DNA of 64,000 nt from a virus. Below the pieces are notes generated by a model, which was given only the letters and a program-made list of their open reading frames with translations, did not search any database and was not told the DNA's origin. Positions 1 through 64,000 of this stretch are shown here, one piece after another. Within the stretch, counting starts at the first letter, position 1. Each line of letters begins with the position of its first letter. A program made the translations under genes and the position numbers. The stretch spans positions 89,884 to 153,883 of the IMG/VR virus record IMGVR_UViG_3300027833_000015; one strand, given 5' to 3'.

Positions 1-141
1 ACTGAGTAAGCAACGCAATGTAGATTGCCCTCTCCCACGGTAACATATTATCCAACTCCGTCAAACTATAATTATGGTGTTGCATCAAAGCGAAATTGGT
101 CTTGTAATGGTTTACAAGGTTATCATGAGACAGGGTTATTA
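1..141 (-). CDS. 51: T4 gp51-like baseplate hub assembly protein (runs off the window edge); probably reached by -1 frameshift from gp26
   Basis: Manual translation gives LITLSHDNLVNHYKTNFALMQHHNYSLTELDNMLPWERAIYIALLTQ, the typical gp51 motif of marine T4-likes. Not in the ORF track. Confidence 0.8.
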
Positions 142-888
142 GAAAAAATCAGATAACCCTTTCAACTCTACAGCGTTTTTGCTTCCACATTTAGTACACT
201 CGAATTCCGCATTGTGTTTCAATGCAGGCATATTTTCTAAAAAGTCTGTCATCACCTTTAACTGATTCGCTGTCATATTATCGACAAACGCGATCATGTC
301 TTCTAAGGATTCGTTTTTCGAATCAATTCTTTCGTCCTGTGTCAGAACAGCACCGATACAACTCGCCAGCAGTTCAATTACATTGGTGGACTTTTTCTCT
401 TCTGCTTGAGAGACGCCCTCGCGTATCATAGTCTCATACGTGGGATACTTCATCTCCACAGATATTTCTGGTGTTATAACGACAACATTACCACCATCAG
501 CAGCAGAGACAGATAACTGGTCGAGGTCTATCGTGTATTCATTTTGCTCACCACAAGTTGTTCGCTTTGGGTTTATACCATCAATCAATGAAGTGCACGA
601 GATCATTATCGTGGATGTTTCCCCTACAGACTTTGACCGTAGTTGGGTAAACATAAACTCGATGTCGAACGTGGCGAGTTGCTCTACATTTAAGTTTGCC
701 TTTGGATCCACGCATGCGTTCAGAGTATCTGCCATGGCAGACAAACACATATGCATATCCTTTGACTCAAACGCTTGTAGTAATATCTTCTCTTCTTTGA
801 CCAAGTATGGTCGGTATTTGACACGCTGCCCAGTTGAGGGGATTGTCATATTAAAATTCAGCGTTTCGTTAATCTTGGGTAATGCCAT
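139..888 (-). CDS. 26: T4 gp26-like baseplate hub subunit / tail assembly chaperone
   Basis: MALPK...IPSTGQRVKYRPYLVKEEKILL, LRSKSVGE, C-terminal CxxC and GLSDFF. Confidence 0.9.
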   Translation of the reverse strand: MALPKINETLNFNMTIPSTGQRVKYRPYLVKEEKILLQAFESKDMHMCLSAMADTLNACVDPKANLNVEQLATFDIEFMFTQLRSKSVGETSTIMISCTSLIDGINPKRTTCGEQNEYTIDLDQLSVSAADGGNVVVITPEISVEMKYPTYETMIREGVSQAEEKKSTNVIELLASCIGAVLTQDERIDSKNESLEDMIAFVDNMTANQLKVMTDFLENMPALKHNAEFECTKCGSKNAVELKGLSDFF

Positions 889-933
889 TATATTAAACTC
901 CAGTTCAATTGTGTAATAAAGTATGTATGTATA

Positions 934-1524
934 TCAAAGCAAATCAAATCGATCGATTTGATCCTGCTTCTTCACAAGGTAATTTGAGTATGTAAAGTTT
1001 ACAGTCAATTCCATTCCTGCTGTCTGTGCTTGATTATTTAGGTCTATCTCCGACATAGATATTGGATATGCCTTTATCAACTCCGTTTCGAATACGACAG
1101 AACCTGTCTTGTCCTTATTCAGTTGGTATATGGTGACACTCTTCGCATAGTTTTCGTGGAACCCTGCCTCGAATGGTGGTGTTGGTGTTACTATACAATC
1201 CATCCACTCTTGGAAATATGTGCGAGCAGAATAGTCATTAGTCATATAGAAGGTTAGGTTGACCTCTTGGAAGTTGAATCCGTTGGCGACCTTGATCTGT
1301 TCCATACCGATCACCCTCTCCGCTGTGGTGATATTCTTTCCAGGAATTTTAGCAGCAGTACAAAGGTCACTCAGGTCTCGTCTGTCGACCAAATCATTTG
1401 CTGTGCCGCCAGCAGGTTTTACTGTACCCGAAAGTGTAGGGAGCAGTATTTTATATCGGTTTGACGATGCAAGTCCACCACTGGCGTCTATAACTCCCCT
1501 CAGTCTGTCTGTACTAAATCTCAT
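934..1524 (-). CDS. Tail tube-family protein (gp19/gp54-like)
   Basis: GGLASSNRY N-terminus, LTFY...FQEWMD and AYPISMSEIDL motifs; baseplate gene context. Confidence 0.7.
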   Translation of the reverse strand: MRFSTDRLRGVIDASGGLASSNRYKILLPTLSGTVKPAGGTANDLVDRRDLSDLCTAAKIPGKNITTAERVIGMEQIKVANGFNFQEVNLTFYMTNDYSARTYFQEWMDCIVTPTPPFEAGFHENYAKSVTIYQLNKDKTGSVVFETELIKAYPISMSEIDLNNQAQTAGMELTVNFTYSNYLVKKQDQIDRFDLL

Positions 1525-2126
1525 ATTGGTTTCCTTGCCATTATCCTGCTCTCTTTATGCACTTTGCTTTCAGTTGCCTTCCTAAAGTATGCTGTTGGGA
1601 GATGCACTGCAACTTCCCATTCATTGGCAGGTACATTAGCAACCCTTCCTATCATATTCGAATACCGATACCGTTTGATGCAGGGTCTGTGTGCCTTCAG
1701 AAACGTCTTGCCTTGCAGATAGTCATAGTTGATCTTGAGTCTTGTCTTTGGTCCAAAATTATCTAACTGCGTAGTCGCTCGAGGTAGAAGGTTGTAGTAC
1801 AACCGTTGCCTCAAGTCTATCGGGAGATAGTGCAGGTTGAGTCCAAGAAACCCTTCCTTGTATAATTCCAACATTATAACCAGAGGGAACCTGTCGTAGT
1901 ATCTCAATGTCATTATGTTCTTCGGTTTATAGAAGAACATGTACATCCTACCGATGAAGTAAGTTGCCGCCACTGGCATCTGCGTCTTTATCTTGTTTCG
2001 GTTGACGTCCAGACCATTTATCTCATCCATCTTATCAAAGAACCAATCACGGGATGCCTTTGTGTTAGCATCCAGACCTTCTGCTTCGAGTTGTTGCTTG
2101 TATATTTCGAATTGGTTCTCATCCAT
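1521..2126 (-). CDS. 2: DNA end protector protein (gp2)
   Basis: GRMYMFFYKPK, YYDRFPLV, FLGLNLHYLP, PCIKRY. Confidence 0.9.
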   Translation of the reverse strand: MDENQFEIYKQQLEAEGLDANTKASRDWFFDKMDEINGLDVNRNKIKTQMPVAATYFIGRMYMFFYKPKNIMTLRYYDRFPLVIMLELYKEGFLGLNLHYLPIDLRQRLYYNLLPRATTQLDNFGPKTRLKINYDYLQGKTFLKAHRPCIKRYRYSNMIGRVANVPANEWEVAVHLPTAYFRKATESKVHKESRIMARKPI

Positions 2127-2132
2127 ACTGTT

Positions 2133-2140
2133 TATTTATA
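2133..2140 (-). promoter_or_regulatory. T4-type late promoter TATAAATA
   Basis: Exact consensus immediately upstream of gp2. Confidence 0.75.
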
Positions 2141-2167
2141 TAGATCGGAAGACTGTTTTTGAGGAAT

Positions 2168-2192
2168 AAAAAAAGCACCCCGCAGGGTGCTT
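2168..2192 (-). terminator. Intrinsic terminator after gp32
   Basis: GCACCC/GGGTGC stem, 4-nt loop, U-tract on the minus strand. Confidence 0.8.
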
Positions 2193-2215
2193 GCATAATC
2201 GAACAGATCTAGATG

Positions 2216-3130
2216 TTAGTCAGCGTTGGCCAACTTCTGGAAGTATGAGAAAGCATCCTCATCACCACCGTCGCCTGCTTCTTCAGCAGTGGCAGCAGCA
2301 CTTACAGCAACCTCTGGTTCACGAGCAGTCGGGGCAGAAGGTGCCTCTTCAACTTTATCGATAGCAACGTCACCAGCAATTGTGGTTGGTGCAGTCTGTC
2401 CTAACACTTCAAACAGTTTAGTCTGTAGTGCGTCGAAAGACTTGTAGTTTGCTGGATCGATATACTGGTTGATATCGTGCAGACCATTCATAGTGGTTTG
2501 CAGTTCAGTTTCATTACCACCGTGGAGTTCAGATGCTGCCTTGAACTCAGAACGATCGTAGTTGCGGTATCCCTCAACCTGACGGATCTTCAACTGGAAG
2601 TCAGCACCGTTCCAAAGATCGAAAGGATCTACAGGAGTTTCTCCTGGGAACTGAGGTGACATCATGTCTTGGATCTTATCAAAGATCTTCTTACCGAACT
2701 GATACATGAAGACTTTGCCTTCGTTCTCAGGGGCAGATGGATCTGATACAACAAGGATGTTGCAGACGTAGTGAAGTCGACGCTTCTGTTTACGAACAGT
2801 CTCGCGGTCTTCCTCGTTGCCAGAGTTCCACAGTTTGGTGTTGTACTCGCCAAGAGGGTCTTGGTTGCCGAGGGAAGTCAGTGACTTCTCGATGTACCAC
2901 TTACCAGTTGGTCCTTTGAAACCGTGGTCCCAGTATCGTACCCAAGGCACTTCGTTTTCAGAAGGGAGGAATCGGATGACAGCATAACCATTCTGCGCTT
3001 TGTCTACAGTTGGTTTCCAGATGTCTGGGTTGTCTTTGCGATCGGTTTTATCACCGCCACCTGCTTCTTGTGCAGCAGAGACGAGTTTGTTGATGTCATA
3101 ACGACGTGATTTTAATTTACTAATATCCAT
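2216..3130 (-). CDS. 32: Single-stranded DNA-binding protein (gp32)
   Basis: NGYAVIRFLP, HGFKGPTGKWYIE, FGKKIFDKI, acidic tail ending YFQKLA. Confidence 0.97.
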   Translation of the reverse strand: MDISKLKSRRYDINKLVSAAQEAGGGDKTDRKDNPDIWKPTVDKAQNGYAVIRFLPSENEVPWVRYWDHGFKGPTGKWYIEKSLTSLGNQDPLGEYNTKLWNSGNEEDRETVRKQKRRLHYVCNILVVSDPSAPENEGKVFMYQFGKKIFDKIQDMMSPQFPGETPVDPFDLWNGADFQLKIRQVEGYRNYDRSEFKAASELHGGNETELQTTMNGLHDINQYIDPANYKSFDALQTKLFEVLGQTAPTTIAGDVAIDKVEEAPSAPTAREPEVAVSAAATAEEAGDGGDEDAFSYFQKLANAD

Positions 3131-3255
3131 ATTGGATCCTTATATTGCTGAAGTATGATTGTATTCGCCCGACAGTATTAGTCGAACATGCTTGGCAGTA
3201 TGCGCCAAGAGTATCTATAATAACCGAACGGGATTGATATGTCAACAGATGATTA

Positions 3256-3501
3256 TTATTCAAATGGCAACTCTGCTGATTTCTCTAAAAAGTTTAGACT
3301 CATCGCTTCTGCTTCCAACTTTGCCTTGATGACAGTTGATACATACTTGCGAGCATCTTCCACTTCGATCTTATTTTCTTCACAGCAATGAATGACCGCA
3401 TCGATGTACGACAGTCGGTGTTCTTGAACTGCTACTTCAACAAGTTTGCTGAACTTTGACTTGGTCAAGAACTCAAGAGCAGGATTGACTTCTTCAGTCA
3501 T
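3256..3501 (-). CDS. 33: Late transcription coactivator (gp33)
   Basis: LSYIDAVIHCCEENKIE, KLEAEAMSLNFL; start reassigned to the ATG at 3501. Confidence 0.9.
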   Translation of the reverse strand: MTEEVNPALEFLTKSKFSKLVEVAVQEHRLSYIDAVIHCCEENKIEVEDARKYVSTVIKAKLEAEAMSLNFLEKSAELPFE

Positions 3502-3670
3502 CTGCTTCTCCGTCTTTCTGCTCGGGTGCAACCGTAATGACCTGTGAATCTTTTTGCAGATCTTGAATCATTTTCGATACTTGACCGTATGGTTGCGACA
3601 TAAGATAGTCGACTATACTGTTGAACATTGGGCGGGATAAACCAACCAGTGTGTTTTCTTCGCTTTCCAT
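3494..3670 (-). CDS. Small hypothetical protein (58 aa)
   Basis: Manual ORF MESEENTLVGLSRPMF...GEADD with AGGAG RBS, overlapping the gp33 start. Confidence 0.6.
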   Translation of the reverse strand: MESEENTLVGLSRPMFNSIVDYLMSQPYGQVSKMIQDLQKDSQVITVAPEQKDGEADD

Positions 3671-3678
3671 ATTATCTC

Positions 3679-4254
3679 CTAATTGTACTCAGCGGCAAGT
3701 TCTTCTGTCCAGACTTCGTCGAGGTCAGGGTAGAACATACCCAGTGTGCGCTTGACAGACCCATCAGGGTTGTACGCATTCACGATTGATATGATGTTCA
3801 TAGTTCCTTCTCTATTTGCACCATACTTGTGGTCAAGGTAGATACCGTCCTTGATGTATATTGCGAGGTTCTTTACATATGCCTCTGCGACCTGATACTC
3901 ACGACGAGCGTTTGTATCTTTTGAATCTTTCTGGTCACGCATTGCTCGCAGTTTATCTCGCCAATCTTTGAGTATCACCTTGGTGTTATTATAACTCAGC
4001 GGATGTGCGTCATCGAGAGCAGCAACGTCAGGGTGGCAGTTAGGTGCCTTGCCTGCATTCTTCTTCTCTCGTGCTGCTGCCAACCTTGCAACTGCTGCTG
4101 CTTTCTGCTCAGGGGACATCGGTTTACGAGTCCTCTTCACTTTGGTTGGTTTACGAGGAGCAACACCCATTTGTTCGAGCATTGCTACTTGTTTCTCTTC
4201 CTTCTTCTTGGCGCGTTTCTGCGCTGGAGTCAGGAGGTGGTCCATATCACTCAT
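3679..4254 (-). CDS. Hypothetical basic protein
   Basis: Long ORF in operon order; start set at MSDMDHLL. Confidence 0.7.
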   Translation of the reverse strand: MSDMDHLLTPAQKRAKKKEEKQVAMLEQMGVAPRKPTKVKRTRKPMSPEQKAAAVARLAAAREKKNAGKAPNCHPDVAALDDAHPLSYNNTKVILKDWRDKLRAMRDQKDSKDTNARREYQVAEAYVKNLAIYIKDGIYLDHKYGANREGTMNIISIVNAYNPDGSVKRTLGMFYPDLDEVWTEELAAEYN

Positions 4255-4523
4255 TATGATTTCCCGTTGTATTCGGTCAATGTGCTCAGGTTGAAAGACC
4301 TCCAACCAGCAGCATCAATATCCCAGCAGACAACAAGGTCATCGGAGTTTGAAGGTGGGTTGGGAGAAGTCTCTTTGTGCTGGAGAGGAGAGATGAATGT
4401 GTTTAACAATGTCCCGTTCATCTCACGGAGTTCACCGTTCTTCTTTTCAAATTTAAAATTGACTGGACCCAGTTTCATTTGGGCAATGACAGTTTCTTTC
4501 TTTGGTATAAGTTGTTTCTTCAT
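4254..4523 (-). CDS. WYL-like/SH3-fold (DUF2693-type) protein
   Basis: VNFKFEKKNGELREMNGTL and WDIDAAGWRSF. Confidence 0.75.
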   Translation of the reverse strand: MKKQLIPKKETVIAQMKLGPVNFKFEKKNGELREMNGTLLNTFISPLQHKETSPNPPSNSDDLVVCWDIDAAGWRSFNLSTLTEYNGKS

Positions 4524-4709
4524 GATACGTCCTTCGTCTCAATGTTCCATTTACGATCAGGATACTCGCGCTCGAGTCTCTCGACCATCTCTAAGGCAGC
4601 AGAGTATGTACTCGCTTGCCTTTTGTACGGGGACTCTTCTTGTCCTTCGTAGGTGATCAGTATTACTTCAGTTGCCATGTTATTCCTCGAGTGCAGACTC
4701 TATTATCGT

Positions 4710-4943
4710 TCAAACGGATTCAGATGTCAAGCGACTGCGTGGAGTGATCGGCATGCTCCTCAAACGATACTCCCCGACGCTTGTTGCAAATATAGCATTG
4801 TCTTCATCAGTCCACTCTATTTTTACCTTCTCGGTGAGAGAGACTTCTGAGTGATTGAAGAGAAACTCTTCCTTCGCCTGTTGTAATGTGGCAAACCAAA
4901 TGCTGTCATCGGGACTGTCGACAAAATACACTTTATCTCTCAT
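4710..4943 (-). CDS. Hypothetical early protein
   Basis: ORF in a tight operon. Confidence 0.55.
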   Translation of the reverse strand: MRDKVYFVDSPDDSIWFATLQQAKEEFLFNHSEVSLTEKVKIEWTDEDNAIFATSVGEYRLRSMPITPRSRLTSESV

Positions 4944-4946
4944 GGT

Positions 4947-5195
4947 CTATGCCTCCAGTGTTTTCTCTGACATATAGAAACCACCATTGCGAAAACGGAA
5001 GTATGCTGATTTCACGTGCTGATCGTTTTTATCCAGTGTGAGTTGCATCTCTCCAAGATGTTCCGTACCCAACTCTGCCATGTGGGCATACCTGCGATGC
5101 AGTTCACGCATTGCACCCTCAAGGGTGGCGTGTATGGTTTGAAGGTAATCGCCTTCATAATCAACATTTTCTTCTATAACAAATACAGTGTTCAT
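4947..5195 (-). CDS. Hypothetical early protein
   Basis: ORF in a tight operon. Confidence 0.6.
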   Translation of the reverse strand: MNTVFVIEENVDYEGDYLQTIHATLEGAMRELHRRYAHMAELGTEHLGEMQLTLDKNDQHVKSAYFRFRNGGFYMSEKTLEA

Positions 5196-5197
5196 TT

Positions 5198-5452
5198 CTA
5201 TCTTCCTTGCTTTGAAAGTTGTTCAACGTCTGACTCGTCTTCGGCAAAAATGCTTTCGAGTTTCCTTTGTGCGTCCTCGGCAGCAGCACGCTCTATCTGG
5301 AGTTTCCTTTGTGCTTGCTTCTGCATAGACTCGATGATACGCTGCTGGTCATCGCAAAGTTCGCGCAGTGCTTCGAGTTCTTGACGTGCCTGTTTCTTGG
5401 CATCGTCTGCGCCTTGGAGGTATGCTTGACTCATTTTATCTGCTACTGACAT
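5198..5452 (-). CDS. Coiled-coil early protein
   Basis: First gene after promoter cassette copy 1. Confidence 0.65.
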   Translation of the reverse strand: MSVADKMSQAYLQGADDAKKQARQELEALRELCDDQQRIIESMQKQAQRKLQIERAAAEDAQRKLESIFAEDESDVEQLSKQGR

Positions 5453-5455
5453 AAT

Positions 5456-5550
5456 CTCTTCCTTTTGGTTTCTCTCTCAACTTGCAACCATTATACCGCG
5501 ATGAGGGTACAAAGGCAAAGTCTAAAAAAGTGAATAGAATCAACAACTTA
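5456..5550 (-). promoter_or_regulatory. IHF-box/sigma70 early promoter/RBS cassette, copy 1
   Basis: IHF consensus AATCAACAACTTA 5538-5550; -35 TTGCCT, 17-bp spacer, -10 TATAAT; AAGGAAG RBS. Confidence 0.85.
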
Positions 5551-5766
5551 GACAACAACCCTGAACCATGGTTGGTTACGGTTGCGAGCAGTATTGACCG
5601 CCACGAACCCCAGATCAGCGAAGTCGTACAATTCGTCTTTGATCTTCTGGAGATTTTCGCTGGTGGTATCGATGTTCGCCAACACTGCGATGCTATGTGC
5701 ATTCAAAGACGAGTTGGACTCGCTCAGTGCTTTCAGGATACCATATGCTGTTACTTCGTTTTTCAT
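5548..5766 (-). CDS. Small early protein (possible winged-helix)
   Basis: Single ORF between two cassettes; its stop lies inside the IHF box. Confidence 0.6.
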   Translation of the reverse strand: MKNEVTAYGILKALSESNSSLNAHSIAVLANIDTTSENLQKIKDELYDFADLGFVAVNTARNRNQPWFRVVV

Positions 5767-5772
5767 ACTCAC

Positions 5773-5863
5773 TTCCTCTTGTGTTCTCTCTCAACTGCAA
5801 CCATTATAGCGCGATGAGGGTACAAAGACAAAGTCTGAAAAACTGAATAGAATCAACAACTTA
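5773..5863 (-). promoter_or_regulatory. IHF/promoter cassette, copy 2
   Basis: IHF box 5851-5863; TTGTCT-17-TATAAT. Confidence 0.85.
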
Positions 5864-6487
5864 CGTTGATGTGACGAATTCCACATTGGAGGGTGTGGGT
5901 ATTTTGGTGTTGGGGTGCTTGTGATATAGGACGAATTTGGTGTCCTTGAACTCATTGAATATCCCCGTCCAGATCGGACGCCAGATATCAAGCAGTCTGT
6001 GGTTGTTGATACCACTACGGTCACTGTTCAGGACAACGTCCGTGTACGAGCGCATGTTGTGGTCAAAGATCGAGTCGAATCCATACATGTGGATCTCGTC
6101 GGGTTGATGCCGTGTGGCGGCATAGTGAGTTGCGAGGTGTCCGCAATTGAAGTTTGTTGCACCGAGGTCGCCTTCGCCTGCATAAGAAGGAACTGTTGTA
6201 TAGAATTCCCTGATGTGCGATGCATGCTTCATGGCAAATACTGGGCGAGATTCCATAAACATCTTCGGGCGAGTGCCACAGATCCAGTGAAATCCATTCA
6301 GATCAATCGAACCTTCTTCGAGAGCAAAGCACATCTTGAAGTCAACAATGCAGGTGGCATAAGGTCGGACAACTTCGAACGGTGGCATGTTACACACAAT
6401 CAACTTGTCTGCGCGTTCGTACCGAATTGCTTCTGGCATCATCTGTGCCATGTCACCGTTGCCGAGTATGTGTAACTTCTTTGTCAT
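5861..6487 (-). CDS. Glycan-cluster protein, DUF115/GT29-like Rossmann fold
   Basis: HILGNG start, NCGHLA and IHMYGFD motifs. Confidence 0.55.
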   Translation of the reverse strand: MTKKLHILGNGDMAQMMPEAIRYERADKLIVCNMPPFEVVRPYATCIVDFKMCFALEEGSIDLNGFHWICGTRPKMFMESRPVFAMKHASHIREFYTTVPSYAGEGDLGATNFNCGHLATHYAATRHQPDEIHMYGFDSIFDHNMRSYTDVVLNSDRSGINNHRLLDIWRPIWTGIFNEFKDTKFVLYHKHPNTKIPTPSNVEFVTST

Positions 6488-7131
6488 AGTTTCATCTGTT
6501 TACGAATTTCTAGATTACCTTTCTCACCAGTCCAATGCATTATGACTGGATTGTTTGGAACGTTATTATCTATATGGTCTATTCTAAGCACATTAAACCT
6601 ATGGGGGACGTCTGCTATCATCATCACCTTACGCATAGCGTCACCACCTATCATAGCATGCAGAACTTCTTGGTCTCCGCGATGCTCCTTCTTCCCAGCA
6701 ACATTCATCCACTGGCGTAGAACTGGGGGTCTTCCTTCAAACGCAATAACTCCAGTGTTGTACCAGTCGCCTTTCTCTGGTCTGCGCAAACTCCAAGGGT
6801 GATCTTTTATCATTGCCAGTTTGTTGTGGACAACATAGTTGAATATTTCTTTGGGGTCTGACATTACTTGGCAGTCTGTGTCTAACCAACAAACTCTGTT
6901 AAACTCTTGGTCTGACGCTTCAAGCATTGCTTCTATCTTCGAGAACCAACCATTTGATTTACAGGCGATAATACGATGAGCAAAACTAGACACGCTCTTC
7001 AGCATCTCTTCGCTCATACCAAAGTCGGCAATGATTAACGGAGTCTTGCTGTGCTTTGAATAGTTATCGATGAACCAAGGCAATTGCCACTCAGTGTTCT
7101 TATCACAACCTGTTAGGTAACATGCGGTCAT
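6484..7131 (-). CDS. GT-A glycosyltransferase (GT8-like)
   Basis: WLDTD DxD motif, YNTGV, GDQEVL, IMHWTG. Confidence 0.8.
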   Translation of the reverse strand: MTACYLTGCDKNTEWQLPWFIDNYSKHSKTPLIIADFGMSEEMLKSVSSFAHRIIACKSNGWFSKIEAMLEASDQEFNRVCWLDTDCQVMSDPKEIFNYVVHNKLAMIKDHPWSLRRPEKGDWYNTGVIAFEGRPPVLRQWMNVAGKKEHRGDQEVLHAMIGGDAMRKVMMIADVPHRFNVLRIDHIDNNVPNNPVIMHWTGEKGNLEIRKQMKL

Positions 7132-7772
7132 AGTATCCTATAGGTCTCCCCGTAGTTATGTTTCGCTATGCATCCTGCTGTGGTCTGCATGGTGCTAAAA
7201 TCATCTCTCGCCTCAACTGGCCAAGGATAATACTCTTCGACAAAATCAAAGTTGCTATTGCATATGAATAGGTCTGTAGTTTGACCCAGAGTTTTCGCCT
7301 TCTCTATCAGAACCTTTGCTGCTTTAGGTTTTACGATATATGCGTGTGCTCCAGGAAGGTACTGTTTCGAGACGAGAGTATTGACACCAAGTATCGGAGG
7401 AGTAATAAACTTGCCATAACTTGGTGCACCCAGAGATAGCACTCCTTTGAAGTTAAGCGTGGTCGGGAGAAAGTTTGTGAAGACAGCATCGTGTTCAAGA
7501 ACAAAAACATCGACGTTTTGTTCTACAGAGTATTGCCAAAGTTTGTGATGTGAAAGGAAAGCAGAAAGGCATGGTTCTAATCGGGAATACACTTCCCTAA
7601 ATCCGTTGGTCTCTATTCCGAGGTTTTTGGCGATAGAAAGTGGATCATCTTTCGGAGTGTACGCTGGTGAAACTTCTACTTCTACACCATATTTTTTACC
7701 AGACCGCACACACCTCTGTGCGACTTGTACCGACTCTTCCATTCCAGTGATCGTTATAACAAATGCTTTCAT
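7128..7772 (-). CDS. GT25-like glycosyltransferase
   Basis: AFLSHHKLW, VLEHDA, GAHAYIVKPKAAKVL. Confidence 0.8.
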   Translation of the reverse strand: MKAFVITITGMEESVQVAQRCVRSGKKYGVEVEVSPAYTPKDDPLSIAKNLGIETNGFREVYSRLEPCLSAFLSHHKLWQYSVEQNVDVFVLEHDAVFTNFLPTTLNFKGVLSLGAPSYGKFITPPILGVNTLVSKQYLPGAHAYIVKPKAAKVLIEKAKTLGQTTDLFICNSNFDFVEEYYPWPVEARDDFSTMQTTAGCIAKHNYGETYRIL

Positions 7773-7900
7773 AACTTATGTCTTTTCTTCGGTTTACAAT
7801 TATATAGTTGTGCTGCTGTTGTCTGATTACACGGAGACAAACGGAGACCAATCATGGAACCCAATACGTTAAGAGGAATATACTTTCCTCTCCATGTGCC

Positions 7901-8629
7901 CTAGTTTGTTGTAGTAGAAATTATCTTCCTGGCATAAGTTGCATATGGATACAACACTTTTAGTTCGGGAAATAACTGTCGGCACATAACAGCATCATTT
8001 GGCCACATCCCTATGCGTTGAACTTCAGCAAGAAGTTTCTTTGCGAGTGCGGGTCTGATGAGATACGCACTGTTGCCAGCAAGTCCCATTGGAAAAGGTG
8101 GTTCTGTCGGTTCGTCGATGATGGGTACTCGGTGAATCCCGTCCCCACACGCTGCGACTTTTGCATGGAACAATTGTCCCTTGCGAGTATTGCCCCTCGG
8201 GTCATTTAACCCGACAGCACCCCATTTTGTATCTTCCATGATAACAGATATATCTATATCACGGATGAATTCTGCATCGTGCTCGAGTACCATGATTGGT
8301 TCGTTGGACTCAGCACATAATTTCCATAGACGGTAATGACTCAGCGCACACGCTACGACCTTGTTCTGGTCTGCTGCTTGGTAAGTCCTCTTGTGCAACC
8401 CAGTGTACAAGCAGTATCCGTCATCTTCTGTTCGGGTTGGCCATGACCATGCTATCTGTTTCCCGAACACATCCTGTATATGTTTATATATGTCTATTGG
8501 TTGCGTTGCCTCAAATGTATTAAACTTGACTGCTTGGGCGATCCAACAATTTCCACTAGATTGCGTGGCGTGACTTCCCAGCAAAGATAGAGGATGGTCT
8601 GACATTGTTATGATGTGTGCGTTTATCAT
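7901..8629 (-). CDS. GT25-like glycosyltransferase
   Basis: ACALSHYRLW, VLEHDA, GNSAYLIRP. Confidence 0.85.
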   Translation of the reverse strand: MINAHIITMSDHPLSLLGSHATQSSGNCWIAQAVKFNTFEATQPIDIYKHIQDVFGKQIAWSWPTRTEDDGYCLYTGLHKRTYQAADQNKVVACALSHYRLWKLCAESNEPIMVLEHDAEFIRDIDISVIMEDTKWGAVGLNDPRGNTRKGQLFHAKVAACGDGIHRVPIIDEPTEPPFPMGLAGNSAYLIRPALAKKLLAEVQRIGMWPNDAVMCRQLFPELKVLYPYATYARKIISTTTN

Positions 8630-9313
8630 TTAGAATCCGTGGGATGTCTTCAGGTTCTTGCTATTAAACTTCACGGGAGCAGGAGAAATATAATCCATAC
8701 TCACGTTCATACTATTTATGAAGAAATCAGACTGGTCGATTCCGTGAGTTTCTAATGCATCCAATAACCTTCTAGCACCTTTCGGTGTGAGCGCATACGC
8801 AGCAGTTCCAGGTGCCATGTCGCTAAATTTAAAAACATTGTCTTTGTAATATTTTAGTGGGTACGATATCGGAAACTTTCCTGCGCCTACAGGAAATTCA
8901 TATCCCAAGAATTGTCTCAGCGCGAGTGGACTTGGTGCTTTGAACACGTGGTCGCAGTTTAGCAGAAGATATTCCGAGAATTTGATTTTGGGTGGAGGAG
9001 ACACGCATATAGAATCGTGTTCGAAGAAACACATTCTCTTCTTGCCTCCAGCGACTTCTTGCCAGAAGTTAATGTGGTTGGTGAAGCAACTCATCTTGGT
9101 GTCGAATATTGCTTTGTCCTGTTTCTTAAAACCATCCAGTCTACCATTGGGGACGGGAGGTTTGTTATAGTGTTCGCTTTGAGAAACTGTCTTCGGTGTT
9201 ACACCTGCGTGGAGTTCAACGTCCCAACCGTGGGAAATAAAACTCTTCAGCGAGTCATTTGCTTGCTGAGTAGATTCTGCATGACCTTCGATGTATATGA
9301 TACGACCTTTCAC
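8630..9313 (-). CDS. GT25-like glycosyltransferase
   Basis: SCFTNHINFW, FEHDS, GTAAYALTPKGARRL. Confidence 0.8.
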   Translation of the reverse strand: MKGRIIYIEGHAESTQQANDSLKSFISHGWDVELHAGVTPKTVSQSEHYNKPPVPNGRLDGFKKQDKAIFDTKMSCFTNHINFWQEVAGGKKRMCFFEHDSICVSPPPKIKFSEYLLLNCDHVFKAPSPLALRQFLGYEFPVGAGKFPISYPLKYYKDNVFKFSDMAPGTAAYALTPKGARRLLDALETHGIDQSDFFINSMNVSMDYISPAPVKFNSKNLKTSHGF

Positions 9314-9861
9314 TTTCGCACCACCACAGTGGACTTCATAAAATACAAAGACTTATCGACGCCAACCTGTTGCGCCATAGACAGGAACTGAGAACTGCTT
9401 CTATCGTTTGGGTGATCTATGGCATGCTTCACCATGTCTGCGTTTCCAGATCTATGCTTCAATAGGACTTCTTCGAACCCAGCATTTTCAGTCAGACAGA
9501 GAAGTCCTTCTGGGGTAAACCTAAAGAAGTCTCCTGGCCAGTCATGAACCTGATACATGAAAGGGGATGACGCGATGAGCATGCCACCTTTATTGAGAAC
9601 TCGGTACGCTTCCTCTACGCACAACCATGGTTTCTTGCAGTGTTCGAGAACCTGATTCATTATAACGCAATCGAAAGACTCGTCTTCGTACGGAAGATCA
9701 TCTGCGCTGACTTCAGGGAATTGCGAGATAGTAACCTCATCAAACTTGGACAACCATTCTTTGGTCTGACCGCTGATCTCGAGGACGGAGTTGTTCGGGT
9801 ATTGGTTGTTTTCGAGAAACGACCCAACAACCCGCATGTACTCGAGTCGAGTCGCTTTCAT
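9310..9861 (-). CDS. Class I SAM methyltransferase (type 11)
   Basis: LPYEDESFDCV, VLEH, AYRVLNKGG, DFFRFT. Confidence 0.85.
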   Translation of the reverse strand: MKATRLEYMRVVGSFLENNQYPNNSVLEISGQTKEWLSKFDEVTISQFPEVSADDLPYEDESFDCVIMNQVLEHCKKPWLCVEEAYRVLNKGGMLIASSPFMYQVHDWPGDFFRFTPEGLLCLTENAGFEEVLLKHRSGNADMVKHAIDHPNDRSSSQFLSMAQQVGVDKSLYFMKSTVVVRK

Positions 9862-10439
9862 GCAATTCTCTCGATGACAGTACATCCACACTTTCCGAGA
9901 GGAAGATCAGCAACAACCTTCCATGTGTTGGGTTGCACCTTTTCGATAAACTGGGTCACAACCATGAACAGTTCCCTGCCCTTTTGGTTCACGTCATGGA
10001 ATGCAATCCTTTTTGAAACACTGCTGGCGTGAAGCATGAGTTCGTTCATCAGATAAACTGGATCGTGTAGACTGTCGATGTGCAGAAAGTCGCAGGGAGT
10101 AACGGAAGCGGTGTCTGTTGAACTCATCTCAAGTAGCGTGACCGTCTTACCAGAAGACTCTGCATAATCGTCGACAAACTTCTGCACAGATTGCCGATAC
10201 TTGTTGTATGAAATGTCAACACCGACAACTTCTTCTACGCCATCCAGCGCGAGGAACATGGCGAATGTACCGCCTTGCCATACGCCCAACTCTTTCACAA
10301 CGGCACAACCAGTGGCATACTCTGCGAGCATTTTGTCACGATCGTTTTCATATACGTTGTGGGACATACAGTGTTGTAGTCTGACTTCGAAGCAATCTTC
10401 GAGGGTCTTGCACTTTGAATAATCTAATGGTGCTGCCAT
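9858..10439 (-). CDS. SAM methyltransferase (Methyltransf_24-like)
   Basis: ELGVWQG, DFLHIDSLH, IAFHDV. Confidence 0.75.
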   Translation of the reverse strand: MAAPLDYSKCKTLEDCFEVRLQHCMSHNVYENDRDKMLAEYATGCAVVKELGVWQGGTFAMFLALDGVEEVVGVDISYNKYRQSVQKFVDDYAESSGKTVTLLEMSSTDTASVTPCDFLHIDSLHDPVYLMNELMLHASSVSKRIAFHDVNQKGRELFMVVTQFIEKVQPNTWKVVADLPLGKCGCTVIERIA

Positions 10440-10447
10440 GGTAGTAC

Positions 10448-11233
10448 CTATATTTGACTCATTAATGTATCGACGTCTTCACCGCGATCAGGCAGTTTGT
10501 TCTTGAGGAAGAAGTGTACGAAATATGCATTAACTATGCTTTTTTCAGTCACACCATTATATAGTGCGTTGAATTTCCACTCCATATCCTGCACCTGCAA
10601 TGGGACTTTCTTCACCCACCAGTTGAGCAGGGTCTGGTCGGTCGACCATTTCCACGCACCGTCACCGTCTACAAATCGTTTGAACTCGACTCGGTTCAAG
10701 AACTCTCGAGCGTTCTGTCCTTTGAAGTGTTTGACGATTGACTTGTTCATAACAATCATGCCCATGTTATAGAACTTCGCGCCAAGGGTGTTCCATTGCC
10801 AATCAACGTCAGACAAATTGCTATACTGCATGCGCGAGTAGTTGTATATCTTCTGCGCGTACTCGGGTGTGATCGGCATTTCTCTTTCAGCACAAGCACC
10901 GAAGTCGTATGCATAACTATCAAAGTGCTCGAAGATGTTTGGCGCGTCTGGACGAATGTAGATGTCTGCGTCGATTATCGCAATGTCGTCGAATCGATAG
11001 AAGTAATCGAATGCGTTTTCTTTTTCAAAGATGGGGAGATACCCACCGTATTTCTTGTAGGATTCAGTAGACCTATTCGTGGCGAATATGTCGGGGCATA
11101 TCCGAAGGATAGGTTGACGTTGTACGATGTGTTCGATGCCATACTTCTTGCAGTAGTTGGCAACAGAATCTATGCAGTGTTCGTAGAGTTTAGACTTTGG
11201 TCCAACCGCGACTTGATATATCATTTGCTTCAT
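10448..11233 (-). CDS. GT-A glycosyltransferase (GT8/GT34-like)
   Basis: IIDADI, YNMGMIV, TDQTLLN, FVHFF. Confidence 0.8.
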   Translation of the reverse strand: MKQMIYQVAVGPKSKLYEHCIDSVANYCKKYGIEHIVQRQPILRICPDIFATNRSTESYKKYGGYLPIFEKENAFDYFYRFDDIAIIDADIYIRPDAPNIFEHFDSYAYDFGACAEREMPITPEYAQKIYNYSRMQYSNLSDVDWQWNTLGAKFYNMGMIVMNKSIVKHFKGQNAREFLNRVEFKRFVDGDGAWKWSTDQTLLNWWVKKVPLQVQDMEWKFNALYNGVTEKSIVNAYFVHFFLKNKLPDRGEDVDTLMSQI

Positions 11234-11242
11234 TTACTTCCC

Positions 11243-12781
11243 TCAAGATGTCCATACATTGACACCGTATCTCATAGTGAAATCTTTTGCATCGTGCTCA
11301 TCGTTTACCATGGGCATCCCGCGTATGTTCAGAGAAGTATTTAGCAACATCGGAACACCTGTCCTTTTGTAGTAGCATTCGATGACTTGACGAAAGACGG
11401 ACTGACAATCCTTCGGGACTAACTGTACCCTGCCTGTACCATCAACGTGGGTGACGGATTTATAGTCGTGCTTGGCAATTGCGCAGTATTGCATCCACTG
11501 ATTCATCGGTCCAGAGAAATATTCTTCTGCGTGTTCCTCGAGTATAGCAGGAGCAAACGGACGAAACTCTTGTCTCCGTTTGATTCTATTCACAGTCCCT
11601 TGTACGTCATACCGCACATCTGCTATCAGGGATCGGTTGCCGTATGCGCGTGTGCTGAACTCTGCGCGACCGTTGGCGATACCACAGACTTTATTCTTCA
11701 TCAGGTCATCAACAACTTTCTCTGGGTCAAGATCGCCTTCAATATTGTATCCCAGAAACGGACTCGTCCAGTTGAGTCGGTCAATGCCAGTGTCTTGCAT
11801 CAACTTCCAACCTGCTGCTCCCAAAGAGGCACCGCCATCTCCAGGGTTCACGTCAACCCACACATCATCAAACAACTCTTGTACGCGAGTGTTCGCCACG
11901 ATGTTTTGCGCAACGCCACCAGAGTAACACAGGTGTGTGCCGTACTTTCTCGCTTCACGCATTATATCAAGGATCATTTCCTCAACTGCGTACTGTAGTG
12001 ATGCTGCTGCATCTGGTATACTTTTACATTCTCTAATCAGCATGCTGACAATGGCGCGGAGTGGTTGCAGTTTAAACGCATACATCCGCTGCCAGTCTAT
12101 TTCTATTTTTTCTGTTGGATCTATGCCAACGGTGCATTCGAACATGTCATACACTTTCTCCCAATGAGTCGGTTCACCATAACTGGCGAGACCCATGACC
12201 ACATACTCATCCTCATTTGCCTTGAGGTTCATTTCAGGAATTTCGGTAGTGAAGAATGCGTAGAGATATCCAATTGATTTCGGAAATGTCATTTGCCAGA
12301 CAAGTTTGAGATCGGAGTTGTATATTGCAGCAGAACGATATTCTCCGACACCATCGATAACCACGGTGACGCAATCACTTCGCTTGAAGTGCTCGGGTCT
12401 GGTCATAAAGGCACCACAACCGTGGGACATATGGTGTTCGTTGGAAACTACGTTGGTTATGCTTCGGTGAAAATTCCAAGGCATGGTCTGACTGAGGACT
12501 TCGCCTGTCCACTTGTGGTGTTCCTTAACGAAACCTCTCCTGAATTCCTCACGTTTCTCCCAATCATCATTGAGTACCACCCAAATATTTGGATCTAGGT
12601 CAGCAATGATTTCGGTTCCACAGGTATCGATCCACTGTTGGGTGGGAATTAACCAGTCGTGTTTTTTCTTCGTGTAGCGTTCAGAAAGCGAGGCAAATTC
12701 TATATTGCCCTTATCATCTATGCATGTAACTCCTGCATCGTGTAGAGTAAATCCACCGACGCCCACATACTTCTTGCCCAT
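11243..12781 (-). CDS. O-carbamoyltransferase (NodU/CmcH family)
   Basis: HDAG, EHHMSH, IDGVGE, MGLASYG, SGGVAQN, GNRSL, FRPFAP, HVDGT, LNTSLN. Confidence 0.95.
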   Translation of the reverse strand: MGKKYVGVGGFTLHDAGVTCIDDKGNIEFASLSERYTKKKHDWLIPTQQWIDTCGTEIIADLDPNIWVVLNDDWEKREEFRRGFVKEHHKWTGEVLSQTMPWNFHRSITNVVSNEHHMSHGCGAFMTRPEHFKRSDCVTVVIDGVGEYRSAAIYNSDLKLVWQMTFPKSIGYLYAFFTTEIPEMNLKANEDEYVVMGLASYGEPTHWEKVYDMFECTVGIDPTEKIEIDWQRMYAFKLQPLRAIVSMLIRECKSIPDAAASLQYAVEEMILDIMREARKYGTHLCYSGGVAQNIVANTRVQELFDDVWVDVNPGDGGASLGAAGWKLMQDTGIDRLNWTSPFLGYNIEGDLDPEKVVDDLMKNKVCGIANGRAEFSTRAYGNRSLIADVRYDVQGTVNRIKRRQEFRPFAPAILEEHAEEYFSGPMNQWMQYCAIAKHDYKSVTHVDGTGRVQLVPKDCQSVFRQVIECYYKRTGVPMLLNTSLNIRGMPMVNDEHDAKDFTMRYGVNVWTS

Positions 12782-13152
12782 TACTTATCACCATCTCCGC
12801 TTGATCGAGTGTACAGACCAAACCATGCTGCACCTGCTCCGACAACTGTACTTATAAGACCTGCTTGGGCGAGGTCTGGAGAGTCGAGTTCCATGAACCA
12901 CATTGTAGAGAAGTATAACAGAACCATATACACGGAGATGAATGCTCGCGGAAATAGACGCCATGCGTCGATAGTCTTTGCTGCGTGTACCCATTTCTGC
13001 CATGGGTTGATCGCATGTTCCATTTTCAGTTCGCGGATCTGATCTTTGAGATCGGAGTTCTCATGTAAGATCGCCATGAACCTGTCGAGGTCAACTTCGA
13101 CCTCGTTGCGATCAAAGTCGCCATGGAAATGCTGTTTCTTATCAGGCACCAA
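12781..13152 (-). CDS. Two-TM membrane protein, holin candidate
   Basis: Two hydrophobic helices after DAWRLFPR; overlaps the endolysin gene. Confidence 0.5.
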   Translation of the reverse strand: MVPDKKQHFHGDFDRNEVEVDLDRFMAILHENSDLKDQIRELKMEHAINPWQKWVHAAKTIDAWRLFPRAFISVYMVLLYFSTMWFMELDSPDLAQAGLISTVVGAGAAWFGLYTRSSGDGDK

Positions 13153-13606
13153 GGTACTCCATTCGAATCATCAGGCGTTCTGCTCTCTGACCAACCTGCT
13201 TGTACCAGCGAGAGTCCCTTCCCTCTTTCCCTGCTTCGTTCCAGTCTTGTCGAGCGATTGCTGCGTTCATCTTCCTGAACTTTGACAACCGTGTGCGTCC
13301 GAGGTTGAACATCATGTTGACAAGTATTGCCTTTAGTTCACCGCTGAACTCCCACCACTCTGAACCATACAGCGCAGCACATTCCATCTCTGCTTCACCG
13401 ATGTCATGATCGAAACACTCATCAACCCTGTCTGCGTCGACGTCTGTTCCTGCTGGCCAGTTGTACTCTGGGTCTGTCTCAAGCACAAGGTGTCCGATAC
13501 CAAACGTCTTGTGACCCAGCGAGTCGATGTATATCTCTTCAACTCTACCTTCGTCCCACTCAAGGTCTTGTCGGAGTTTTGTCATATTAATTGTTGGGCA
13601 TGTCAT
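13142..13606 (-). CDS. e: Endolysin, T4 lysozyme family (GH24)
   Basis: DEG...YIDSLGHKTFGIGHL catalytic pattern, NMMFNLG, SRWYKQ. Confidence 0.92.
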   Translation of the reverse strand: MTCPTINMTKLRQDLEWDEGRVEEIYIDSLGHKTFGIGHLVLETDPEYNWPAGTDVDADRVDECFDHDIGEAEMECAALYGSEWWEFSGELKAILVNMMFNLGRTRLSKFRKMNAAIARQDWNEAGKEGRDSRWYKQVGQRAERLMIRMEYLGA

Positions 13607-14316
13607 TATTTCGATTCCTTTGCAAGCATCTCTTTCGTCATTATATAGTCACGAACGAAGTCCGACCGTATAATGTCCTGCCAACCAAACTCTACGATAG
13701 TGAAGTTCTTCATGACTTCGAGTATGCGTAGAAATTGATGTATACCGTTCTTGTCTCCCTGCTTGACAAAGTCAGACTGGTAGTAGTCACCTGCAAACAT
13801 AATCCTTGAGTCTATACCAATCCTTGTTACGACTGAGTCGAGTTCATGGAATGTTAAGTTCTGCATTTCGTCAACGACTATGATAGCATTGTCGAATGTT
13901 GTACCACGGATAAAGGATGTAGAGTGAAACTCAATTATGCCTTGCTCGACCAATTGATTGTACGACCCACCCTGCCCGAACATATCGTTTGTTAGTGACA
14001 TGTATGGAGTGATGAATGGTAGGAGTTTCTCTTCTGCTGTTCCAGGGAGGAAACCTACTTCTCTTGTTGGTACCACTGATCGTATAATGTGAATCTTCTC
14101 CCAAGGAGTAGACTTATCCATTACGTCTTGTAGAGCAAGGTACAATGCAGTGAACGTCTTACCTGTTCCTGCTGAACCACTCAGTACCAAATGGTCGCCT
14201 TCTTTCCATGCGTCCCTTGCCTTCTTTTGATTATCTGTTAGTGCTTCAAACGTACCAAGGTCTTCGATCTTTAACCTACGAGGAGAGTCGTGGCGATGTC
14301 TCTTTGTTGATTGCAT
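13606..14316 (-). CDS. phoH: PhoH-family ATPase
   Basis: GSAGTGKT, GFLPG, FIRGTT, VDEMQN, GDYYQSD. Confidence 0.95.
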   Translation of the reverse strand: MQSTKRHRHDSPRRLKIEDLGTFEALTDNQKKARDAWKEGDHLVLSGSAGTGKTFTALYLALQDVMDKSTPWEKIHIIRSVVPTREVGFLPGTAEEKLLPFITPYMSLTNDMFGQGGSYNQLVEQGIIEFHSTSFIRGTTFDNAIIVVDEMQNLTFHELDSVVTRIGIDSRIMFAGDYYQSDFVKQGDKNGIHQFLRILEVMKNFTIVEFGWQDIIRSDFVRDYIMTKEMLAKESK

Positions 14317-14318
14317 TG

Positions 14319-14552
14319 TCAGACCTTTATTGTGTTGCCGCGACCAGAATACTTCTTGGTCTGTTTAAGAATATCCTTCCATCCATCAGAAGTTTGTTTG
14401 AGAGTACCACCAACATGTGTTACTAACATAGGGGATCTCTTGTGCAGTATTTCTACTTCACCTGTATCAATCTTTTCTTTTATAGAAGAATACGAACACA
14501 GAAGTTCCTTCTCTTCTCCAGTCTCTATAACTCGAACATCATACAATGGCAT
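14319..14552 (-). CDS. Conserved T4-like small protein (FmdB-like)
   Basis: MPLYD N-terminus, DGWKDIL; usual neighbour of phoH. Confidence 0.65.
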   Translation of the reverse strand: MPLYDVRVIETGEEKELLCSYSSIKEKIDTGEVEILHKRSPMLVTHVGGTLKQTSDGWKDILKQTKKYSGRGNTIKV

Positions 14553-14728
14553 TAAAACAACTCCGATTAAATTTAAAGGTACACCTATAGTTAGTACAAA
14601 CGTTATCTGTAGTATAAGTATTAGTGTGTTGAGAAAGAGTAGAATGTAGCAGGAGGCAGACGATGTTCTTTATTATAAGCATCTCGAGTGAGAAAGCAAC
14701 ACCTTTTGTAAATTATTTTAAAATAGAT

Positions 14729-14782
14729 AAAAAGAGGTGACGTAACCCTGTCCGAAGACAGGGCACGAGATGCGATCACCTC
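14729..14782 (-). terminator. Long terminator hairpin with cUUCGg loop
   Basis: GAGGTGA...CCCTGTC-TTCG-GACAGGG...TCACCTC followed by TTTTT. Confidence 0.75.
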
Positions 14783-14962
14783 CTAATTACTTATCCGATT
14801 AGATTGGAGTTCGAGTTCATTGATGTAGTCATCAAGGAATGCTCGTTTCTTTTCCACCTTATGGGCAAGTTCCTCCTTGCCCTTTCTCGTTAGTTTATGA
14901 ACATAATTCGATAATTCTGCGCTATCCTTGCGCAAACGTTCAAGTTGGTTTGATGTTACCAT
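14783..14962 (-). CDS. Small helical protein (59 aa)
   Basis: Manual ORF MVTSNQLERLRKDSAEL... with GGAG RBS. Confidence 0.65.
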   Translation of the reverse strand: MVTSNQLERLRKDSAELSNYVHKLTRKGKEELAHKVEKKRAFLDDYINELELQSNRISN

Positions 14963-14999
14963 AGGCGACTCCGATCTTAAGATAAGTGTTAAGGACGTG

Positions 15000-15449
15000 T
15001 CATAACAAATTAGGGATTGCCTCCTTCACTCTTTTTACTGTCAACCCTTTGCATGGAGTTTTCTTCGCGACCATGTCGACCAGAATTTCAGCATCTTTTG
15101 GGTGGACAGATTCTAGCATGCCAATAAAGATAGACTCTCTGCGCATAGCATTCATTTGATCTGCTTTGAGTCCCTTGACAAAATATGTTAATTTCATGTT
15201 CTGCTTGTGCCAACTGGAAGGTGCAGTCTCAGCAACCGATGGAGTAAATGGGGGTCTACTATCGGGGAGAAGAAACTGTATCTTTTCGTCGAACACACAA
15301 CGAACGTAATCTGCGAATGAGGTGTATGTTGTAAGGTAGTATCTGATCAGTTCTACCTTCTTAGCAGGTTTGGTTTCACTGCTAATTGATTCAATTATTT
15401 CATACAGTTCAAATCTCTTTGACCTGCCTTGTTGTGTTTCGGTTATCAT
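15000..15449 (-). CDS. Conserved T4-like hypothetical protein
   Basis: RRESIFIGMLESVHPKDAEIL motif. Confidence 0.7.
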   Translation of the reverse strand: MITETQQGRSKRFELYEIIESISSETKPAKKVELIRYYLTTYTSFADYVRCVFDEKIQFLLPDSRPPFTPSVAETAPSSWHKQNMKLTYFVKGLKADQMNAMRRESIFIGMLESVHPKDAEILVDMVAKKTPCKGLTVKRVKEAIPNLL

Positions 15450-15539
15450 AAAAGTTTCCTCATAGTTTTATATAGGACTGGCGGCACGGTTTTCGGTGAA
15501 TCATATACGTCATTATACCTATAGGTTTATCATTTCAAA

Positions 15540-15965
15540 CTATGCTTTCTTATTGACAGAAAGATGCGTTCGATTGATTCTACAGTTGATGATGCCGTTG
15601 TAATAATCATCGTTGTGTAAGACCCCACGGTCGAACTGCTCCTTCGTTTCATAATAAGCACAGTCTCCTTTGGTTGCACATAAGCGAATAATCTCTCGCT
15701 TGAATGCATCTGCGCCATACTGCTCACGCAACTCTTGAACCTTGACTGAACTTCCGAAGTAGTCTTTCCAGTCTGATTCGACCCGAGTGTGCTTCCTGCG
15801 CTTACGGGTCTTGGTGATTGGCAGTGTCTTCTTTCTGTGGAAGAACTTCTTGCCGACATACTTCATGTCAGTGTTCAGTTCCGTTATGACATAGACGAAA
15901 CCAACCCAGTGTTCAAGGGACTCGTACTCTGGCGCAAATTCCTCGCCTTCATAGATCCAGTTCAT
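15540..15965 (-). CDS. GIY-YIG-like endonuclease
   Basis: GFVYVIT...KYVGKK, YFGSS, YYNGII. Confidence 0.75.
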   Translation of the reverse strand: MNWIYEGEEFAPEYESLEHWVGFVYVITELNTDMKYVGKKFFHRKKTLPITKTRKRRKHTRVESDWKDYFGSSVKVQELREQYGADAFKREIIRLCATKGDCAYYETKEQFDRGVLHNDDYYNGIINCRINRTHLSVNKKA

Positions 15966-16087
15966 TGGGCAATAATTGGAGTGCCACACATCGGGCAATA
16001 CTCGGGTTCAGTCCCGTCCATCGAATCAACAATCACTTCGGTGACGGATTCGCAGAGGTCGCACTCTATATTATAGTGGTCATCCAT
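15962..16087 (-). CDS. Small zinc-ribbon protein (41 aa)
   Basis: Manual ORF with CDLC...CPMC, coupled to the next gene. Confidence 0.6.
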   Translation of the reverse strand: MDDHYNIECDLCESVTEVIVDSMDGTEPEYCPMCGTPIIAQ

Positions 16088-16125
16088 TATCATAACTCTT
16101 TTCGTTCATAGTATTATATAGGCAG

Positions 16126-17106
16126 TCACTTAACTGCCCCCCAGACGTTCTTCCAGTCTCCGCTTATCGCGCCACGAGCATAGTCTGTAGACCTGTTCTC
16201 GAAGAAGTTGGTATGTGTTGGTGCGTTGATCATTTCTTCAACCCAGAGCAGTGGATTCTTCTTAACTTTAAAGATCCCCTTCATACCCAAACTGATTAGT
16301 CGACGGTCAGCGATGTAGCGGATATACTTCTTCACTTCTTCTGATGTCAACCCTTCCATTGGACCCATTGCAAACGCAAGGTCGATAAACTTGTCTTCCA
16401 GTTCTACCATGCGCTCAGCAATTGCGTAGATCTTTCCTTTCAGGTCATCGTTCCATATCTCTAGGTTTTCTTCGATGTATGTGCGAAACAGTTTGATCAT
16501 TGACTCAGCGTGCATAGTTTCGTCGACGATAGACCAAGTGACAATCTGTCCCATGCCTTTCATCTTACCATGACGCGGAAAGTTCAGCAACATGATGAAC
16601 GAGGAGAACAACTGCATACCTTCAGTGAATGCGGAGAACGCTGCTATGTTAGTGGCCACTGTTTCTTTCGTGCCGTCATTGGCAGACAGATCCATGAAGT
16701 AGTCGTGCTTCTCGCGCATTGCCTCATACTCGAAGAATTCGTTGTACGTTGACTCGGGCATACCCAGAGTTTCGATTAGGTGCGAGTATGCAGCAACGTG
16801 CAGTGCTTCGCGTGCAGCGAAACCCATAAGCATCATGCGTACTTCAGGTTGTGGGAAGTGTGGCAGGTAGTTGTTGACATAACCACCAGCAACGTCGATG
16901 TCACCCTGCGTGAAGAAGCGAAATATGTTTGTCAGGAAACCCTTCTCTTCTGGAGTAACCTTACGCTGCCAGTCCTTGACATCTTCTGCCATAGCGACTT
17001 CTGTGTGCAACCAATGCGACTGCTCATGCTTCAACCAAGCATCATATGCCCATGGGTAATTGAATGGTTTGAAATATTCTCTTTCGTCTGTCAACTTTAA
17101 CTTCAT
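16126..17106 (-). CDS. nrdB: Ribonucleotide reductase class Ia beta subunit
   Basis: FFTQGD, EALHVAAYS, EGMQLFSSF, DETMH, NFFE. Confidence 0.97.
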   Translation of the reverse strand: MKLKLTDEREYFKPFNYPWAYDAWLKHEQSHWLHTEVAMAEDVKDWQRKVTPEEKGFLTNIFRFFTQGDIDVAGGYVNNYLPHFPQPEVRMMLMGFAAREALHVAAYSHLIETLGMPESTYNEFFEYEAMREKHDYFMDLSANDGTKETVATNIAAFSAFTEGMQLFSSFIMLLNFPRHGKMKGMGQIVTWSIVDETMHAESMIKLFRTYIEENLEIWNDDLKGKIYAIAERMVELEDKFIDLAFAMGPMEGLTSEEVKKYIRYIADRRLISLGMKGIFKVKKNPLLWVEEMINAPTHTNFFENRSTDYARGAISGDWKNVWGAVK

Positions 17107-17666
17107 TCTCTTTCTTCCTTGCTTTTATCTGAAAACCATGCGACTAATACTAATCGCTCTCCTTCGTATACTTTTGAAACTCCGTGTTTCAGGTCTGGAC
17201 CATAAATCAAACTCTCGCCTACGGTCACTGGTAGAACATCTGGGGTTATCTCCCGTCCATAGGGTGGGTGTGTTTCTTCGCCTCCGTTTCTGACGCAGTA
17301 CTCGTTTGATGGTCTTGCTCTTTGGTCGTATCTTTCCATGACAAGAGAGTGGCCACCAACAAGATCGACATCGTCGAGGAGGGTGACTATGGTAAGGTCT
17401 GTGTTGTTATCATGGTGCATTCTCGTAAACGATCCTTTTACATATCGCAGAAAGTATACACCAATACAATGTTTGTGTTTAGAATATTTCATCAAAGTGT
17501 CTAAGAAACCAAACTCGAACTCATCACTAACCTTGAGATCTGCCCTTTCCATATCAAAAAGGTTATACATCTGAAACAATTTAAAGAAATCGAGACTTGC
17601 TGCCAAGTCCCTTGCATCATTCAGTTCTTCCTCAGAAAGAACATTGTCCATTATATATCCTGACAT
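17103..17666 (-). CDS. 2OG-Fe(II) oxygenase
   Basis: HHD...H...R pattern (RMHHD, LKHGVSKV, GERLVLVAW). Confidence 0.8.
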   Translation of the reverse strand: MSGYIMDNVLSEEELNDARDLAASLDFFKLFQMYNLFDMERADLKVSDEFEFGFLDTLMKYSKHKHCIGVYFLRYVKGSFTRMHHDNNTDLTIVTLLDDVDLVGGHSLVMERYDQRARPSNEYCVRNGGEETHPPYGREITPDVLPVTVGESLIYGPDLKHGVSKVYEGERLVLVAWFSDKSKEERE

Positions 17667-17668
17667 AC

Positions 17669-19471
17669 CTATCCCTCGCAGGCGCGACACTCGCTGTCAT
17701 CAATAACAGCAGCGAGGTCGATCTCTTTGATCACGTCACGTTCGATACGCGCACTTACTTTGTCTGCCTTGCCGAGTTTCTCAGAACGACAGTAGTACAT
17801 GGTCTTCACTCCGCGCTTCCACGCAAGGAAGTGTACCGTGTGAATGTATATGATGTTTGCATCTGGACGGAAGAACACATTGAGCGATTGTGCTTGATCG
17901 ACGTGTGCTTGTCGGTCTGCTGCATGGTCGATAATCCAACGCTGATCTATTTCCATAGCAGTTTTGAACACATCCTTCTCCTCTGGTTGCAACCAACGCA
18001 GATGTTGAACCGAACCATCGTTGGCGATAATGCTTGACCAAATTTCATCAGCATCCAGTTTGGTCGCCCCGAGTTCGATCTTGCGATCAATCAACTCAAC
18101 AAGGTGCTTATTCTTATTTAGAAATGCTCCTGAGAGGGTGTCCTGCCTGTATGCATTGGCGCGATATGGTTCAATGCTAGGCGAGGTGTTGCCCATGATG
18201 ATGCTGCTGGATGCGTTTGGTGCGATCGCCATTGTGTGACTAAATCGTTGCCCTGTGCCTTCAGCGTCAGGTGCTTCACCACGTTCCGTGCCCAACTGAA
18301 TGCTCGCCTCTGTCACTTTAGTCTTGATGTGAGAGAAGATGCGGTTGTTCAGTACCTTCGCCATAGCGCACTCGAATGGCATCGACTTCTTCTGGAGGTA
18401 TGCGTGGAAACCCAGCGCACCGATACCGATTGACCGTTCGCGCATAGCAGAGAACCTTGCTCGCTTCACTGTATCTGGCGCGTTGTCGATGAAGAACTGT
18501 AGCACGTTGTCAAGCATCTCTGCCATGTCACGCAGGAACATCGTGTTCTTGCTCCATGAGTCGTAGTGCTCAAGGTTGACAGATGACAAGCAACATACAG
18601 CAGTCCGTTCTTCGTTTGTTGGCAGGATGATCTCCGAACACAGGTTAGACTGGTGAATCTTCAGACCCAAGTCTTTCTGGAACTGAGGCATTGCTCGATT
18701 GCTTGTGTCGATATAGTGGATGTACGGTTCACCCGTTTCCATACGCAGTTCAAGTATCTTCTGCCATAGTTCTTTTGCTGAGACTGTTTCGCGAATCTCT
18801 CCGCTTGATGGGTCGGTCAGGTTCCAACCGTCATCTGCATCTTCGTCTTGCATACAGCGTTCGATAATCTCCATGAACCTATCGGAGATATTGATGCCGT
18901 GGTGCAGATTCAAGCATCGACGATTGGGGTCACCTGTCGGTTTACGCATCTCGAGGAACTCTATTACATCTGGATGACTGATGTCAAGATAAGCAGCGTA
19001 TGACCCTCGTCTTGTTTTACCTTGCCTGTACGCGAGCGAGGAGGCGTCGTATGTCTTGAGGTGTGGAATGACGCCAGTTGACTTGTCGTCTGAAGAACGG
19101 ATACCAAACCCAATACCAACACCACCACCAAACATAGACAACCAGTTTGTCTCGGATAGATTGTCGACTAATCCTTCAGCAGTATCTTCGATGTAGTTTA
19201 GGAAGCAAGAGATTGGCATCCCTTTGTTGGTGCGTCCGTATGCGAGGATTGGAGTTGAGTACGACAACCAGTGCTTTGAGGCATACTCGTAGAGTCTTTG
19301 CGCGTGTTCAGGATTGGAAGAGAAGGTCTTTGAAACAAAAGCGAATCTTTGTTGCGGAGAAGATTCATCTTCTCGCATATACGATTCTTTTAGTCTTGCC
19401 AGACCGAGAGGGTCAAAAAGTTCGTCACGTGTTATATCAATCTCGATACCGAGATAAGTTTCTTTAGGCAC
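17669..19471 (-). CDS. nrdA: Ribonucleotide reductase class Ia alpha subunit (no ATP cone)
   Basis: PISCF, GGGVG, SNLCSEI, AIAPNASS, C-terminal CRACEG. Confidence 0.97.
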   Translation of the reverse strand: MPKETYLGIEIDITRDELFDPLGLARLKESYMREDESSPQQRFAFVSKTFSSNPEHAQRLYEYASKHWLSYSTPILAYGRTNKGMPISCFLNYIEDTAEGLVDNLSETNWLSMFGGGVGIGFGIRSSDDKSTGVIPHLKTYDASSLAYRQGKTRRGSYAAYLDISHPDVIEFLEMRKPTGDPNRRCLNLHHGINISDRFMEIIERCMQDEDADDGWNLTDPSSGEIRETVSAKELWQKILELRMETGEPYIHYIDTSNRAMPQFQKDLGLKIHQSNLCSEIILPTNEERTAVCCLSSVNLEHYDSWSKNTMFLRDMAEMLDNVLQFFIDNAPDTVKRARFSAMRERSIGIGALGFHAYLQKKSMPFECAMAKVLNNRIFSHIKTKVTEASIQLGTERGEAPDAEGTGQRFSHTMAIAPNASSSIIMGNTSPSIEPYRANAYRQDTLSGAFLNKNKHLVELIDRKIELGATKLDADEIWSSIIANDGSVQHLRWLQPEEKDVFKTAMEIDQRWIIDHAADRQAHVDQAQSLNVFFRPDANIIYIHTVHFLAWKRGVKTMYYCRSEKLGKADKVSARIERDVIKEIDLAAVIDDSECRACEG

Positions 19472-19576
19472 TGGGCATATTCCTTATATAATTCTCTGGG
19501 GGTAGAGTTATATAGGCGTATGCTCAGTGGTAAAATATAGTACCCTAAAAATATTTTAGGGTAGTATTAACTGACG

Positions 19577-21187
19577 TTATGACCACTTATAATCAGACGC
19601 TTTGTAGGTCTTGCTGAACTTGGCAAAGTCTTTCTTGATGTATCCTTTGTCTTGTTCTTTGCCTACGAGGTGACGTCCGCGCTTGGAGTCAAGGTAGTCT
19701 CTGACGTGAGTATCTTGTCCACCAGTATGCTTCTTGACATCAGCGTGGGTCTTCGCATATCCTGCTTTGGTCTTCGTTTCGTTACCGCCATGCTTGACGT
19801 TATGAGAAGTGTTGTAGTATCCACCACCTTCGTTTCCGCTCTTGACAGCAAGACCTTCTTGCATAGTCTTCTTGACGATCTTACCCACTGCCTTGTTGTT
19901 ACCCTTGGCGCGTTTCGGGTCTTTAGATGCCTTGTTGTTGTAGCGAGTCAGAAGATCTGTGCTCAACTCATCAACCTGCTCGACAGATTCTTTGCGCACT
20001 CGATCATACAAGTCGCCATTCCACTTCCAGTCTTTCTTATTGAAAGACTTTTTCTTCTTTTCCTTTTGATATTCTGCACTAGACAATTTATTAGTCTTAC
20101 CAGCATTAGCACGTCCAGATTCTTCAACCTGCTCGACAGATTCTTTATGACTCAGGCGTGGTTTCTTTCGGGTATCTTTACGACCCTTCATGAAGTCTGC
20201 TTTGGACTTAACCTGCTTGACAGAAGAGTCGCGACTTGTGCTCTGGCCATCGGTAGGATTGATCGTTGATTCTTTCTGTGCGCGTTTGAGTTGTATCTGT
20301 TGTGAACGATCAGCACCGTCCATACGGTTGCTGTGCTTATCCATTGCCTTGGTGAATCGTGCTGCTTGCTTTTGAGTTGCTACACCACTTGCGCTCTTAC
20401 GAACAGTGGCGATAGTTTTGTCCATTGTCTTACGCAGGTTCCTTCCACTTGTGGCATTCTTCCTGTCATAACGCTTCAGGAGTTTATTGCTCAACTCATC
20501 AACCTGCTCGACAGATTCGTTTTTCTTTGCGTAACGTGCTTTTTTGACAAGCGCAAACCCTTTAGTTCTATGGCGCAACTTATCGAGTTTAGTCAGACCA
20601 CCTTTCTTATTGATATTATTTGCTGCCCTTGACATACCAAATTCACGGTTCATAGATTTGTGAGAAAGAGTATCAGACCTAGAGTTTTGATCCTTATTCG
20701 CTTTCTTCAAATATGATATGCTGGTCGCTTTAGAGAGTTCATCAACTTGCTCGACAGATTCTTTGACTGGTTTGCGATTGAGGATATGTCTGCTGAATGA
20801 ATCTTTGGAAATATTCTTATGAGCGGCATCTGCTGCTTTAGGATCTCTGCCATGCTTGACGACGATAGTTTCTTTCTTACCGTTCTTCTGTATACCAGTG
20901 CTGTGGGTAGAATACTCGTACTCTTGCTTCGCTGGTTTTGCTTTCGCTAATGCTGCTTTCTTCGCTTTCTTTTTTGCATTCGCTGCTATTTTGAGATAGT
21001 TGGAAGGGATCTTTGCTTCATCGACTTCAACTTCTTCTTTCTGTTGAATCCTTTTCTTGCCCATGATCTCGATGTAACGTCGAGTGACGGGAGCACGCTT
21101 CTTCTTTGAACCCATGTCAACGGTGTCTTGTGGAATACCAGCATCACCTGCTGTCATTGTTTCTGAGAAGTCACTAAACTTTTTCAT
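19577..21187 (-). CDS. Basic modular polyprotein with capsid-targeting-like N-terminus
   Basis: MKKFSDFSE start; four ESVEQV(D/E)E linkers separating Lys/Arg-rich modules. Confidence 0.75.
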   Translation of the reverse strand: MKKFSDFSETMTAGDAGIPQDTVDMGSKKKRAPVTRRYIEIMGKKRIQQKEEVEVDEAKIPSNYLKIAANAKKKAKKAALAKAKPAKQEYEYSTHSTGIQKNGKKETIVVKHGRDPKAADAAHKNISKDSFSRHILNRKPVKESVEQVDELSKATSISYLKKANKDQNSRSDTLSHKSMNREFGMSRAANNINKKGGLTKLDKLRHRTKGFALVKKARYAKKNESVEQVDELSNKLLKRYDRKNATSGRNLRKTMDKTIATVRKSASGVATQKQAARFTKAMDKHSNRMDGADRSQQIQLKRAQKESTINPTDGQSTSRDSSVKQVKSKADFMKGRKDTRKKPRLSHKESVEQVEESGRANAGKTNKLSSAEYQKEKKKKSFNKKDWKWNGDLYDRVRKESVEQVDELSTDLLTRYNNKASKDPKRAKGNNKAVGKIVKKTMQEGLAVKSGNEGGGYYNTSHNVKHGGNETKTKAGYAKTHADVKKHTGGQDTHVRDYLDSKRGRHLVGKEQDKGYIKKDFAKFSKTYKASDYKWS

Positions 21188-21244
21188 TACTCTATCCTAG
21201 TATTAAACTTATGCATCTATTTAGTCCAGCAGAGATCTGTGTCT

Positions 21245-21772
21245 CTACTTTCTTTCCAAGTAGAACACTGATTGTTGCGGAGTGGATTTTACTATTATCT
21301 TGAATTTCTTTCCGAAGAATTTCTTCGACATGCGGAGATAGAGTTTCTCTCTACTCGCCAGTGTCTTTGGGTTTGATCCTTTCGGTTTCTCTGCACCGAA
21401 CGAAACATATTTTGGATTTTCTTTCTTTATGAAGTCATCGCATATCTTCATAACAGTAGAGAATATCTTCAGAGCATCTCCACCGCCAGTAACATCATAT
21501 GATGCTTTTCCGAGGGTAGTGTATTCCTTGCCGAATTTCGTCAAGACCTGCTTCGACCTTCGACTAAATCCGAGATCCCACATATAATAATCATCATCGT
21601 CTGCGTTTTCAGAACCGACTATATCGACATCGAGTCGACTTCTTTCTGTCTTTCCGTCTTTGCCTGTGAATTCAGAATCGAACCCGTATGAGTATTCGTC
21701 TTCGGCAACCTTCCTGCCAGTGAACTTATATGAGGAATCAAACGCTTCGTTGAATTGTGAGAATGTTTTCAT
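21245..21772 (-). CDS. Putative internal head protein
   Basis: N-terminus MKTFSQFNE resembles the T4 capsid targeting sequence MKTYQEFIAE. Confidence 0.65.
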   Translation of the reverse strand: MKTFSQFNEAFDSSYKFTGRKVAEDEYSYGFDSEFTGKDGKTERSRLDVDIVGSENADDDDYYMWDLGFSRRSKQVLTKFGKEYTTLGKASYDVTGGGDALKIFSTVMKICDDFIKKENPKYVSFGAEKPKGSNPKTLASREKLYLRMSKKFFGKKFKIIVKSTPQQSVFYLERK

Positions 21773-22356
21773 TATACCTTTCCGTATGAAAACATTATGG
21801 GCATCTGCTTGATGCCGACTGCCTTTGCAATTCCAAGTCTATGATTGCCTTCCCCCAGAAGAACTTCAACGTCACCGTTCTTTCTTCGGTCGATGGAAAC
21901 ATAACCGTGTTCTTTGATTCCGTTCTTCTTGATGTCAGCAGTCAGTTTCTTCATCTCTGCTTCGGTGTTCTTACCAGTGTATCCACCAATCATCTTGCGG
22001 TCGTATTCTCTTATCTTCCACAACTCGCTTACGTCAATCATCGGTGTAAAGTTATCAGCAACCTTTAGGTTACCATTCGCAAATATCTTGATGATGTTCT
22101 CAAGTGTTACCTTACCACCACATGCTTTTTTCAGTTCGCCTTGTGAACGGACATACTCAGAAAACCCTTCTTGTTTCTGCCCACTGTACTTCCGTGGTCT
22201 GTATTGTTTGTACGGACTCTTTGGTTTGGCATACTTTGCGAGGACAGCATCCGACTTCTTCATCACCTTATTGATTTCTGCCTGAGAGACAGGTTCAAAG
22301 TCTGCGAGTAAGTCGTCGAGGAAACCCTCTTCGATAAACTGGGAAAATGATTTCAT
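21772..22356 (-). CDS. ParB/Srx-like domain protein with capsid-targeting-like N-terminus
   Basis: MKSFSQFIEE; IKKNGIKE...EGNHRL...GIKQMP. Confidence 0.7.
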   Translation of the reverse strand: MKSFSQFIEEGFLDDLLADFEPVSQAEINKVMKKSDAVLAKYAKPKSPYKQYRPRKYSGQKQEGFSEYVRSQGELKKACGGKVTLENIIKIFANGNLKVADNFTPMIDVSELWKIREYDRKMIGGYTGKNTEAEMKKLTADIKKNGIKEHGYVSIDRRKNGDVEVLLGEGNHRLGIAKAVGIKQMPIMFSYGKV

Positions 22357-22934
22357 CGTCTCAGTTCTTCACTGGCGACGTAGATCTTTTGGTTAGTGCG
22401 AATATGCACTGCTTCGAATATGTCCAACCCGAGAATGTTGTCGAGTGGATATGCATTATCAAGCACACGGACTTTATCACCTGCCTTGCAGACTTCTTCG
22501 CACGTGCTCGCGAGGACTTTGGGTTCAGCGAGTGTATACATGCCACTGGAGAGCATCCCGTCCTTGGCGCAAAACCAAGAGGTGTGTTCTACCAAGTCCA
22601 GTGTCGAGTCTAGGTCACACGCCTCTACAATTCTCTCCACCCCTGCTTCCCCAAGGTCAAGGTGTTCTTTTATGAGGTAGAGTGCGGACGCATAGGAGGC
22701 GAGTTTGGATTTGCCTCCAGGGACTTTGGCGAGTAATTTCTTGAGGTTGAAGACCAGACGGTGGAATAAGTTGTATGCACTTTTCTCGTCATTGCCTTCG
22801 GGCGAGCGGAGTTTCTTTCCGTCTTTGTCTATAAGACCCATCTTGAATGCATTGCTATCTTCGAAACTGGTTGTCAGCAAACGCAAGAAGCGCAGCGTGT
22901 AGACCAAATCAGCAGTTTTAGAAAGTATACCCAT
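22353..22934 (-). CDS. Conserved T4-like hypothetical (probably structural) protein
   Basis: YTLRFLRLL...AFKMGLIDKDGKKL motif. Confidence 0.7.
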   Translation of the reverse strand: MGILSKTADLVYTLRFLRLLTTSFEDSNAFKMGLIDKDGKKLRSPEGNDEKSAYNLFHRLVFNLKKLLAKVPGGKSKLASYASALYLIKEHLDLGEAGVERIVEACDLDSTLDLVEHTSWFCAKDGMLSSGMYTLAEPKVLASTCEEVCKAGDKVRVLDNAYPLDNILGLDIFEAVHIRTNQKIYVASEELRR

Positions 22935-23299
22935 TAAATTGTTTCCAGTCTGGCGACCACTACAGGGTCTCCTATAATTCCTTCAAGATCGCCTTCTTTC
23001 AATGCAACAAGGTGTTCAAGAAATGGTTTTATCACACTGAGATTGTCTGGACCCAACTTGAACAGCAGCATAAGTATTGCTGGTTCATTACCAAACACAT
23101 TCAATAATATGATAACATGATTCAGTATCAATCGTTCACAGAGTTCACCGCCTCTGGTGTATCTGTTTATCAATCTCTTGATGTACTTAAAACGATTAAG
23201 TTCTTCGTAAAAATCTTCCGCATCTATCGCGCGAGGACTATAATAATTATTCGCAGCGTAGATGAGGAAGATTTCATCGTTTAGTTCTTTGACGATCAT
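22934..23299 (-). CDS. Conserved T4-like hypothetical protein
   Basis: RFKYIKRL, RLILNHVIILLNVFG. Confidence 0.75.
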   Translation of the reverse strand: MIVKELNDEIFLIYAANNYYSPRAIDAEDFYEELNRFKYIKRLINRYTRGGELCERLILNHVIILLNVFGNEPAILMLLFKLGPDNLSVIKPFLEHLVALKEGDLEGIIGDPVVVARLETI

Positions 23300-23335
23300 G
23301 CAGATTCCTCTATAGTATAGAGTTATCTATAACTT

Positions 23336-23674
23336 CTATTCGGAACGCAGTTCCAAGTCAGCAATCATGTTCACCTTAGTCATCCTTCGATCAAGTTCGA
23401 TATCCAGAGTTCGACCATAGTGTTCAATCTGCGACTTATTCATACGCATCAGAGTAGCAGCACTCTTTCGATCATCCTTGACCACTTCAACTTTATCAGA
23501 ATGGTGCTCTGCTTCCACTTTATCCATCTCGTCTTCGATATCAACCAGACTCATAGTCTGATGGTGGATGATACCTAGATCTTCGCTGTCACTCTTCATG
23601 AACTTGACAACAAAGGTGATGACGATACATGCTATTGCTCCGAGAGCAAGAACCTGTGGTGATAATAAATCCAT
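23336..23674 (-). CDS. Membrane-anchored hypothetical protein
   Basis: N-terminal TM helix. Confidence 0.6.
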   Translation of the reverse strand: MDLLSPQVLALGAIACIVITFVVKFMKSDSEDLGIIHHQTMSLVDIEDEMDKVEAEHHSDKVEVVKDDRKSAATLMRMNKSQIEHYGRTLDIELDRRMTKVNMIADLELRSE

Positions 23675-23695
23675 AATAATTTCCTTAGTTTACGT

Positions 23696-25165
23696 TTAAT
23701 CGTGATGAGTTTTTTGACCAAGATTATCTTTTGTGTACCCTGTTGCCTTCATGTGCGCCTTATATGCTTTGTGGGAGTCACTACCCTTTCCACCAAGATG
23801 CTTCTTGACAAAATCACCGTGAAACCCCTTCTTGCTACCCGACACCATGCCATTATCGTGGTTATTAGCATCTGCTGAGTGTTGCTTTACAGCGGATGCA
23901 GCGGATGCACCGTGAACCTTTTTAATTCGGTTCAGAGTCGCCTTTGCCGCATGTCCTGCGCGTTCTGGGTCGGGGTGACCCATATCTGGATCTGAGTTAC
24001 CATGGTGCTCAAAATGCTTTGCTGCAAGATGCCCCAAATCACTATTACTAGACTCCAGAATTTGACGAAGTTCTTCGATCTCCGTCTTCAGTGCATCAAC
24101 TTCTTCAGTTACTTTTTTTTTAACAGGATTGACAACTGCCTTGTCGCCATTCTTGAGTTGATCAGAATTACCACGTGCTGGAGATGCTTTAGTAGCACGA
24201 CCTGCTTTGGATACATCCTTGTGTCCCTGCTCTTCTTTGTCTTCGATGTCTTTCTCAGACTTCTTGTGCATAGCAATGAAGTCTTTTGACTTGTTAGACT
24301 CTTTATCAGCAATGCCTTCAGGGTTAGTTGCGCCCTTGGTGTGCTCGTCTGATTTCTCATCAAGACCTTGAAGGATAACAGCGAGGTCTTGCAACCATGC
24401 AGACTCTTCAACAGATTCTTTTCGAGTCGCTGGAACCTTTGCATACTTGCCTTTGATCTTGTCACCTGCCCAACCAGATCCAGTAACACGCTTGTCGAAT
24501 TTTGCGTGAGAAGAGGCAGGTGGTTTCTTACCGCCATGATCAAACTTTGACATATGGTCTGTTGTTTGAGCGTCTGCTTTTTTCTTATATCGGGTCAACA
24601 GTTTCTTTGATAGTTCGTCCAGTTGCTCTTCGCACAGTCCATCGACAATATCTTCAACAGATTCTTTTCGAGTCGCTGGAACCTTTGCATACTTGCCTTT
24701 GATCTTGTCACCTGCCCAACCAGATCCAGTAACACGCTTGTCGAATTTTGCGTGGGATCCTGCTGGTGGTTTCTTACCGCCATGGTCGTACTTTGACATA
24801 TGATCTGTTGTTTGAGCGTCTGCTTTTTTCTTGTATCGGGTCAACAGTTTCTTCGATAGTTCGTCCAGTTGCTCTTCGTCCAGACTCCCGACAAAATCTT
24901 CAACAGATTCTTTCTTGACGCTTGGCAGGTCAGAGGCATCAGGGTTAGACTTGTCGCCTTTGCGCACTGGTGCTTTCTTGTTATGAGCAGCAGGTGCTTC
25001 TTCAACAACGTCTGCTTTGTTCTTCTTATTGCGGAGGTCAGCAAGGTCGTCGCCTTCGATGTCACCATCGTTATCGACGTCGAGTGCTTTCTGCTTGTCA
25101 GAAAGTTTCTTCTCTTGTACTTCCTGGAACGCAGTCCAGATTGCTTCGATTTCTTTAATGTCCAT
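23696..25165 (-). CDS. Modular head-associated polyprotein with EF-hand-like loop and internal duplication
   Basis: DVDNDGDIEGDD loop; KESVE linkers; 82-aa tandem repeat. Confidence 0.7.
   Translation of the reverse strand: MDIKEIEAIWTAFQEVQEKKLSDKQKALDVDNDGDIEGDDLADLRNKKNKADVVEEAPAAHNKKAPVRKGDKSNPDASDLPSVKKESVEDFVGSLDEEQLDELSKKLLTRYKKKADAQTTDHMSKYDHGGKKPPAGSHAKFDKRVTGSGWAGDKIKGKYAKVPATRKESVEDIVDGLCEEQLDELSKKLLTRYKKKADAQTTDHMSKFDHGGKKPPASSHAKFDKRVTGSGWAGDKIKGKYAKVPATRKESVEESAWLQDLAVILQGLDEKSDEHTKGATNPEGIADKESNKSKDFIAMHKKSEKDIEDKEEQGHKDVSKAGRATKASPARGNSDQLKNGDKAVVNPVKKKVTEEVDALKTEIEELRQILESSNSDLGHLAAKHFEHHGNSDPDMGHPDPERAGHAAKATLNRIKKVHGASAASAVKQHSADANNHDNGMVSGSKKGFHGDFVKKHLGGKGSDSHKAYKAHMKATGYTKDNLGQKTHHD
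24405..24912. repeat. In-frame tandem duplication, 246-bp unit x2
   Basis: TCTTCAACAGATTCTTT recurs at 24405, 24651 and 24897. Confidence 0.95.
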
Positions 25166-25181
25166 CTTGATACCTATTGTA

Positions 25182-25535
25182 TTATTCGTTTGAGTCGGTT
25201 CTATTTATACTATCTTCATAGTACACTATTATACTTTGTTGCTGCTCGATGTATCTTCTTATTTCTGCCATGTTTAGTGACAAATTCTCATAGTCAGGAA
25301 CCGAGATAGCGATATAGACGTTGTCACCAGTTTCTTTCCTAAACTCCACCTTGAACTGTTCTTCGTTCTGAGGAGTAACAACGCGCCACTCTATGTCTTG
25401 CATTACGACAGCACGTGGACGACCCTTTGGTTCTATAACCTGATCGACATATTCAATTTTAGTTATTGTCTTTCCAGCACATCCGCTAATTAGCAGTAAT
25501 AGACTCAAGGTTATCAAATACCTTACGTGTACCAT
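25182..25535 (-). CDS. o-spanin (Rz1-like lipoprotein)
   Basis: Lipobox LISGC; overlaps the i-spanin gene. Confidence 0.75.
   Translation of the reverse strand: MVHVRYLITLSLLLLISGCAGKTITKIEYVDQVIEPKGRPRAVVMQDIEWRVVTPQNEEQFKVEFRKETGDNVYIAISVPDYENLSLNMAEIRRYIEQQQSIIVYYEDSINRTDSNE
25202..25209 (-). promoter_or_regulatory. T4-type late promoter TATAAATA
   Basis: Exact consensus upstream of the 23696..25165 gene. Confidence 0.65.
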
Positions 25536-25866
25536 TGTTTATAATCCTTTCTATCATTTCAGGTTTCCGTGTAGCAAGATTAGTCAGTTGATGATCCCTG
25601 AATATCTGCAACACCTCTTCGCGTTTCTCTTCAGCACTAAGCATGTTGGCAGAAAGTTCAACGTTCAACTCTGCCTGTGCTCTTGCTTGCTCGAGCAACT
25701 GCCCAACAGCAGCAGCGTTAGCAATTGCTGTTTCTTCAAGCACAGCGTTCTCTGCTATAAGGTTGTCTATCTTCTTGACCTGCCACCACACAATACCAGA
25801 AACACCACCAACTATAGTGGTGATGACAACTGCTATGATTGCATACTTCTGTACTGCACCAAACAT
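25486..25866 (-). CDS. i-spanin (Rz-like)
   Basis: N-terminal TM followed by coiled coil, KPEMIERIIN. Confidence 0.75.
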   Translation of the reverse strand: MFGAVQKYAIIAVVITTIVGGVSGIVWWQVKKIDNLIAENAVLEETAIANAAAVGQLLEQARAQAELNVELSANMLSAEEKREEVLQIFRDHQLTNLATRKPEMIERIINNGTRKVFDNLESITAN

Positions 25867-25867
25867 T

Positions 25868-28843
25868 TTACTTCATTCCTCTCAGTGCTTTGGTCATCAA
25901 CACGACGAACTTACGCTTGTCGACAGGTTTCTGTATAGCATCATGCTTCTTCAGAAGAGCATCGATCTTACCTTTGCTCAACGCCACAGTACGAGTTGGC
26001 GAGACGAGAACATCGCCAGTTTTGTCGCCATGGTTCATAGAGTCTTGCGCGATACGGAGTTGCATGATGATGTTACGATCAGAAGCATCAGCAGAACCTT
26101 TGTGGGTTTTGCCCTTGGCAGTCTTTGTAGTAGTCTTCGCCTTTGGTGCTGCTTTCTTCGCTTTCTTCTCTGCTGCAACTGCTGCTTGTGCCTTTGCTTT
26201 CAGAGCGCGGAACTCTGGACCACGTGGTATGTTCTTTGGACCACCAACCATATCTTGCATCTTCTTGACTACAACATCAGACAGTGCTTCGTTGACTTTG
26301 CCCCAGTTACCTGAGATTGAATCTGTCATAGTATCTTCTCCAAGTGATTTCTTTTTCTTCCTCAGCGCGACCAGTTTTTCGAGGTAGTGCTTACGCTGCC
26401 AGTGCTGGTCTGCTTGTGTTGGGTTCATTGGTCGTCTTTTGTGATCTGCCTGACCCTGTTTGATTTCTTGGGTAGTGTCTTTGATTTCACGGTTGACCTC
26501 TTTCATAGACCACTTTGGGTTTATATTGAGGACTAACTTTCTGCCTTCTTCAACTTGCCTGAAAGATTCGTTTTTCTGTTCTTTCTTTGCGTCATCGTAT
26601 GCGCGTCTTGCTACCTGTTTGATTATCTTGCCTATGGCATGTGTAGTTTGACGTTGCGTTGAAGACATATCGTCCCCGTACACTATTTTGCCCTGCTCCT
26701 TCGCCTTTTTTTCTCCCTTGTTAAAACGAGGGTTTTGGCCAAGATTCCTCTTCTCTCCACTGGCCATTGTTCTTATATAACCTTTCTGTAGAGTTCCGAG
26801 TTTCGCTGCCACCTTTGCATCAACTGTCTTGAAAACATACTTATCAAGTTTGTCTCGACCACCTTGTTTAAATGCAGCAACGCCATCTTTCCTGACGAAG
26901 ACGACAGACCTGACGATCTTATCAAACTCGGGGTCTGCTTCCATTGCCATACGAATTTGATCTTCTAGTGCTTTGTCTTTCGCTTTTCTCTTATTTTTCT
27001 TGGTTGGTATTGCGGCACCGACAGCAACAATAAAATCACGAATATCGTTCAACACGCCTTCATCAACTTGCTCGACAGATTCCATTCGACCTTGTACCTT
27101 ATTCGTTGTATAACTACCAACCTTGGTAGTCTTATTTGCGTTGTCAGCATACTTCTTTGCTGCTGATGCTGATTTGAAATTCTTTGAAGACGAATCTGCT
27201 TTGCCTTTCTCGTCGCGGAACTGGACGGAGAAATATGCTTCTTCAACTTGCTCAACAGATTCTTTGACACCCTTATACTTCTTTATTCCTTTTGCTACTT
27301 CCTTCTTCGCAGCGGTTTTACTAGAAATCCTCTCGATTTGTTGTATTGCACTTTGGTAAAAATTACTATCATATCTACTGAGAGTTTTTGGGAGTCCTCC
27401 AGATTTCTTGAGGTAGTGGTTTATGGTGTCTTTTGCATCATCAAGTAGTTCTGGTTCTTTCTCTTTTCGCGCTTGCGAACGATCCGCATCGTTCTGTTTA
27501 CGGATACGCATAACGGACGACCTTGTTGGTCCCCAAGTATTGAGACCGTGCACGCCACCGCCACGCGTGGACTCATCAACTTGCTGGACTGCTTCCCTGA
27601 TGCTGACGTTTGGTGCAGGGTGTACGCTCGCAGACGGGTGGATCTCGATGAACTTTTCTCTGCCCGTCTCCATGTCCATTATCCTGCCTACAAAATCTTC
27701 GTCATTGTTATCTCTACCCAGTTCAACATAGACAAAATACTTCTTTCCAACCAGTTCGACGGAAAGTCTTACGATCTTCTTCTTCTTTGACTTCGCCAGT
27801 TTGAATATGTTAGTCACGACTCGTTTTACTTTTGCTGGTAAGTCGTCTTTGGACAGATAATTAGAAGATGCTTCGAGAACCTGCTGGTATGACTCAGTAG
27901 ATGCGACCTTCGCTGTACCAGTCTGCTTCTTGAGTCCTAACTTGATTCCTTTCTCTCGCTTGGCGCGGAGTTTAGAATCGCCTCTGGTCTTTGCATCGTC
28001 AGACTGATGCATAGACTTCGACAAGTAGTTGTGGACTTTGTCGTTTGACAACTCATCCAACTTGCTTGATTCTTTAGGGACACAATTCGGTACGGTCTTA
28101 CCACCTTTCTTCTTGGTGCCTACCTGCTTGTGCGAGTCCCAACATGCTTCTGTTTGGACATCTTGGTGTGCGGGAACCATCTTGACACCAGTAGTGCCAT
28201 CTGGTTTCTTGAATTTTACTGGTTTCTTTGCAGAAGAATTTGGGTCACCTGCGTCTTCAGATACCCGATCATTCTCGCGCTCTTGCTTCTTGGCGAGTCG
28301 AACCTTTTGATTCGCGTGTCGCAGTTTCATTCTTGCTGAGTCCTTTTCTGATTTGGCGTTTTCGACAGATTCCTTTTGCAGTTCCGAACTTTGCATTCTA
28401 TGCGATACGAGCGAGGAATTATCTGCGAGACTAACACCATGAATGCCTTTCTTAGCAAGACCAGTCGCAGTACGATTGACTTTAACTTTCTTTCCATGTA
28501 ACTCATGACCTTTCTTGTTCACTACACGAGTTGATCCCATCGGGTGTGGGTTCTTTGCTTCATCAACTTGCTCGACAGATTCGTTCTTGCTGTGTGTCCA
28601 ACCTCTTGCCTTCAATACAAGGTGGGTCGCTTTGCTATCTGCGCGCTTCGTCTCGCCTGTGTCTGGATGGAACATATCATGGGGTACAAACTCGTCAGCA
28701 GACTCATACCTGTTCGAGTGCTTGCTGTAACCACGCTTGTCGTCTTTCTTACGGTCGCGTTGGACAGTTGCCTTGTTGAAAGTTCTCATGTGTTTCGCAA
28801 CTGGGTTGCCTTTGTTTGACGGTGGTGTGCTTTTATCTTTCAT
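25868..28843 (-). CDS. Large basic modular polyprotein (991 aa)
   Basis: Three exact and several degenerate ESVEQVDE linkers; CWDSHKQVGTKKKGGKTVPNCVP module. Confidence 0.75.
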   Translation of the reverse strand: MKDKSTPPSNKGNPVAKHMRTFNKATVQRDRKKDDKRGYSKHSNRYESADEFVPHDMFHPDTGETKRADSKATHLVLKARGWTHSKNESVEQVDEAKNPHPMGSTRVVNKKGHELHGKKVKVNRTATGLAKKGIHGVSLADNSSLVSHRMQSSELQKESVENAKSEKDSARMKLRHANQKVRLAKKQERENDRVSEDAGDPNSSAKKPVKFKKPDGTTGVKMVPAHQDVQTEACWDSHKQVGTKKKGGKTVPNCVPKESSKLDELSNDKVHNYLSKSMHQSDDAKTRGDSKLRAKREKGIKLGLKKQTGTAKVASTESYQQVLEASSNYLSKDDLPAKVKRVVTNIFKLAKSKKKKIVRLSVELVGKKYFVYVELGRDNNDEDFVGRIMDMETGREKFIEIHPSASVHPAPNVSIREAVQQVDESTRGGGVHGLNTWGPTRSSVMRIRKQNDADRSQARKEKEPELLDDAKDTINHYLKKSGGLPKTLSRYDSNFYQSAIQQIERISSKTAAKKEVAKGIKKYKGVKESVEQVEEAYFSVQFRDEKGKADSSSKNFKSASAAKKYADNANKTTKVGSYTTNKVQGRMESVEQVDEGVLNDIRDFIVAVGAAIPTKKNKRKAKDKALEDQIRMAMEADPEFDKIVRSVVFVRKDGVAAFKQGGRDKLDKYVFKTVDAKVAAKLGTLQKGYIRTMASGEKRNLGQNPRFNKGEKKAKEQGKIVYGDDMSSTQRQTTHAIGKIIKQVARRAYDDAKKEQKNESFRQVEEGRKLVLNINPKWSMKEVNREIKDTTQEIKQGQADHKRRPMNPTQADQHWQRKHYLEKLVALRKKKKSLGEDTMTDSISGNWGKVNEALSDVVVKKMQDMVGGPKNIPRGPEFRALKAKAQAAVAAEKKAKKAAPKAKTTTKTAKGKTHKGSADASDRNIIMQLRIAQDSMNHGDKTGDVLVSPTRTVALSKGKIDALLKKHDAIQKPVDKRKFVVLMTKALRGMK

Positions 28844-29028
28844 GGGTTGCCTTTGTAATTTAGTGTAACTTCTTTACCCTGATATGTTGCTTCGGTGAAC
28901 TCTTTAAACGACTTCATGCCCGTCTCATTTGGCGTCAACTTCTTTGCTCGACGAACAGAGGCATCCGTGCCCCACTCATGCTTACATGGATCATACTGAT
29001 CTGATTTCTTGTCCGTCTTTTTTCGCAT
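28840..29028 (-). CDS. Small head-associated protein, possibly truncated
   Basis: EWGTD motif and an internal MKSFKEFTE. Confidence 0.55.
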   Translation of the reverse strand: MRKKTDKKSDQYDPCKHEWGTDASVRRAKKLTPNETGMKSFKEFTEATYQGKEVTLNYKGNP

Positions 29029-29178
29029 TTATCTTAACTTCTTCAACTCAAGTTCGTGGTGCTTGACTTTCTTCTTATCGAAGAACCGTGTACCCTTCAA
29101 GGCATGCAGTTTCATAAGAGCATCTTGATGAAACTTCTTATCTTCTTTGCCCTCATTAAACTCTCTGAACCTTATCAT
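29029..29178 (-). CDS. Small basic protein (49 aa) with capsid-targeting-like N-terminus
   Basis: Manual ORF MIRFREFNEGKEDKK...KKLR downstream of a late promoter. Confidence 0.6.
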   Translation of the reverse strand: MIRFREFNEGKEDKKFHQDALMKLHALKGTRFFDKKKVKHHELELKKLR

Positions 29179-29202
29179 ACTACACCTTTATTGTTGTGGT
29201 TG

Positions 29203-29210
29203 TATTTATA
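29203..29210 (-). promoter_or_regulatory. T4-type late promoter TATAAATA
   Basis: Exact consensus. Confidence 0.75.
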
Positions 29211-29214
29211 TATA

Positions 29215-29391
29215 CTAATCATCAACATACTGTTCTGGGAATTGTGCTCGATGAGCGAGATTCATGAGTTCCTCAGTAGTAAATTGTTGTACGGGTGTGT
29301 CATCGGGATAGGAAACGACGGTCATATCATTCAAACCGAACGCTGCGCTTCCTATTATTACCCATCCAAAACCTGCTGGTCTAGTTATCAT
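29215..29391 (-). CDS. Small hypothetical protein
   Basis: ATGA-coupled to the upstream gene. Confidence 0.5.
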   Translation of the reverse strand: MITRPAGFGWVIIGSAAFGLNDMTVVSYPDDTPVQQFTTEELMNLAHRAQFPEQYVDD

Positions 29392-30485
29392 GCTGTGCCT
29401 CCGTCGGCAATAATCCAACCATAAGTGTCCACCAGCGTCTGTCGCGCTGCTGCTGCTGCGCCACCAGCAGTATATGTACTGCCACCAAACTTTACGTTAT
29501 CTACATCAAACGGTGCTTGCGCTGCCCATGCAATTAACAAGGCATCGTATGTTGCGGTCGACATTTTTGCGGGTGCATCAAGAAAGCGATTGTCGAGAGA
29601 ATTAGAACTATTTAAAGATGATATATCCCATGTCTCTATTCCAGAAAGGTCGACAATATTGTCGAGATCTCTAAACATACTATTCATAGACTCTGCACTC
29701 GATGTATCAAGATTCGACACATCTACAGTAGTTAATGCTGACGGTGCGAGCGAGGATCTAAAGAATGCGTTAAAATTTGTGATGCCACTTGTGTCAAATC
29801 CAGAACCAGAAAAGTCGACATTGACTAACAGAGGGCAGTCGCGTAAAAATTCTTGCATTTTGTTTCCAACCATATTCATCGTAGTTGAACCTACGGTGAA
29901 GTCTGTTAGGTTACTGCAACCCTTGAATCCTCTTTTCAGGTTTCTCCAGTTTACATTACCCAACTGAAGAACCTTCTTGATTTTATCTTTGCTTACGGCA
30001 TTGCCACCAAATCCGAGTCCTGGAAAACTTCCTGTAATGCGAACAGTATACTCGCCAGCAGTAGCATAAGTGTGTGTAAGACCAGAATCATTGAATGCGG
30101 TTACTGTTGTGTTGGCAGTACCGTCACCCCAATCAATGACTGCATTGACTGTTCCTATATTTCCTCCTATACTGGACATATCACATGGCCATGTAATACT
30201 TTCTCCGTCTGCTGTAGTTTCCCATAAAGTTTTGAATGATAGGTCGGGGTCGACCTCATCATATAATGCGCCTTGAGCATCCCAGAAATTCTTGCTGAGT
30301 TCGCCCATGTCTTCGCTCGTAGAACCCTTCCTTCGAACTCGGGTGTACGTTGAGAATATGCCGTTGACACGAATGCCGCCAGATTGTTTTAACCACAAAG
30401 GGCGCATTCTACTCTTTGGTCCTGGATCTACAGGTGAGTCGTTATACTCCCAATGGGGATTATTTGGGATGTCTCTCCACGCCAT
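29388..30485 (-). CDS. PKD + BspA/DUF285-like repeat virion surface protein
   Basis: IDWGDG, HTYATAGEYTV, LDTSSAESMNSMF, WDISS. Confidence 0.75.
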   Translation of the reverse strand: MAWRDIPNNPHWEYNDSPVDPGPKSRMRPLWLKQSGGIRVNGIFSTYTRVRRKGSTSEDMGELSKNFWDAQGALYDEVDPDLSFKTLWETTADGESITWPCDMSSIGGNIGTVNAVIDWGDGTANTTVTAFNDSGLTHTYATAGEYTVRITGSFPGLGFGGNAVSKDKIKKVLQLGNVNWRNLKRGFKGCSNLTDFTVGSTTMNMVGNKMQEFLRDCPLLVNVDFSGSGFDTSGITNFNAFFRSSLAPSALTTVDVSNLDTSSAESMNSMFRDLDNIVDLSGIETWDISSLNSSNSLDNRFLDAPAKMSTATYDALLIAWAAQAPFDVDNVKFGGSTYTAGGAAAAARQTLVDTYGWIIADGGTA

Positions 30486-30524
30486 TTACGGTCTATCCTT
30501 GTATTGTGAATGTAATCTTTCAAC

Positions 30525-30532
30525 TATTTATA
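30525..30532 (-). promoter_or_regulatory. T4-type late promoter TATAAATA
   Basis: Exact consensus. Confidence 0.7.
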
Positions 30533-30566
30533 CAATTCACAATTTAGGATAGACACAAGGGGGAGT

Positions 30567-30953
30567 TTAGATTATGAACCAGTTTGTACCATTGCTTACG
30601 ATAGTCACAGACTCCCATTGGGCAGAAAGAACTTTAGTTGCATTACCATCAATCGTCTCTGCTGCATTAGCATCGAGCGTGACTGTGTTGGCAGCAGCAG
30701 TTTTCTTAACTATAAACGTCTTGCCTTGATTAGCAACTGCTGTTGGGAGAACAATTGTAATCGAATTACTTGTTGTGTCCACGATAAAGATGCCATCGTC
30801 GTTTGTCGCAGTGGCATTAGTGATTAAGTTTGTGACAGTATAGAGGGCAAAAATCTGTTCGAAGTTTGAATTCATTTTCATCCCAGCAGACCGAAGAGTG
30901 TCACCGTTTCCGTCGTTTCCAGTTTGACCAAGGTTCAGTAATTGTACGAGCAT
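30567..30953 (-). CDS. Short fibre/baseplate-attachment protein (gp9/gp10-like N-terminus)
   Basis: NDGNGDTLRSAGMKMNSNF. Confidence 0.7.
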   Translation of the reverse strand: MLVQLLNLGQTGNDGNGDTLRSAGMKMNSNFEQIFALYTVTNLITNATATNDDGIFIVDTTSNSITIVLPTAVANQGKTFIVKKTAAANTVTLDANAAETIDGNATKVLSAQWESVTIVSNGTNWFII

Positions 30954-30971
30954 GGGTATATTCCTAATTGA

Positions 30972-31970
30972 TTATTTGATTCGTGATGCGAATGGGGTTA
31001 TTCTTTTCTTCATCGCTTTCTGAAGACCAGCATTCTTTGATGCGTTTACTGTGGCATATCGTTTCTTGCCGCCACGGACAGGGTTTGGTATAAACTCTGC
31101 GCCAGTTGGTGCAGGGATAAACTCTGCGCTTGACGGTATGTCGCTTCCTTCCTCGACTTTCTCAACTGCGTCCAACCATTTACGCTTAAACGTCTCTTCG
31201 CCCAGTTGGACTATTATATAGTTGCTACCGAGGTGTGTTATAATACCGACTTCGTCAGACTCCCTGACAACCACTTGGTCGCCCAGTTCAAACAGTTCGC
31301 CTTTGACAAACTTCTCTCGAGTCTCTGATACTGGTTCCAGTTCAACGTGCCGACTGAATACTGTATTCTCTTTGAGTCCCATACCTGAGCGCACATCCAT
31401 ATAGAGTTTCTTGGCGTCCTTGTTATTCATGCCACCCAGACCCTGCGAGAAATCAGCAAAGTTGTTGTCAGCAGCATGCTTACGCATCTTAGATGCCGAC
31501 ATACCATCAACTCCATCTGAATCTGGATCACGTTCACCAGCAGAGACGATATTGATTGACTGGAAGTTATAGAAACCGTGGTTGCCCTTCACACCATTGT
31601 ACTTGTCGAGCAAGGTCTTGAACTCACGGACTCGGTCAGAACCAACAACCATAGTGACGGTCTTGAACCCTTGGTCGTAGAGATACGATGCTGCGTCAAA
31701 TGGAGTGCGGACTTTCTTGTTCACGATAATCCTTCGCGCGTGTCTCGGGAACATCTTACGAACGTGCTTGACTTTATCGGTGTATGATAGTGGGTTCTTC
31801 TTGGCGTCTTGCGACTGAGACAAGAATACGAAATATGGGTTCTTACCAGATGCCTTGCCGAGTTTGTCGAGAAGTTTCTCGTGCCCGACAGTCGGTGGGT
31901 TCATACGACCGAATGTGAAGTATGCTGCCTTGCCGTCTTCAATAAGGTAGTCTTTGAATGATATAGGCAT
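30972..31970 (-). CDS. Cytidyltransferase-like (HxGH superfamily) protein
   Basis: FGRMNPPTVGHEKL, VVGSDR, MSASKMR. Confidence 0.85.
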   Translation of the reverse strand: MPISFKDYLIEDGKAAYFTFGRMNPPTVGHEKLLDKLGKASGKNPYFVFLSQSQDAKKNPLSYTDKVKHVRKMFPRHARRIIVNKKVRTPFDAASYLYDQGFKTVTMVVGSDRVREFKTLLDKYNGVKGNHGFYNFQSINIVSAGERDPDSDGVDGMSASKMRKHAADNNFADFSQGLGGMNNKDAKKLYMDVRSGMGLKENTVFSRHVELEPVSETREKFVKGELFELGDQVVVRESDEVGIITHLGSNYIIVQLGEETFKRKWLDAVEKVEEGSDIPSSAEFIPAPTGAEFIPNPVRGGKKRYATVNASKNAGLQKAMKKRITPFASRIK

Positions 31971-31971
31971 C

Positions 31972-32358
31972 TTACTTGTCGTCCTTACCTTTGTTTGCTT
32001 TGCGTTCTCTGTCCTGCTTGCGTATCGCTGGAATCATTTTCTTGGCCAGACGCGCAATGACTGCTGACTTCTTTGCCAGACGCTTTTCAATATCAGTCCG
32101 TCGAGAGAAAGACAATTCATCTTTGCCCGCACCCTTGGTCAACTTCTTCATCATTACAATTCTTGCTTGCCTGTTAGCGCGTTTCTTGACAGTGTCCATG
32201 TTAGGCGTTCTGCGCGCAGCACGTTCGCGACCAATCTTCATACGATTCTTCATCTTCTTCATGCGAAGAGATGCTTTGATTCTCTGTGAATGCGTGAGTG
32301 CCTCATCAGTCTGTTCGACCTCTTGACTCTCCATAAACTCTATTAACGACTTCGGCAT
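31972..32358 (-). CDS. Basic hypothetical protein with capsid-targeting-like N-terminus
   Basis: MPKSLIEFME...VEQTDEAL followed by a very basic body. Confidence 0.65.
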   Translation of the reverse strand: MPKSLIEFMESQEVEQTDEALTHSQRIKASLRMKKMKNRMKIGRERAARRTPNMDTVKKRANRQARIVMMKKLTKGAGKDELSFSRRTDIEKRLAKKSAVIARLAKKMIPAIRKQDRERKANKGKDDK

Positions 32359-32359
32359 T

Positions 32360-33571
32360 CTACTTCCTGTTAGTATTCTCCCAACCCTTGAGGATATCAG
32401 GAGAGAAATTGTTGTACGAGAATTCCATACGGTTGACCAGTTTGACAGCACCACCACCCAGTTTGTCTATAACGACAAAACCTTCTTGGTCAGTTACTCT
32501 ATAACCTTTCTTGGTCCGTACAAAAGCATCGATTCCCGCTAACTTGCTCATTCTATTTATAAGGATCAATTTCGCTAATACTATTTTCTTTTGCAATTCG
32601 AACATTTGTATTAGTGCAGCAGTGTTACCTTTCGAGAAGAACTTCAACAGCAGGTTCAACTTCTGCTGTTGTGCCTTCTTGCCTTTCTCTGACTTACGCT
32701 TGCTGATCTCTTTGGTGTATTTAGTAGTCAACCAAGATTGTAGTTTGAGGACGTGAATCTTGCTATCAGGCAGAACTGTACCTGCTCGGACAAACGTGTT
32801 GTTGTATTGCTCGATCAATTGGGGCAACTCGGGGTGCGCTTCCAACTCACGGAGCACACCACCTGAAATCTTGCGGAATATCTTTCCTGCGTCCTTGAGG
32901 TATGCGTCCACCTTCTTGGTGTTCTCAGCAGTCATGGTCGCTGTTCCGCTGAAATCGCGCAGCATGGCATCCTGTGACCAAATCTTCTTGGTCTTCTTCA
33001 GACGCTTCACGTCCACGCCATAAGACGCTGACATATTCTCGAATGAGTCGCCTTTGTATGTGGTGTGCCACACGATACCGATCTGCGCATCACGCACTGC
33101 CTTCGCTGCTGCGTCCTTATATGGGATTGCGTACACGAGTGTGTTCGGGTGGAATGTGGTGTATTTCTCACCGTCTATCCGAGTCGCCTCAACATCCGAG
33201 GCACTGAACAGGAAGTCGCCTTGTATGACACCTTTGATGCCAAGTAGTGGTAGCAACTCAAGAGCAGCATTCATCTTCTGGTTGAGGTCACCCGAGGTGT
33301 CTGCATCAACGTCTGCTTTGGTCTTATATACTTTGGGGTTCTTGTTGAAGATACCCTTCTTGGCGACAAAGAATTTGCCATCCGATGGATCTGTTCCAGC
33401 GAATATTGCTGGTGCGCCATCCCACTTCACTGAGACGTCACCTTTGTGTTTCCCGTGAAGCATGTTGCGCAATGAGACCAGACCAGCGATTGCTTGTCGA
33501 GTCCCGTCAACTCCACCATAGAGGACTTTGTCCTCGATGTGGGTCATGTGAGTATTCTTGTCACCTGCCAT
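32360..33571 (-). CDS. Conserved T4-like protein (DUF6267-type) with ligase-like motifs
   Basis: NTHMTHIED, VKWDG, IQGDF, EGFV, AVKLV. Confidence 0.75.
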   Translation of the reverse strand: MAGDKNTHMTHIEDKVLYGGVDGTRQAIAGLVSLRNMLHGKHKGDVSVKWDGAPAIFAGTDPSDGKFFVAKKGIFNKNPKVYKTKADVDADTSGDLNQKMNAALELLPLLGIKGVIQGDFLFSASDVEATRIDGEKYTTFHPNTLVYAIPYKDAAAKAVRDAQIGIVWHTTYKGDSFENMSASYGVDVKRLKKTKKIWSQDAMLRDFSGTATMTAENTKKVDAYLKDAGKIFRKISGGVLRELEAHPELPQLIEQYNNTFVRAGTVLPDSKIHVLKLQSWLTTKYTKEISKRKSEKGKKAQQQKLNLLLKFFSKGNTAALIQMFELQKKIVLAKLILINRMSKLAGIDAFVRTKKGYRVTDQEGFVVIDKLGGGAVKLVNRMEFSYNNFSPDILKGWENTNRK

Positions 33572-33757
33572 CTACATACGCTCTATGATTGCAGCGATCT
33601 CATCGACCACCTTGGTGTCACGGATTGTTGCTTCTGTTTTCTCACGATACTTGACTGCGTTCCATCGCGCCAGTGCCGCTTCATTGTGGGCACGTGACTC
33701 GTATCCTACATCCAGATCGACTCCGAGTGCTTCTGCTTCTTCTAAACTCATTTTCAT
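33572..33757 (-). CDS. Hypothetical early protein
   Basis: Coupled ORF. Confidence 0.55.
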   Translation of the reverse strand: MKMSLEEAEALGVDLDVGYESRAHNEAALARWNAVKYREKTEATIRDTKVVDEIAAIIERM

Positions 33758-33966
33758 TTCAATTCTCCATTATCATCAAATTCCATCGTACCTTCAACCA
33801 GTCTGCGACATACCTCTTGCGAGACTGCTGTGGTTCGCCTAGACACGGATGCTTTAGTGTCGTGCATCCACCGCATATTCCGCGTTCGCATTTCTGCTTC
33901 ATATGCGTTATCACGCATAGTGGCCAGTTCTTGGTTGCTAATTTCTTTCAGGTTCAACATATTCAT
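33754..33966 (-). CDS. Hypothetical early protein
   Basis: First gene after cassette copy 3. Confidence 0.6.
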   Translation of the reverse strand: MNMLNLKEISNQELATMRDNAYEAEMRTRNMRWMHDTKASVSRRTTAVSQEVCRRLVEGTMEFDDNGELK

Positions 33967-34047
33967 TTCTCCTCAATTCAGACTATATTATCTCGCAAAT
34001 TGAGTACAAAAGCAAGTTCCGATAAACCTAATAGAATCAATGACTTA
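33967..34047 (-). promoter_or_regulatory. IHF/promoter cassette, copy 3
   Basis: IHF box 34035-34047; TTGCTT-17-GATAAT; GAGGAG RBS. Confidence 0.8.
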
Positions 34048-34219
34048 CGGTAGGAGGCGAGAGACGCCCTCTCGCGCCCTCGAGAGGACTCCTTCGAGTC
34101 CCTTCCCCAGCGTATCCGTGACCCTCGAAACGCTCTCTCGCGTCCTCCTCGCGCCTCCCGAGAGGAGAAATGAGGAGAAATAGGGAAACTTGAATGGAAT
34201 CAACAGGTTATGTTTATGC

Positions 34220-35632
34220 TCAGAATACTTTGACAAAATAACTGGACTGGTCAACGTCCGACTGTGCATAGCGAAATAACTTGGTGGCGACATCGTCTCT
34301 CTTTGTAGCACTGCCTGCCTGTACACGATCAATGAATAGCATACATATCAATTTACTATTTTTGAATTTGTAATCCTTTGCAGCAAGTTCGGCATAGAAG
34401 TCTTCTTCTTTCAGAATCTTCTTTGATAATTTTGATTTGGAGTTGTGTTTTTTATATAAGTCCCACAGCAACTCTTGGTATGCACCATTCTTTTCATTAG
34501 ACTTTATCCATGACACAAGTCCCGACTCAGTATCATAACCATTGTAGATGCCTTTACTACTTCCAAACACTTCACGACAATAGAAGTCAATATTACCACC
34601 GCCAATCTTTCCACCAGCAGCATCACCACCTTTGACTTCCCCTTGCCAAGAAGTCTCACCACTAAATGTACGAAACTGCACATCACCAACATTGGTGTGT
34701 ATGTAGATATCTTGAGAGTTGAAGAACTCGCCCGTCTGCCCGAAAGTGAATCCCTCGTACTTGTAAGACTTCTGTCCAGCACGCGACTTCGGAGTGCCAT
34801 ATTCTTTGACCATTGCCTTTGAATTTTTTCCAACCTTCTTTAGAGAGATACCCAGCAGCGAAACTTTGGTGCCAGATCCCAAATTCCAAACTTTAGCATT
34901 GAGTTCGCCCCAACTGCTTGTGCATCCATCAAGAGGTTTGCTTGTGGGTGGTTCTGTTGATGCCCATATGTCTCCAGGATTCCACTTGTCGTTTGAGAAA
35001 CTTCCAGGTGCCTGCTGGTCTTCAGATTTTTTATCTATCTTATGTGTTGTCTTTTTTGCCTCATAGAGATTCTTCATGAAGGTAGAGTCACGATGAAAGT
35101 ATACTGGTGATGTCATCTTCTTGCCGAATTTTTTAAACAGTTCGTTTGCCGACTTCAGATAAACATCAGTCTCTATCCAATCTGATGGACCATTCTTTTG
35201 ACAATCTTTAAGGGATGCGGATGCTTTAACATACTGTTCACCCTTCTTTAAGTTGGCATCGGACACACAATCGACTTGCTTTTTTGCGACGTTGAAGACA
35301 TATGAGCAATAGTAACATTGAAGAGACTCCGTATATTGGGTGTCTTCTGCACCACCACCAGAACCTGCACCACCACCAAAATCTTTATCTTTGAAAACTT
35401 TATTGTATGAAACAGTAGTGATGACTGATTTTTTCTTGCCAACATAATAGGATAGGGTCTTTGCTTTCTTGTCATATCTAACACCATTGACAACCTTTCC
35501 AGACTTATTCTTACCTATAATAAATGGTCGTTTATCATCTATCTTTCTCTGAAAAATATCAGGTCTCTTGGTTCCAGCATACGGACCACCAGATGCGATT
35601 TTTGTCATATCTCCTGATTTCAATTCTGCCAT
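34220..35632 (-). CDS. Hypothetical protein, possible PD-(D/E)XK nuclease fold
   Basis: DKWNPGDIW...LLGISLKK. Confidence 0.55.
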   Translation of the reverse strand: MAELKSGDMTKIASGGPYAGTKRPDIFQRKIDDKRPFIIGKNKSGKVVNGVRYDKKAKTLSYYVGKKKSVITTVSYNKVFKDKDFGGGAGSGGGAEDTQYTESLQCYYCSYVFNVAKKQVDCVSDANLKKGEQYVKASASLKDCQKNGPSDWIETDVYLKSANELFKKFGKKMTSPVYFHRDSTFMKNLYEAKKTTHKIDKKSEDQQAPGSFSNDKWNPGDIWASTEPPTSKPLDGCTSSWGELNAKVWNLGSGTKVSLLGISLKKVGKNSKAMVKEYGTPKSRAGQKSYKYEGFTFGQTGEFFNSQDIYIHTNVGDVQFRTFSGETSWQGEVKGGDAAGGKIGGGNIDFYCREVFGSSKGIYNGYDTESGLVSWIKSNEKNGAYQELLWDLYKKHNSKSKLSKKILKEEDFYAELAAKDYKFKNSKLICMLFIDRVQAGSATKRDDVATKLFRYAQSDVDQSSYFVKVF

Positions 35633-35701
35633 GTTATACTCCTCATAATACCCGTCGATTGAGCAGAATGCTCCTCGTCATAGGAAATCTTATCTATAAC
35701 C

Positions 35702-36370
35702 TCACTTCTTGCGTCTTGCGATCACGATCAATCCAAACAATGCAGAACCAAACATCCATACTGCTGCGGGAATAGGAACTGCGCTGACATAAGAATAATC
35801 CACTTGGACATATGGTGAGTCACCGAATGCCATACAGTCGCTCCCCGATGAACACCCAGTGAATAAACTATCTGATTCAACACAGTTGCTATAGTTCCAC
35901 CACCCACACTGAGCGTCTACACCATCTGAAAAGTCAATGAACACAGTGCTGTTCTCCATAAAGAGCGATGTTTGTAGTGCGTCAAGGGCAAAATCTATCT
36001 TGTACCTGTATGCATTAGTATTGTTAAACCCTTTCATTTGAATGTCGTATGCACCCATAGGTGTTATACGATTGAAGTCAATGCTGTCGCCACCACCGAT
36101 ATTGATGGAGGCGAATTCTGTTTCTGTGTGGTCGAAGTCGCCTTGAAGGGTGAGCGTAAAATTGCTGGTGCTGCCAACTTTATGATCACCAGTGTTGAAG
36201 TCGAAATTGAAATGTTGTCCGTCAACCGTTTGATTTTGCGATTGAGACAGAGTCGTTTGTGTTGGATCATCAAACATGGTCGGTGTAGTGATACACAGAG
36301 TTGACCCGAAAGTGTTTCCCGAAATGGCAAGCAATATGCCTAATATTAGTATTTTATCGTACATCATCAT
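35702..36370 (-). CDS. Secreted VPLPA-CTERM (PEP-CTERM class) protein
   Basis: Signal peptide; C-terminal VPIPAAVWMFGSALFGLIVIARRKK. Confidence 0.9.
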   Translation of the reverse strand: MMMYDKILILGILLAISGNTFGSTLCITTPTMFDDPTQTTLSQSQNQTVDGQHFNFDFNTGDHKVGSTSNFTLTLQGDFDHTETEFASINIGGGDSIDFNRITPMGAYDIQMKGFNNTNAYRYKIDFALDALQTSLFMENSTVFIDFSDGVDAQCGWWNYSNCVESDSLFTGCSSGSDCMAFGDSPYVQVDYSYVSAVPIPAAVWMFGSALFGLIVIARRKK

Positions 36371-36392
36371 TCCCCTTTGGTTGATTCACATC

Positions 36393-36400
36393 TATTTATA
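36393..36400 (-). promoter_or_regulatory. T4-type late promoter TATAAATA
   Basis: Exact consensus upstream of the VPLPA-CTERM gene. Confidence 0.7.
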
Positions 36401-36842
36401 CAATACCCATGCGCTGCTCCCAAACATATGTCAACCATGCGTCATATATGGGTTGCTCTACTGATGCTGCTTCGACTTCCCATGGTGCTTCTGATTCGTT
36501 TTGTGGGTCATACCTGAACAACCTGCCATGCCAGTTGCACTCATCGTCCTCTCCACCCAAGGACAATTCTCTTCGTAGAAACTGCCTTGCGTGGACGAGT
36601 TCGTGCGCCACGGTCTTCATCTTATCAATCTTGCTGACCTTGCGGTCTGACATCTTCGAGGCAATATGAATTTCTGCTTCCTTGCCATCACCCCAACACA
36701 ATCCATAACTATCATTCTCGAGGGTTTGATAATATGACAAGTGGATCTCACCACGGAGTTTGTCAATTCCTAACCGTTGGGCAGCAAAGAAAGTAAACCT
36801 CTCCAAATAGAGAGGTGTTCGGTTGCAGAAGTCAATGTTCAT
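36396..36842 (-). CDS. Zincin-like metallopeptidase
   Basis: AHELVHARQ, PWEVEA. Confidence 0.75.
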   Translation of the reverse strand: MNIDFCNRTPLYLERFTFFAAQRLGIDKLRGEIHLSYYQTLENDSYGLCWGDGKEAEIHIASKMSDRKVSKIDKMKTVAHELVHARQFLRRELSLGGEDDECNWHGRLFRYDPQNESEAPWEVEAASVEQPIYDAWLTYVWEQRMGIV

Positions 36843-37198
36843 TGTTGACCAGATCTCAACCAGTCTTGCATGCTCTGACCCAGTTTCCACGCCTGATAGT
36901 CTATGGCATTGCCGAGTTGATTCTCTACCGTGGTCGCAGCATCGTTGCCTGCACGTGAGACCAATCTCTCTATCATGTTTGGTGCCGCTGGACCTTGCTT
37001 CAATCTCCAGCATCGGGGAACGTACAACGTGTCACCCTGCATGATGGGTTCACAATAGGACGACTCAACCTCGACCACCTTCGTGTCCGCTGGGATGGTG
37101 ATGGTGCGTGTCTGCTCTGCGTCTGCATCACTACTAACAAACATTGCCAGCAGTAGTGCACCACAAACAGCAACGGGTATGTATCTTGTTGGACTCAT
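36839..37198 (-). CDS. Secreted hypothetical protein
   Basis: Signal peptide ending ADA. Confidence 0.6.
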   Translation of the reverse strand: MSPTRYIPVAVCGALLLAMFVSSDADAEQTRTITIPADTKVVEVESSYCEPIMQGDTLYVPRCWRLKQGPAAPNMIERLVSRAGNDAATTVENQLGNAIDYQAWKLGQSMQDWLRSGQQ

Positions 37199-37199
37199 A

Positions 37200-37481
37200 T
37201 TACAATCCTCCTAATTTTAGGTATTTAAGGTGAGTGGGTAGTGCAAAGGCACCACTCCACGTGCGTTGTGCAGCGCGACGCTGCTTGATTTTTCTGCGCA
37301 GGATATTCCTACGCAGGTTGGCGAAACTTCTGTTATTACTTATAACAGTGCGCTCGAATTTTGTGTTGAGAACTGGTGAGTTCCCAGCGTACTGGCATGA
37401 AGCGTCCAGCAGACGCCAGTCCCACTGAGCGGGATTGCGTGCTTCACTACGGTCTTGCAACTGTTCGATTGTAATGCTCAT
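37200..37481 (-). CDS. Hypothetical basic early protein
   Basis: First gene after cassette copy 4. Confidence 0.6.
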   Translation of the reverse strand: MSITIEQLQDRSEARNPAQWDWRLLDASCQYAGNSPVLNTKFERTVISNNRSFANLRRNILRRKIKQRRAAQRTWSGAFALPTHLKYLKLGGL

Positions 37482-37578
37482 ATCTACTTCCTTCTGGTTT
37501 CACTCAATTCAGACTATATTATCGCGCAATCGAGGTACAAGGACAAGTTCGTAGAACCTGAATAGAATCAACAACCTA
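37482..37578 (-). promoter_or_regulatory. IHF/promoter cassette, copy 4
   Basis: Box AATCAACAACCTA 37566-37578; TTGTCC...GATAAT. Confidence 0.8.
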
Positions 37579-38034
37579 CACAGTTTTCTTCTTCTTGTGT
37601 GCTTGGTATGCTGCCTGATTCTGTTTCGCAGTCGTGTATTCTAGGTTGCTTGGGTGGTGGTTGTGCTGGTCGTGATCTTTGTGATTCACCTGAAACGAGA
37701 ATCTCATTTGTTTTTTGACCGAGACAGGCGTCCGCTTCCATTCTTTCTCAGTTACACCATCTGGTACGGGCATCGATTTTCGGTTGTATGTGTCACAAAC
37801 TGCGATATGCAACAAGACTGTGCGACTTTTCCTCATTGTGCCACCTATCCTCGAGTGGGGGTTGATTATAGTTTGCATCAAACCGAGGGTCGGATAAGAG
37901 TGATTCGGACCATCTTTGGGACGATAGTTGGGTTTCAACATCCTCCCCGTCTTCTTGTTGTAGACATTACCTTCCTCGCACATAACATAATCGGGGAAGG
38001 ACTCGTTGTTGTATAGGACTGTTTTGTATGTCAT
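37576..38034 (-). CDS. HNH homing-type endonuclease
   Basis: QVNHKDHDQHNHHPSNLEYTTAKQN; NUMOD4-like N-terminus. Confidence 0.8.
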   Translation of the reverse strand: MTYKTVLYNNESFPDYVMCEEGNVYNKKTGRMLKPNYRPKDGPNHSYPTLGLMQTIINPHSRIGGTMRKSRTVLLHIAVCDTYNRKSMPVPDGVTEKEWKRTPVSVKKQMRFSFQVNHKDHDQHNHHPSNLEYTTAKQNQAAYQAHKKKKTV

Positions 38035-38036
38035 AA

Positions 38037-38429
38037 TTAGATCCCTGCCCAGCATAAACTCAGTTCCTCGTCATCAACGTGACCCCGAGCAAAGTTCAGT
38101 GCTGGAGCATGCCAAGACGCTGCCTTGAGGATGTCACCGACCTTGAATCCTTTGGTCTCTTTCCTCACGATGAACCCAACCACTGACTGGCGAATTCCCT
38201 CGCTCCGAATGACCTTGATGTAGTTTCGACCATCTTTGAAGATAATAGTGTACCTGTCGTGGCAGTCTTCATCTGCCTTGCTCTCCGACTGTTCAGACGT
38301 CAGCGCATAGTCGCTCACCTCTACCAGCAGCGAGTCACGCATCTTCTCTGACGTCTGCTCAGTCCACCGCGCATAGTCACTTTCTAGTATTTCTTTGACT
38401 CTTGCCTTGCCTGCTTCTATATCACACAT
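38037..38429 (-). CDS. Conserved phage early protein
   Basis: GRNYIKV...GDILKAASWHAPA...ARG motif. Confidence 0.7.
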   Translation of the reverse strand: MCDIEAGKARVKEILESDYARWTEQTSEKMRDSLLVEVSDYALTSEQSESKADEDCHDRYTIIFKDGRNYIKVIRSEGIRQSVVGFIVRKETKGFKVGDILKAASWHAPALNFARGHVDDEELSLCWAGI

Positions 38430-38526
38430 ATCTACTTCCTTCTCGTTTCACTCAACTCAGACTATATTATCGCATAATCAGGGTACAAAGACAAAGTCTC
38501 AAATACCCTGTGGAATCAACAACTTA
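38430..38526 (-). promoter_or_regulatory. IHF/promoter cassette, copy 5
   Basis: IHF box 38514-38526. Confidence 0.8.
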
Positions 38527-38850
38527 GTGAAAGTTGCCCTCTAGACAGTGTCGCATCTCGTGACCGAGACTATTCATATAAGTGTTAGAGTGTGAGTCAC
38601 GATAAACGTGGATTTCACAAACAGTACCCTTCATAGAGAATAAGGCATACCCGTCGATTGTCTCACCTTTGGGATACTGATTTCTTGGAGTCTGTCGTGC
38701 GTTATAGGACTCAAGCAATTCTTGGCGGTCATCGTATTTAATCACGGTGATCTGCATTTCCTGCTCTGATTTATCAAAGTCCTGCTTTGCTTGTGCACCA
38801 GCAGACGCTGCTATCGTGCTCAAAAGTAAAATCGCTGCTATAATTTTCAT
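38524..38850 (-). CDS. Secreted small HExxH protein
   Basis: Signal peptide; LGHEMRHC. Confidence 0.65.
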   Translation of the reverse strand: MKIIAAILLLSTIAASAGAQAKQDFDKSEQEMQITVIKYDDRQELLESYNARQTPRNQYPKGETIDGYALFSMKGTVCEIHVYRDSHSNTYMNSLGHEMRHCLEGNFH

Positions 38851-38948
38851 CTTTATTTTCCTTTGGTTTCTCTCTCAACTTGCAACCATTATAGCGCGAC
38901 CAAGAGACAAAGACAAAGTCTGAAAAAGTGAATAGAATCAATAACTTA
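38851..38948 (-). promoter_or_regulatory. IHF/promoter cassette, copy 6
   Basis: IHF box 38936-38948; TTGTCT-17-TATAAT. Confidence 0.85.
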
Positions 38949-38961
38949 CGGAAAGTGGTGT

Positions 38962-39393
38962 TTACAGGAGTGCGGGCATCAGTTTCAAGAGACCAGATTC
39001 CTGCTTTGTGAGACCACTGATTCCTGTCTCGATGACCACAGCACTGGAAGATACCTGTAATCTTAGAAATGCGTCGAACCCTTCTGACTGAGTATATAAT
39101 GAAGTGCCTGTTACTCGAGGAAACAGGTTTCCGAGGAGAACAATTTCCCCGTTGGCATCAGGCATCTTTATTCGCCAACCAAGATCGTTGCGACAGAAGA
39201 AGTATGAAGCAATGGACTGACCTGGACCGATGTTATCGCCCCCAGTGGTGTCGAAGGCAGCAGGATACTTGGCATTGTCGCCATCTCTTACCCACGTCTT
39301 CCACGCACTATACAGGTCTTCTCTTGCGTTAAAAGTACCAACGCTCGGAAATTGTATTGTCAGTTCTGTACCATTAAATATTGCTGAAGGCAC
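38962..39393 (-). CDS. Structural-island protein
   Basis: DLYSAWKTW motif, similar to ALYSFFKEEW in the 43473..44798 protein. Confidence 0.65.
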   Translation of the reverse strand: MPSAIFNGTELTIQFPSVGTFNAREDLYSAWKTWVRDGDNAKYPAAFDTTGGDNIGPGQSIASYFFCRNDLGWRIKMPDANGEIVLLGNLFPRVTGTSLYTQSEGFDAFLRLQVSSSAVVIETGISGLTKQESGLLKLMPALL

Positions 39394-39402
39394 GGTTATC
39401 CC

Positions 39403-42246
39403 TTATGGGTTTGTGTAGTTACGATCAAACCGCTGCTGTATTGGCAGACTTACGTTTGATGTGGTATCAACATTCGATAGTTTTAAGTATTTATAATCGA
39501 TGCTAACCAGTACAATATCAACAGAAGATATACCAAGCAGGTCAAAAGATTCTGAAGTTGTAGAATTTTCAACCGCACCAACCTCAACACCAGTGGAACT
39601 ATCATAGACCCTGACTTCTGTGTTGACCTGTAGAGTGTTGAGTGTTAACACAACTGGGTTTAAAATATTGATTATGCCATCCTCGGTTGCAAAGCATTTG
39701 TCAATGACTAAGTTTGTGCCATTTGAGTTTGTCCAGTTTAAAGTGCCTGTTCCGCGCCATTCAAGATGTAAACTACTCAAAGGATTGAATGTTAGATTAT
39801 CTCCAGATAAGTTTAATGTGCCAGATGCATTTGCGATACGGATGGTAAGAGAGTCATTGGCAAATGTAGAATTTGCCAGAGTATCTAACTGCGCTTGCAT
39901 ATTTTCTTCTGTACCGTTTGTTATAACGTGTGTCGGTGACGCACCTCTGTTAAACACTTCTTCCATTTTATCATCGGACAAAAACTTCGTCCATGATGCC
40001 CAATATGCAAAGTATGTATCCTCTTGATAAGCAAATGCTACGTCAGTGCCACCCACCTCTAAGTTACCTTGTGCTGCCCCGAACACAATATCTCCAGAGT
40101 GACCATCAAGGTCGGTTGCTGCCATTGGGTTTCCTTGTGATGCGGTTTGACGGACACCATCAATATAAAGCATAAAATTTCGGTCGGTCGATGTGTTGTA
40201 GTCAAACTTAAATGCAATATGGTAAGACCTATTGGGTTCTAAGGAAAAATCACTAAACGCTTGTATATTATCATCGCCAGTATCTGCCAACTGAGCAATG
40301 AGGACATTACCCACCCCCACAAAAAAAGCAAGGTTGTTTATCGAACCACCTTCCTCATAAGCACAAGACAATTGTTTCTGTATTCCACCCAATCGAATCC
40401 AACCACCCATTGTCCTTGTCGTTTCTGCTTGGTTATTCATAAAGTCAGAGTTTGGGACTTCTCTTTTTCCATTTTGATTGCGCCAAGAAAGTGTAGTTCC
40501 ATCCACTAGAGGAACGGAAGCAAACCCATTTACTCCTGTTGGGGTTACTGTCATATTATTAGTACTGATAGAATCGTCATAGTCACCATCTAATTTCCAA
40601 AGGTGATCTGGTTCACTCTGTTCGATAACGAAAGCATAAGATGCTAGTCCAACGCTTATCGGTAACAGATTACTAGATCTACCAAAACTTGTGACCCACA
40701 GGTACGCTTGTCCTTGTATAAGGGATATAAGATCAGTACCATCAAACGTAATCTGTGTGTCAGACCAACTGGTGACAGTCTGTGTAACACTAGATGAACG
40801 ATCTGAAGAGTTTGATATATAAACACCTCCACTACCTTGATTAGGACCAAACCTCGCCCCTTGAATAGTAAGACCAGTTTGTGTAAGCGAAATGGTTTCG
40901 TCATTTATACTATTGACTGATGGTGGAAATGAATATGATCCATAAAGACTCGTTAATGATAAGACTGAAAACTGAGATTGATCTGCGTTGAGTGCCCCAG
41001 CAACTGCTGATGGGTTTGTTAATATTTGCATTGAATTATTTTGTTCGATTGGAACAATGTCTCCGACCGTCACCGCACAAACTCCAGACCCTGCTGCTCT
41101 ATGATAGACACCAGCACATGCAGTAGTCGATGCAACGTTGTTCGACCTCACTTTTATCAGTGGATATGCCCTTTGTGGACTATCTGGGGCATCTTGGTGG
41201 AAGGTGGAAAAAACCAGACAGAAATCAGTTTCACCCAAAAGAGTTATATCACTACTATTATTGGTCGCAGAAAACCTAGAAGAATCTATATAATCGACAG
41301 TGTCAAATGTAAAATTGCCACTTTTATTATAGTCACCAGAAGTCGCCCCCAACATTGCAACATCTCCTGCGCTGGGTATTTTCCAAAAATGTATAGTCGC
41401 GTTATCTGCAGGTATGACGAAAGTGGCAGTCCACGGGATTGCACATTTTAATTCTATTGAAGAGTTCGCAGGAAGGTCTACTATCCCTTGCCATGTCAAA
41501 GCGGCACTCTGCGTTCCATCAGCACCACGAACATAAGAATAACTTTGTGATGCAGCAATCTCGGTTCCATTATTTGTAAGTCTGCCCACAACGTCTTCGC
41601 GACCCGTTCCTGTTTGCGAACACTGAAGAGAATAGGTTATATAATATCTTCCTGCGTCTGCTATTGTAATAGCATTTCCCACTCTAGAAAACGCAGCATC
41701 TTCTAGAAGGTTTGAGTTAAAAGCAATCGTACTTTCTGTTAGATTCAAGTTTTGTGATGCGGTTGCTTTGTATAAACCCAAGTTATCCAAATCATCTATC
41801 TGTAAAACGATAACAGAACCAAAACCCGAAACACGGTTGCAAGGACTTACGGTACTGTCATCACTTCTATAAAACCTTGTCGTGAATGTTGCTGTGCTAG
41901 CAACATCGATGAGCATTGAACTGCCCATATAAACTTCTTGTTGTCCAGTTGTCTTTCGGATGTAGTCTTGACAGAATCCACCATTTCCTTGTGCGCCAGT
42001 TACAATCAACTCTCCCTGTATTTCAAACCTGTCATTATTGGTTATGTCATTGGTCAAGAATGACTCAGAATATAAGACCAAGTATTTTCCTGATGAGAGG
42101 GTAAAGACTCCACTGTTGTAAGTTGCAGCAGAACCTTGAATGACAGATTCATTGTCCCACTCAAGATCAACAGGTACTCCCCCATTTGGAAGTACGGTAG
42201 TATTATCTGAGAAGTTACTTCTAATGTAGATGTCACCGATTGCCAT
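39403..42246 (-). CDS. Large virion adhesin-like protein (IPT-like + LamG/ConA domains)
   Basis: SWSDTQI, HLWKLD, MLYIDG; C-terminal DRNYTNP. Confidence 0.7.
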   Translation of the reverse strand: MAIGDIYIRSNFSDNTTVLPNGGVPVDLEWDNESVIQGSAATYNSGVFTLSSGKYLVLYSESFLTNDITNNDRFEIQGELIVTGAQGNGGFCQDYIRKTTGQQEVYMGSSMLIDVASTATFTTRFYRSDDSTVSPCNRVSGFGSVIVLQIDDLDNLGLYKATASQNLNLTESTIAFNSNLLEDAAFSRVGNAITIADAGRYYITYSLQCSQTGTGREDVVGRLTNNGTEIAASQSYSYVRGADGTQSAALTWQGIVDLPANSSIELKCAIPWTATFVIPADNATIHFWKIPSAGDVAMLGATSGDYNKSGNFTFDTVDYIDSSRFSATNNSSDITLLGETDFCLVFSTFHQDAPDSPQRAYPLIKVRSNNVASTTACAGVYHRAAGSGVCAVTVGDIVPIEQNNSMQILTNPSAVAGALNADQSQFSVLSLTSLYGSYSFPPSVNSINDETISLTQTGLTIQGARFGPNQGSGGVYISNSSDRSSSVTQTVTSWSDTQITFDGTDLISLIQGQAYLWVTSFGRSSNLLPISVGLASYAFVIEQSEPDHLWKLDGDYDDSISTNNMTVTPTGVNGFASVPLVDGTTLSWRNQNGKREVPNSDFMNNQAETTRTMGGWIRLGGIQKQLSCAYEEGGSINNLAFFVGVGNVLIAQLADTGDDNIQAFSDFSLEPNRSYHIAFKFDYNTSTDRNFMLYIDGVRQTASQGNPMAATDLDGHSGDIVFGAAQGNLEVGGTDVAFAYQEDTYFAYWASWTKFLSDDKMEEVFNRGASPTHVITNGTEENMQAQLDTLANSTFANDSLTIRIANASGTLNLSGDNLTFNPLSSLHLEWRGTGTLNWTNSNGTNLVIDKCFATEDGIINILNPVVLTLNTLQVNTEVRVYDSSTGVEVGAVENSTTSESFDLLGISSVDIVLVSIDYKYLKLSNVDTTSNVSLPIQQRFDRNYTNP

Positions 42247-43466
42247 TATGGATTCTCGTAATTTCTGTCAAATATCTGGGTAACAGGCAGGTCCACATCA
42301 CCAGATGTCATATCAATGGAGTCGACCCGTATATACTCATAACCAATATTATGTAACACAACGTCGACACTCGAAGACTGAATGGAAAGAGAAAAACTTG
42401 TACCTGAATCTTCCACGCCTCCCAATTCTGCCATTGTTCCTGCATCATAAACCCTCACTTCTGTGTTGGGCACGAGAGGGGATATTGTCAAAACTGCTGG
42501 GTTCACGATTGTGACTGTGCCGCCATTGGGGGTAGAAAAAATAGAAGCATTGGAACCATTTGTATTAACATATGTTAGCGTCCCAGTACCCATCCACTGT
42601 AAGTGTACTGATGCAAGTGGGTCGTGGGTTATATTATCTGCCACGAGAGAAAGGTCGCCACCATTATCTCGTACACGAATATTCAATGGTTCGTCTGGTC
42701 TGACTGTACCTGATAACGCATCTAAATCTTCTTGATCTGCAACAGTGACTCTTGGCAACACTCCTTTTTCGAAGAGTTCTGTTCGGATAACACTTTCGCT
42801 CAAAGTTACATCAGAGAATGAAACCCAGTAATTATGTCTAAGACCCTCAGTGGCATTCAAAACAGTGTTCGCACCACCCACCTGCGTAGTGGAACCATCA
42901 GGTGTTTGACCGAAAAATCCTGCACTTCTTGCAGATAGTGAAGCGATTGATGGAGTCCCACTTGCTGGATTAGATACTGACTGTCGCACACCATCGATAT
43001 ACAACGCAAAAATATTTTCAAATGCACTACCACTAAAGACTGCGCATAAATGATATATCCTTTCTGGTTTTAACGCCCTGTCAGAATATGCCTGATATGT
43101 TACATCGTTTTCATGGATATCGAGCATGAGTTTATTTCCTGCCCACATGGTGAGATTAAATTGATTCCCTGTCAATCCTTCCCGATAGATATTTTTAGGT
43201 GGAAGTTGGATAGCACCAACGCGCAACCAACCACAAATGATCTTTCTAGACATCGCTCCATCGATATTGTCTTCTTGTAGAAGGGCAATACTATCATCCA
43301 CACTATTCATAAAAGCAGATTCAGTAACACCCTCACAGATTTCTGAGTTTGCAGAGATAGAAGTTCCTATCCCTAAATTAGTGCCAACTTCATCGGTGAA
43401 TGTCGCCCCAGACATTCTCCATATATGCTGGGGCGACAATGCAACAATATCATCAAGATATGCCAT
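42246..43466 (-). CDS. LamG/ConA-domain virion protein, paralog of the 947-aa protein
   Basis: HIWRM, ALYIDGVRQ; C-terminal DRNYENP. Confidence 0.7.
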   Translation of the reverse strand: MAYLDDIVALSPQHIWRMSGATFTDEVGTNLGIGTSISANSEICEGVTESAFMNSVDDSIALLQEDNIDGAMSRKIICGWLRVGAIQLPPKNIYREGLTGNQFNLTMWAGNKLMLDIHENDVTYQAYSDRALKPERIYHLCAVFSGSAFENIFALYIDGVRQSVSNPASGTPSIASLSARSAGFFGQTPDGSTTQVGGANTVLNATEGLRHNYWVSFSDVTLSESVIRTELFEKGVLPRVTVADQEDLDALSGTVRPDEPLNIRVRDNGGDLSLVADNITHDPLASVHLQWMGTGTLTYVNTNGSNASIFSTPNGGTVTIVNPAVLTISPLVPNTEVRVYDAGTMAELGGVEDSGTSFSLSIQSSSVDVVLHNIGYEYIRVDSIDMTSGDVDLPVTQIFDRNYENP

Positions 43467-43472
43467 TAAGGA

Positions 43473-44798
43473 TTATTCTACACCAGCATTACTATAGTTT
43501 CTTTCCAGCGTAGATACAAGCGATATGTTCTGACCAACAGAACGACCAATAGTACCTGTAGCAAGTACATACTGCGCAGTTCCTTCGCCAATCGCAACTA
43601 CCGTAACATCAGCGTCGGTTCCTGAGGAACGACCGCCTTGGACGTTTCCGTCGTAGTCAAAGTCAAATCCAATAGAAGAATTCCCAGAAACGTCTCCGCT
43701 TATAGGATTGCCGCTGTTATCATTAACCAGAAGGGCACTAGCAGAACCAAAGGTGCTTGTGAAGAACACGCGATAGATCGCAGCAGGATCATCCGACAAG
43801 TTGCTGTTAAAGTTCAAAGAACCAGCAGCAACGAATGGGAACTGGATTTCATTACCAGATTCATCGGTGAAGATGATTCTGTTGGTATCGTTTGCTTGGA
43901 AGTTATCAATGTAAACACCCTGGGATGTTTTAAGTGTATCACCAACAAAACCCAAGAGGGCATCTGCCAGTTCGCCAACTTCACTACCATCACCGTCATC
44001 AATATCACCAGACAGACGTAGTTGTCTCTGAATGAATGCATATATCTGTTCTGCTGTACCACTGTTGCCATCGATGACAACATCAAATTCGTAGTTGACT
44101 CCACCGATATCTCTTTCAGCAGAACCATAAACGATGGACATGCCAGTGTAAGGTAGAGCAGAATCAATAGCAGAATCCGCAACAGTGATCTTTAAATCCG
44201 CTGCTTCAGATAGTGGGAATCGATATGCAATGTAACTAATGTTCGTCAGACCAATGGAGGTCGACGTTGAAATACCGTACAACTTGCCCTGAATACGAAT
44301 ATACAGTGTCAATACCTGTGAGCGGTTATCAAAAGCACCGTTGCTTCCATCACCAAAGGTTTGAATACCCTGATTGATTACTCCAGGAAAATCGAAAGAA
44401 GTTTTTGCAGACTGGTTGGCAAAAGCATAATAGGCAGTGTCGGAAGGATCAATGGCACCCAGAGATACAATACCAACATACTCTCGCAATACAGCATTGC
44501 TCGCGTCCAGTTCTCTCCAACCACAAGAACGCAACAAGTTGCGCGTGGTGTCGTTAGCAGGTTTCCATCCTTTACGGAATTCGAACTGCTCGGGGGTCAA
44601 TGATTCCATTGGGAATTCATATGGGATTAAAGATGCATCTGTTTTCCATTCTTCTTTGAAGAAAGAATATAATGCCTGTCCTGTTATACCATCATCACTC
44701 AGGTTTCCCGTAACATTCAATGTGAATGTCAAAGAAGAAGAGTCAATTGTTATTTCAACTCCCTGTGAAATGTCATCTGGATCTACTATTAGTGCCAT
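43473..44798 (-). CDS. Structural-island protein (beta-rich)
   Basis: GQALYSFFKEEWK; C-terminal ERNYSNA. Confidence 0.65.
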   Translation of the reverse strand: MALIVDPDDISQGVEITIDSSSLTFTLNVTGNLSDDGITGQALYSFFKEEWKTDASLIPYEFPMESLTPEQFEFRKGWKPANDTTRNLLRSCGWRELDASNAVLREYVGIVSLGAIDPSDTAYYAFANQSAKTSFDFPGVINQGIQTFGDGSNGAFDNRSQVLTLYIRIQGKLYGISTSTSIGLTNISYIAYRFPLSEAADLKITVADSAIDSALPYTGMSIVYGSAERDIGGVNYEFDVVIDGNSGTAEQIYAFIQRQLRLSGDIDDGDGSEVGELADALLGFVGDTLKTSQGVYIDNFQANDTNRIIFTDESGNEIQFPFVAAGSLNFNSNLSDDPAAIYRVFFTSTFGSASALLVNDNSGNPISGDVSGNSSIGFDFDYDGNVQGGRSSGTDADVTVVAIGEGTAQYVLATGTIGRSVGQNISLVSTLERNYSNAGVE

Positions 44799-44822
44799 CG
44801 CTTTATGCCTCTGTTATTATTT

Positions 44823-45902
44823 CTAAGTGTAAATTACGTTGATTAAATTTCCATCGTTATTATATATAAAAGTCTTAGTCTCTATCACGCCATACCTGTT
44901 ACTATATTGTTGATATAATTGTCCATCATCATTATATGTAAAAGTTTTGAAACTCACACCATCATAATCTATCCGTATCAAGACGCCATCGTCGTCGTAT
45001 GTGTTCACTGGATTTATTGGGTCTGCTTGAAGATGATGATCGAACACATATATCCCACCATCTGAACCCAGTGTCGCAGAATTATCCGCATCACTAGAAA
45101 CATACATCTCACCAGAACCAGAACCACCACCACCACTATTTGGCGAATAGTTGCTACCACCACCACCAAGACTCGACAACCTGCGCAGTCTTACATCCAC
45201 CATCTTGATGAATTCTTTATAGTGGTCTCGCATCTCGGGGAACGTATTGAAATCATGGTTCTCAATATTGTAGTTCATTGTCTTCTCATTGAGATCTGAC
45301 AATTCCTTCAATGCTGCGGTGTACTCAGACATATTGTCTTTGGGCATGTCTGCCTCAGTTTCATCGTCAACATCGTCGACGACATCTGGTGTTTCTTCAA
45401 TCTCCTCTAATTTACCGATCGCTTCATCGAGATACGCTTGGATCTCTTCATTCTTCTTGATGAATGCTTCATTCTGACTTGCGCTGATTACATCCCTGAA
45501 GATAACAGGGTTGTCGGTGGGAATCGGTTCATCTACAATCTCTCCCAATTCCTTTGTCATGTCGGAGATCATGCTGAAGATATGATCTTTGTAATCGCCA
45601 GACATGGCGACCTCGGCAATAGTCTTCTCCTTTTCTATTATGACAGGAAGACCATCATCCAACAACTCCTCAGCAGCACCTTCCAAGAGATCTGCAATCA
45701 AACCACCGCAATTGATATCAATGTCGACTAATGGTTTCTTCTGGACTATCTCCGCTTTCTTCTGGATAGGTTTTATTTCTTCAACTATCACAGGTTGTGT
45801 TTCTTCAAATGCACTTTCCATATTCCCGAGCATCTCTGAGAGATCGAGTTCGATGCTATTGATCAAGGGTTTTTTGTCTTTGTCCAACATATACAGGTCC
45901 AT
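44823..45902 (-). CDS. Acidic protein with LSSLGGGG linker and C-terminal YD-like repeats
   Basis: Acidic N-terminus; TFTYNDDGQL and TFIYNNDGNL repeats; late promoter upstream. Confidence 0.6.
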   Translation of the reverse strand: MDLYMLDKDKKPLINSIELDLSEMLGNMESAFEETQPVIVEEIKPIQKKAEIVQKKPLVDIDINCGGLIADLLEGAAEELLDDGLPVIIEKEKTIAEVAMSGDYKDHIFSMISDMTKELGEIVDEPIPTDNPVIFRDVISASQNEAFIKKNEEIQAYLDEAIGKLEEIEETPDVVDDVDDETEADMPKDNMSEYTAALKELSDLNEKTMNYNIENHDFNTFPEMRDHYKEFIKMVDVRLRRLSSLGGGGSNYSPNSGGGGSGSGEMYVSSDADNSATLGSDGGIYVFDHHLQADPINPVNTYDDDGVLIRIDYDGVSFKTFTYNDDGQLYQQYSNRYGVIETKTFIYNNDGNLINVIYT

Positions 45903-45943
45903 CTGTTAATCGTTTCATCATCTTTTATGAGACTTTGAACACA

Positions 45944-45951
45944 TATTTATA
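45944..45951 (-). promoter_or_regulatory. T4-type late promoter TATAAATA
   Basis: Exact consensus heading the structural island. Confidence 0.75.
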
Positions 45952-46073
45952 TACATCATAAGAGTATAAAATTACACTTTCACAGCATATTTTCATCTAA
46001 ATACTAATGTGAGTTGATGTATCAACTTTATAATTCCTTTGTATATGCAACACAGGCACAAAGGAGGTTATTC

Positions 46074-46490
46074 ATGAACGACGAAAGAATATCTGAAGTC
46101 GAAACGAAACTGTACACTCACGAGGGGAGAATCAATCATGCAGAAGCAGATGTCAGGCACATTGTTGGGAACATTGATAGAATCGAAGAGCATATGCTCA
46201 GAGGTGCTACAAAATCAATCAACTACATGCCAATCATCAGTGGTGTTGTTGGTCTCTTGGGGGTCATGGGTACAGCAGTCTTCGGTATCATGAACTATGT
46301 CGATCTCCAACTTGTACATGTGCAGGATAAGAAGAGAGGGATGGAAGTCAGGGTTATGCAAAACTCTGAGCACATCAAAGATCTGACTGAAGTTGTATTG
46401 GATAGGTTGGGACGCTTGGAAGAGCGTCAGTCGACAATTGAGGGAGATGTTACCGAGCATGATCAAGATCAAAACGGTCATATCGATTAA
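46074..46490 (+). CDS. Coiled-coil/TM/coiled-coil membrane protein
   Basis: AAGGAGG RBS and its own terminator; the only clear plus-strand gene. Confidence 0.75.
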   Translation: MNDERISEVETKLYTHEGRINHAEADVRHIVGNIDRIEEHMLRGATKSINYMPIISGVVGLLGVMGTAVFGIMNYVDLQLVHVQDKKRGMEVRVMQNSEHIKDLTEVVLDRLGRLEERQSTIEGDVTEHDQDQNGHID

Positions 46491-46511
46491 CACAATCTTC
46501 AATACGTGCAG

Positions 46512-46535
46512 AGCACCCTTCGGGGTGCTTTTTTT
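46512..46535 (+). terminator. Intrinsic terminator
   Basis: AGCACCC-TTCG-GGGTGCT followed by a T-run. Confidence 0.9.
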
Positions 46536-46776
46536 ATTCCAAGTTTATTTTTCGATGCTGATAGTCGACATTGTCAAGGTTGACCACATCGGAGTTGAAT
46601 GCATCAACCATGAGGTTCATGTTCACTTCGAGTTCGTCAATTGAATCGCCAAATGCAGTAGCAGGGTCTACACTATACAAGGTGATGTCTCCGTCCTCGT
46701 TATAATAAACCTCACGGATCTCATATCCTCTATCCGCGCTTGTGGGTCTGAATGTTACTCTATAGTTCCAAGACAT
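46534..46776 (-). CDS. Small conserved phage protein
   Basis: MSWNYRV...IREVYYNEDG. Confidence 0.6.
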   Translation of the reverse strand: MSWNYRVTFRPTSADRGYEIREVYYNEDGDITLYSVDPATAFGDSIDELEVNMNLMVDAFNSDVVNLDNVDYQHRKINLE

Positions 46777-47506
46777 TCTCTGCGCTCCCGTGCTTTTCCT
46801 CATATGCATCCCTTAACTCTACAAAACCACCAATCCATTCGTCACGGTGCTCAACGAACACCTGCGAGTCTCCTTCTGAAGATGTGATAACAGTGACCAA
46901 CTTCGTGATGGGTTGACCTGTCATCTCTTCAAACATAACAGCGTATGCTGACTCCTGCTTAAAGTAGTTATATATCTGCGAGCGCGTCTTGCGCTTGTTG
47001 GATGTCTTCCAGTCAATGACTGCCAACTCACCGTCGAACTCAGCGATCATGTCAACCGTTCCTGCTGTACGCAGATGGTCAGAGTACATTCGACCTTCGT
47101 TGACACGGATGTTGTCGATAGACTTATCCGCAACGTCGCGCAGTCTCTTGTACATGTCATAGGCGTGAGGCATAACACCTTCGGGCAGTTTCATACCCAA
47201 GGAGGATTCCTCGACAACGATGCCATCGTTGGAGCAATAGTCCTCGATCAGTTTGTGTACAGAGGTGCCACGTGTAGACGCAGCGGTGGAGACACGCTGT
47301 GCCTCTTCTGCTCCGACTCGTCGACGCCATGCGTGGAGTCCTGCCTGCAACTTCTTACAGGAGGATGTGATGGTTGTCACCGAGGGATACGGACACGCAA
47401 TGGCACCATCTTCACGGACATAACAACGTGTTCCACCAACGTTGACTTGCTTGACCTTGGGGAGACCCACGAGGTCGAGTTTGAACTGCTTGTTTAATTT
47501 ACTCAT
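46760..47506 (-). CDS. PD-(D/E)XK exonuclease (Cas4/RecB-like)
   Basis: YPSVTT, RGTSVH, AGTVD, IDWKT, QESAYA. Confidence 0.88.
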   Translation of the reverse strand: MSKLNKQFKLDLVGLPKVKQVNVGGTRCYVREDGAIACPYPSVTTITSSCKKLQAGLHAWRRRVGAEEAQRVSTAASTRGTSVHKLIEDYCSNDGIVVEESSLGMKLPEGVMPHAYDMYKRLRDVADKSIDNIRVNEGRMYSDHLRTAGTVDMIAEFDGELAVIDWKTSNKRKTRSQIYNYFKQESAYAVMFEEMTGQPITKLVTVITSSEGDSQVFVEHRDEWIGGFVELRDAYEEKHGSAENVLEL

Positions 47507-47524
47507 GCTATATATTATACTCAA

Positions 47525-47938
47525 CTAGATTAGTTCGTCAACTGCACCTTCGCCAACATAGATACTCTTCATGTTGTCGGTTTGACAGATAATGGTCTTC
47601 ACTTTCTTGTACACTGGTTTGTTTGCCTTCTTCCACTCTTTTGCAAGCACACCACCCTGACCAAAGTCAGCAACAGCAAGAGCATATCGCCCATTGGCAG
47701 TCTTCAGCATGTGCAGTTGAACTGGGTCGCCTCCCTGCTCGAATGTCCAGATGAATAACATCTGATCAAGTGGGTCGAACCCTGCCATTGCATCTTGTTC
47801 GAGGAAATTAGATATGTCCTCGACGCACTGCAACGTGCATGGGTGTAAGTCTTCAACTCGTTCTTTCATTGGTGTGCTCCTGTTGTTTGATCTATTTAGT
47901 TCTGCGACATGCAGTATCTTCTGGATACGGTTTGACAT
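47525..47938 (-). CDS. Hypothetical protein
   Basis: ORF in operon order. Confidence 0.55.
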   Translation of the reverse strand: MSNRIQKILHVAELNRSNNRSTPMKERVEDLHPCTLQCVEDISNFLEQDAMAGFDPLDQMLFIWTFEQGGDPVQLHMLKTANGRYALAVADFGQGGVLAKEWKKANKPVYKKVKTIICQTDNMKSIYVGEGAVDELI

Positions 47939-48362
47939 ATATCGCCCTGACGCTACATTTGCTCAGCAGATCCAACCCACAACCCTGATGCCCTCTGAAT
48001 TGTTCGGAGTAAAACACTCGAGCAATACCGCTGGCAGCAATCAGTCTGGCACACTTGATGCAGGGAGAGTGAGTCACGAACATCCAAGTTCCTTCACTGG
48101 ACGAACCACTCCTCGACATCTTACAGATGGCATTCTCCTCAGCGTGCAGGACTTCCTCCTTGGTCTTCGTCTCACCGTCCACTTTGCGTTCGCAGACGTT
48201 TGACAGACCAGCAGGCATCCCATTGTACCCGACAGAAACGATTGCTCCTGTGCTCGGGTCGACAATGATCGCTCCAACCTTCAACCGTTTGGCGGTGGAG
48301 CATTGCGCAAAGTTCCGCGCTGTATCCATGTACGCTCGGCACACTTCCTTCTTCATCTTCAT
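47892..48362 (-). CDS. cd: dCMP deaminase
   Basis: VGAII, GYNG, HAEENA, PCIKC. Confidence 0.93.
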   Translation of the reverse strand: MKMKKEVCRAYMDTARNFAQCSTAKRLKVGAIIVDPSTGAIVSVGYNGMPAGLSNVCERKVDGETKTKEEVLHAEENAICKMSRSGSSSEGTWMFVTHSPCIKCARLIAASGIARVFYSEQFRGHQGCGLDLLSKCSVRAIYVKPYPEDTACRRTK

Positions 48363-48673
48363 CGTCGCATCCTTGCTATTTCTATTATTTCTTGATTATT
48401 TAAGACTGGAACCGCATTGCTCTTGTGCATGCAACTGATACCTTTGATCAGTGTACCTGTGTACGCATGTTTCTCTGGAGCACTACACACCCCACGCTGA
48501 TCTGAATCAGCGGACTTGTACTGTGACGTGTCACCTCTCAGTGGACGCACAGGAGCATCAGGCATGGGTTTGAATTCTTGAGTCGGGTGCTTCTGGAATC
48601 GCTCGCCTCCGAGCATCTTCTTCTTCTTGACCTTCCGACCGTTGAAGTCGTGGGATGTCGAATAATATTTCAT
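48359..48673 (-). CDS. Conserved hypothetical protein
   Basis: YTGTLIKGISCMHKSNAVPV motif. Confidence 0.6.
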   Translation of the reverse strand: MKYYSTSHDFNGRKVKKKKMLGGERFQKHPTQEFKPMPDAPVRPLRGDTSQYKSADSDQRGVCSAPEKHAYTGTLIKGISCMHKSNAVPVLNNQEIIEIARMRR

Positions 48674-48776
48674 CAACCAATCCCCAGCGCGATTGACAGA
48701 AGTAGAATGCCCCAACCGATGAGAGGAGCGAGAATTATCAATCCCCCAATTAGAAATATTGCACCCACTAAACATT

Positions 48777-49037
48777 TCATAAACAACCTTCTCTCTCAAT
48801 TAACGAACAACCATTATCATTCTCCACTGCTTCAAACTGCAAGAAGTCTAGATCAAAGAAGAATGATGTATACTTGCCCACTGTGTCAGGCACTGCTTCC
48901 ACGAACGTGTATACAGCAGTCCCGTTGTATGACCAAAACACCCACGTGTCAGTTGGTCCATTATCAACCAGATGACCTTCGGTCTCAATCTCGTCAGAGA
49001 ATCCACCGAACACTCGCACCAACTGCTTCTTAATCAT
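48777..49037 (-). CDS. Hypothetical protein
   Basis: Coupled ORF. Confidence 0.5.
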   Translation of the reverse strand: MIKKQLVRVFGGFSDEIETEGHLVDNGPTDTWVFWSYNGTAVYTFVEAVPDTVGKYTSFFFDLDFLQFEAVENDNGCSLIEREGCL

Positions 49038-49591
49038 GACTGCTCCAATGCTTTTTTGACTTGCGCATAGTCGGGGAAATAGTCGCGCTGTTCGATATTT
49101 GTTGTCTCGAGTTCTACTATTAACATCAATCGCTCAGACCCGAAATTGAAGACTGTATGTTCCACCCTAGTATTGAGTAGATACAGGGTGTCCTGATCAT
49201 ACTTCAATTGGTATGATTCGTTGCTGCTCGAAACCCACGCACAGAAACTTTCTGTTGAGTGTAGGTTGCATTCAGACAACATCAGGTTTATTCCACACCC
49301 TCTGTTGGTATCTTTGTGCTTTGGGTAATATGTGTTGGGTTGCATCTTCGCGACCCCAATTGTCAGTATCGGGAAATCTGCGTCGATGTTTCTCAGTGTT
49401 TGAGATATATTCAGACAAGTTTCTATGTCAATATGCAGTGCTTCCCACCAGTAGTATTTGAACCACTGCTCAGGAGTTGAGTGCTTGATAGCACGAAGTG
49501 CCATCTTCCGCAGGGCAGCGTTTGGTGCCCTGTTAGCAACCCAATCTTGTAGGTCACTGTTGACCTGCACAAAGCAATCTGATTCAATCAT
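49034..49591 (-). CDS. Cupin/2OG-Fe(II) oxygenase-like (Asp/Asn hydroxylase-like)
   Basis: HKD...LNTRVEHTV...R. Confidence 0.7.
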   Translation of the reverse strand: MIESDCFVQVNSDLQDWVANRAPNAALRKMALRAIKHSTPEQWFKYYWWEALHIDIETCLNISQTLRNIDADFPILTIGVAKMQPNTYYPKHKDTNRGCGINLMLSECNLHSTESFCAWVSSSNESYQLKYDQDTLYLLNTRVEHTVFNFGSERLMLIVELETTNIEQRDYFPDYAQVKKALEQS

Positions 49592-49803
49592 TAGTCAATC
49601 CATGGTCCAAGAGAGACCAGTCGACGATAGACGGGAAACCCATTGACTGCGATAGACCTCGGACAAACCTTTGCCCACTCGTCTGCTTCCTGCCAATCCT
49701 TTCCAGTCGCATAGACAAGGGTCTGCCATTGAGCATCTAGTGCGGTATGGCATTGAGCATCTCCAACTCGCTCTTGCATCAGATATATCACCTCATCTTT
49801 CAT
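49591..49803 (-). CDS. Hypothetical protein
   Basis: Coupled ORF. Confidence 0.5.
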   Translation of the reverse strand: MKDEVIYLMQERVGDAQCHTALDAQWQTLVYATGKDWQEADEWAKVCPRSIAVNGFPVYRRLVSLGPWID

Positions 49804-50039
49804 ATGGTGCCTCCATATTCTGCTTTGTTCTTTGCATTGTCCGTGTGCATCAGTAGTCCACGTGCTTCCTCAACGCTATCGTACTGCTGATAGAATTCAG
49901 TCTGCTTCTTTTCTTCCATGACCACCCAGTGGTCATCCGAACTTGAGAACACGTTGACATCATCGTTGTCTGTATCGACATCCACAAACTGGATCGATGT
50001 GGTGGTCTTCGTGATCTTGTATCGCGTTATTCCTGCCAT
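49800..50039 (-). CDS. Hypothetical protein
   Basis: Coupled ORF. Confidence 0.5.
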   Translation of the reverse strand: MAGITRYKITKTTTSIQFVDVDTDNDDVNVFSSSDDHWVVMEEKKQTEFYQQYDSVEEARGLLMHTDNAKNKAEYGGTI

Positions 50040-50040
50040 G

Positions 50041-50613
50041 CTACGCTCCTGTGTATTCAGCGACGAGTCGCCAGTTGTTGTATTCTGAATCGCTCCAGAT
50101 GTTGACTAGATTGTCATCTGCGTTGAGTTCTTCTTGGAACTCGTCGAATGTAACATCACGCAAACAGCGTGGTTTTCTCGAGGTGTGGCGATATGCCATC
50201 AGTCGAATACCTTTGGTATCAAACATCCTGTTCCATATAGACTGACCACCACGGGACTGGACTGACCCAGAAATAATATTAATGCCTGTTGCTCGCATCA
50301 CTGCGCGGTACAATTTCGGTGCCAGTCCATATCCGTTGTACAATCCACCAATCTCAACCATGGTGACTGAGTAGAACTGTCTACGCTCATAGTCGCCATA
50401 CTCTTCTTCGAGGGTCAATGACAGAACCATATCGCCTTTGTTGCCGCTGTCGTCTCGGATATATCCCGACACAAACATCTCACGACCAATGTGACATGCA
50501 AACAATTCAATCTTACCCACTTTGGCGATTCGGGAAATGCCTTCATCCCGATCGATTCTGCTCATATTTGTTTTGCCTAATCGCCCAGTCTTGGTGATGC
50601 TACATTTTTCCAT
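50041..50613 (-). CDS. GNAT-like acetyltransferase
   Basis: YNGYGLAPKLY (motif A-like) and QSRGGQSIW. Confidence 0.65.
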   Translation of the reverse strand: MEKCSITKTGRLGKTNMSRIDRDEGISRIAKVGKIELFACHIGREMFVSGYIRDDSGNKGDMVLSLTLEEEYGDYERRQFYSVTMVEIGGLYNGYGLAPKLYRAVMRATGINIISGSVQSRGGQSIWNRMFDTKGIRLMAYRHTSRKPRCLRDVTFDEFQEELNADDNLVNIWSDSEYNNWRLVAEYTGA

Positions 50614-50797
50614 TTACGAGTGCCTCTCCGTTTGAACCCAATGTCATAGAAGTGACTTCTTCTACATCCAAGATCATGCGGAGGTCGTCATACATATAAC
50701 GAACACGGGCGATTGCGGCATCGACAGTGACGGCATCCACTATAGTTGACAACTTGATGCAAAATTCGTCATGATATGTAACCTTATATTCATTCAT
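50600..50797 (-). CDS. Hypothetical early protein
   Basis: Coupled ORF. Confidence 0.5.
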   Translation of the reverse strand: MNEYKVTYHDEFCIKLSTIVDAVTVDAAIARVRYMYDDLRMILDVEEVTSMTLGSNGEALVNGKM

Positions 50798-50910
50798 CTC
50801 TAAAACCCCAAAGTAGCAGCGACGAGGTATAGTGGTACAAGCACGCTGGCAAGTACACCGAGAATAACAGCGTGGTATTTCAAGTCGCTCATACGTTCTT
50901 TCATTTTCAT

Positions 50911-51003
50911 ATTCCTCTTGGTTTCTCTCTCAACTTGCAACCATTATATCATTATCAAGGTACAAGGACAAGTTCTAAAAAAGTGAATAGAATCAAGCAC
51001 TTG
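50911..51003 (-). promoter_or_regulatory. IHF/promoter cassette, copy 7
   Basis: Box AATCAAGCACTTG 50991-51003; TTGTCC-17-TATAAT. Confidence 0.85.
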
Positions 51004-51247
51004 CGAATGCTAGTGCATCGACAGCAGCACGCATCACGACAAACTGTCCACAGAGTTTTCCCTCAACAACAACACCGTCAACATAGATGTAAGACTTTGA
51101 CTGGAGTGCTGAGAGATACCCAGCGACTTGGTTCACTGACAGCGACTCGACCATCGGTGCAACTTCATTACCGAAACCGAAGTCTCCACCGTTTTCGTTT
51201 TGGTTATCGATACACGCTTGGAGGACTAACTGTTCGTTCTTGTTCAT
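50993..51247 (-). CDS. Small winged-helix-like early protein
   Basis: Single gene between two cassettes; LSVNQVAGYLSALQSKSYI. Confidence 0.6.
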   Translation of the reverse strand: MNKNEQLVLQACIDNQNENGGDFGFGNEVAPMVESLSVNQVAGYLSALQSKSYIYVDGVVVEGKLCGQFVVMRAAVDALAFASA

Positions 51248-51248
51248 T

Positions 51249-51346
51249 TCTGTATTCCCTTTGATTTCTCTCTCAACTTGCAACCATTATATCGTTATCA
51301 AGGTACAAGGACAAGTTCTAAAAAAGTGAATAGAATCAACAACTTA
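51249..51346 (-). promoter_or_regulatory. IHF/promoter cassette, copy 8
   Basis: Nearly identical to copy 7; box 51334-51346. Confidence 0.85.
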
Positions 51347-51847
51347 CGATAACTGACTCATCGCTTGCTGTATCAGGAGTGGATCTGCTTTGGTCAACAG
51401 ACTCAGGGAATACTGCTTCTCCACCCGATACAACTTCCAGAACGCAGGGTCTTGAACCTTGATGTCAGCGGTGTTGTGTATCAGGTCGGCAACCTTGATG
51501 GTCTGTGACTCCGCTGGACCACGAGCATAGTGCTCAGCATCCATACGCTTCCTCAGAGCGCGATTCCCGTCCTCGGGGACGCTGACATCGGTCAGGAAGC
51601 GAACATACTCTCCAACGACCTCTCCGAACCTCCTCACGACCTCCTCCAGCGTGACAGGAGTGTCCTCCACAACGTCATGGAGGAGTGCCGCCATCAGCAT
51701 CTCCTCGGAGTGCTCGACCGTGGAGACGACTCTCGCGACCTCTATGGGGTGGGAGATATATGGTTTGTTATTATATTTCCGCTTCTGACCAAGGTGCGCT
51801 CGAGTGGCGAACCTCAGTGCGGAGTTTATTCTGAATCTATCGTACAT
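51344..51847 (-). CDS. HD-domain hydrolase, Mesh1/SpoT small alarmone hydrolase-like
   Basis: AHLGQKRK, PYISHP, ALLHDVVEDT, KVADLIHN. Confidence 0.88.
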   Translation of the reverse strand: MYDRFRINSALRFATRAHLGQKRKYNNKPYISHPIEVARVVSTVEHSEEMLMAALLHDVVEDTPVTLEEVVRRFGEVVGEYVRFLTDVSVPEDGNRALRKRMDAEHYARGPAESQTIKVADLIHNTADIKVQDPAFWKLYRVEKQYSLSLLTKADPLLIQQAMSQLS

Positions 51848-51851
51848 ACAT

Positions 51852-51931
51852 ATTCCTCTCAATTGCAACCATTATAGCGTGTCGCATATACAAGAACAAG
51901 TTCTGAAAACCTGAATAGAATCAATGACTTA
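51852..51931 (-). promoter_or_regulatory. IHF/promoter cassette, copy 9
   Basis: Box 51919-51931; TTGTTC-17-TATAAT. Confidence 0.8.
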
Positions 51932-52062
51932 CGGTTACGGGATTTCTATACTGTGTCTTTGGAGACTGGTGGGTTTGGGCACACCATTTGTCGCCCATGC
52001 CATGATGGTGAGACTCAGTGGTATCATTATCGCTGCTGCGATGACTATCCTTTTTGTTTCGT

Positions 52063-52641
52063 TCATAGGTAATTCCACGATATTGCGATTCTGCTTCTCT
52101 CGGGTGGCACACGCTCTTGTCTTCGTACCATGTGTTCTAACCATGGTGGCCAAACGTTCATCTGACCAGTCTCGGGTTGATGCGGAAACTGCACCTTGTC
52201 CGTCGGCACCCATGGTTCACCCAATTGAACATGAACAAATGCAGGGTGTCTGTACATTATCACAGCAGAGTCTTCATCTGCATATGGATAATATGTACCT
52301 GCTACCATGGAATGAGGATGACAGTGAAGTCCATGGTCATCGTTTTCATTGTATACAGAATACCAATACTTGACTCTGCCAAACATCATTTCACTAGGAG
52401 CATTGCGCGACTCAAGAAACTGTTTTGATGCCATGAGCATACATTCTTCCATTTCTTTGCAAAACGGTTGACCCTGTGCCATAGAGTCATTAAATCTCTG
52501 GTCATGAAATGAGGTGTAGTGGTTGTAGTCGTCCAGTCTGTCTCGAACATAATCTTCGATTGCCATGTGAGGCAGGTCTGCGACACTGAACTGCATAGGC
52601 GTGGCGAATAGTGACAGGTTCTTCGTTTCAGATAAACTCAA
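52063..52641 (-). CDS. 2OG-Fe(II) oxygenase (TIGR02466-like)
   Basis: HCHP, GTYY, WPPWLEHMV, RIAISWN. Confidence 0.85.
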   Translation of the reverse strand: MSLSETKNLSLFATPMQFSVADLPHMAIEDYVRDRLDDYNHYTSFHDQRFNDSMAQGQPFCKEMEECMLMASKQFLESRNAPSEMMFGRVKYWYSVYNENDDHGLHCHPHSMVAGTYYPYADEDSAVIMYRHPAFVHVQLGEPWVPTDKVQFPHQPETGQMNVWPPWLEHMVRRQERVPPERSRIAISWNYL

Positions 52642-52877
52642 AAGTCTTCGCCCCGACGATACTGGTTGCGGATGTCTGCCAATGGATCAAAGTCAGCGTT
52701 CTCTTTGGTCTTCTCTGCTGCTTCCTCTTCACCGTTCACGACACGCTCCATATAACCCAACAGGAGGTTTGCCATTGACACGCCTCGCTCCTTCGCCTTC
52801 TCCTTGAACTGAGCATGGAGATACTCAGGCACACGGATGTTGAACAGTCGTGTGTTACCTTTCTTGTATTCAGACAT
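52638..52877 (-). CDS. Ribbon-helix-helix DNA-binding protein
   Basis: FNIRVPEYLHAQFKEKAKERGVSMANLL. Confidence 0.8.
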   Translation of the reverse strand: MSEYKKGNTRLFNIRVPEYLHAQFKEKAKERGVSMANLLLGYMERVVNGEEEAAEKTKENADFDPLADIRNQYRRGEDF

Positions 52878-53454
52878 CGGAGGATCCTGTTGCTTTCCAC
52901 CATGATGGTGGATCTCTGTGTGACCAAACCATCTTGAATCTCTGCTGCTTCGTGTGGTAGAAGTCGCGGTATGATTGAATCGGGTCGTCAGTATTTATAC
53001 ACTCAGGTGCAGCACCCATAGCAAGGGGAAACGGAGTGACCTCTGCGCTCGGGTCGATGTTTGCTGGTGGCCAGTACAGATACTTTGCCAGTGCTTGGTA
53101 TGTCTTGTGTGTCTTGGAGTATCGGTGCGTGTACTCTCTGGCGATCGCCTCGAAGAGTTTGAATGACCACTCGTAGTTGCCACGAGTCTCTCTGGACCAG
53201 ATAGTGCATGGGTGGTTGTAGTGACATGCTTTGTACAGCGTATCTTCTCGTTGACTTTGGGCAACGCCATAGACAATCTTCCATGCCTTCTTGTTCCTGC
53301 CCGTCTTTGTCTTGCCAGTATACTCGGCACCATCTACCAGTCGGTGTACTGTAGAAAGCATCTGACCTTCTTCCAGTATCATCTTGATTACATGCGAGTC
53401 ACATAGTGACTGCGCGCATCCAACTGGGTTGTCCTCAATAATAAATCTATTCAC
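52870..53454 (-). CDS. Pyrimidine-dimer DNA glycosylase / DenV-family protein
   Basis: DSHVIKMILE, NHPCTIW, EYTHRY, SYRDFY. Confidence 0.8.
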   Translation of the reverse strand: MNRFIIEDNPVGCAQSLCDSHVIKMILEEGQMLSTVHRLVDGAEYTGKTKTGRNKKAWKIVYGVAQSQREDTLYKACHYNHPCTIWSRETRGNYEWSFKLFEAIAREYTHRYSKTHKTYQALAKYLYWPPANIDPSAEVTPFPLAMGAAPECINTDDPIQSYRDFYHTKQQRFKMVWSHRDPPSWWKATGSSDV

Positions 53455-53457
53455 TCT

Positions 53458-54417
53458 TCACTCCCATGTTCGTTTTTTCATATCAATATCAGCACCTGGA
53501 ATGATGTGTTCATCTTCTTCAACAAACACTTCGTATTCTTGCAGATCTTCGTCATCGGGTATGTCGAGTTCTACTTCCTCGACCACTTCCTGAGGTGTTT
53601 CTATATCAATACTCACAACATTGTCAGGTGCCACTTTGTGGTTGCCGTCTTCGTAGAATATCTTTGACATCCGCTTCTGTCTGAAACCCATGGATGCAGC
53701 AAGTAGCAGTACAACTGCCAGTGGGTCAAAGCATACAATGATCAGTATGATGACTCCGCGCACTGCTTCGTCAAAGTAGTCCTTCGCATTCTCCTCGCCA
53801 TACACCATCTCTGCGATGTACTTGAGTGGTCCAACCTCTACTTCTATGGCAAGTTTCTCCTGCTGTAGTGGTGTCAGTCGTCCCTGTAGTTCCTCGATCT
53901 TCGCATACCCGTCATTAATGGCAGCGTTCATAGCGTCACGTTCGTCGCCCTGCGACTTCCTCGTTGCTACTGCACCGTCTGGACCACGCACCCTGTCATA
54001 CTCCAAGAGGGTGGCGACTGTTCGGTCGAGTTGTTCTATGACAACCGTGGAGTCGCTGATCGTTCGTTCCTCGTTTTGTATCTGTCGCTCGAGGTTTGTT
54101 ATCTGGAGATCATTGATACCACCTGTGGATATGGTATGCTCCAGATGTGCTTTGGATAGAAACCCAAAGATGCCGAGGGAAGTTATCACCATCAGTACCA
54201 ACACAGCGACTGTCAGGTACGACTTCATCAACCACGGTGCTGCCTTCCAGTTAGCATGTAACCATGCAGCAGTCACCAACTTGCCGACTTCGAGTACAGC
54301 ACCCATGATTGCGATAGCAATTGTCGCACCTGCGAATATTGCCATGAGTCCTGCGATGCTATACCATGCTGCGACACCAGCAATAGAGATTGATGTGAGT
54401 AGTGCTAACCAGCGCAT
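53458..54417 (-). CDS. Conserved membrane coiled-coil protein
   Basis: LEVGKLV, SLGIFGFLSKAH, EVGPLKYIA, FDPLAV. Confidence 0.75.
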   Translation of the reverse strand: MRWLALLTSISIAGVAAWYSIAGLMAIFAGATIAIAIMGAVLEVGKLVTAAWLHANWKAAPWLMKSYLTVAVLVLMVITSLGIFGFLSKAHLEHTISTGGINDLQITNLERQIQNEERTISDSTVVIEQLDRTVATLLEYDRVRGPDGAVATRKSQGDERDAMNAAINDGYAKIEELQGRLTPLQQEKLAIEVEVGPLKYIAEMVYGEENAKDYFDEAVRGVIILIIVCFDPLAVVLLLAASMGFRQKRMSKIFYEDGNHKVAPDNVVSIDIETPQEVVEEVELDIPDDEDLQEYEVFVEEDEHIIPGADIDMKKRTWE

Positions 54418-54419
54418 TG

Positions 54420-54686
54420 TTAATCCTCAGCAGTCACCACTGCCATTCCGATCTTCTTTAAGTTTTCGTGCTCGCCCGACAATGTGAATATTCTACCGTC
54501 TCCGATGATAACTTTGAGCACCTTCTTGTATACTCGAGCATGGGAATATTTAGGACATTGTTCCATTCTCAGGTGTACTGAGACAACTTCGCCATACAAA
54601 ATATCTGATGAGATTGATGGTTTCCAACATACTCTGCGTCCTGGAACGTCTACTGATGCTGGTATTACTTTCTTTGCTTTGCTCAT
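54420..54686 (-). CDS. Hypothetical protein
   Basis: ORF in operon. Confidence 0.5.
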   Translation of the reverse strand: MSKAKKVIPASVDVPGRRVCWKPSISSDILYGEVVSVHLRMEQCPKYSHARVYKKVLKVIIGDGRIFTLSGEHENLKKIGMAVVTAED

Positions 54687-54958
54687 TACATGAATCCTTC
54701 GAGTGAATTATACGACACGCTGTCCCATGGATCAGGCGTGAATGGTTTGATAAAAGTGGTGGGAAGTTCTTCCCTCAATTTCTTAAACTTTCTGCGGGAC
54801 TTGGAGAAGTTTACAATTGGTTTGCTGAACTTCTGCCAGTCTGCGCAGTCTGGTGTTCGTATCGCTACAAGCATTCCTTCATCATTGATGAGGTAATCCA
54901 TGTTGGTGACTTTGTGCGGACATTCGGTCCACTCAGTCACTTCGCGAATCATTTGCAT
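54686..54958 (-). CDS. Hypothetical protein
   Basis: EVTEW...FSKSRRKFKKL. Confidence 0.55.
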   Translation of the reverse strand: MQMIREVTEWTECPHKVTNMDYLINDEGMLVAIRTPDCADWQKFSKPIVNFSKSRRKFKKLREELPTTFIKPFTPDPWDSVSYNSLEGFM

Positions 54959-55222
54959 ATTGACGCACCTACACAACGATTGATCTGCTTCTTGTAGAAA
55001 TAGTACAACTTTGGGTTGCCTTCGAGTTCTACCTGACCAGTCATATAGTTGTCCGCATCGATGATAGCAGTGCCATCTGTAACTGCCTCGACCAGAGTTT
55101 CGTATGTTACAGTGTGACTTGGGGTCACACCCTCGAGTTCTTTCTGAGGAATTGCTTCCTTGTAATAGTTGAAATTAAATAACGCCACAGGACTGTCTCC
55201 TTGTCTGATGCCGATTGATTGT

Positions 55223-55522
55223 TTAGTTGTTTTGAAATTCTTGCTCGAACAAATCGTATTCGTTCTTTGCTGAATCCTTCTCGTTTGCTTCATACACAAC
55301 CGCTCGGGCGACACCTTCGCAGCGACCACAAGCAAGTTTATATCCTGCTGTGAATGCTGACTCCAGAAGTGCAATCACCACATGTGGTTGTTCTATTGTC
55401 ATATGAGAAAGACGGTCGATCATTGACTTCATCTCTCCCCACTGAAGATAATCATCACAATTATCTTTTACCGCATCGATACCATCGATGATTACTTCAC
55501 GTTCGTTCATCACATTCCTCAC
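55223..55522 (-). CDS. Hypothetical protein
   Basis: ORF in operon. Confidence 0.5.
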   Translation of the reverse strand: MRNVMNEREVIIDGIDAVKDNCDDYLQWGEMKSMIDRLSHMTIEQPHVVIALLESAFTAGYKLACGRCEGVARAVVYEANEKDSAKNEYDLFEQEFQNN

Positions 55523-56010
55523 TTATCTACTGCCAAATACAAACCGATATTCGCAAAGGCATATCCCGCATAGCACAGTGCCATGGGGACGTTGCCTTTG
55601 AATGATTGCTCCGCGCATATGTAGAAGTATATCACTCCTGTCAACGCTACCAACCACCCACTCACTGAAACAAACTCAATGGGGTTTCCATTAGAACGTG
55701 TCTCCTTCTTCTGTCAAATATACAACCGACTCACTCAACTGAGTCTTCAGTTGGACGAGGTCTGCTTCCAGTCTCTCCATCCAAACACCCTGCTCTTGGC
55801 CAGTTTGTTTACCATGCTGGATCAATGATTCCAGTGCTTTGATTTCTTCTTGAATTGTCATTATGCGTCCACCTTCTCAAAGACTTTTGCTTTCAGTTCT
55901 GCAACCTGCTGCATCAATCGGGCGATCTCCCTGTCCTTGATGGCAAGGCGATCTTCGTTCAATTCTATAGTGTTCCGAAGAATACTTTGAATCAGTTGGT
56001 CATTTTTCAT

Positions 56011-56105
56011 TTTACTTCCTTCCGTTTCTCTCGACTATGGAACTATTATCGCGTATTCAGGGTACAAAGACAAAGTCTAAAAACCTGAATAGAATCAATG
56101 GGTTA
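56011..56105 (-). promoter_or_regulatory. IHF/promoter cassette, copy 10
   Basis: Box AATCAATGGGTTA 56093-56105. Confidence 0.8.
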
Positions 56106-56256
56106 TGTTACAAGCACTCGCCAGAAGCAGCAGGACGCCTACAACGACCACTATGGACATCACTCGATCGTGGCGTGTCGCGCACTTGATTCGAGACTGA
56201 CGGATTCGCTCTTCTGATTCCGCACGACATTGTTCCAAAAATGCTTCACTTTTCAT
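56095..56256 (-). CDS. Small membrane protein (53 aa)
   Basis: Manual ORF MKSEAFLEQC...VVVVGVLLLLASACNITH between two cassettes. Confidence 0.6.
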   Translation of the reverse strand: MKSEAFLEQCRAESEERIRQSRIKCATRHDRVMSIVVVVGVLLLLASACNITH

Positions 56257-56354
56257 ACTCACTTCCTCTTGGTTTCTCTCTCAACTTGCAACCATTATAG
56301 CGCGAGGGAGGCACAAAGGCAAAGTCTAAAAAAGTGAATAGAATCAATGACTTA
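56257..56354 (-). promoter_or_regulatory. IHF/promoter cassette, copy 11
   Basis: Box 56342-56354; TTGCCT-17-TATAAT. Confidence 0.85.
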
Positions 56355-56387
56355 CGAGGGGTGATACATGGATACATGTATGGAGGG

Positions 56388-56464
56388 TGGTCGGGGATGG
56401 AGGATTTGAACCTCCGACCTCATGCTCCCAAAGCATGCGCACTACCAAACTGTGCTAATCCCCG
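56388..56464 (-). tRNA. tRNA-Pro (UGG)
   Basis: 77-nt cloverleaf CGGGGAT...TTTGGGA...GTTCAAATC...ATCCCCGACCA with encoded CCA. Confidence 0.97.
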
Positions 56465-56473
56465 TGGTGTTAT

Positions 56474-57874
56474 CTATATGTTTTGTCTCAGGTCGGACTC
56501 AACGGTTGCTTCTTGTGAGGTCGTGTATAGAAGTTTGTCTTCGCCCAAACTGTTGCAACGTCTTGGGGTGGTGAAGTTATATCCATACATATCCAATATC
56601 GCCATTTGTACTGGTGCTTCCATCGCATTAGTCTGCAACCAATCATTCCGACCTTTCATAAACTCGTGGAATATTCTCCTGTCATTGTATATCGAGGAAG
56701 ACATAATATCCATGTTGGCAGAGATGGCACGATTGTATAACCTTGGTGAACAAACCCTCGCCAGAGTATCTACGATCCACTTGTGAGGAACTTCGTGCAG
56801 GCGACACATAACCTTGTCAATGTATTTGTGGAACACTTCCTCGGCATTCTCCTCATCGTTCCGATATGCAGAACCATACATGCCACTCTTGGAGCAGATA
56901 TCCATCTTAACCATATTCTCCATGTGCTGAGTGTTGTCGGAATAGTATTTTAAAATCAATACAAGCACATGGTGGAGTAGGTCTCTCACGAACATCTCAT
57001 TACCATTTGAACCATACATAAGAATATCGGGCAACCTTTCTTGCATCTTAAGATGTTTGTATGTGGGTATGCATGCTTGCTGTCGGCAAGAAGAGTCAAC
57101 CAAATGGTTTAGACATTCCTGATAATCATCTTTTGAATGGTATGTGTAGTGGTGCGTATTAGGAAAGTTGCTTTGTGCTCGCTTCAGATACTCATGCTGG
57201 TTTTTTGATTTGCACGTGTCGAGACCATAGAGCAGTTGAAGGTCTTCGCGAAAAAACAATGACTGCAATGCAGAGTCCAACCCGTCACTGAGCGAGCAGT
57301 ACCGTAGTGGATACTTCTCTTTGATCACTTCTGAGTGATCCTTCATGCATTGGTGTATGTATTCGGTCAGTCCTTCAACGTCTTGCCAGACCTCTTGTGC
57401 GAGGGCATCTTTGGCGTCTTGATGATAATTGTAGAGAGGATTGAATATGACGACGTGATCGTAGAAAGTTGTGCACTCGGCATTAGAATGTTCTTGGTCG
57501 TGTCGATCGCCATAGAGATCTGTCCTAACAAGGTCTGTCTCTTCAATTGTCATATAGGGGAGATGGTTGGTGATTTCTATCCCATATTTTTCAGATATAA
57601 ACAGTTTGTGGTTTTGGAAATAGTCGACTGACAGATCATAATTATTTTTTGTCAGTTTAACTGCAAAGAAGTTTCCATTCGCTTCCCTGAAACTAAAGTT
57701 CGAACAAACTTCTTCTATGTCTCCTTCAATCAAATATCCGCAATAGAGGACAATGTGGTCTGCGAATTTCCATATCTCAACTTTGTCGTCTCGAATAAAA
57801 TACCAGTCGCCATAGTTCTCAACGTGTTGTTGTTTAGTGAACTTGGATTTGTCTTTGCATATAAAAAACTTCAT
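56474..57874 (-). CDS. Asparagine synthetase-like ATP pyrophosphatase / amide ligase
   Basis: SLSDGLDS PP-loop, GSNGNEMF, ANGNFFAV (Ntn remnant); no N-terminal Cys. Confidence 0.7.
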   Translation of the reverse strand: MKFFICKDKSKFTKQQHVENYGDWYFIRDDKVEIWKFADHIVLYCGYLIEGDIEEVCSNFSFREANGNFFAVKLTKNNYDLSVDYFQNHKLFISEKYGIEITNHLPYMTIEETDLVRTDLYGDRHDQEHSNAECTTFYDHVVIFNPLYNYHQDAKDALAQEVWQDVEGLTEYIHQCMKDHSEVIKEKYPLRYCSLSDGLDSALQSLFFREDLQLLYGLDTCKSKNQHEYLKRAQSNFPNTHHYTYHSKDDYQECLNHLVDSSCRQQACIPTYKHLKMQERLPDILMYGSNGNEMFVRDLLHHVLVLILKYYSDNTQHMENMVKMDICSKSGMYGSAYRNDEENAEEVFHKYIDKVMCRLHEVPHKWIVDTLARVCSPRLYNRAISANMDIMSSSIYNDRRIFHEFMKGRNDWLQTNAMEAPVQMAILDMYGYNFTTPRRCNSLGEDKLLYTTSQEATVESDLRQNI

Positions 57875-57878
57875 AGTA

Positions 57879-58562
57879 TCACCAGAAGGTTACTATCTCG
57901 TGCGCGTGTACAGCGCAATGTATCTGGAAGGTTATCCGTGACTCTCCATCGAGGCAGACAACATTGCCAATGGCATGCTGAGTCATACCACCCCAGTGTC
58001 CCAGCATGCCCACGGTGTAGTCCAGATGGCGGTCAACTCCCTGATCGTCCTGCCATTTCAGACCAGTGGGGGTGGATGGTAATACAATCGGAACAACATA
58101 CGAATCTATTTCAATGCCACGCAACTCTTCTATCTTGTATATGTCGCGGTGGTATACGTTCTTCCTCGCCTGATGCGCGTCAAGCGAATCAGAACTCCGC
58201 TCACGTTCATCAAGATTAGCATCGTCCATGTATCCACCTGTGTAGAGTGGACCATTGAATATATGGAATCCAGGATAATTTAGATTGGGACTGAATCGTA
58301 TTGGTCTGGAGTATCGCTCTCCAAGAGTTTCGAAGAGTTTGGCATATAACCATGAGAACTCCTCCATCATAAATGGTTTCGTGCTCTGGAGGACTTGGAC
58401 GCCCCGAGTGGTGGCAATGGCGGCACTCATGGGGAGCATACACATCTCCCTCTTTCCCGCATACATTGGTTCCCAATACTCTTCCAGTCGGTGTAGTGAC
58501 TCCAAGATTTCTTCTATCTCTTCGGGGCACAACCAACTATCAGATAATACAGAGGGATACAT
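57879..58562 (-). CDS. 2OG-Fe(II)-type oxygenase
   Basis: PGFHIF, HRD, HAIG, RITFQIH. Confidence 0.7.
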   Translation of the reverse strand: MYPSVLSDSWLCPEEIEEILESLHRLEEYWEPMYAGKREMCMLPMSAAIATTRGVQVLQSTKPFMMEEFSWLYAKLFETLGERYSRPIRFSPNLNYPGFHIFNGPLYTGGYMDDANLDERERSSDSLDAHQARKNVYHRDIYKIEELRGIEIDSYVVPIVLPSTPTGLKWQDDQGVDRHLDYTVGMLGHWGGMTQHAIGNVVCLDGESRITFQIHCAVHAHEIVTFW

Positions 58563-58784
58563 CTATGGGTTGATGATCATCTCGATAAACTCATCCATTC
58601 CTTTCACAGACTCAATGTCGTTGAGTGGGATGGATATGTCGAGTTCGTCTTCTATGTCCATGATGAGATCCATCATAGACAGCGAGTCAATCTCGTTGAA
58701 CTCCTGCTGGGAATTCTCTTCCATGTGTTCATTAATGACCTGCACGATTCTTTCTCGTACAACTCGCTCAATTCTTGTCTTCAT
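58563..58784 (-). CDS. Acyl carrier protein
   Basis: IDSLSMMDLIMDIEDELDISIP phosphopantetheine-site helix; acidic 73 aa. Confidence 0.85.
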   Translation of the reverse strand: MKTRIERVVRERIVQVINEHMEENSQQEFNEIDSLSMMDLIMDIEDELDISIPLNDIESVKGMDEFIEMIINP

Positions 58785-59038
58785 GAGTGCCTCTCATACA
58801 CATATACATCATACCGAGTGGCATTATTTAGTCCACCCTCTATGTTCCCGCACCAGTCATACTTTGACCCGTCAGCAGGAACTCTTCCTCGTAGCAGTAC
58901 GCGCAGTCGGGTTGGTATGCCCATCTGTTTGTGCTGCTTGTTTGTCCACTTGATCCGTTCTCTCAGTTCCAACACAGCAGGGTCATTCCTGTCATGCGTT
59001 GTCAACCTGTGGGAATCGCTGCGTTTGTTCTCGCTCAT
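58781..59038 (-). CDS. Hypothetical protein
   Basis: Coupled ORF. Confidence 0.55.
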   Translation of the reverse strand: MSENKRSDSHRLTTHDRNDPAVLELRERIKWTNKQHKQMGIPTRLRVLLRGRVPADGSKYDWCGNIEGGLNNATRYDVYVYERHS

Positions 59039-60132
59039 AGATCGTCTCTCCACTGCAATGCTATCGGCAATTGCGGTATGTTATCCTTGGACATATTGTG
59101 AAACTTGACAGTCAGCATATTGCCAACCAACAGGTCTCTCTCAATCCACTGGTCATCTTTCTGTTGCATGGTTCCATTTGCTGTGACGTTGAACTTCGCG
59201 CCATCTTCGGTCTCGCATATCCACACGGGAACCTGAAACATCTCATCGCCTCGGATGTAGGGTTTGCCCTCTTCATATCCGACGACCTTGAACTCAGCGT
59301 CATGAAACTCTTTGACCTTGAGTAGTTTGCGAGACCGTTTGTCTGTCCCGTATCCGTCAGTGCCAAAGCGCAACATCGTGCCCTCGTATCCTGCCTCACG
59401 CCATTTCTTGTGAAGCATCGTCACCTCTTCCATATCGTATACATCGTATGTGGGGTTGACAACAATCTTCGGATGGAACTCATGGTATCCTTCCTCAAAG
59501 TCCTTAGTCCTCTCAGAGAAAGATGCATTCTCGTCCACAACATCATAGATGTGGTACTCGACCTGCTCGGACTCGGGAGTCAACTTCTTGATGAGGGATC
59601 CCAATTCCTGTAGCGTCTTGCCATGCAGATACAACTCACCGTCGAGGTGTAGACCCTGACGGTCTGATGCATTGATAGCATCAACGATGTGAGGCAGATT
59701 GATCACCTTGCCCGAGCGAGAGTATAGAACACCATCGACAAACAATGCACGATGACCGTCCAACTTGGGTTGAACGTATGCGGTGTTCCACTCAATGCTC
59801 TCTGGTTTGACCTTATCCAGCGATGTCGCCAGCATGGGTTTCTTCAGACCAAGCGCATTGGTTGCTGGTGCAACTGCTGCCTTCTTTGTCTTGACATACC
59901 CTTTGTCAATCTTACGCTTCGACTTGCTGACGTTCTCGAGCACTGCCTGTTCTTCGGGAGTGGTCTCATTCGACCGTCCGACGTTCTTCCCCTTGGCAGT
60001 GTACTGAGTCGTGACCCAACTTCCACCAAGTTTAGTGACGGAGGAACTGAAGACAACTGCACCTTCAGTCCAACCCTCCCACGAACCAACGGACTTGCCG
60101 TGATTCTTGAACAGTGTGATCTTATTCGCCAT
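59035..60132 (-). CDS. ATP-dependent DNA ligase
   Basis: QPKLDGHR, LDGELY, YEGTMLR, LLKVK, C-terminal OB fold. Confidence 0.93.
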   Translation of the reverse strand: MANKITLFKNHGKSVGSWEGWTEGAVVFSSSVTKLGGSWVTTQYTAKGKNVGRSNETTPEEQAVLENVSKSKRKIDKGYVKTKKAAVAPATNALGLKKPMLATSLDKVKPESIEWNTAYVQPKLDGHRALFVDGVLYSRSGKVINLPHIVDAINASDRQGLHLDGELYLHGKTLQELGSLIKKLTPESEQVEYHIYDVVDENASFSERTKDFEEGYHEFHPKIVVNPTYDVYDMEEVTMLHKKWREAGYEGTMLRFGTDGYGTDKRSRKLLKVKEFHDAEFKVVGYEEGKPYIRGDEMFQVPVWICETEDGAKFNVTANGTMQQKDDQWIERDLLVGNMLTVKFHNMSKDNIPQLPIALQWRDDL

Positions 60133-60374
60133 TATTCTCCATCCTCCTCATTCAATTCTTTCTTGTCCTTGAGGTATGACTTCATGCCCTCAAGTCCACC
60201 AAGGCAGGAGATGTCGAGGTTATACTGTGCCTCAATCTTCTCAATCAACCCTTGCTTCTTCTCCAGAACATAGTAGTCCTGTGGGTGCAGGGGAATGCTA
60301 TTCGCCTTGCCTGATTTCGCCCAACGCTCAATGCGCTCTGCTAATGGTGTTGCCACTTGTGATAATGCTGCCAT
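60132..60374 (-). CDS. Hypothetical protein
   Basis: ORF in operon. Confidence 0.5.
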   Translation of the reverse strand: MAALSQVATPLAERIERWAKSGKANSIPLHPQDYYVLEKKQGLIEKIEAQYNLDISCLGGLEGMKSYLKDKKELNEEDGE

Positions 60375-60505
60375 GATTATATTCCCATTCCTATGATTGT
60401 TCCTAATGCTACACCGACAATTGCCAGTAATACAAACCCAAATAACTCGTTTTTCCAATCGGTCATACCCTTCACTTTCTTATTCCTTGTTGCCATATCT
60501 TTCAT

Positions 60506-60596
60506 TTTTACTTCCTCTCTTCTCAACGAACAACTATTATCCTACAATCGAGGGACAAAGACAAAGTCTAAAATCCCTATACAAATCAACAACTTA
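60506..60596 (-). promoter_or_regulatory. IHF/promoter cassette, copy 12
   Basis: Box 60584-60596; TTGTCT...GATAAT. Confidence 0.8.
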
Positions 60597-60848
60597 GATC
60601 ATCTCGAGCATGGTCGATGCGAGTATGCTTCCCATGACAGCATTGAGTAGTATCAGTGCGCGATCTTTCCACATGATGGATACCCACAACCAACCTACAC
60701 AGGCAGCGAATCCGAGCATAATATCATACTCACGAAACTCTGGTCCAGCAGCGCGAAACAACACGCTCGTCAGCACCATAGCAGTTGCCACCCACTTGAC
60801 ATACCAGTCCAGTCCACGTTTGTCAGTATCTACATGACTCGTTGACAT
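60594..60848 (-). CDS. Small multi-pass membrane protein
   Basis: DWYVKW...WKDRALILLN. Confidence 0.7.
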   Translation of the reverse strand: MSTSHVDTDKRGLDWYVKWVATAMVLTSVLFRAAGPEFREYDIMLGFAACVGWLWVSIMWKDRALILLNAVMGSILASTMLEMI

Positions 60849-61051
60849 TACTGGAACTCGCTCAGTCGCTCAGCGAACCATTCCTGATTCTCCTCGACTG
60901 CCTTGCGCAACTTCACTAATTCAAACTGCTGGTCTTCGAGCAGTTCCAACATGCGGAGTGCTTCCGAGTATCGGATGACCTCGCCATAATCGCTCTCCAC
61001 GAGTCGTGCGCGGTCTGCTTCGTAGTCTACTTCCAGTGCATATCGTTTCAT
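60848..61051 (-). CDS. Hypothetical protein
   Basis: Coupled ORF. Confidence 0.55.
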   Translation of the reverse strand: MKRYALEVDYEADRARLVESDYGEVIRYSEALRMLELLEDQQFELVKLRKAVEENQEWFAERLSEFQ

Positions 61052-61495
61052 TTTACTTCTCCCATCTTCGTATCAACTTGTTCACATTTATCTTCGTCCA
61101 CCCAGTACACCACGCACACCTCACCCGAGCACGTCGAGATAGTCTCGAGTGGCAGGTGGGAGAGTGGTCCAAAGAGAACCTGATTGATCAGCAATGCGCA
61201 TATAGCAGTCATTATACTCTCCTGTTCAGTTCTTTCTTGACTTCGTCAAGGCGATTGCAGTCAGCAAGACTGACCGTCTTGTGCTCAGGCAGTGCGTCCA
61301 GCATCTTATAGAAGTCGCGGACTTCTGTTCTGAGTCCTTGCTTGGTCATTTCACTTGCTATATTCATCTCTACCTTTCCTCGTATTCTATAACGCCAAAC
61401 AAAATGTCTACTTCGGTGACCGTATAACCTAATGCTCTGAGTTCCCTGATCTTGCCTTTGATTGCTGTAAGTGTGTTTTCTACTACTGTTAACAT

Positions 61496-61592
61496 ATCTA
61501 CTTCCTTCTTGTTTCACTCAACTCAGACTATATTATCGCACAATCAGGAGGCAAAGACAAGAGGTAAAAACCTGAATAGAATCAATGACTTG
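61496..61592 (-). promoter_or_regulatory. IHF/promoter cassette, copy 13
   Basis: Box AATCAATGACTTG 61580-61592. Confidence 0.8.
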
Positions 61593-61770
61593 GGGGCATC
61601 ACCCAGAAACAACCATCGTGGTTGCAGATCTCGCGCTGCCATTTGTTTCCTCCATACACACCAAGGAATGAGACCCAATTGCGAGAATATTCGCTCTCCT
61701 TGTAATAGAACACCACCTTCTGTCCTTCGGGTGGGATGCTGTCTCTGATGTCGTTCCATTCAATGTTCAT
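61582..61770 (-). CDS. Small DUF551-like early protein
   Basis: W...PPEGQKV...WVMPP; stop lies in the IHF box. Confidence 0.55.
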   Translation of the reverse strand: MNIEWNDIRDSIPPEGQKVVFYYKESEYSRNWVSFLGVYGGNKWQREICNHDGCFWVMPPSH

Positions 61771-61988
61771 TGCATATCTCCTTCGAGTGCATGGGGGTTG
61801 CTTCGTGCGCGACTCCGACCCTCTTCATAATACGGACTGTATTCAGGTGCTTTGAGTTTCTGTCCTCGATCATTTCGAATTTCTTCAACACGCTCATCAC
61901 ACTGACGAGCATATGCATGGTATGCTGCAAGTGCGTTTGCTTTCATACACTTCAGTTCTTTGATGCTTTGCACGTTGGATATCTTCAT
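61767..61988 (-). CDS. Hypothetical early protein
   Basis: Coupled ORF. Confidence 0.5.
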   Translation of the reverse strand: MKISNVQSIKELKCMKANALAAYHAYARQCDERVEEIRNDRGQKLKAPEYSPYYEEGRSRARSNPHALEGDMQ

Positions 61989-62162
61989 TTCGCCACCAGT
62001 TTATAACCACTGTATGGGTCATCTCTCTTCAATTCTTCAACCAAAGCAAGTCCTGCTGCTTCGTTGTCTGCCACCTTGATGATGCTCCACTCCCCAACAG
62101 AGGACTGGTACTGACCATATTCATCACGACCCATGACAATGTAGACTTTAGACTGTTTCATT

Positions 62163-62257
62163 TTCCTTCCTTCTCTCTATTCTCTCAACTGCAACCATTA
62201 TAGCACTATGAGGGGACAAAGACAAAGTCTAAAAAACTGAATAGAATCAGGAACTTA
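62163..62257 (-). promoter_or_regulatory. IHF/promoter cassette, copy 14
   Basis: Box AATCAGGAACTTA (1 mismatch); TTGTCT-17-TATAAT. Confidence 0.8.
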
Positions 62258-62300
62258 CGAGTGGGGTGTCGGAGAGGGGATCCTCTCCGAGCATAGGGTG

Positions 62301-63107
62301 TTAGTCTTCCTTGACAAAGACGCCATCTACCATTCGACCCTTGCGGTCTTTGATATCTTCATATGCTACGTTCAGACATTCAGAGATACACACTTCGTTT
62401 CTCTCTGCGATATTGATGAGCACCACCATGATGTCACCTATGTCGTCTTTGATATCATTACCTTTGCACAGGTTGTCGCTCAGTTCCCCACACTCCTGTA
62501 TAAGTTTGCAGAACTGGTCTTTGTCTGTTGATCCATGGATGAGGTTTCTGTCATAGTGCCATTCGATGATATCATTTATCAGTCCATCAGTGTACGAGTC
62601 GCTCCCTGCCGTGCCGTCCATCTCTCCCGCAGTCTCGGTCTCGGTAGAAAAACCATCTGCTCTAACCTCTGAGGCACTCGGTTCGATGCTGTTGAATGGT
62701 CTCTGTGCCTTCATGTCATAATAGGATGGAGTCGCAGACGATGGTGCATCTGTCGGGTAACGATATTGAGATAGGACAGTCTCATCGGTGATCTCTCCTG
62801 TGCCCCAGTCCCATATCTTCACACCCGTCTGTTCTTGGTGTTCTGCTGTGTGGTGAGCAGGGTTGTATGATTCGCGCCATGCCTCTGCGATGGTGTCGGG
62901 ATTGCGTTCTGTTATCTCGAAGAGACGCCCACTCGGATGGGTGAGAGTTCTACGAACTCCCTCATCCACTTCTGCATCCACCCATGCTTGAAGAGTGGTC
63001 ATGGAATCTCGCACAACCGACTCAGGTTCTGATAAGTTGTCATTGCGTTTGGTTGTCACTGGACCGAGTGCCATGGACAGATGGTATAATGCTTCGCGTG
63101 GTGTCAT
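62301..63107 (-). CDS. MazG-like NTP pyrophosphatase with long N-terminal extension
   Basis: QFCKLIQECGEL, DDIGDIMVVL, AYEDIKDRKG. Confidence 0.8.
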   Translation of the reverse strand: MTPREALYHLSMALGPVTTKRNDNLSEPESVVRDSMTTLQAWVDAEVDEGVRRTLTHPSGRLFEITERNPDTIAEAWRESYNPAHHTAEHQEQTGVKIWDWGTGEITDETVLSQYRYPTDAPSSATPSYYDMKAQRPFNSIEPSASEVRADGFSTETETAGEMDGTAGSDSYTDGLINDIIEWHYDRNLIHGSTDKDQFCKLIQECGELSDNLCKGNDIKDDIGDIMVVLINIAERNEVCISECLNVAYEDIKDRKGRMVDGVFVKED

Positions 63108-63118
63108 ACTGTACTTCC

Positions 63119-63535
63119 TTACTTTTGGTGTTTGTCTGCCCAGAGTGCCATTGCTGCTATCTGGTTCTTGATTGCGTCTGCTCTTGTCCACATATCATCA
63201 CTCGCAACAACTGCGTGGCAATGATACAACGACTGCATAGCGTCCTCTAACACACCGAGGATAGTCTGGAGTCGCGCAACCTCGGCAGGAGGGATGTATA
63301 CATCAAGGTGATCATAGTTCGTCTCATCTCCTCGCAACTCATCGACCAATGCCTTCATATGTTCAACAAAGTCCATAGGTGTTTCAGAGAAGGATGGTTC
63401 GAAGTCATCGCCAAAGATGGAGATAGAGTCGTCCTCTATAAGATCCTTGAATGGGTGTCGTATTCTTTTATTACGAAAGTCTATAATGGATACTACGTTG
63501 GGTGTATCCGAGTCACTCGGTTTTTTCATTATCAT
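63119..63535 (-). CDS. Hypothetical protein
   Basis: ORF in operon. Confidence 0.55.
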   Translation of the reverse strand: MIMKKPSDSDTPNVVSIIDFRNKRIRHPFKDLIEDDSISIFGDDFEPSFSETPMDFVEHMKALVDELRGDETNYDHLDVYIPPAEVARLQTILGVLEDAMQSLYHCHAVVASDDMWTRADAIKNQIAAMALWADKHQK

Positions 63536-63812
63536 ATCCTATGATGTCAATAGCACAAACTTGGTTCAGGTTGATGTATGACTTGCCTTCTTCGGGAACG
63601 GCATGGTCAGGTGTTCTCCAATCAAGAGCATATGCTACGACGAATGTGTACATTGCATTAGAGGGATGACCAATGAAGTGATTCACTGTATGTTCATACA
63701 TCTCAGAATACATTCTGTAGGTAACAACGTCACCACTCGTAAACAGGACTTCGATGTCTCGATAACCTTTTGTCGGTGGAGTGGTCTTAGTCTGTCTTGG
63801 TTTCTGCTCCAT
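63513..63812 (-). CDS. Hypothetical protein
   Basis: AGGAG RBS before MEQKP. Confidence 0.55.
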   Translation of the reverse strand: MEQKPRQTKTTPPTKGYRDIEVLFTSGDVVTYRMYSEMYEHTVNHFIGHPSNAMYTFVVAYALDWRTPDHAVPEEGKSYINLNQVCAIDIIGYDNEKTE

Positions 63813-63963
63813 GAGCAATCTCCTGTCTGTATGGTGGTATCGGTTATAACCAACACCATTAGTCTGCAACTACAACTGTATTTAGGTGTAAGGTTATCCT
63901 GATCGCATTTTTACGAGCGAGAAATTTTTTCATAATTACGTTTCGGAATGAGTGGAGGTAGAG

Positions 63964-63997
63964 TAGTGGCGCATAGTGGCGCATAGTGGCGCATAGT
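63964..63997. repeat. 10-bp tandem repeat TAGTGGCGCA x3.4
   Basis: Read directly near the window end. Confidence 0.9.
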
Positions 63998-64000
63998 CGG

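Follow-up and report, generated by a model that had tools for sequence, protein, structure and literature searches.

Repeated sigma70-type promoter cassettes with a predicted IHF-type site in an uncultured T4-like myovirus and its relatives

Why would a lytic phage carry the same promoter-bearing unit of about 95 bp 17 times, and what reads the box with which each unit begins? The source genome belongs to an uncultured T4-like myovirus (154 kb, 85% complete), and the window, that is, the whole stretch of DNA analysed here, is a 64,000-nucleotide part of it. A whole-element profile found 14 copies in the window and three more at 23.9, 26.3 and 26.6 kb of the genome. All 17 are in direct orientation, those of the window all on the minus strand, and each of the 14 positions listed in a preliminary description of this DNA was recovered. 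The layout proposed there was present in every copy: a 20-bp box, a T-tract, a -35, a 17-bp spacer, a -10, a conserved leader and an RBS, with the Shine-Dalgarno (SD) sequence (GAGGAA or AGGAAG) followed by ATG at the 3' end. All copies read TTGNNN-17-(T/G)ATAAT, the -35 as TTGYYY, and the distance from the start of the box to the start of the -10 is exactly 55 nt in 17/17 copies. With up to three mismatches allowed, TAAGTYRTTGATTCTATT matches 15 times in the window (0.25 expected). Fourteen of these matches are on the minus strand, and they comprise 12 of the 14 described sites, an orphan box at 34193-34210 and the degraded copy 38526.

The genes behind the cassettes are mostly small, without a Pfam family or an orthologue in the relatives, and in about 9 of the 14 window copies the stop codon of the upstream gene is the TAA of the box or the TGA of its TTGATT. 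Sequence and comparison support the view that these are sigma70-type promoter cassettes placed ahead of small accessory genes. Single genes are bracketed by cassettes at 5548-5766, 38524-38850, 50993-51247, 51344-51847 and 56095-56256, in agreement with what had been reported. Note that the same genome has a second promoter family, with a perfect TTGACAT -35 and no box.

The individual copies, all on the minus strand, vary around this plan. The copy at 62159..62257 has a CTGATT box variant without the exact IHF consensus, followed by the T-tract, TTGTCT-17-TATAAT, leader, RBS and the ATG of a 58-aa ORFan, while the one at 61493..61592 represents a GATAAT / TGAGTTGAGTGAAAC leader subtype, and its box TGA terminates an upstream ORF. 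The weakest copy, at 60503..60596 (60501-60597 in the profile), retains an intact core (TAAGTTGTTGATTT) and TTGTCT-17-GATAAT, the 3' part of its box having diverged. Directly downstream of a tRNA-Pro gene (56388-56464), tRNA being the sole known RNA family found by an Rfam search, lies the copy at 56254..56354, with a 53-aa ORF behind it. The next, at 56008..56105, forms an 8-bp stem around the -35 (TATTCAGG / CCTGAATA). A gene of the HD_4 family (ppGpp-hydrolase-like, 51344-51847) is preceded by the copy at 51845..51931, which is missing in the relative L057, and its stop codon is the box TAA of the copy at 51245..51346, behind which lies an 84-aa ORFan. The copy at 50908..51003 has a CAAGTG variant in which the IHF consensus is still exact, and it precedes a 36-aa membrane-like ORF. 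Further along, the copy at 38848..38948 stands ahead of a 108-aa protein with a signal-peptide-like start. In the copy at 38427..38526, ahead of a DUF7717 gene, the 3' part of the box is replaced by CCACAGGG, and an 8-bp stem is formed with the spacer (CAGGGTAT / GTACCCTG). The copy at 37479..37578 is a TAGG variant whose TAG terminates the upstream gene, and that at 33964..34047 has a short leader, the SD GAGGAG immediately following the -10 region. The orphan box (34193..34210, TAACCTGTTGATTCCATT) matches the IHF consensus exactly but is followed by no promoter; it lies 163 bp upstream of copy 34047, and the GC-rich stretch between the two showed no significant structure. Finally, the copies at 5764..5863 and 5450..5550 flank a lone 72-aa gene (5548-5766). 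In the relative G002 the former has the same upstream gene and the same element with other genes behind, and the 72-aa gene is found elsewhere.

The canonical IHF site comprises four elements (PMC1874591), and by sequence match the box has all four. The exact consensus WATCAANNNNTTR has 17 occurrences in the window, where 3.6 are expected; 13 lie in boxes, which accounts for the whole excess, and our recount again gave 12/14 promoter copies, the exceptions being 37578 (TAGG) and 62257 (CTGATT). When the A-tract at the spacing of lambda H' is included, nine matches are found against 0.02 expected. This A-tract, TTTT(T) at box positions 23-27, lies 8 bp from the W, as in H'. The WATCAA, 4 bp, TTR arrangement is almost invariant, with TTGAT and TAA at about 2 bits over 45 copies, and the two kink steps, the AA of ATCAA and the TT at positions 17-18 (38/45 and 39/45 copies), are 9 bp apart. 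The variable positions 6-7 fall inside the NNNN of the IHF consensus, and positions 21-22 vary freely too. Comparison with lambda (NC_001416) gave 13/14 identical bases between the box core TAAGTTGTTGATTC and the core of attP H1, TAAGTAGTTGATTC, and an identical register (A-tract, 8 bp, WATCAA, N4, TTR) in H'. In lambda attP, however, the site lies beside the recombination core, whereas in this phage it lies directly upstream of a promoter, 17 times, and with no integrase. The earlier proposal of an IHF site therefore gains a full canonical match at a fixed distance from the promoter, and IHF binding stays predicted.

The box core is also the best-conserved segment between phage clades (identity 0.85; -35, 0.55; spacer, 0.42). 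Since most relatives were found via a box scan, the sample is biased, and a search with the core promoter only, which corrects this in part, returned 39 promoters in five genomes, 38 of them with the box. Positions 4-5 and 14-20 carry 1.1-1.6 bits, which is beyond the published IHF consensus, so a more sequence-specific protein or homogenisation of the copies could contribute to this conservation. No HU/IHF-family gene was found in the phage genome, and full-text literature searches yielded no description of the motif, or of IHF with PeSLs, the repeated promoter units of T4-type phages treated below, or with T4-like early promoters.

The motif is not confined to these promoters. At least 118 IMG/VR stretches, representing about 100 contexts, contain its 17 bases; in bacterial genomes the motif adjoins the CCA end of complete tRNA genes in 24 cases (11 kinds), chance expectation for the IMG/VR and GTDB scans being tens of hits by a rough hand calculation. 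At the IMG/VR sites, -10-like hexamers accumulate 53-56 nt from the start of the box. The tRNA-linked bacterial sites lack the T-tract and have the transcribed strand opposite to that of the phage, and a terminator or the 3' end of an integrase gene follows at once. In the two cases checked, L237 and L261, a tyrosine integrase gene lies directly past the motif, giving the order tRNA end, motif, integrase, the same as the core-H'-int order of lambda. The motif is enriched over a reversed control in Burkholderiales genomes encoding IhfA, and its native carriers encode IhfA (Burkholderiales, Endozoicomonas) or IHF/HU-like proteins (Acidobacteriota). Because the motif recurs in unrelated viral contigs and at bacterial tRNA ends, these data point to a host protein recognising double-stranded DNA as the putative reader of the box. 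A role of the box at the RNA level was considered and rejected, given the opposite transcribed strand of the tRNA-linked sites and the fact that most copies fold like shuffled sequences.

Could the box and T-tract instead be a lineage-specific upstream promoter element, contacted by alpha-CTD or simply kept by descent or gene conversion, with a functionless likeness to IHF sites? AT-rich upstream regions are known for T4-type early promoters and PeSLs, the T-tract occupies the position of a proximal UP subsite, and copies of the same genome are repeats that recombine, all of which would fit. We nevertheless consider this unlikely: far from being a plain A/T tract, the box has specific, near-invariant G and C positions, it is 85% identical between clades in which the core promoters have fallen to 42-55%, and the same 17-mer is found without a promoter in unrelated viral and bacterial contexts, including the gaps between tRNA ends and integrases. 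Alternatively, the phages of this group could share a regulator of their own, such as a repressor for early-to-middle shut-off, with the box as its operator. Conservation wider than the minimal IHF consensus would agree with this, as would the position of the site against the -35, since a protein bound there could obstruct polymerase; moreover, AsiA and MotA_activ had no match in the phage genome, so another way of switching off early promoters would be needed. Against this, the site is single and asymmetric, unlike typical dimeric operators, the motif is present in numerous unrelated viral contigs as well as beside bacterial tRNA genes, no candidate DNA-binding gene was identified, and an HU/IHF-family gene is absent. 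We regard the operator as quite improbable. That the box serves as a promoter for divergent or antisense transcription, with AAGACA-17-TAGAAT in its reverse complement, is extremely improbable. Plus-strand consensus matches (9/12) do exist inside several copies, but the -35 is poor, there is no plus-strand gene, the conserved TAAGT would have no role, and the tRNA-linked bacterial sites are directly followed by a terminator or the 3' end of an integrase gene.

The preferred reading, a host IHF-family site joined to an early promoter, places the cassettes close to a known class of elements. The PeSLs of the T4-type phages RB49 and phi1 are repeated units of about 100 bp in hyperplastic regions, upstream of ORFans, with an upstream stop codon in an AT-rich stretch, a sigma70-like promoter, an SD and a start codon; recombination between their copies generates indels and replacements among related phages (PMC2839356). 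PeSLs are further characterised by a stable stem-loop inside or beside the promoter that serves as terminator or attenuator, by promoter activity early in infection and by mini-circle formation. The preliminary description had set our element apart from PeSLs by its lack of stem-loops, a distinction that is not clear: the layout is common to PeSLs, in one published PeSL subclass the stem-loop overlaps the -35 (Arbiol et al. 2010, PMC2839356), and about 12/45 non-redundant copies here have an 8-10 bp inverted repeat around the -35. These include 56105 and 38526 in the window, 23963 in the genome, and copies in G001 and L001, positions 14-22 of the box doubling as one arm of the stem in some of them. 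Most copies here are without a significant stem-loop and have whole-element fold z-scores near 0. Like PeSLs, the elements are repeats of hyperplastic regions that mostly precede ORFans, have the layout of stop codon, promoter, SD and ATG, and differ between relatives by indels and replacements that probably stem from recombination between copies. With a stem-loop around the -35 in some copies, we provisionally class the cassettes as PeSL-type. What differs is the upstream part, AT-rich in RB49 and phi1 and here a 20-bp, near-invariant, asymmetric, IHF-matching box at a rigid distance; integration host factor is not mentioned in the PeSL paper (PMC2839356), and the fixed, predicted IHF-type site is the new feature.

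The expectation that gene swaps end at the element was borne out by synteny, which revealed whole-cassette differences and breaks inside the element; gene content between the elements is not fixed. Exactly one cassette is missing from L057, and the element there is chimeric, built from two G000 copies with the breakpoint in the box/-35 region; in G002 homology is lost past the -35/spacer and ahead of the leader. Synteny strings show the elements as fixed anchors with different genes behind them, and differences in gene content among relatives occur also away from the elements. To judge from the genomes compared, related phages gain, lose and swap genes at the cassettes. Breakpoints at different spots inside the element are expected of homologous, not site-specific, exchange. 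They also bear on the idea that the element is primarily recombinational, att-like or integron-like, with the IHF-type site aiding synapsis or bending and the promoter secondary. Breakpoints inside elements and the presence of the motif at att-like spots beside bacterial tRNA genes and integrases speak for this, but no tyrosine recombinase was found in the 85%-complete genome, the breakpoints vary (box/-35 in L057, after the spacer in G002), and all copies share one orientation, a full promoter/SD/ATG and a fixed geometry. We regard a primarily recombinational element as very unlikely.

T4-type early promoters are the textbook case of promoters needing host sigma70 polymerase only. A T4 middle promoter, in which a MotA box at -30 takes the place of the -35 and the phage encodes MotA and AsiA, was rejected, since the -35 TTG is kept at 17-bp spacing and neither protein was found. 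Lambda pL has an IHF site that raises early transcription, upstream of an early sigma70 promoter but at a greater distance than here and tied to a repressor or operator system, as a single site in a temperate phage. In SPO1, the phage-encoded HU/IHF-family protein TF1, a repressor, binds early promoters in hmU DNA; it likewise is a minor-groove binder at early promoters, but it is encoded by the phage, whereas the present genome is without an HU/IHF homologue. In phage Mu, an IHF site affects transcription from the early promoter Pe (PMC3820752). This is a single site that raises early transcription in a temperate phage, lies further upstream and is linked to a repressor or operator system, while the cassette is present in many copies, with the site abutting the -35, in a lytic T4-like phage; no extended similarity was found between the Mu early-region IHF site and the box. 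Megablast of a 5.4-kb stretch against cultured phages gave no match and blastn of one element only chance-level matches, so no cultured relative carries the element. A cyanobacterial host was considered and rejected, as the absence of psbA argues against it, though the nearest polymerase matches are Kyanoviridae. Our guess, from motif enrichment and GC content, is a freshwater member of the Burkholderiales.

On balance we favour, with a probability of about 0.6, a sigma70 cassette whose early transcription is aided by a host IHF-family protein at the box, the cassettes being shuffled by homologous recombination. Host sigma70 RNA polymerase would initiate at TTGYYY-17-(T/G)ATAAT, and the conserved leader and SD would lead to the translation start of the small accessory gene. 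Each cassette would offer one asymmetric, high-affinity IHF-family site at about -67 to -41, with the A-tract arm beside the -35, and bound IHF would introduce a sharp bend centred near -55. The bend may aid polymerase at a -35 that is non-consensus throughout, by wrapping or contact or by keeping silencing proteins away. The boxless family with its perfect TTGACAT would be expected if the box makes up for a weak -35. Homologous recombination of the phage could then delete, insert or exchange genes between or behind copies, a step proposed because about 95 bp recurs 17 times in direct orientation, as in PeSLs. From sequence, we infer that IHF is present in the host, binds the box and activates the promoter, that these promoters act early, and how the copies recombine. 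A tie between expression and host growth phase, as proposed earlier, is likewise a prediction. Since an IHF footprint reaching to -37 would overlap the usual place of alpha-CTD, repression is also possible. The T-tract, at -45 to -41, could be an UP-element-like alpha-CTD site, instead of or besides the IHF A-tract.

A bolder version of this reading, rather doubtful at present, is that, throughout a group of uncultured aquatic T4-like phages, a single high-affinity site for host IHF has become indispensable, at a rigid position, to one early-promoter class. Since IHF contacts backbone and minor groove, its site might still be recognised on the hypermodified-thymine DNA of this phage, where most host factors that read the major groove would fail; in this way the phage would enlist the only architectural protein of the host that could mark its modified DNA on entry for immediate, strong transcription, and the motif would be an optimal IHF site common to phage promoters and tRNA-linked att sites across phyla.

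If the favoured reading is true, a host architectural protein joins the takeover programme of lytic T4-like phages, and early expression would hinge on a host factor whose level varies with physiology. The comparison carries the cassette-shuffling model of PeSLs beyond coliphages to phages of the environment and places the breakpoints within the element. In addition, putative early promoters in metagenomic phage contigs can be traced with the 18-20 bp motif, a practical marker that may also flag IHF-bearing hosts.

The repeated element is real and lies well above chance. The 18-mer put forward in the preliminary description of this DNA matched the window 15 times (up to 3 mismatches; 0.25 expected), with 14 of the 15 matches on the minus strand. 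The copies align as a single element of about 95 bp, which reads (C)G, TAAGTYRTTGATTCTATTCA, two free bases, TTTT(T), about five bases, TTGYYY, a 17-bp spacer, (T/G)ATAAT, a conserved leader (GTTGAGAGAGAAACC or TGAGTTGAGTGAAAC), GAGGAA/AGGAAG and ATG. A profile of this element recovered all 14 sites of that description, three additional copies at genome positions 23.9, 26.3 and 26.6 kb, and an orphan copy of the box, the 20-bp IHF-type upstream sequence, at window 34193-34210 (minus strand). The geometry is rigid: the -10 starts exactly 55 nt from the first base of the box in 17 of 17 copies. The upstream gene terminates within the box in about 9 of the 14 window copies, its stop codon being the TAA at the box start or a TGA within TTGATT. 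Five genes are each flanked by two copies, so the single-gene bracketing described previously was confirmed. Note that a GC-rich, CGAGAG/CTCTCG-rich and non-coding-looking stretch (window 34050-34190, minus strand) separates the orphan box from the copy ending at 34047; its folding was no better than that of shuffled sequences (z = -0.4).

Relatives of the phage came from IMG/VR, which was scanned with a portion of the box before profile searches were run. They comprise near relatives of about 80% DNA identity (G004, L011, L045, L057 and L058) and diverged ones with a GC content of 38-48% (G001, G002, G003, G005, L001, L006, L021 and L039). Between clades, identity was 85% in the box core, 77% in the T-tract, 55% in the -35, 42% in the spacer and 34% in the leader. 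Since the relatives had been found through the box, a second search used a model restricted to the core promoter. Among the 39 significant promoters it detected in five genomes, 38 carried the box and the remaining one a degraded box.

The genome also contains a second repeated sigma70-type family on the minus strand, which lacks the box and follows the pattern TTGACAT(C)NNAATCC...-TATAAT, with TTGACAT as a perfect -35 and a leader of its own (CTCGAGGAA). Its copies are located at window 4730 (4700-4735) and at genome 31607, 10449 and 4423; window 47541 (47512-47541) and genome 38129 and 366 match more loosely, and all lie on the minus strand. The -35 of the box-bearing class is always non-consensus (TTGTCT, TTGTCC, TTGCCT or TTGTTC), as would be expected if a factor bound upstream compensates for its weakness.

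Four elements make up the canonical IHF site (PMC1874591): WATCAA, TTR after another 4 bp, a pair of kink steps (usually AA) separated by 9 bp and, in the other half, a tract of 4-6 A. The reverse complement of the box, AAAAAAGTGAATAGAATCAACAACTTA, contains all four, and each box is one single, asymmetric site. We compared it with the lambda attP sites H1 and H', taken from NC_001416. H' (AAAAAAGCATTGCTTATCAATTTGTTG) is in register with the box, both running A-tract, 8 bp, WATCAA, N4, TTR, while the H1 core (TAAGTAGTTGATTC, plus strand) is identical to it at 13 of 14 positions. The exact IHF consensus occurs 17 times in the window, compared to 3.6 expected, the excess falling entirely within boxes, and the consensus plus A-tract occurs 9 times, compared to 0.02 expected. 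In a set of 45 non-redundant copies, drawn from this phage and its relatives, TAA and TTGAT reach or approach 2 bits and the downstream T-tract is conserved. Positions 6-7, which vary freely, coincide with the NNNN of IHF, and the second kink step corresponds to TT at positions 17-18. Positions 4-5 and 14-20 are conserved as well (1.1-1.6 bits), which exceeds the published IHF consensus and speaks against reading the box simply as an IHF site, although at positions 4-5 and 13-14 lambda H1 agrees with the box. Taken together, sequence and context strongly suggest, without proving, an IHF role for the box.

The motif extends beyond this phage group. GTAAGTNNTTGATTCTATT was present in at least 118 IMG/VR stretches, with about 100 distinct downstream contexts among the matches listed. 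Roughly a quarter to a third of the listed viral contexts are other sigma70-like promoters, including types with a TTTAC -35, whose -10-like hexamers cluster 53-56 nt from the box start; the rest have no relation to promoters. In bacterial genomes the motif was found in at least 120 stretches, many of them from Acidobacteriota and Burkholderiales. Among the bacterial matches listed, it adjoins the CCA end of a complete tRNA gene at 24 of 121 sites, involving 11 kinds of tRNA, and additional sites adjoin tRNA 3' halves. The tRNA-CCA is followed by ATAGAATCAA-NN-ACTTAC, beyond which lie island-type genes or a hairpin with a T-run. Loci L237 and L261 each have a tyrosine integrase gene that points towards the motif, so that the layout is that of lambda with its core, H' and int. 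The 17-base form ATAGAATCAANNACTTAC lies directly 3' of tRNA CCA ends in Acidobacteriota, Burkholderiales and others (loci L226-L339; for example L237:676-2010 and L261:7280-7915), where it often precedes a terminator hairpin or a tyrosine integrase, whose stop codon can fall inside the motif. This motif appears to be an H'-type IHF site shared widely among integrative elements that sit at tRNA genes.

The variety of these contexts argues for recognition by a widely conserved host protein over a phage-specific one. Moreover, the strand transcribed at the bacterial tRNA-linked sites is opposite to that of the phage, which argues for recognition of double-stranded DNA, not RNA. With two mismatches allowed, the motif outnumbered the reversed control in genomes of Burkholderiales (8 vs 0, 13 vs 4 and 4 vs 0), and an AT-rich SAR116 genome had no excess (13 vs 11). 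IhfA scored above the curated cut-off in the tested Burkholderiales and in one Endozoicomonas genome; two Acidobacteriota genomes encode IHF/HU-like proteins that fall below it. In a further repeated family, the box is coupled to CCCCTCCAAAACCCTA-N-TTTACCCTTAGAA (IMG/VR L109, L112, L159, L167, L183, L201 and L208). Since this family also occurs on a contig binned as Polynucleobacter (L293), some box-bearing phages may have freshwater Burkholderiales as hosts. Some unrelated viral contigs carry inverted or tandem box pairs (IMG/VR L219, L120, L162 and L170).

With the -10 placed at -12 to -7, the box spans -67 to -48, and the T-tract follows at -45 to -41. If bound IHF occupied as much DNA as in the H' complex (34-35 bp), it would extend from about -71 to -37, with kinks near -60 and -51 and the A-tract arm beside the -35. 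We predict, with a probability of roughly 0.6, that host IHF binds the box and aids transcription start. Such aid is known in principle for Mu Pe (PMC3820752), and here it could involve upstream DNA wrapped around the polymerase, direct contact or the exclusion of a silencer. Bound IHF could instead repress by occluding the alpha-CTD, a possibility that seems unlikely for a site present in almost all copies of an early promoter that looks strong. Assistance by IHF could also accommodate DNA modified in the major groove, because the contacts of IHF are with the backbone and the minor groove (PMC1874591). A link of expression to growth phase is speculation.

The source IMG/VR record (153,883 bp), whose final 64 kb form the window, is rated 85% complete, and nearly all its genes are on the minus strand. 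Its DNA polymerase is T4-type, with 53% identity to the metagenomic 'Phage C48C1' (Kyanoviridae) and about 46% to cyanomyoviruses, and sheath and baseplate genes are present. In this 85% complete genome we found no psbA, AsiA, MotA, HU/IHF or tyrosine recombinase gene. Most genes behind the elements are short ORFans, which places the elements in plastic, accessory regions; the exceptions are an HD_4 gene, a DUF7717 gene and a 760-aa peptidase gene, the latter outside the window. The polymerase and the sheath and baseplate genes identify the phage as an uncultured T4-like myovirus. The HD_4 protein (RelA/SpoT-type hydrolase fold, 1.5e-15), encoded in a single-gene cassette at window 51344-51847 (minus strand), is possibly an early ppGpp hydrolase.

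This HD_4 gene has no counterpart in the near relative L057. In our genome the order is gene 27, element, HD_4 gene, element and gene 29, whereas L057 has gene 27, one element and gene 29. The upstream flank of the single L057 element matches the copy ending at 51931 and its downstream part the copy ending at 51346; therefore one cassette was gained or lost via a crossover within the repeat. In the diverged relative G002 an element is kept behind the homologue of 5861-6487, homology ends between spacer and leader, and the genes that follow are homologues of window 58781-60848; the 72-aa gene at 5548-5766 lies elsewhere in G002, behind a different element. In gene-order strings, an element follows gene 27 in all four genomes covering it, and one occurs a few genes before gene 53 in all three covering that gene, in each case with different genes afterwards. 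Gene swaps end inside the element in L057 and G002; differences located away from elements occur too, such as a 466-aa gene placed elsewhere in G004. The elements are hot spots of change, not its sole route. That 466-aa ORFan (window 56474-57874, minus strand; no Pfam or PHROG family) adjoins a tRNA-Pro gene (56388-56464). Its sole homologue, in G004, is flanked by the counterparts of genes 134 and 135 and lacks a neighbouring element, and the ORFan looks like a mobile gene.

Since no tyrosine recombinase gene was found in the 85% complete genome and the breakpoints are scattered, homologous recombination is likely, as for the PeSLs, the promoter-early stem-loop cassettes of T4-type phages. 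The element resembles PeSLs in where it lies, in having a stop codon upstream, in its promoter and SD plus ATG, and in its role in shuffling (PMC2839356). PeSLs are defined by a stem-loop (PMC2839356), and its absence had been taken to set the present cassettes apart. This contrast holds only in part: a subset, at window 56105 and 38526, at genome 23963 and several times in relatives, has the -35 enclosed by an inverted repeat of 8-10 bp (TTCAGG(G)T ... ACC(C)TGAA), the left arm of which is lost in most copies of this genome. Full-text literature searches found no description of a rigid IHF-type box at such promoters. From its sequence, the element fits best among the PeSL-type early-promoter cassettes, as one whose upstream site, new and conserved, is of IHF type.

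Follow-up and report, generated by a model that had tools for sequence, protein, structure and literature searches.

Genes, modules and linkers at the locus

The analysed window of 64,000 nucleotides is part of a 153.9-kb contig of an uncultured marine T4-like phage. It carries three large ORFs of 536, 489 and 991 aa, all on the minus strand and at the positions given by the first-pass annotation (Table 1). The genes are set amid nucleotide-metabolism and lysis genes, away from the head cluster. Boxes resembling the T4 late promoter, TATAAATA, were detected 9 times (1.3 expected), in every case on the coding strand; the box preceding the 489-aa ORF is a possible start of a unit running to 19541.

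The 536-aa protein begins with a leader resembling the T4 capsid-targeting signal (CTS) and has conserved N- and C-terminal modules with variable cassettes in the middle. Its AF2 model (mean pLDDT 37) consisted mainly of helices or disorder and, at this low confidence, showed helices running uninterrupted across the linkers. In the 489-aa protein, the N-terminal module is acidic and contains an EF-hand-like loop; basic modules follow behind KESVED...EQLDE joints. Two copies of this joint were present, plus a third joint, KESVEES. Homologues of this protein were found in the relatives L014, L018 and L002 and in phage C48C1. The 991-aa protein consists of a DUF7230 N-terminal module, eight modules, and a conserved folded C-terminal domain of ~75 aa (pLDDT 80–92). 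Modules had been described as 35–170 aa long, Lys/Arg-rich and Glu-poor. The measured lengths were 43–225 aa, with K+R 0.20–0.33, D+E 0.05–0.13 and pI ~10–11; the first module of the 489-aa protein is acidic (pI 5.0).

The peptide ESVEQV[DE]E occurs four times in the 536-aa protein and three times in the 991-aa protein, in agreement with the earlier counts, and was not found in the 153.9-kb contig outside these two ORFs. The variants ESYQQVLE, EAVQQVDE, ESFRQVEE and ESSKLDE (from residue 258) were also recovered in the 991-aa protein. Three degenerate linkers had been overlooked by the first-pass annotation: EEVEVDE and KESTINPT in the 536-aa protein and KESVENAK in the 991-aa protein. The DNA of EEVEVDE is similar to the linker at 28548-28569 (family D8).

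Table 1. Features of the polyprotein locus and their positions in the window.
Feature	Position	Strand	Remark
Terminator-like hairpin, 10-bp stem and T run	19541..19563	-	immediately 3' of 536-aa ORF
536-aa predicted basic polyprotein, pI 10.1	19577..21187	-	
Linker ESVEQVDE, 536-aa residues 400-407	19967..19990	-	
Linker ESVEQVEE, 536-aa residues 349-356	20120..20143	-	
Degenerate linker KESTINPT, 536-aa residues 305-312	20252..20275	-	relatives show full ESVEQVDE or hold this cassette elsewhere
Linker ESVEQVDE, 536-aa residues 224-231	20495..20518	-	homology block with L002 begins here
Linker ESVEQVDE, 536-aa residues 143-150	20738..20761	-	block common to L007 starts inside it
Variant linker EEVEVDE, 536-aa residues 51-57	21017..21037	-	
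CTS-like leader MKKFSDFSE of 536-aa protein	21161..21187	-	cf. T4 CTS, protease N-termini
175-aa neighbour gene	21245..21772	-	CTS-like leader MKTFSQFNEA
194-aa neighbour gene	21772..22356	-	CTS-like leader MKSFSQFIEE; weak ParB-like match
489-aa protein	23696..25165	-	
Tandem duplication of 246-nt (82-aa) cassette, 92% identical	24405..24896	-	bounded by KESVE joints
T4 late-promoter-like box TATAAATA	25202..25209	-	37 nt upstream of 489-aa ORF
991-aa predicted basic polyprotein	25868..28843	-	
Variant linker ESFRQVEE, 991-aa residues 759-766	26546..26569	-	L003 counterpart is ESVEQVEE
Linker ESVEQVDE, 991-aa residues 588-595	27059..27082	-	two L003 homology blocks meet here
Linker ESVEQVEE, 991-aa residues 528-535	27239..27262	-	bounds cassette found at another position in L003
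Variant linker EAVQQVDE, 991-aa residues 417-424	27572..27595	-	block common to L003 ends here
Variant linker ESYQQVLE, 991-aa residues 317-324	27872..27895	-	
Variant linker KESSKLDE, 991-aa residues 257-264	28052..28075	-	
Degenerate linker KESVENAK, 991-aa residues 157-164	28352..28375	-	L003 homology block starts at 28372
Linker ESVEQVDE, 991-aa residues 88-95	28559..28582	-	block common to L003 ends here
62-aa ORF	28840..29028	-	overlaps 991-aa start (ATGA)
TATAAATA box	29203..29210	-	upstream of 62-aa and 991-aa ORFs

Linker DNA and cassette exchange among relatives

The linkers had been reported as conserved at the DNA level, even at synonymous positions, and both observations were reproduced. 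The plus-strand 20-mer was exact at 19971, 20124, 20499, 20742, 27063 and 28563, with one mismatch at 27243 and three each at 26550 and 27576, giving 9 matches in total against 0.01 expected from shuffles. All five codons were shared by 5 of 6 other exact copies (P about 8e-11, derived from the genome's own codon usage), and the flanks of the linkers showed no conservation.

Alignment with orthologues, proposed earlier as a check for module shuffling, demonstrated that the genes are not colinear: the linkers are precisely where modules have been gained or lost, duplicated or relocated. In alignment A1 the end modules were conserved, and between them insertions, deletions and relocations fell at K|ES joints. 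A linker lay within 8 nt of 11 of the 20 homology-block ends (7.3% expected, P=2.6e-8), and two further ends fell at degenerate linkers. Among modules of one gene pair, dS varied from 0.06 to 1.19 and dN/dS from 0.10 to 0.45, the latter range being that of the 991-aa gene compared with L003; the modules are under purifying selection.

More distant relatives, found on 24 further contigs, use other codons for the same peptide, and the genes shared next to the host loci are only 30–60% identical at the amino acid level. A set of 67 unique linkers taken from relatives kept E(-7), V(-5), Q(-3) and E(0) invariant or almost so, while both flanks varied. Motif columns kept between variable flanks, at such divergent loci and with different codons, indicate that selection acts on the peptide. 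A conserved, helix-like LS..L..Y..KA segment often follows the motif. Overall, the linker peptide was present in ~1,960 protein clusters, usually in 3–10 copies per protein, with members encoded by the cultured phages P-TIM68 and Cr30; in the wider family the form is EEVEQIDE. The suggestion that linker DNA serves as a recombination handle was sustained in part, as exchange breaks do sit at linkers but the 20-nt identity is confined to this lineage. With this restriction, and with other codons in distant relatives, repeated exchange is no less likely to have produced the identity than selection for a signal; the pattern resembles homogenisation combined with a crossover point more than a DNA signal used universally.

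CTS-like leaders and the proposed processing

The T4 CTS is MKTYQEFIAE (PMC8442874), in which residues 4 and 7 serve targeting and residues 8 and 10 processing (PMC9026906). A similar leader, MK[KTS]FS[DQ]F.E, starts three adjacent genes of the window, the 536-aa gene among them; the 194-aa gene of this group has 93% nucleotide identity in L007. Inside the 62-aa ORF there is a CTS-like MKSFKEFTEA, with a truncated cassette behind it. An N-terminal CTS is absent from the 991-aa and 489-aa proteins. The phage encodes a gp21-type prohead protease (Peptidase_S77 match, 132 bits), as did four of the four motif-carrying contigs complete enough to judge. The N-terminus of the phage's protease is MKLIAEFNE and that of one relative's protease MKLISEFSE; MKYFSE and MKSFQEIRE begin the gp68-like core proteins. 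Modules also occur as separate proteins: the stand-alone 52-aa P0048 comprises the CTS and the first sub-module and stops where EEVEVDE begins in the 536-aa protein, KVP40.0154 (starting MQGFKDYF) corresponds to a linker-flanked module of L025, and the syntenic region of phage C48C1 contains separate small CTS genes.

The linker K-E-S-V-E-Q-V-D-E matches the local leader M-K-S-F-S-Q-F-I-E column by column. Its end, V-D-E, as well as I-D-E of the commonest wider-family variant, fits the gp21 cleavage rule L/I-x-E (PMC9026906). In linkers from relatives, Leu, Ile or Val frequently follows the proposed cut; the T4 and local sites that were read have A, S, T or Q there. The gp23 maturation site of this phage is probably FMTE|T (FLTE|A in T4). 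Within modules, φ-x-E was not depleted (z=+3.6, equal to control ORFs).

Since the joint resembles the T4 capsid-targeting and cutting signal and modules are exchanged exactly there, the proteins are probably capsid cargo cut apart in the head. We moderately favour the explanation that small basic internal proteins are encoded here as arrays within polyproteins, which would be packaged, cut by gp21 at the linkers and reshuffled by exchange of cassettes at the same points. Each cassette (5–25 kDa, pI ~10–11) would stand behind an acidic eight-residue peptide, [K/N]-E-[S/D/E]-V-E-Q-V/I-D-E, acting as an internal copy of a T4-type capsid-targeting/processing signal, S-φ-x-Q-φ-x-E. Late in infection, the proteins would join the prohead core, the 536-aa one at least via its leader, and the gp21-type protease would cut behind the last Glu of every linker (V/I-D-E|). 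The released mix of basic peptides would remain with the DNA and probably accompany it into the host. Because the linkers of one lineage share 20–24 identical bases, recombination at them, inside one genome or among relatives in a co-infection, could move, duplicate, delete and exchange cassettes in frame. Packaging, linker cleavage, injection and the roles of the peptides are read from sequence; the gp21 gene, the CTS-like leader, the late-promoter boxes and the alignment of linker with CTS strengthen this reading.

The proteins might instead remain uncleaved as beads on a string, with the acidic peptide recurring as a short motif for binding or structure. This peptide could start an amphipathic helix that runs on into LSxxxLxxYxxKA and docks to a host protein, to DNA-bound partners, to the capsid interior or to the scaffold. 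The long protein would then act as a whole, perhaps as a polymer in the head that is DNA-condensing or neutralising. Very few determinants have been reported for the gp21 site, and the invariant eight-residue motif exceeds its known needs (PMC9026906), so the linker peptide may do something else or more. The helix-like segment behind the motif, the continuous helices of the low-confidence AF2 model, the undepleted φ-x-E and the aliphatic residue next after the motif point the same way. However, heterogeneous modules and stand-alone genes ending at linkers do not fit one structural repeat, the motif is like a local CTS/cleavage leader with the gp21 consensus at its end, and exposed I/V-D-E sites beside active gp21 in the prohead would be expected to be cut (PMC9026906). 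We consider this uncleaved form unlikely.

Distinctly unlikely, in our estimate, is that the proteins are no virion cargo and work late within the cell in phage DNA compaction or nucleoid/RNA binding, their CTS-like leaders being a coincidental family signature. Two of the three proteins do lack the leader, the genes lie outside the head cluster, and none of the databases searched lists a homologue as a virion protein. Little weight attaches to absence from published proteomes, since very K/R-rich proteins would yield tryptic peptides too short for easy detection. The late-promoter boxes upstream speak for virion cargo, and the T4 IP genes likewise sit outside the head cluster. Furthermore, the same type of leader is present on the phage's own prohead protease and gp68-like core proteins and matches the tested T4 CTS (PMC9026906). 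The 20–24-nt linker could also act mainly as DNA, as the target or joint of a mobile cassette or as a selected recombination signal with incidental translation. Codon identity far above the codon-usage prediction, linkers that stay identical beside a cassette with dS 1.19 and breakpoints at or within the linker agree with such a role, as does the lack of comparable conservation where the three leader genes encode their CTS. It is nevertheless highly improbable: the different codons on 24 further contigs and EEVEQIDE in the wider family place the constraint on the peptide, the motif is in frame within K/R-rich ORFs in every case, and no recombinase or homing gene was found adjoining the polyprotein genes.

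Comparison with known systems

No published description of these linker-joined polyproteins was found. The closest counterparts are T4 IPI, IPII and IPIII (and Alt), which are also small basic proteins in a genome with a gp21-type protease (PMC9026906, PMC8442874, PMC3012670). Shared features are an N-terminal leader of ~10 residues in which residues 4 and 7 are aromatic and a Glu marks the cut site (putative here), hypervariable genes outside the head cluster, and comparable mature sizes (predicted here). No sequence homology to IPI–III was detected. T4 IPs are separate genes, each product being cut once, whereas here one ORF holds many cassettes, every one preceded by an internal CTS-like peptide, and the N-terminal leader is missing from two of the three proteins.

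The T4 prohead core proteins gp22, gp67 and gp68 are each cut by gp21 to several fragments (PMC9026906), as predicted for the proteins described here, and some of the product peptides are retained in the head. The core proteins are, however, acidic, conserved scaffold parts encoded in the head-gene cluster, in contrast to the basic, hypervariable and modular proteins of this phage. In phiKZ, 201phi2-1 and SPN3US, a gp21 homologue cuts several S/A-x-E sites of inner-body/ejection proteins (PMC9026906, PMC5694885, PMC7411985). As proposed for the proteins described here, these are large and head-internal, with multiple Glu sites and many DNA-associated paralogues. Their sites are minimal and lack a repeated invariant 8-mer; cleavage removes propeptides instead of releasing cassette arrays, and cassette shuffling at cut sites has not been described for them.

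The same acidic joint is found in the repeat proteins of Pfam DUF7443 / phrog_5709 (among them Prochlorococcus phage P-TIM68 gp159 and Caulobacter phage Cr30 gp064), in the form EEVEQIDE vs. ESVEQVDE here. They share an LS.KTL.SY..KA start, K/R-richness, multiple copies and a gene adjoining a cytidyltransferase gene, and are known only as domains of unknown function or hypothetical proteins; the window's own proteins did not reach a DUF7443 match in the Pfam search. Exchange at or near short conserved sequences beside variable segments is also known from the PeSL cassettes of T4-type phages (PMC2839356, PMC4122927) and the glycine-rich motifs of the gp38 adhesin (PMC3157838). PeSLs are intergenic promoter/stem-loop units moving whole genes and the gp38 motifs belong to the structural core of a single domain, whereas the linker described here is an in-frame 24-nt coding element between autonomous modules.

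The linker-containing proteins and their genomic setting

The three ORFs picked out by the first-pass annotation, encoding proteins of 536, 489, and 991 aa, were present as described, with all the repeats it had named. The peptide ESVEQV[DE]E stands four times in the 536-aa protein (residues 143, 224, 349, and 400) and three times in the 991-aa protein (residues 88, 528, and 588). The variants ESYQQVLE, EAVQQVDE, ESFRQVEE, and ESSKLDE and two KESVED...EQLDE joints of the 489-aa protein were also found, as were three degenerate joints overlooked before (EEVEVDE, KESTINPT, and KESVENAK). At the DNA level, nine copies of the linker 20-mer were detected at ≤3 mismatches vs. 0.01 expected, and none lies beyond these ORFs in the remainder of the 153.9-kb contig. 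The copies share the codons GAA TCT GTC GAG CAR GTT (chance ~8e-11 from the codon usage of the genome), and the conservation of the linker at synonymous sites reported earlier was confirmed. Sequences flanking the linkers are mutually unrelated.

The modules between the linkers had been described as basic and about 35–170 aa long. Their basic character was borne out (pI about 10–11, range 9.4–11.3), except for the acidic first module of the 489-aa protein, and their size was revised to 43–225 aa (5–25 kDa). They are under purifying selection, with dN/dS of 0.10–0.45. The last ~75 residues of the 991-aa protein form a conserved domain (predicted helix, beta-hairpin, and two helices; pLDDT 80–92) common to polyproteins of related contigs (L003, L005–L007, L009, L016, and L020) and to the related protein P0045; its invariant residues include MQLR.A.D and KP..KR. 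Foldseek with this domain yielded no match in PDB or BFVD at E≤0.001 (best PDB row, lambda gpW, E=0.7), and a profile search against PDB sequences returned basic ribosomal proteins only.

Several other modules have counterparts elsewhere. The acidic module of the 489-aa protein carries an EF-hand-like loop, DVDNDGDIEGDD; this N-terminal module also occurs in two related contigs (L014 and L018) and a related protein (P0054), and another related protein, P0056, has hits to EF-hand in Pfam. The 991-aa protein opens with a DUF7230 module (PF23876, E=1e-11), which in Vibrio, Aeromonas, and Pectobacterium phages is a stand-alone protein of ~40–70 aa. A mini-module with two Cys, (A/K)CW(D/P)..K..G.KKKGG..VPNCVP, is shared with phage C48C1, gp159 of phage P-TIM68, the related protein P0046, and the related contigs L026 and L028; it is a cassette or C-terminal extension in many unrelated phage proteins.

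The window belongs to an IMG/VR contig from a marine T4-like myovirus and includes genes for gp32, a baseplate hub protein, PhoH, and ribonucleotide reductase. Phage C48C1 and Methylophilales phage Melnitz are its nearest records. A gp21-type prohead protease (PF03420, Peptidase_S77; 132 bits) is encoded within a T4-like head cluster of portal, acidic gp67-like, small gp68-like, protease, scaffold, and gp23 genes. Such a protease was found in all four motif-carrying contigs that are complete enough. The T4 late-promoter box TATAAATA occurs nine times in the window vs. 1.3 expected, in every case on the coding strand, and these boxes are probably T4-type late promoters. The 489-aa ORF is preceded by one at a distance of 37 nt, the 62-aa and 991-aa ORFs have another upstream, and the 536-aa ORF is directly followed on its 3' side by a terminator-like hairpin. 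Two spanin genes lie between the 991-aa and 489-aa genes, one for an Rz-like i-spanin and an overlapping one for an o-spanin whose N-terminus is lipobox-like (phrog_739 and phrog_812).

Coordinates of the features discussed
Feature	Position	Strand
536-aa protein	19577-21187	-
194-aa protein	21772-22356	-
489-aa protein	23696-25165	-
489-aa protein, acidic N-terminal module	25000-25165	-
Spanin genes	25182-25866	-
991-aa protein	25868-28843	-
991-aa protein, C-terminal domain	25871-26095	-
991-aa protein, two-Cys mini-module	28080-28150	-
991-aa protein, DUF7230 module	28700-28843	-
62-aa ORF	28840-29028	-
Cytidyltransferase	30972-31970	-
gp21-type prohead protease	G000:C1:40928-41356	
TATAAATA boxes	2133, 25202, 29203, 30525, 32554, 36393, 39488, 45944, 52992	-

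Exchange of cassettes at the linkers

Alignment of orthologues had been proposed as a check on whether modules are gained and lost at the linkers, and its outcome agrees with that view. Among the internal ends of blastn homology blocks against four related contigs (L002, L003, L007, and L009), 11 of 20 lie ≤8 nt from a linker vs. 7.3% expected (P=2.6e-8); degenerate linkers account for a further two, at 28372 and 20268. In the window, a cassette bounded by the linkers at 27262 and 27063 occupies position 6; its position in L003 is 2, and two modules stand in reversed order in L002. The N-terminal 142 residues of the 536-aa protein are kept in six homologues and its last ~90 residues in all five that reach the C-terminus; between these conserved ends, cassettes have been gained, lost, or moved after K|ES. 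One of its cassettes has 83% identity with part of the last module of a 995-aa DUF7230-type protein of L007, and shorter relatives combine cassettes of the 536-aa and 991-aa types. The 489-aa gene contains a 246-nt tandem duplication with KESVE at its bounds.

Cassettes also occur as genes of their own. The stand-alone protein P0048 consists of a leader resembling the T4 capsid targeting sequence (CTS) and the first sub-module of the 536-aa protein, its end matching the EEVEVDE site. KVP40.0154 (start MQGFKDYF) is, in free form, a module that linkers flank in the related contig L025, and the syntenic region of phage C48C1 has separate small CTS genes.

The exact 20-mer was found in eight other contigs, all fairly close relatives with 74–95% module identity. 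In the comparison of the window with L003, dS of one cassette reaches 1.19, yet both of its flanking linkers are identical or nearly so; moreover, the CTS-coding DNA of three leader genes has no synonymous-site conservation, unlike the linkers. The linkers have therefore been homogenised within the lineage. This fits repeated exchange at these sites, for which linker DNA had earlier been suggested as a possible recombination handle; the identity is lineage-specific and does not prove a selected DNA signal.

A degenerate-codon scan of IMG/VR detected the exact linker peptide, written in different codons, in 24 further contigs, without exception in frame and within K/R-rich ORFs. Genes for DUF7207, phrog_18642, cytidyltransferase, phrog_455, and RNR are common to the neighbourhoods of these distant loci and the window, and since they have only 30–60% amino acid identity, the linker peptide has been retained across deep divergence. 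Strong selection thus acts on the linker as a peptide. The consensus from 67 unique instances is [K/R/N]-E-[S/D/E]-V-E-Q-V/I-D-E, with variable flanks.

The 62-aa ORF, whose end shares an ATGA overlap with the 991-aa start, resembles a cut-down cassette, with an internal CTS-like MKSFKEFTEA followed by ATYQGKEVTLN. It is whole in phage C48C1 (MKKFKQYIDE...TEAEYQGKKVTLNKP...) and fused in the related contig L028. A 12-mer of this region, AAAGGCAACCCA, has a second copy 39 nt further on and thus likely marks a past recombination or deletion. A frameshift joining the two ORFs was considered and rejected, as the overlap looks like ordinary translational coupling.

Leaders, linkers, and the prohead protease

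CTS-like starts are encoded by the 536-aa gene (MKKFSDFSE) and the two genes upstream of it (MKTFSQFNEA and MKSFSQFIEE). In T4, this sequence is MKTYQEFIAE (PMC8442874), with residues 4 and 7 serving targeting and residues 8 and 10 processing; Asp in place of the Glu at the cut prevents processing in T4 (PMC9026906). All three proteins fit the pattern of an internal-protein leader, some 10 residues in which positions 4 and 7 are hydrophobic or aromatic and position 9 or 10 holds the Glu for processing. The protease of this phage itself begins with MKLIAEFNE, that of a relative with MKLISEFSE, and gp68-like proteins with MKYFSE and MKSFQEIRE; this type of leader therefore marks prohead-core components here. 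PDB sequence searches with the two neighbours were uninformative.

The 194-aa protein, with its CTS-like leader, has a weak ParB-like match (phrog_723, E=0.009; GEGNHRLG motif) and may be a packaged enzyme; its gene has 93% DNA identity in L007, and the adjoining genes diverge more. The start of the cytidyltransferase, MPISFKDYLIED, is also CTS-like.

Every column of the linker K-E-S-V-E-Q-V-D-E can be aligned with one of the leader M-K-S-F-S-Q-F-I-E, and S-φ-x-Q-φ-x-E is common to both. The linker ends in V-D-E or V-E-E, and in I-D-E in the wider family; it is thereby a candidate gp21 site, with a hydrophobic residue at P3 and Glu at P1 (the rule is φ-x-E, stated for T4 as L/I-x-E; PMC9026906). 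The gp23 site of this phage is FMTE↓T by alignment with T4 FLTE↓A. In view of the alignment of linker with leader, the φ-x-E ending, and the cassettes that exist as stand-alone genes, we interpret the three genes as fused arrays of CTS-led internal proteins; their products would enter the prohead, where gp21 would separate the cassettes. Prohead loading, cutting, and injection are inferences alike, and so is peptide function.

Several observations bear on this packaged-and-cut reading from the other side. The 991-aa and 489-aa proteins lack a CTS-like N-terminal leader, which counts against it. Many linkers have L, I, or V after the proposed cut (P1'), in contrast to T4 and local sites, and this speaks against cutting by gp21. 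The linker is more invariant than known gp21 sites need to be, which counts against its being purely a cut site. No depletion of φ-x-E, as selection against stray cuts would produce, was seen within modules; there was a slight excess, the same in control ORFs. The predicted complex of the gp21 homologue with residues 125–170 of the 536-aa protein scored 0.00 and favours neither side. AF2 of the whole protein (7-row alignment; mean pLDDT 37) gave no fold information; its low-confidence helices run through the linkers, which belongs with the points against. A 2A-like "stop-go" peptide was rejected for want of the D-x-E-x-NPGP motif, and an RNA hairpin was rejected because CAA/CAG variation breaks the only possible stem.

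The wider family and its relation to known systems

A profile of 30 columns, covering the linker and the module start, matched 1,958 clusters (50% identity) at E≤1e-3 and 537 at E≤1e-10. The best 150 of the 1,958 clusters have 2–10 linker copies each, nearly all of them at least three, and the commonest variant in the wider family is EEVEQIDE. The families matched by the best hits, Pfam DUF7443 and phrog_5709, are both of unknown function, and the window proteins gave no hit to either profile. Neither megablast nor tblastn matched the 536-aa and 991-aa proteins to any of 50,697 phage records, and ESM Atlas returned only unnamed viral clusters with scores <0.8. Two carriers are cultured: Prochlorococcus phage P-TIM68 (gp159, 1,006 aa) and Caulobacter phage Cr30 (gp064, 682 aa). 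In both, the gene directly follows the cytidyltransferase gene, the same neighbourhood as in the window. The cytidyltransferase family adjoins polyprotein genes in P-TIM68, Cr30, C48C1, and many contigs.

It is possible, at slightly below even chances in our estimate, that T4-type phages have a general, previously undescribed cargo-loading system, in which polyproteins of interchangeable small proteins, each cassette with an internal targeting and cleavage peptide, yield a mix of head peptides from one gene, and homogenised linkers let co-infecting phages trade cassettes in frame; ~2,000 protein clusters of public data would belong to it. Cutting of the linkers in the head would mean that a tailed phage uses a polyprotein strategy. 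A single late gene could then send along with the DNA a variable assortment of small basic proteins, extending the T4 internal-protein model, in which the cargo protein IPI counters host restriction (PMC3012670). Cargo could evolve by a simple route, with cassettes exchanged in frame at a 24-nt joint, and a function would be gained for many "hypothetical" proteins rich in K/R, which make up about 1,960 clusters at the 50% identity level. The linker could also be a natural tool for bringing several foreign proteins into T4-type capsids with one construct. The cultured carriers, of which Cr30 has a tractable host, make the cargo idea directly testable.

Literature searches found no paper on linker-joined cargo polyproteins in tailed phages, nothing on the linker motif or on the CTS in cyanophages or polyproteins, and no virion proteome of this phage or of a carrier; a cyanomyovirus virion proteome paper (PMC12801897) has nothing on such proteins. 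The window proteins gave no Pfam or PHROG hit to internal-protein families, that is, no homology to IPI, IPII, IPIII, or Alt.

Among the closest systems are conserved motifs at which T4-type phages are prone to recombine, namely PeSL and the glycine-rich motifs of gp38 (PMC2839356, PMC4122927, PMC3157838). PeSL is an intergenic early promoter with a stem-loop around whole genes, whereas the window repeat lies in frame inside ORFs, with no conserved hairpin evident in the linker. Inner-body proteins of the phiKZ type undergo several cuts at Glu but lack the invariant linker and the cassette exchange, both of which are seen here. T4 IPI–III and Alt follow the same logic of leader, protease, and small basic cargo as the arrangement proposed here; each of them, however, is a single gene cut once.
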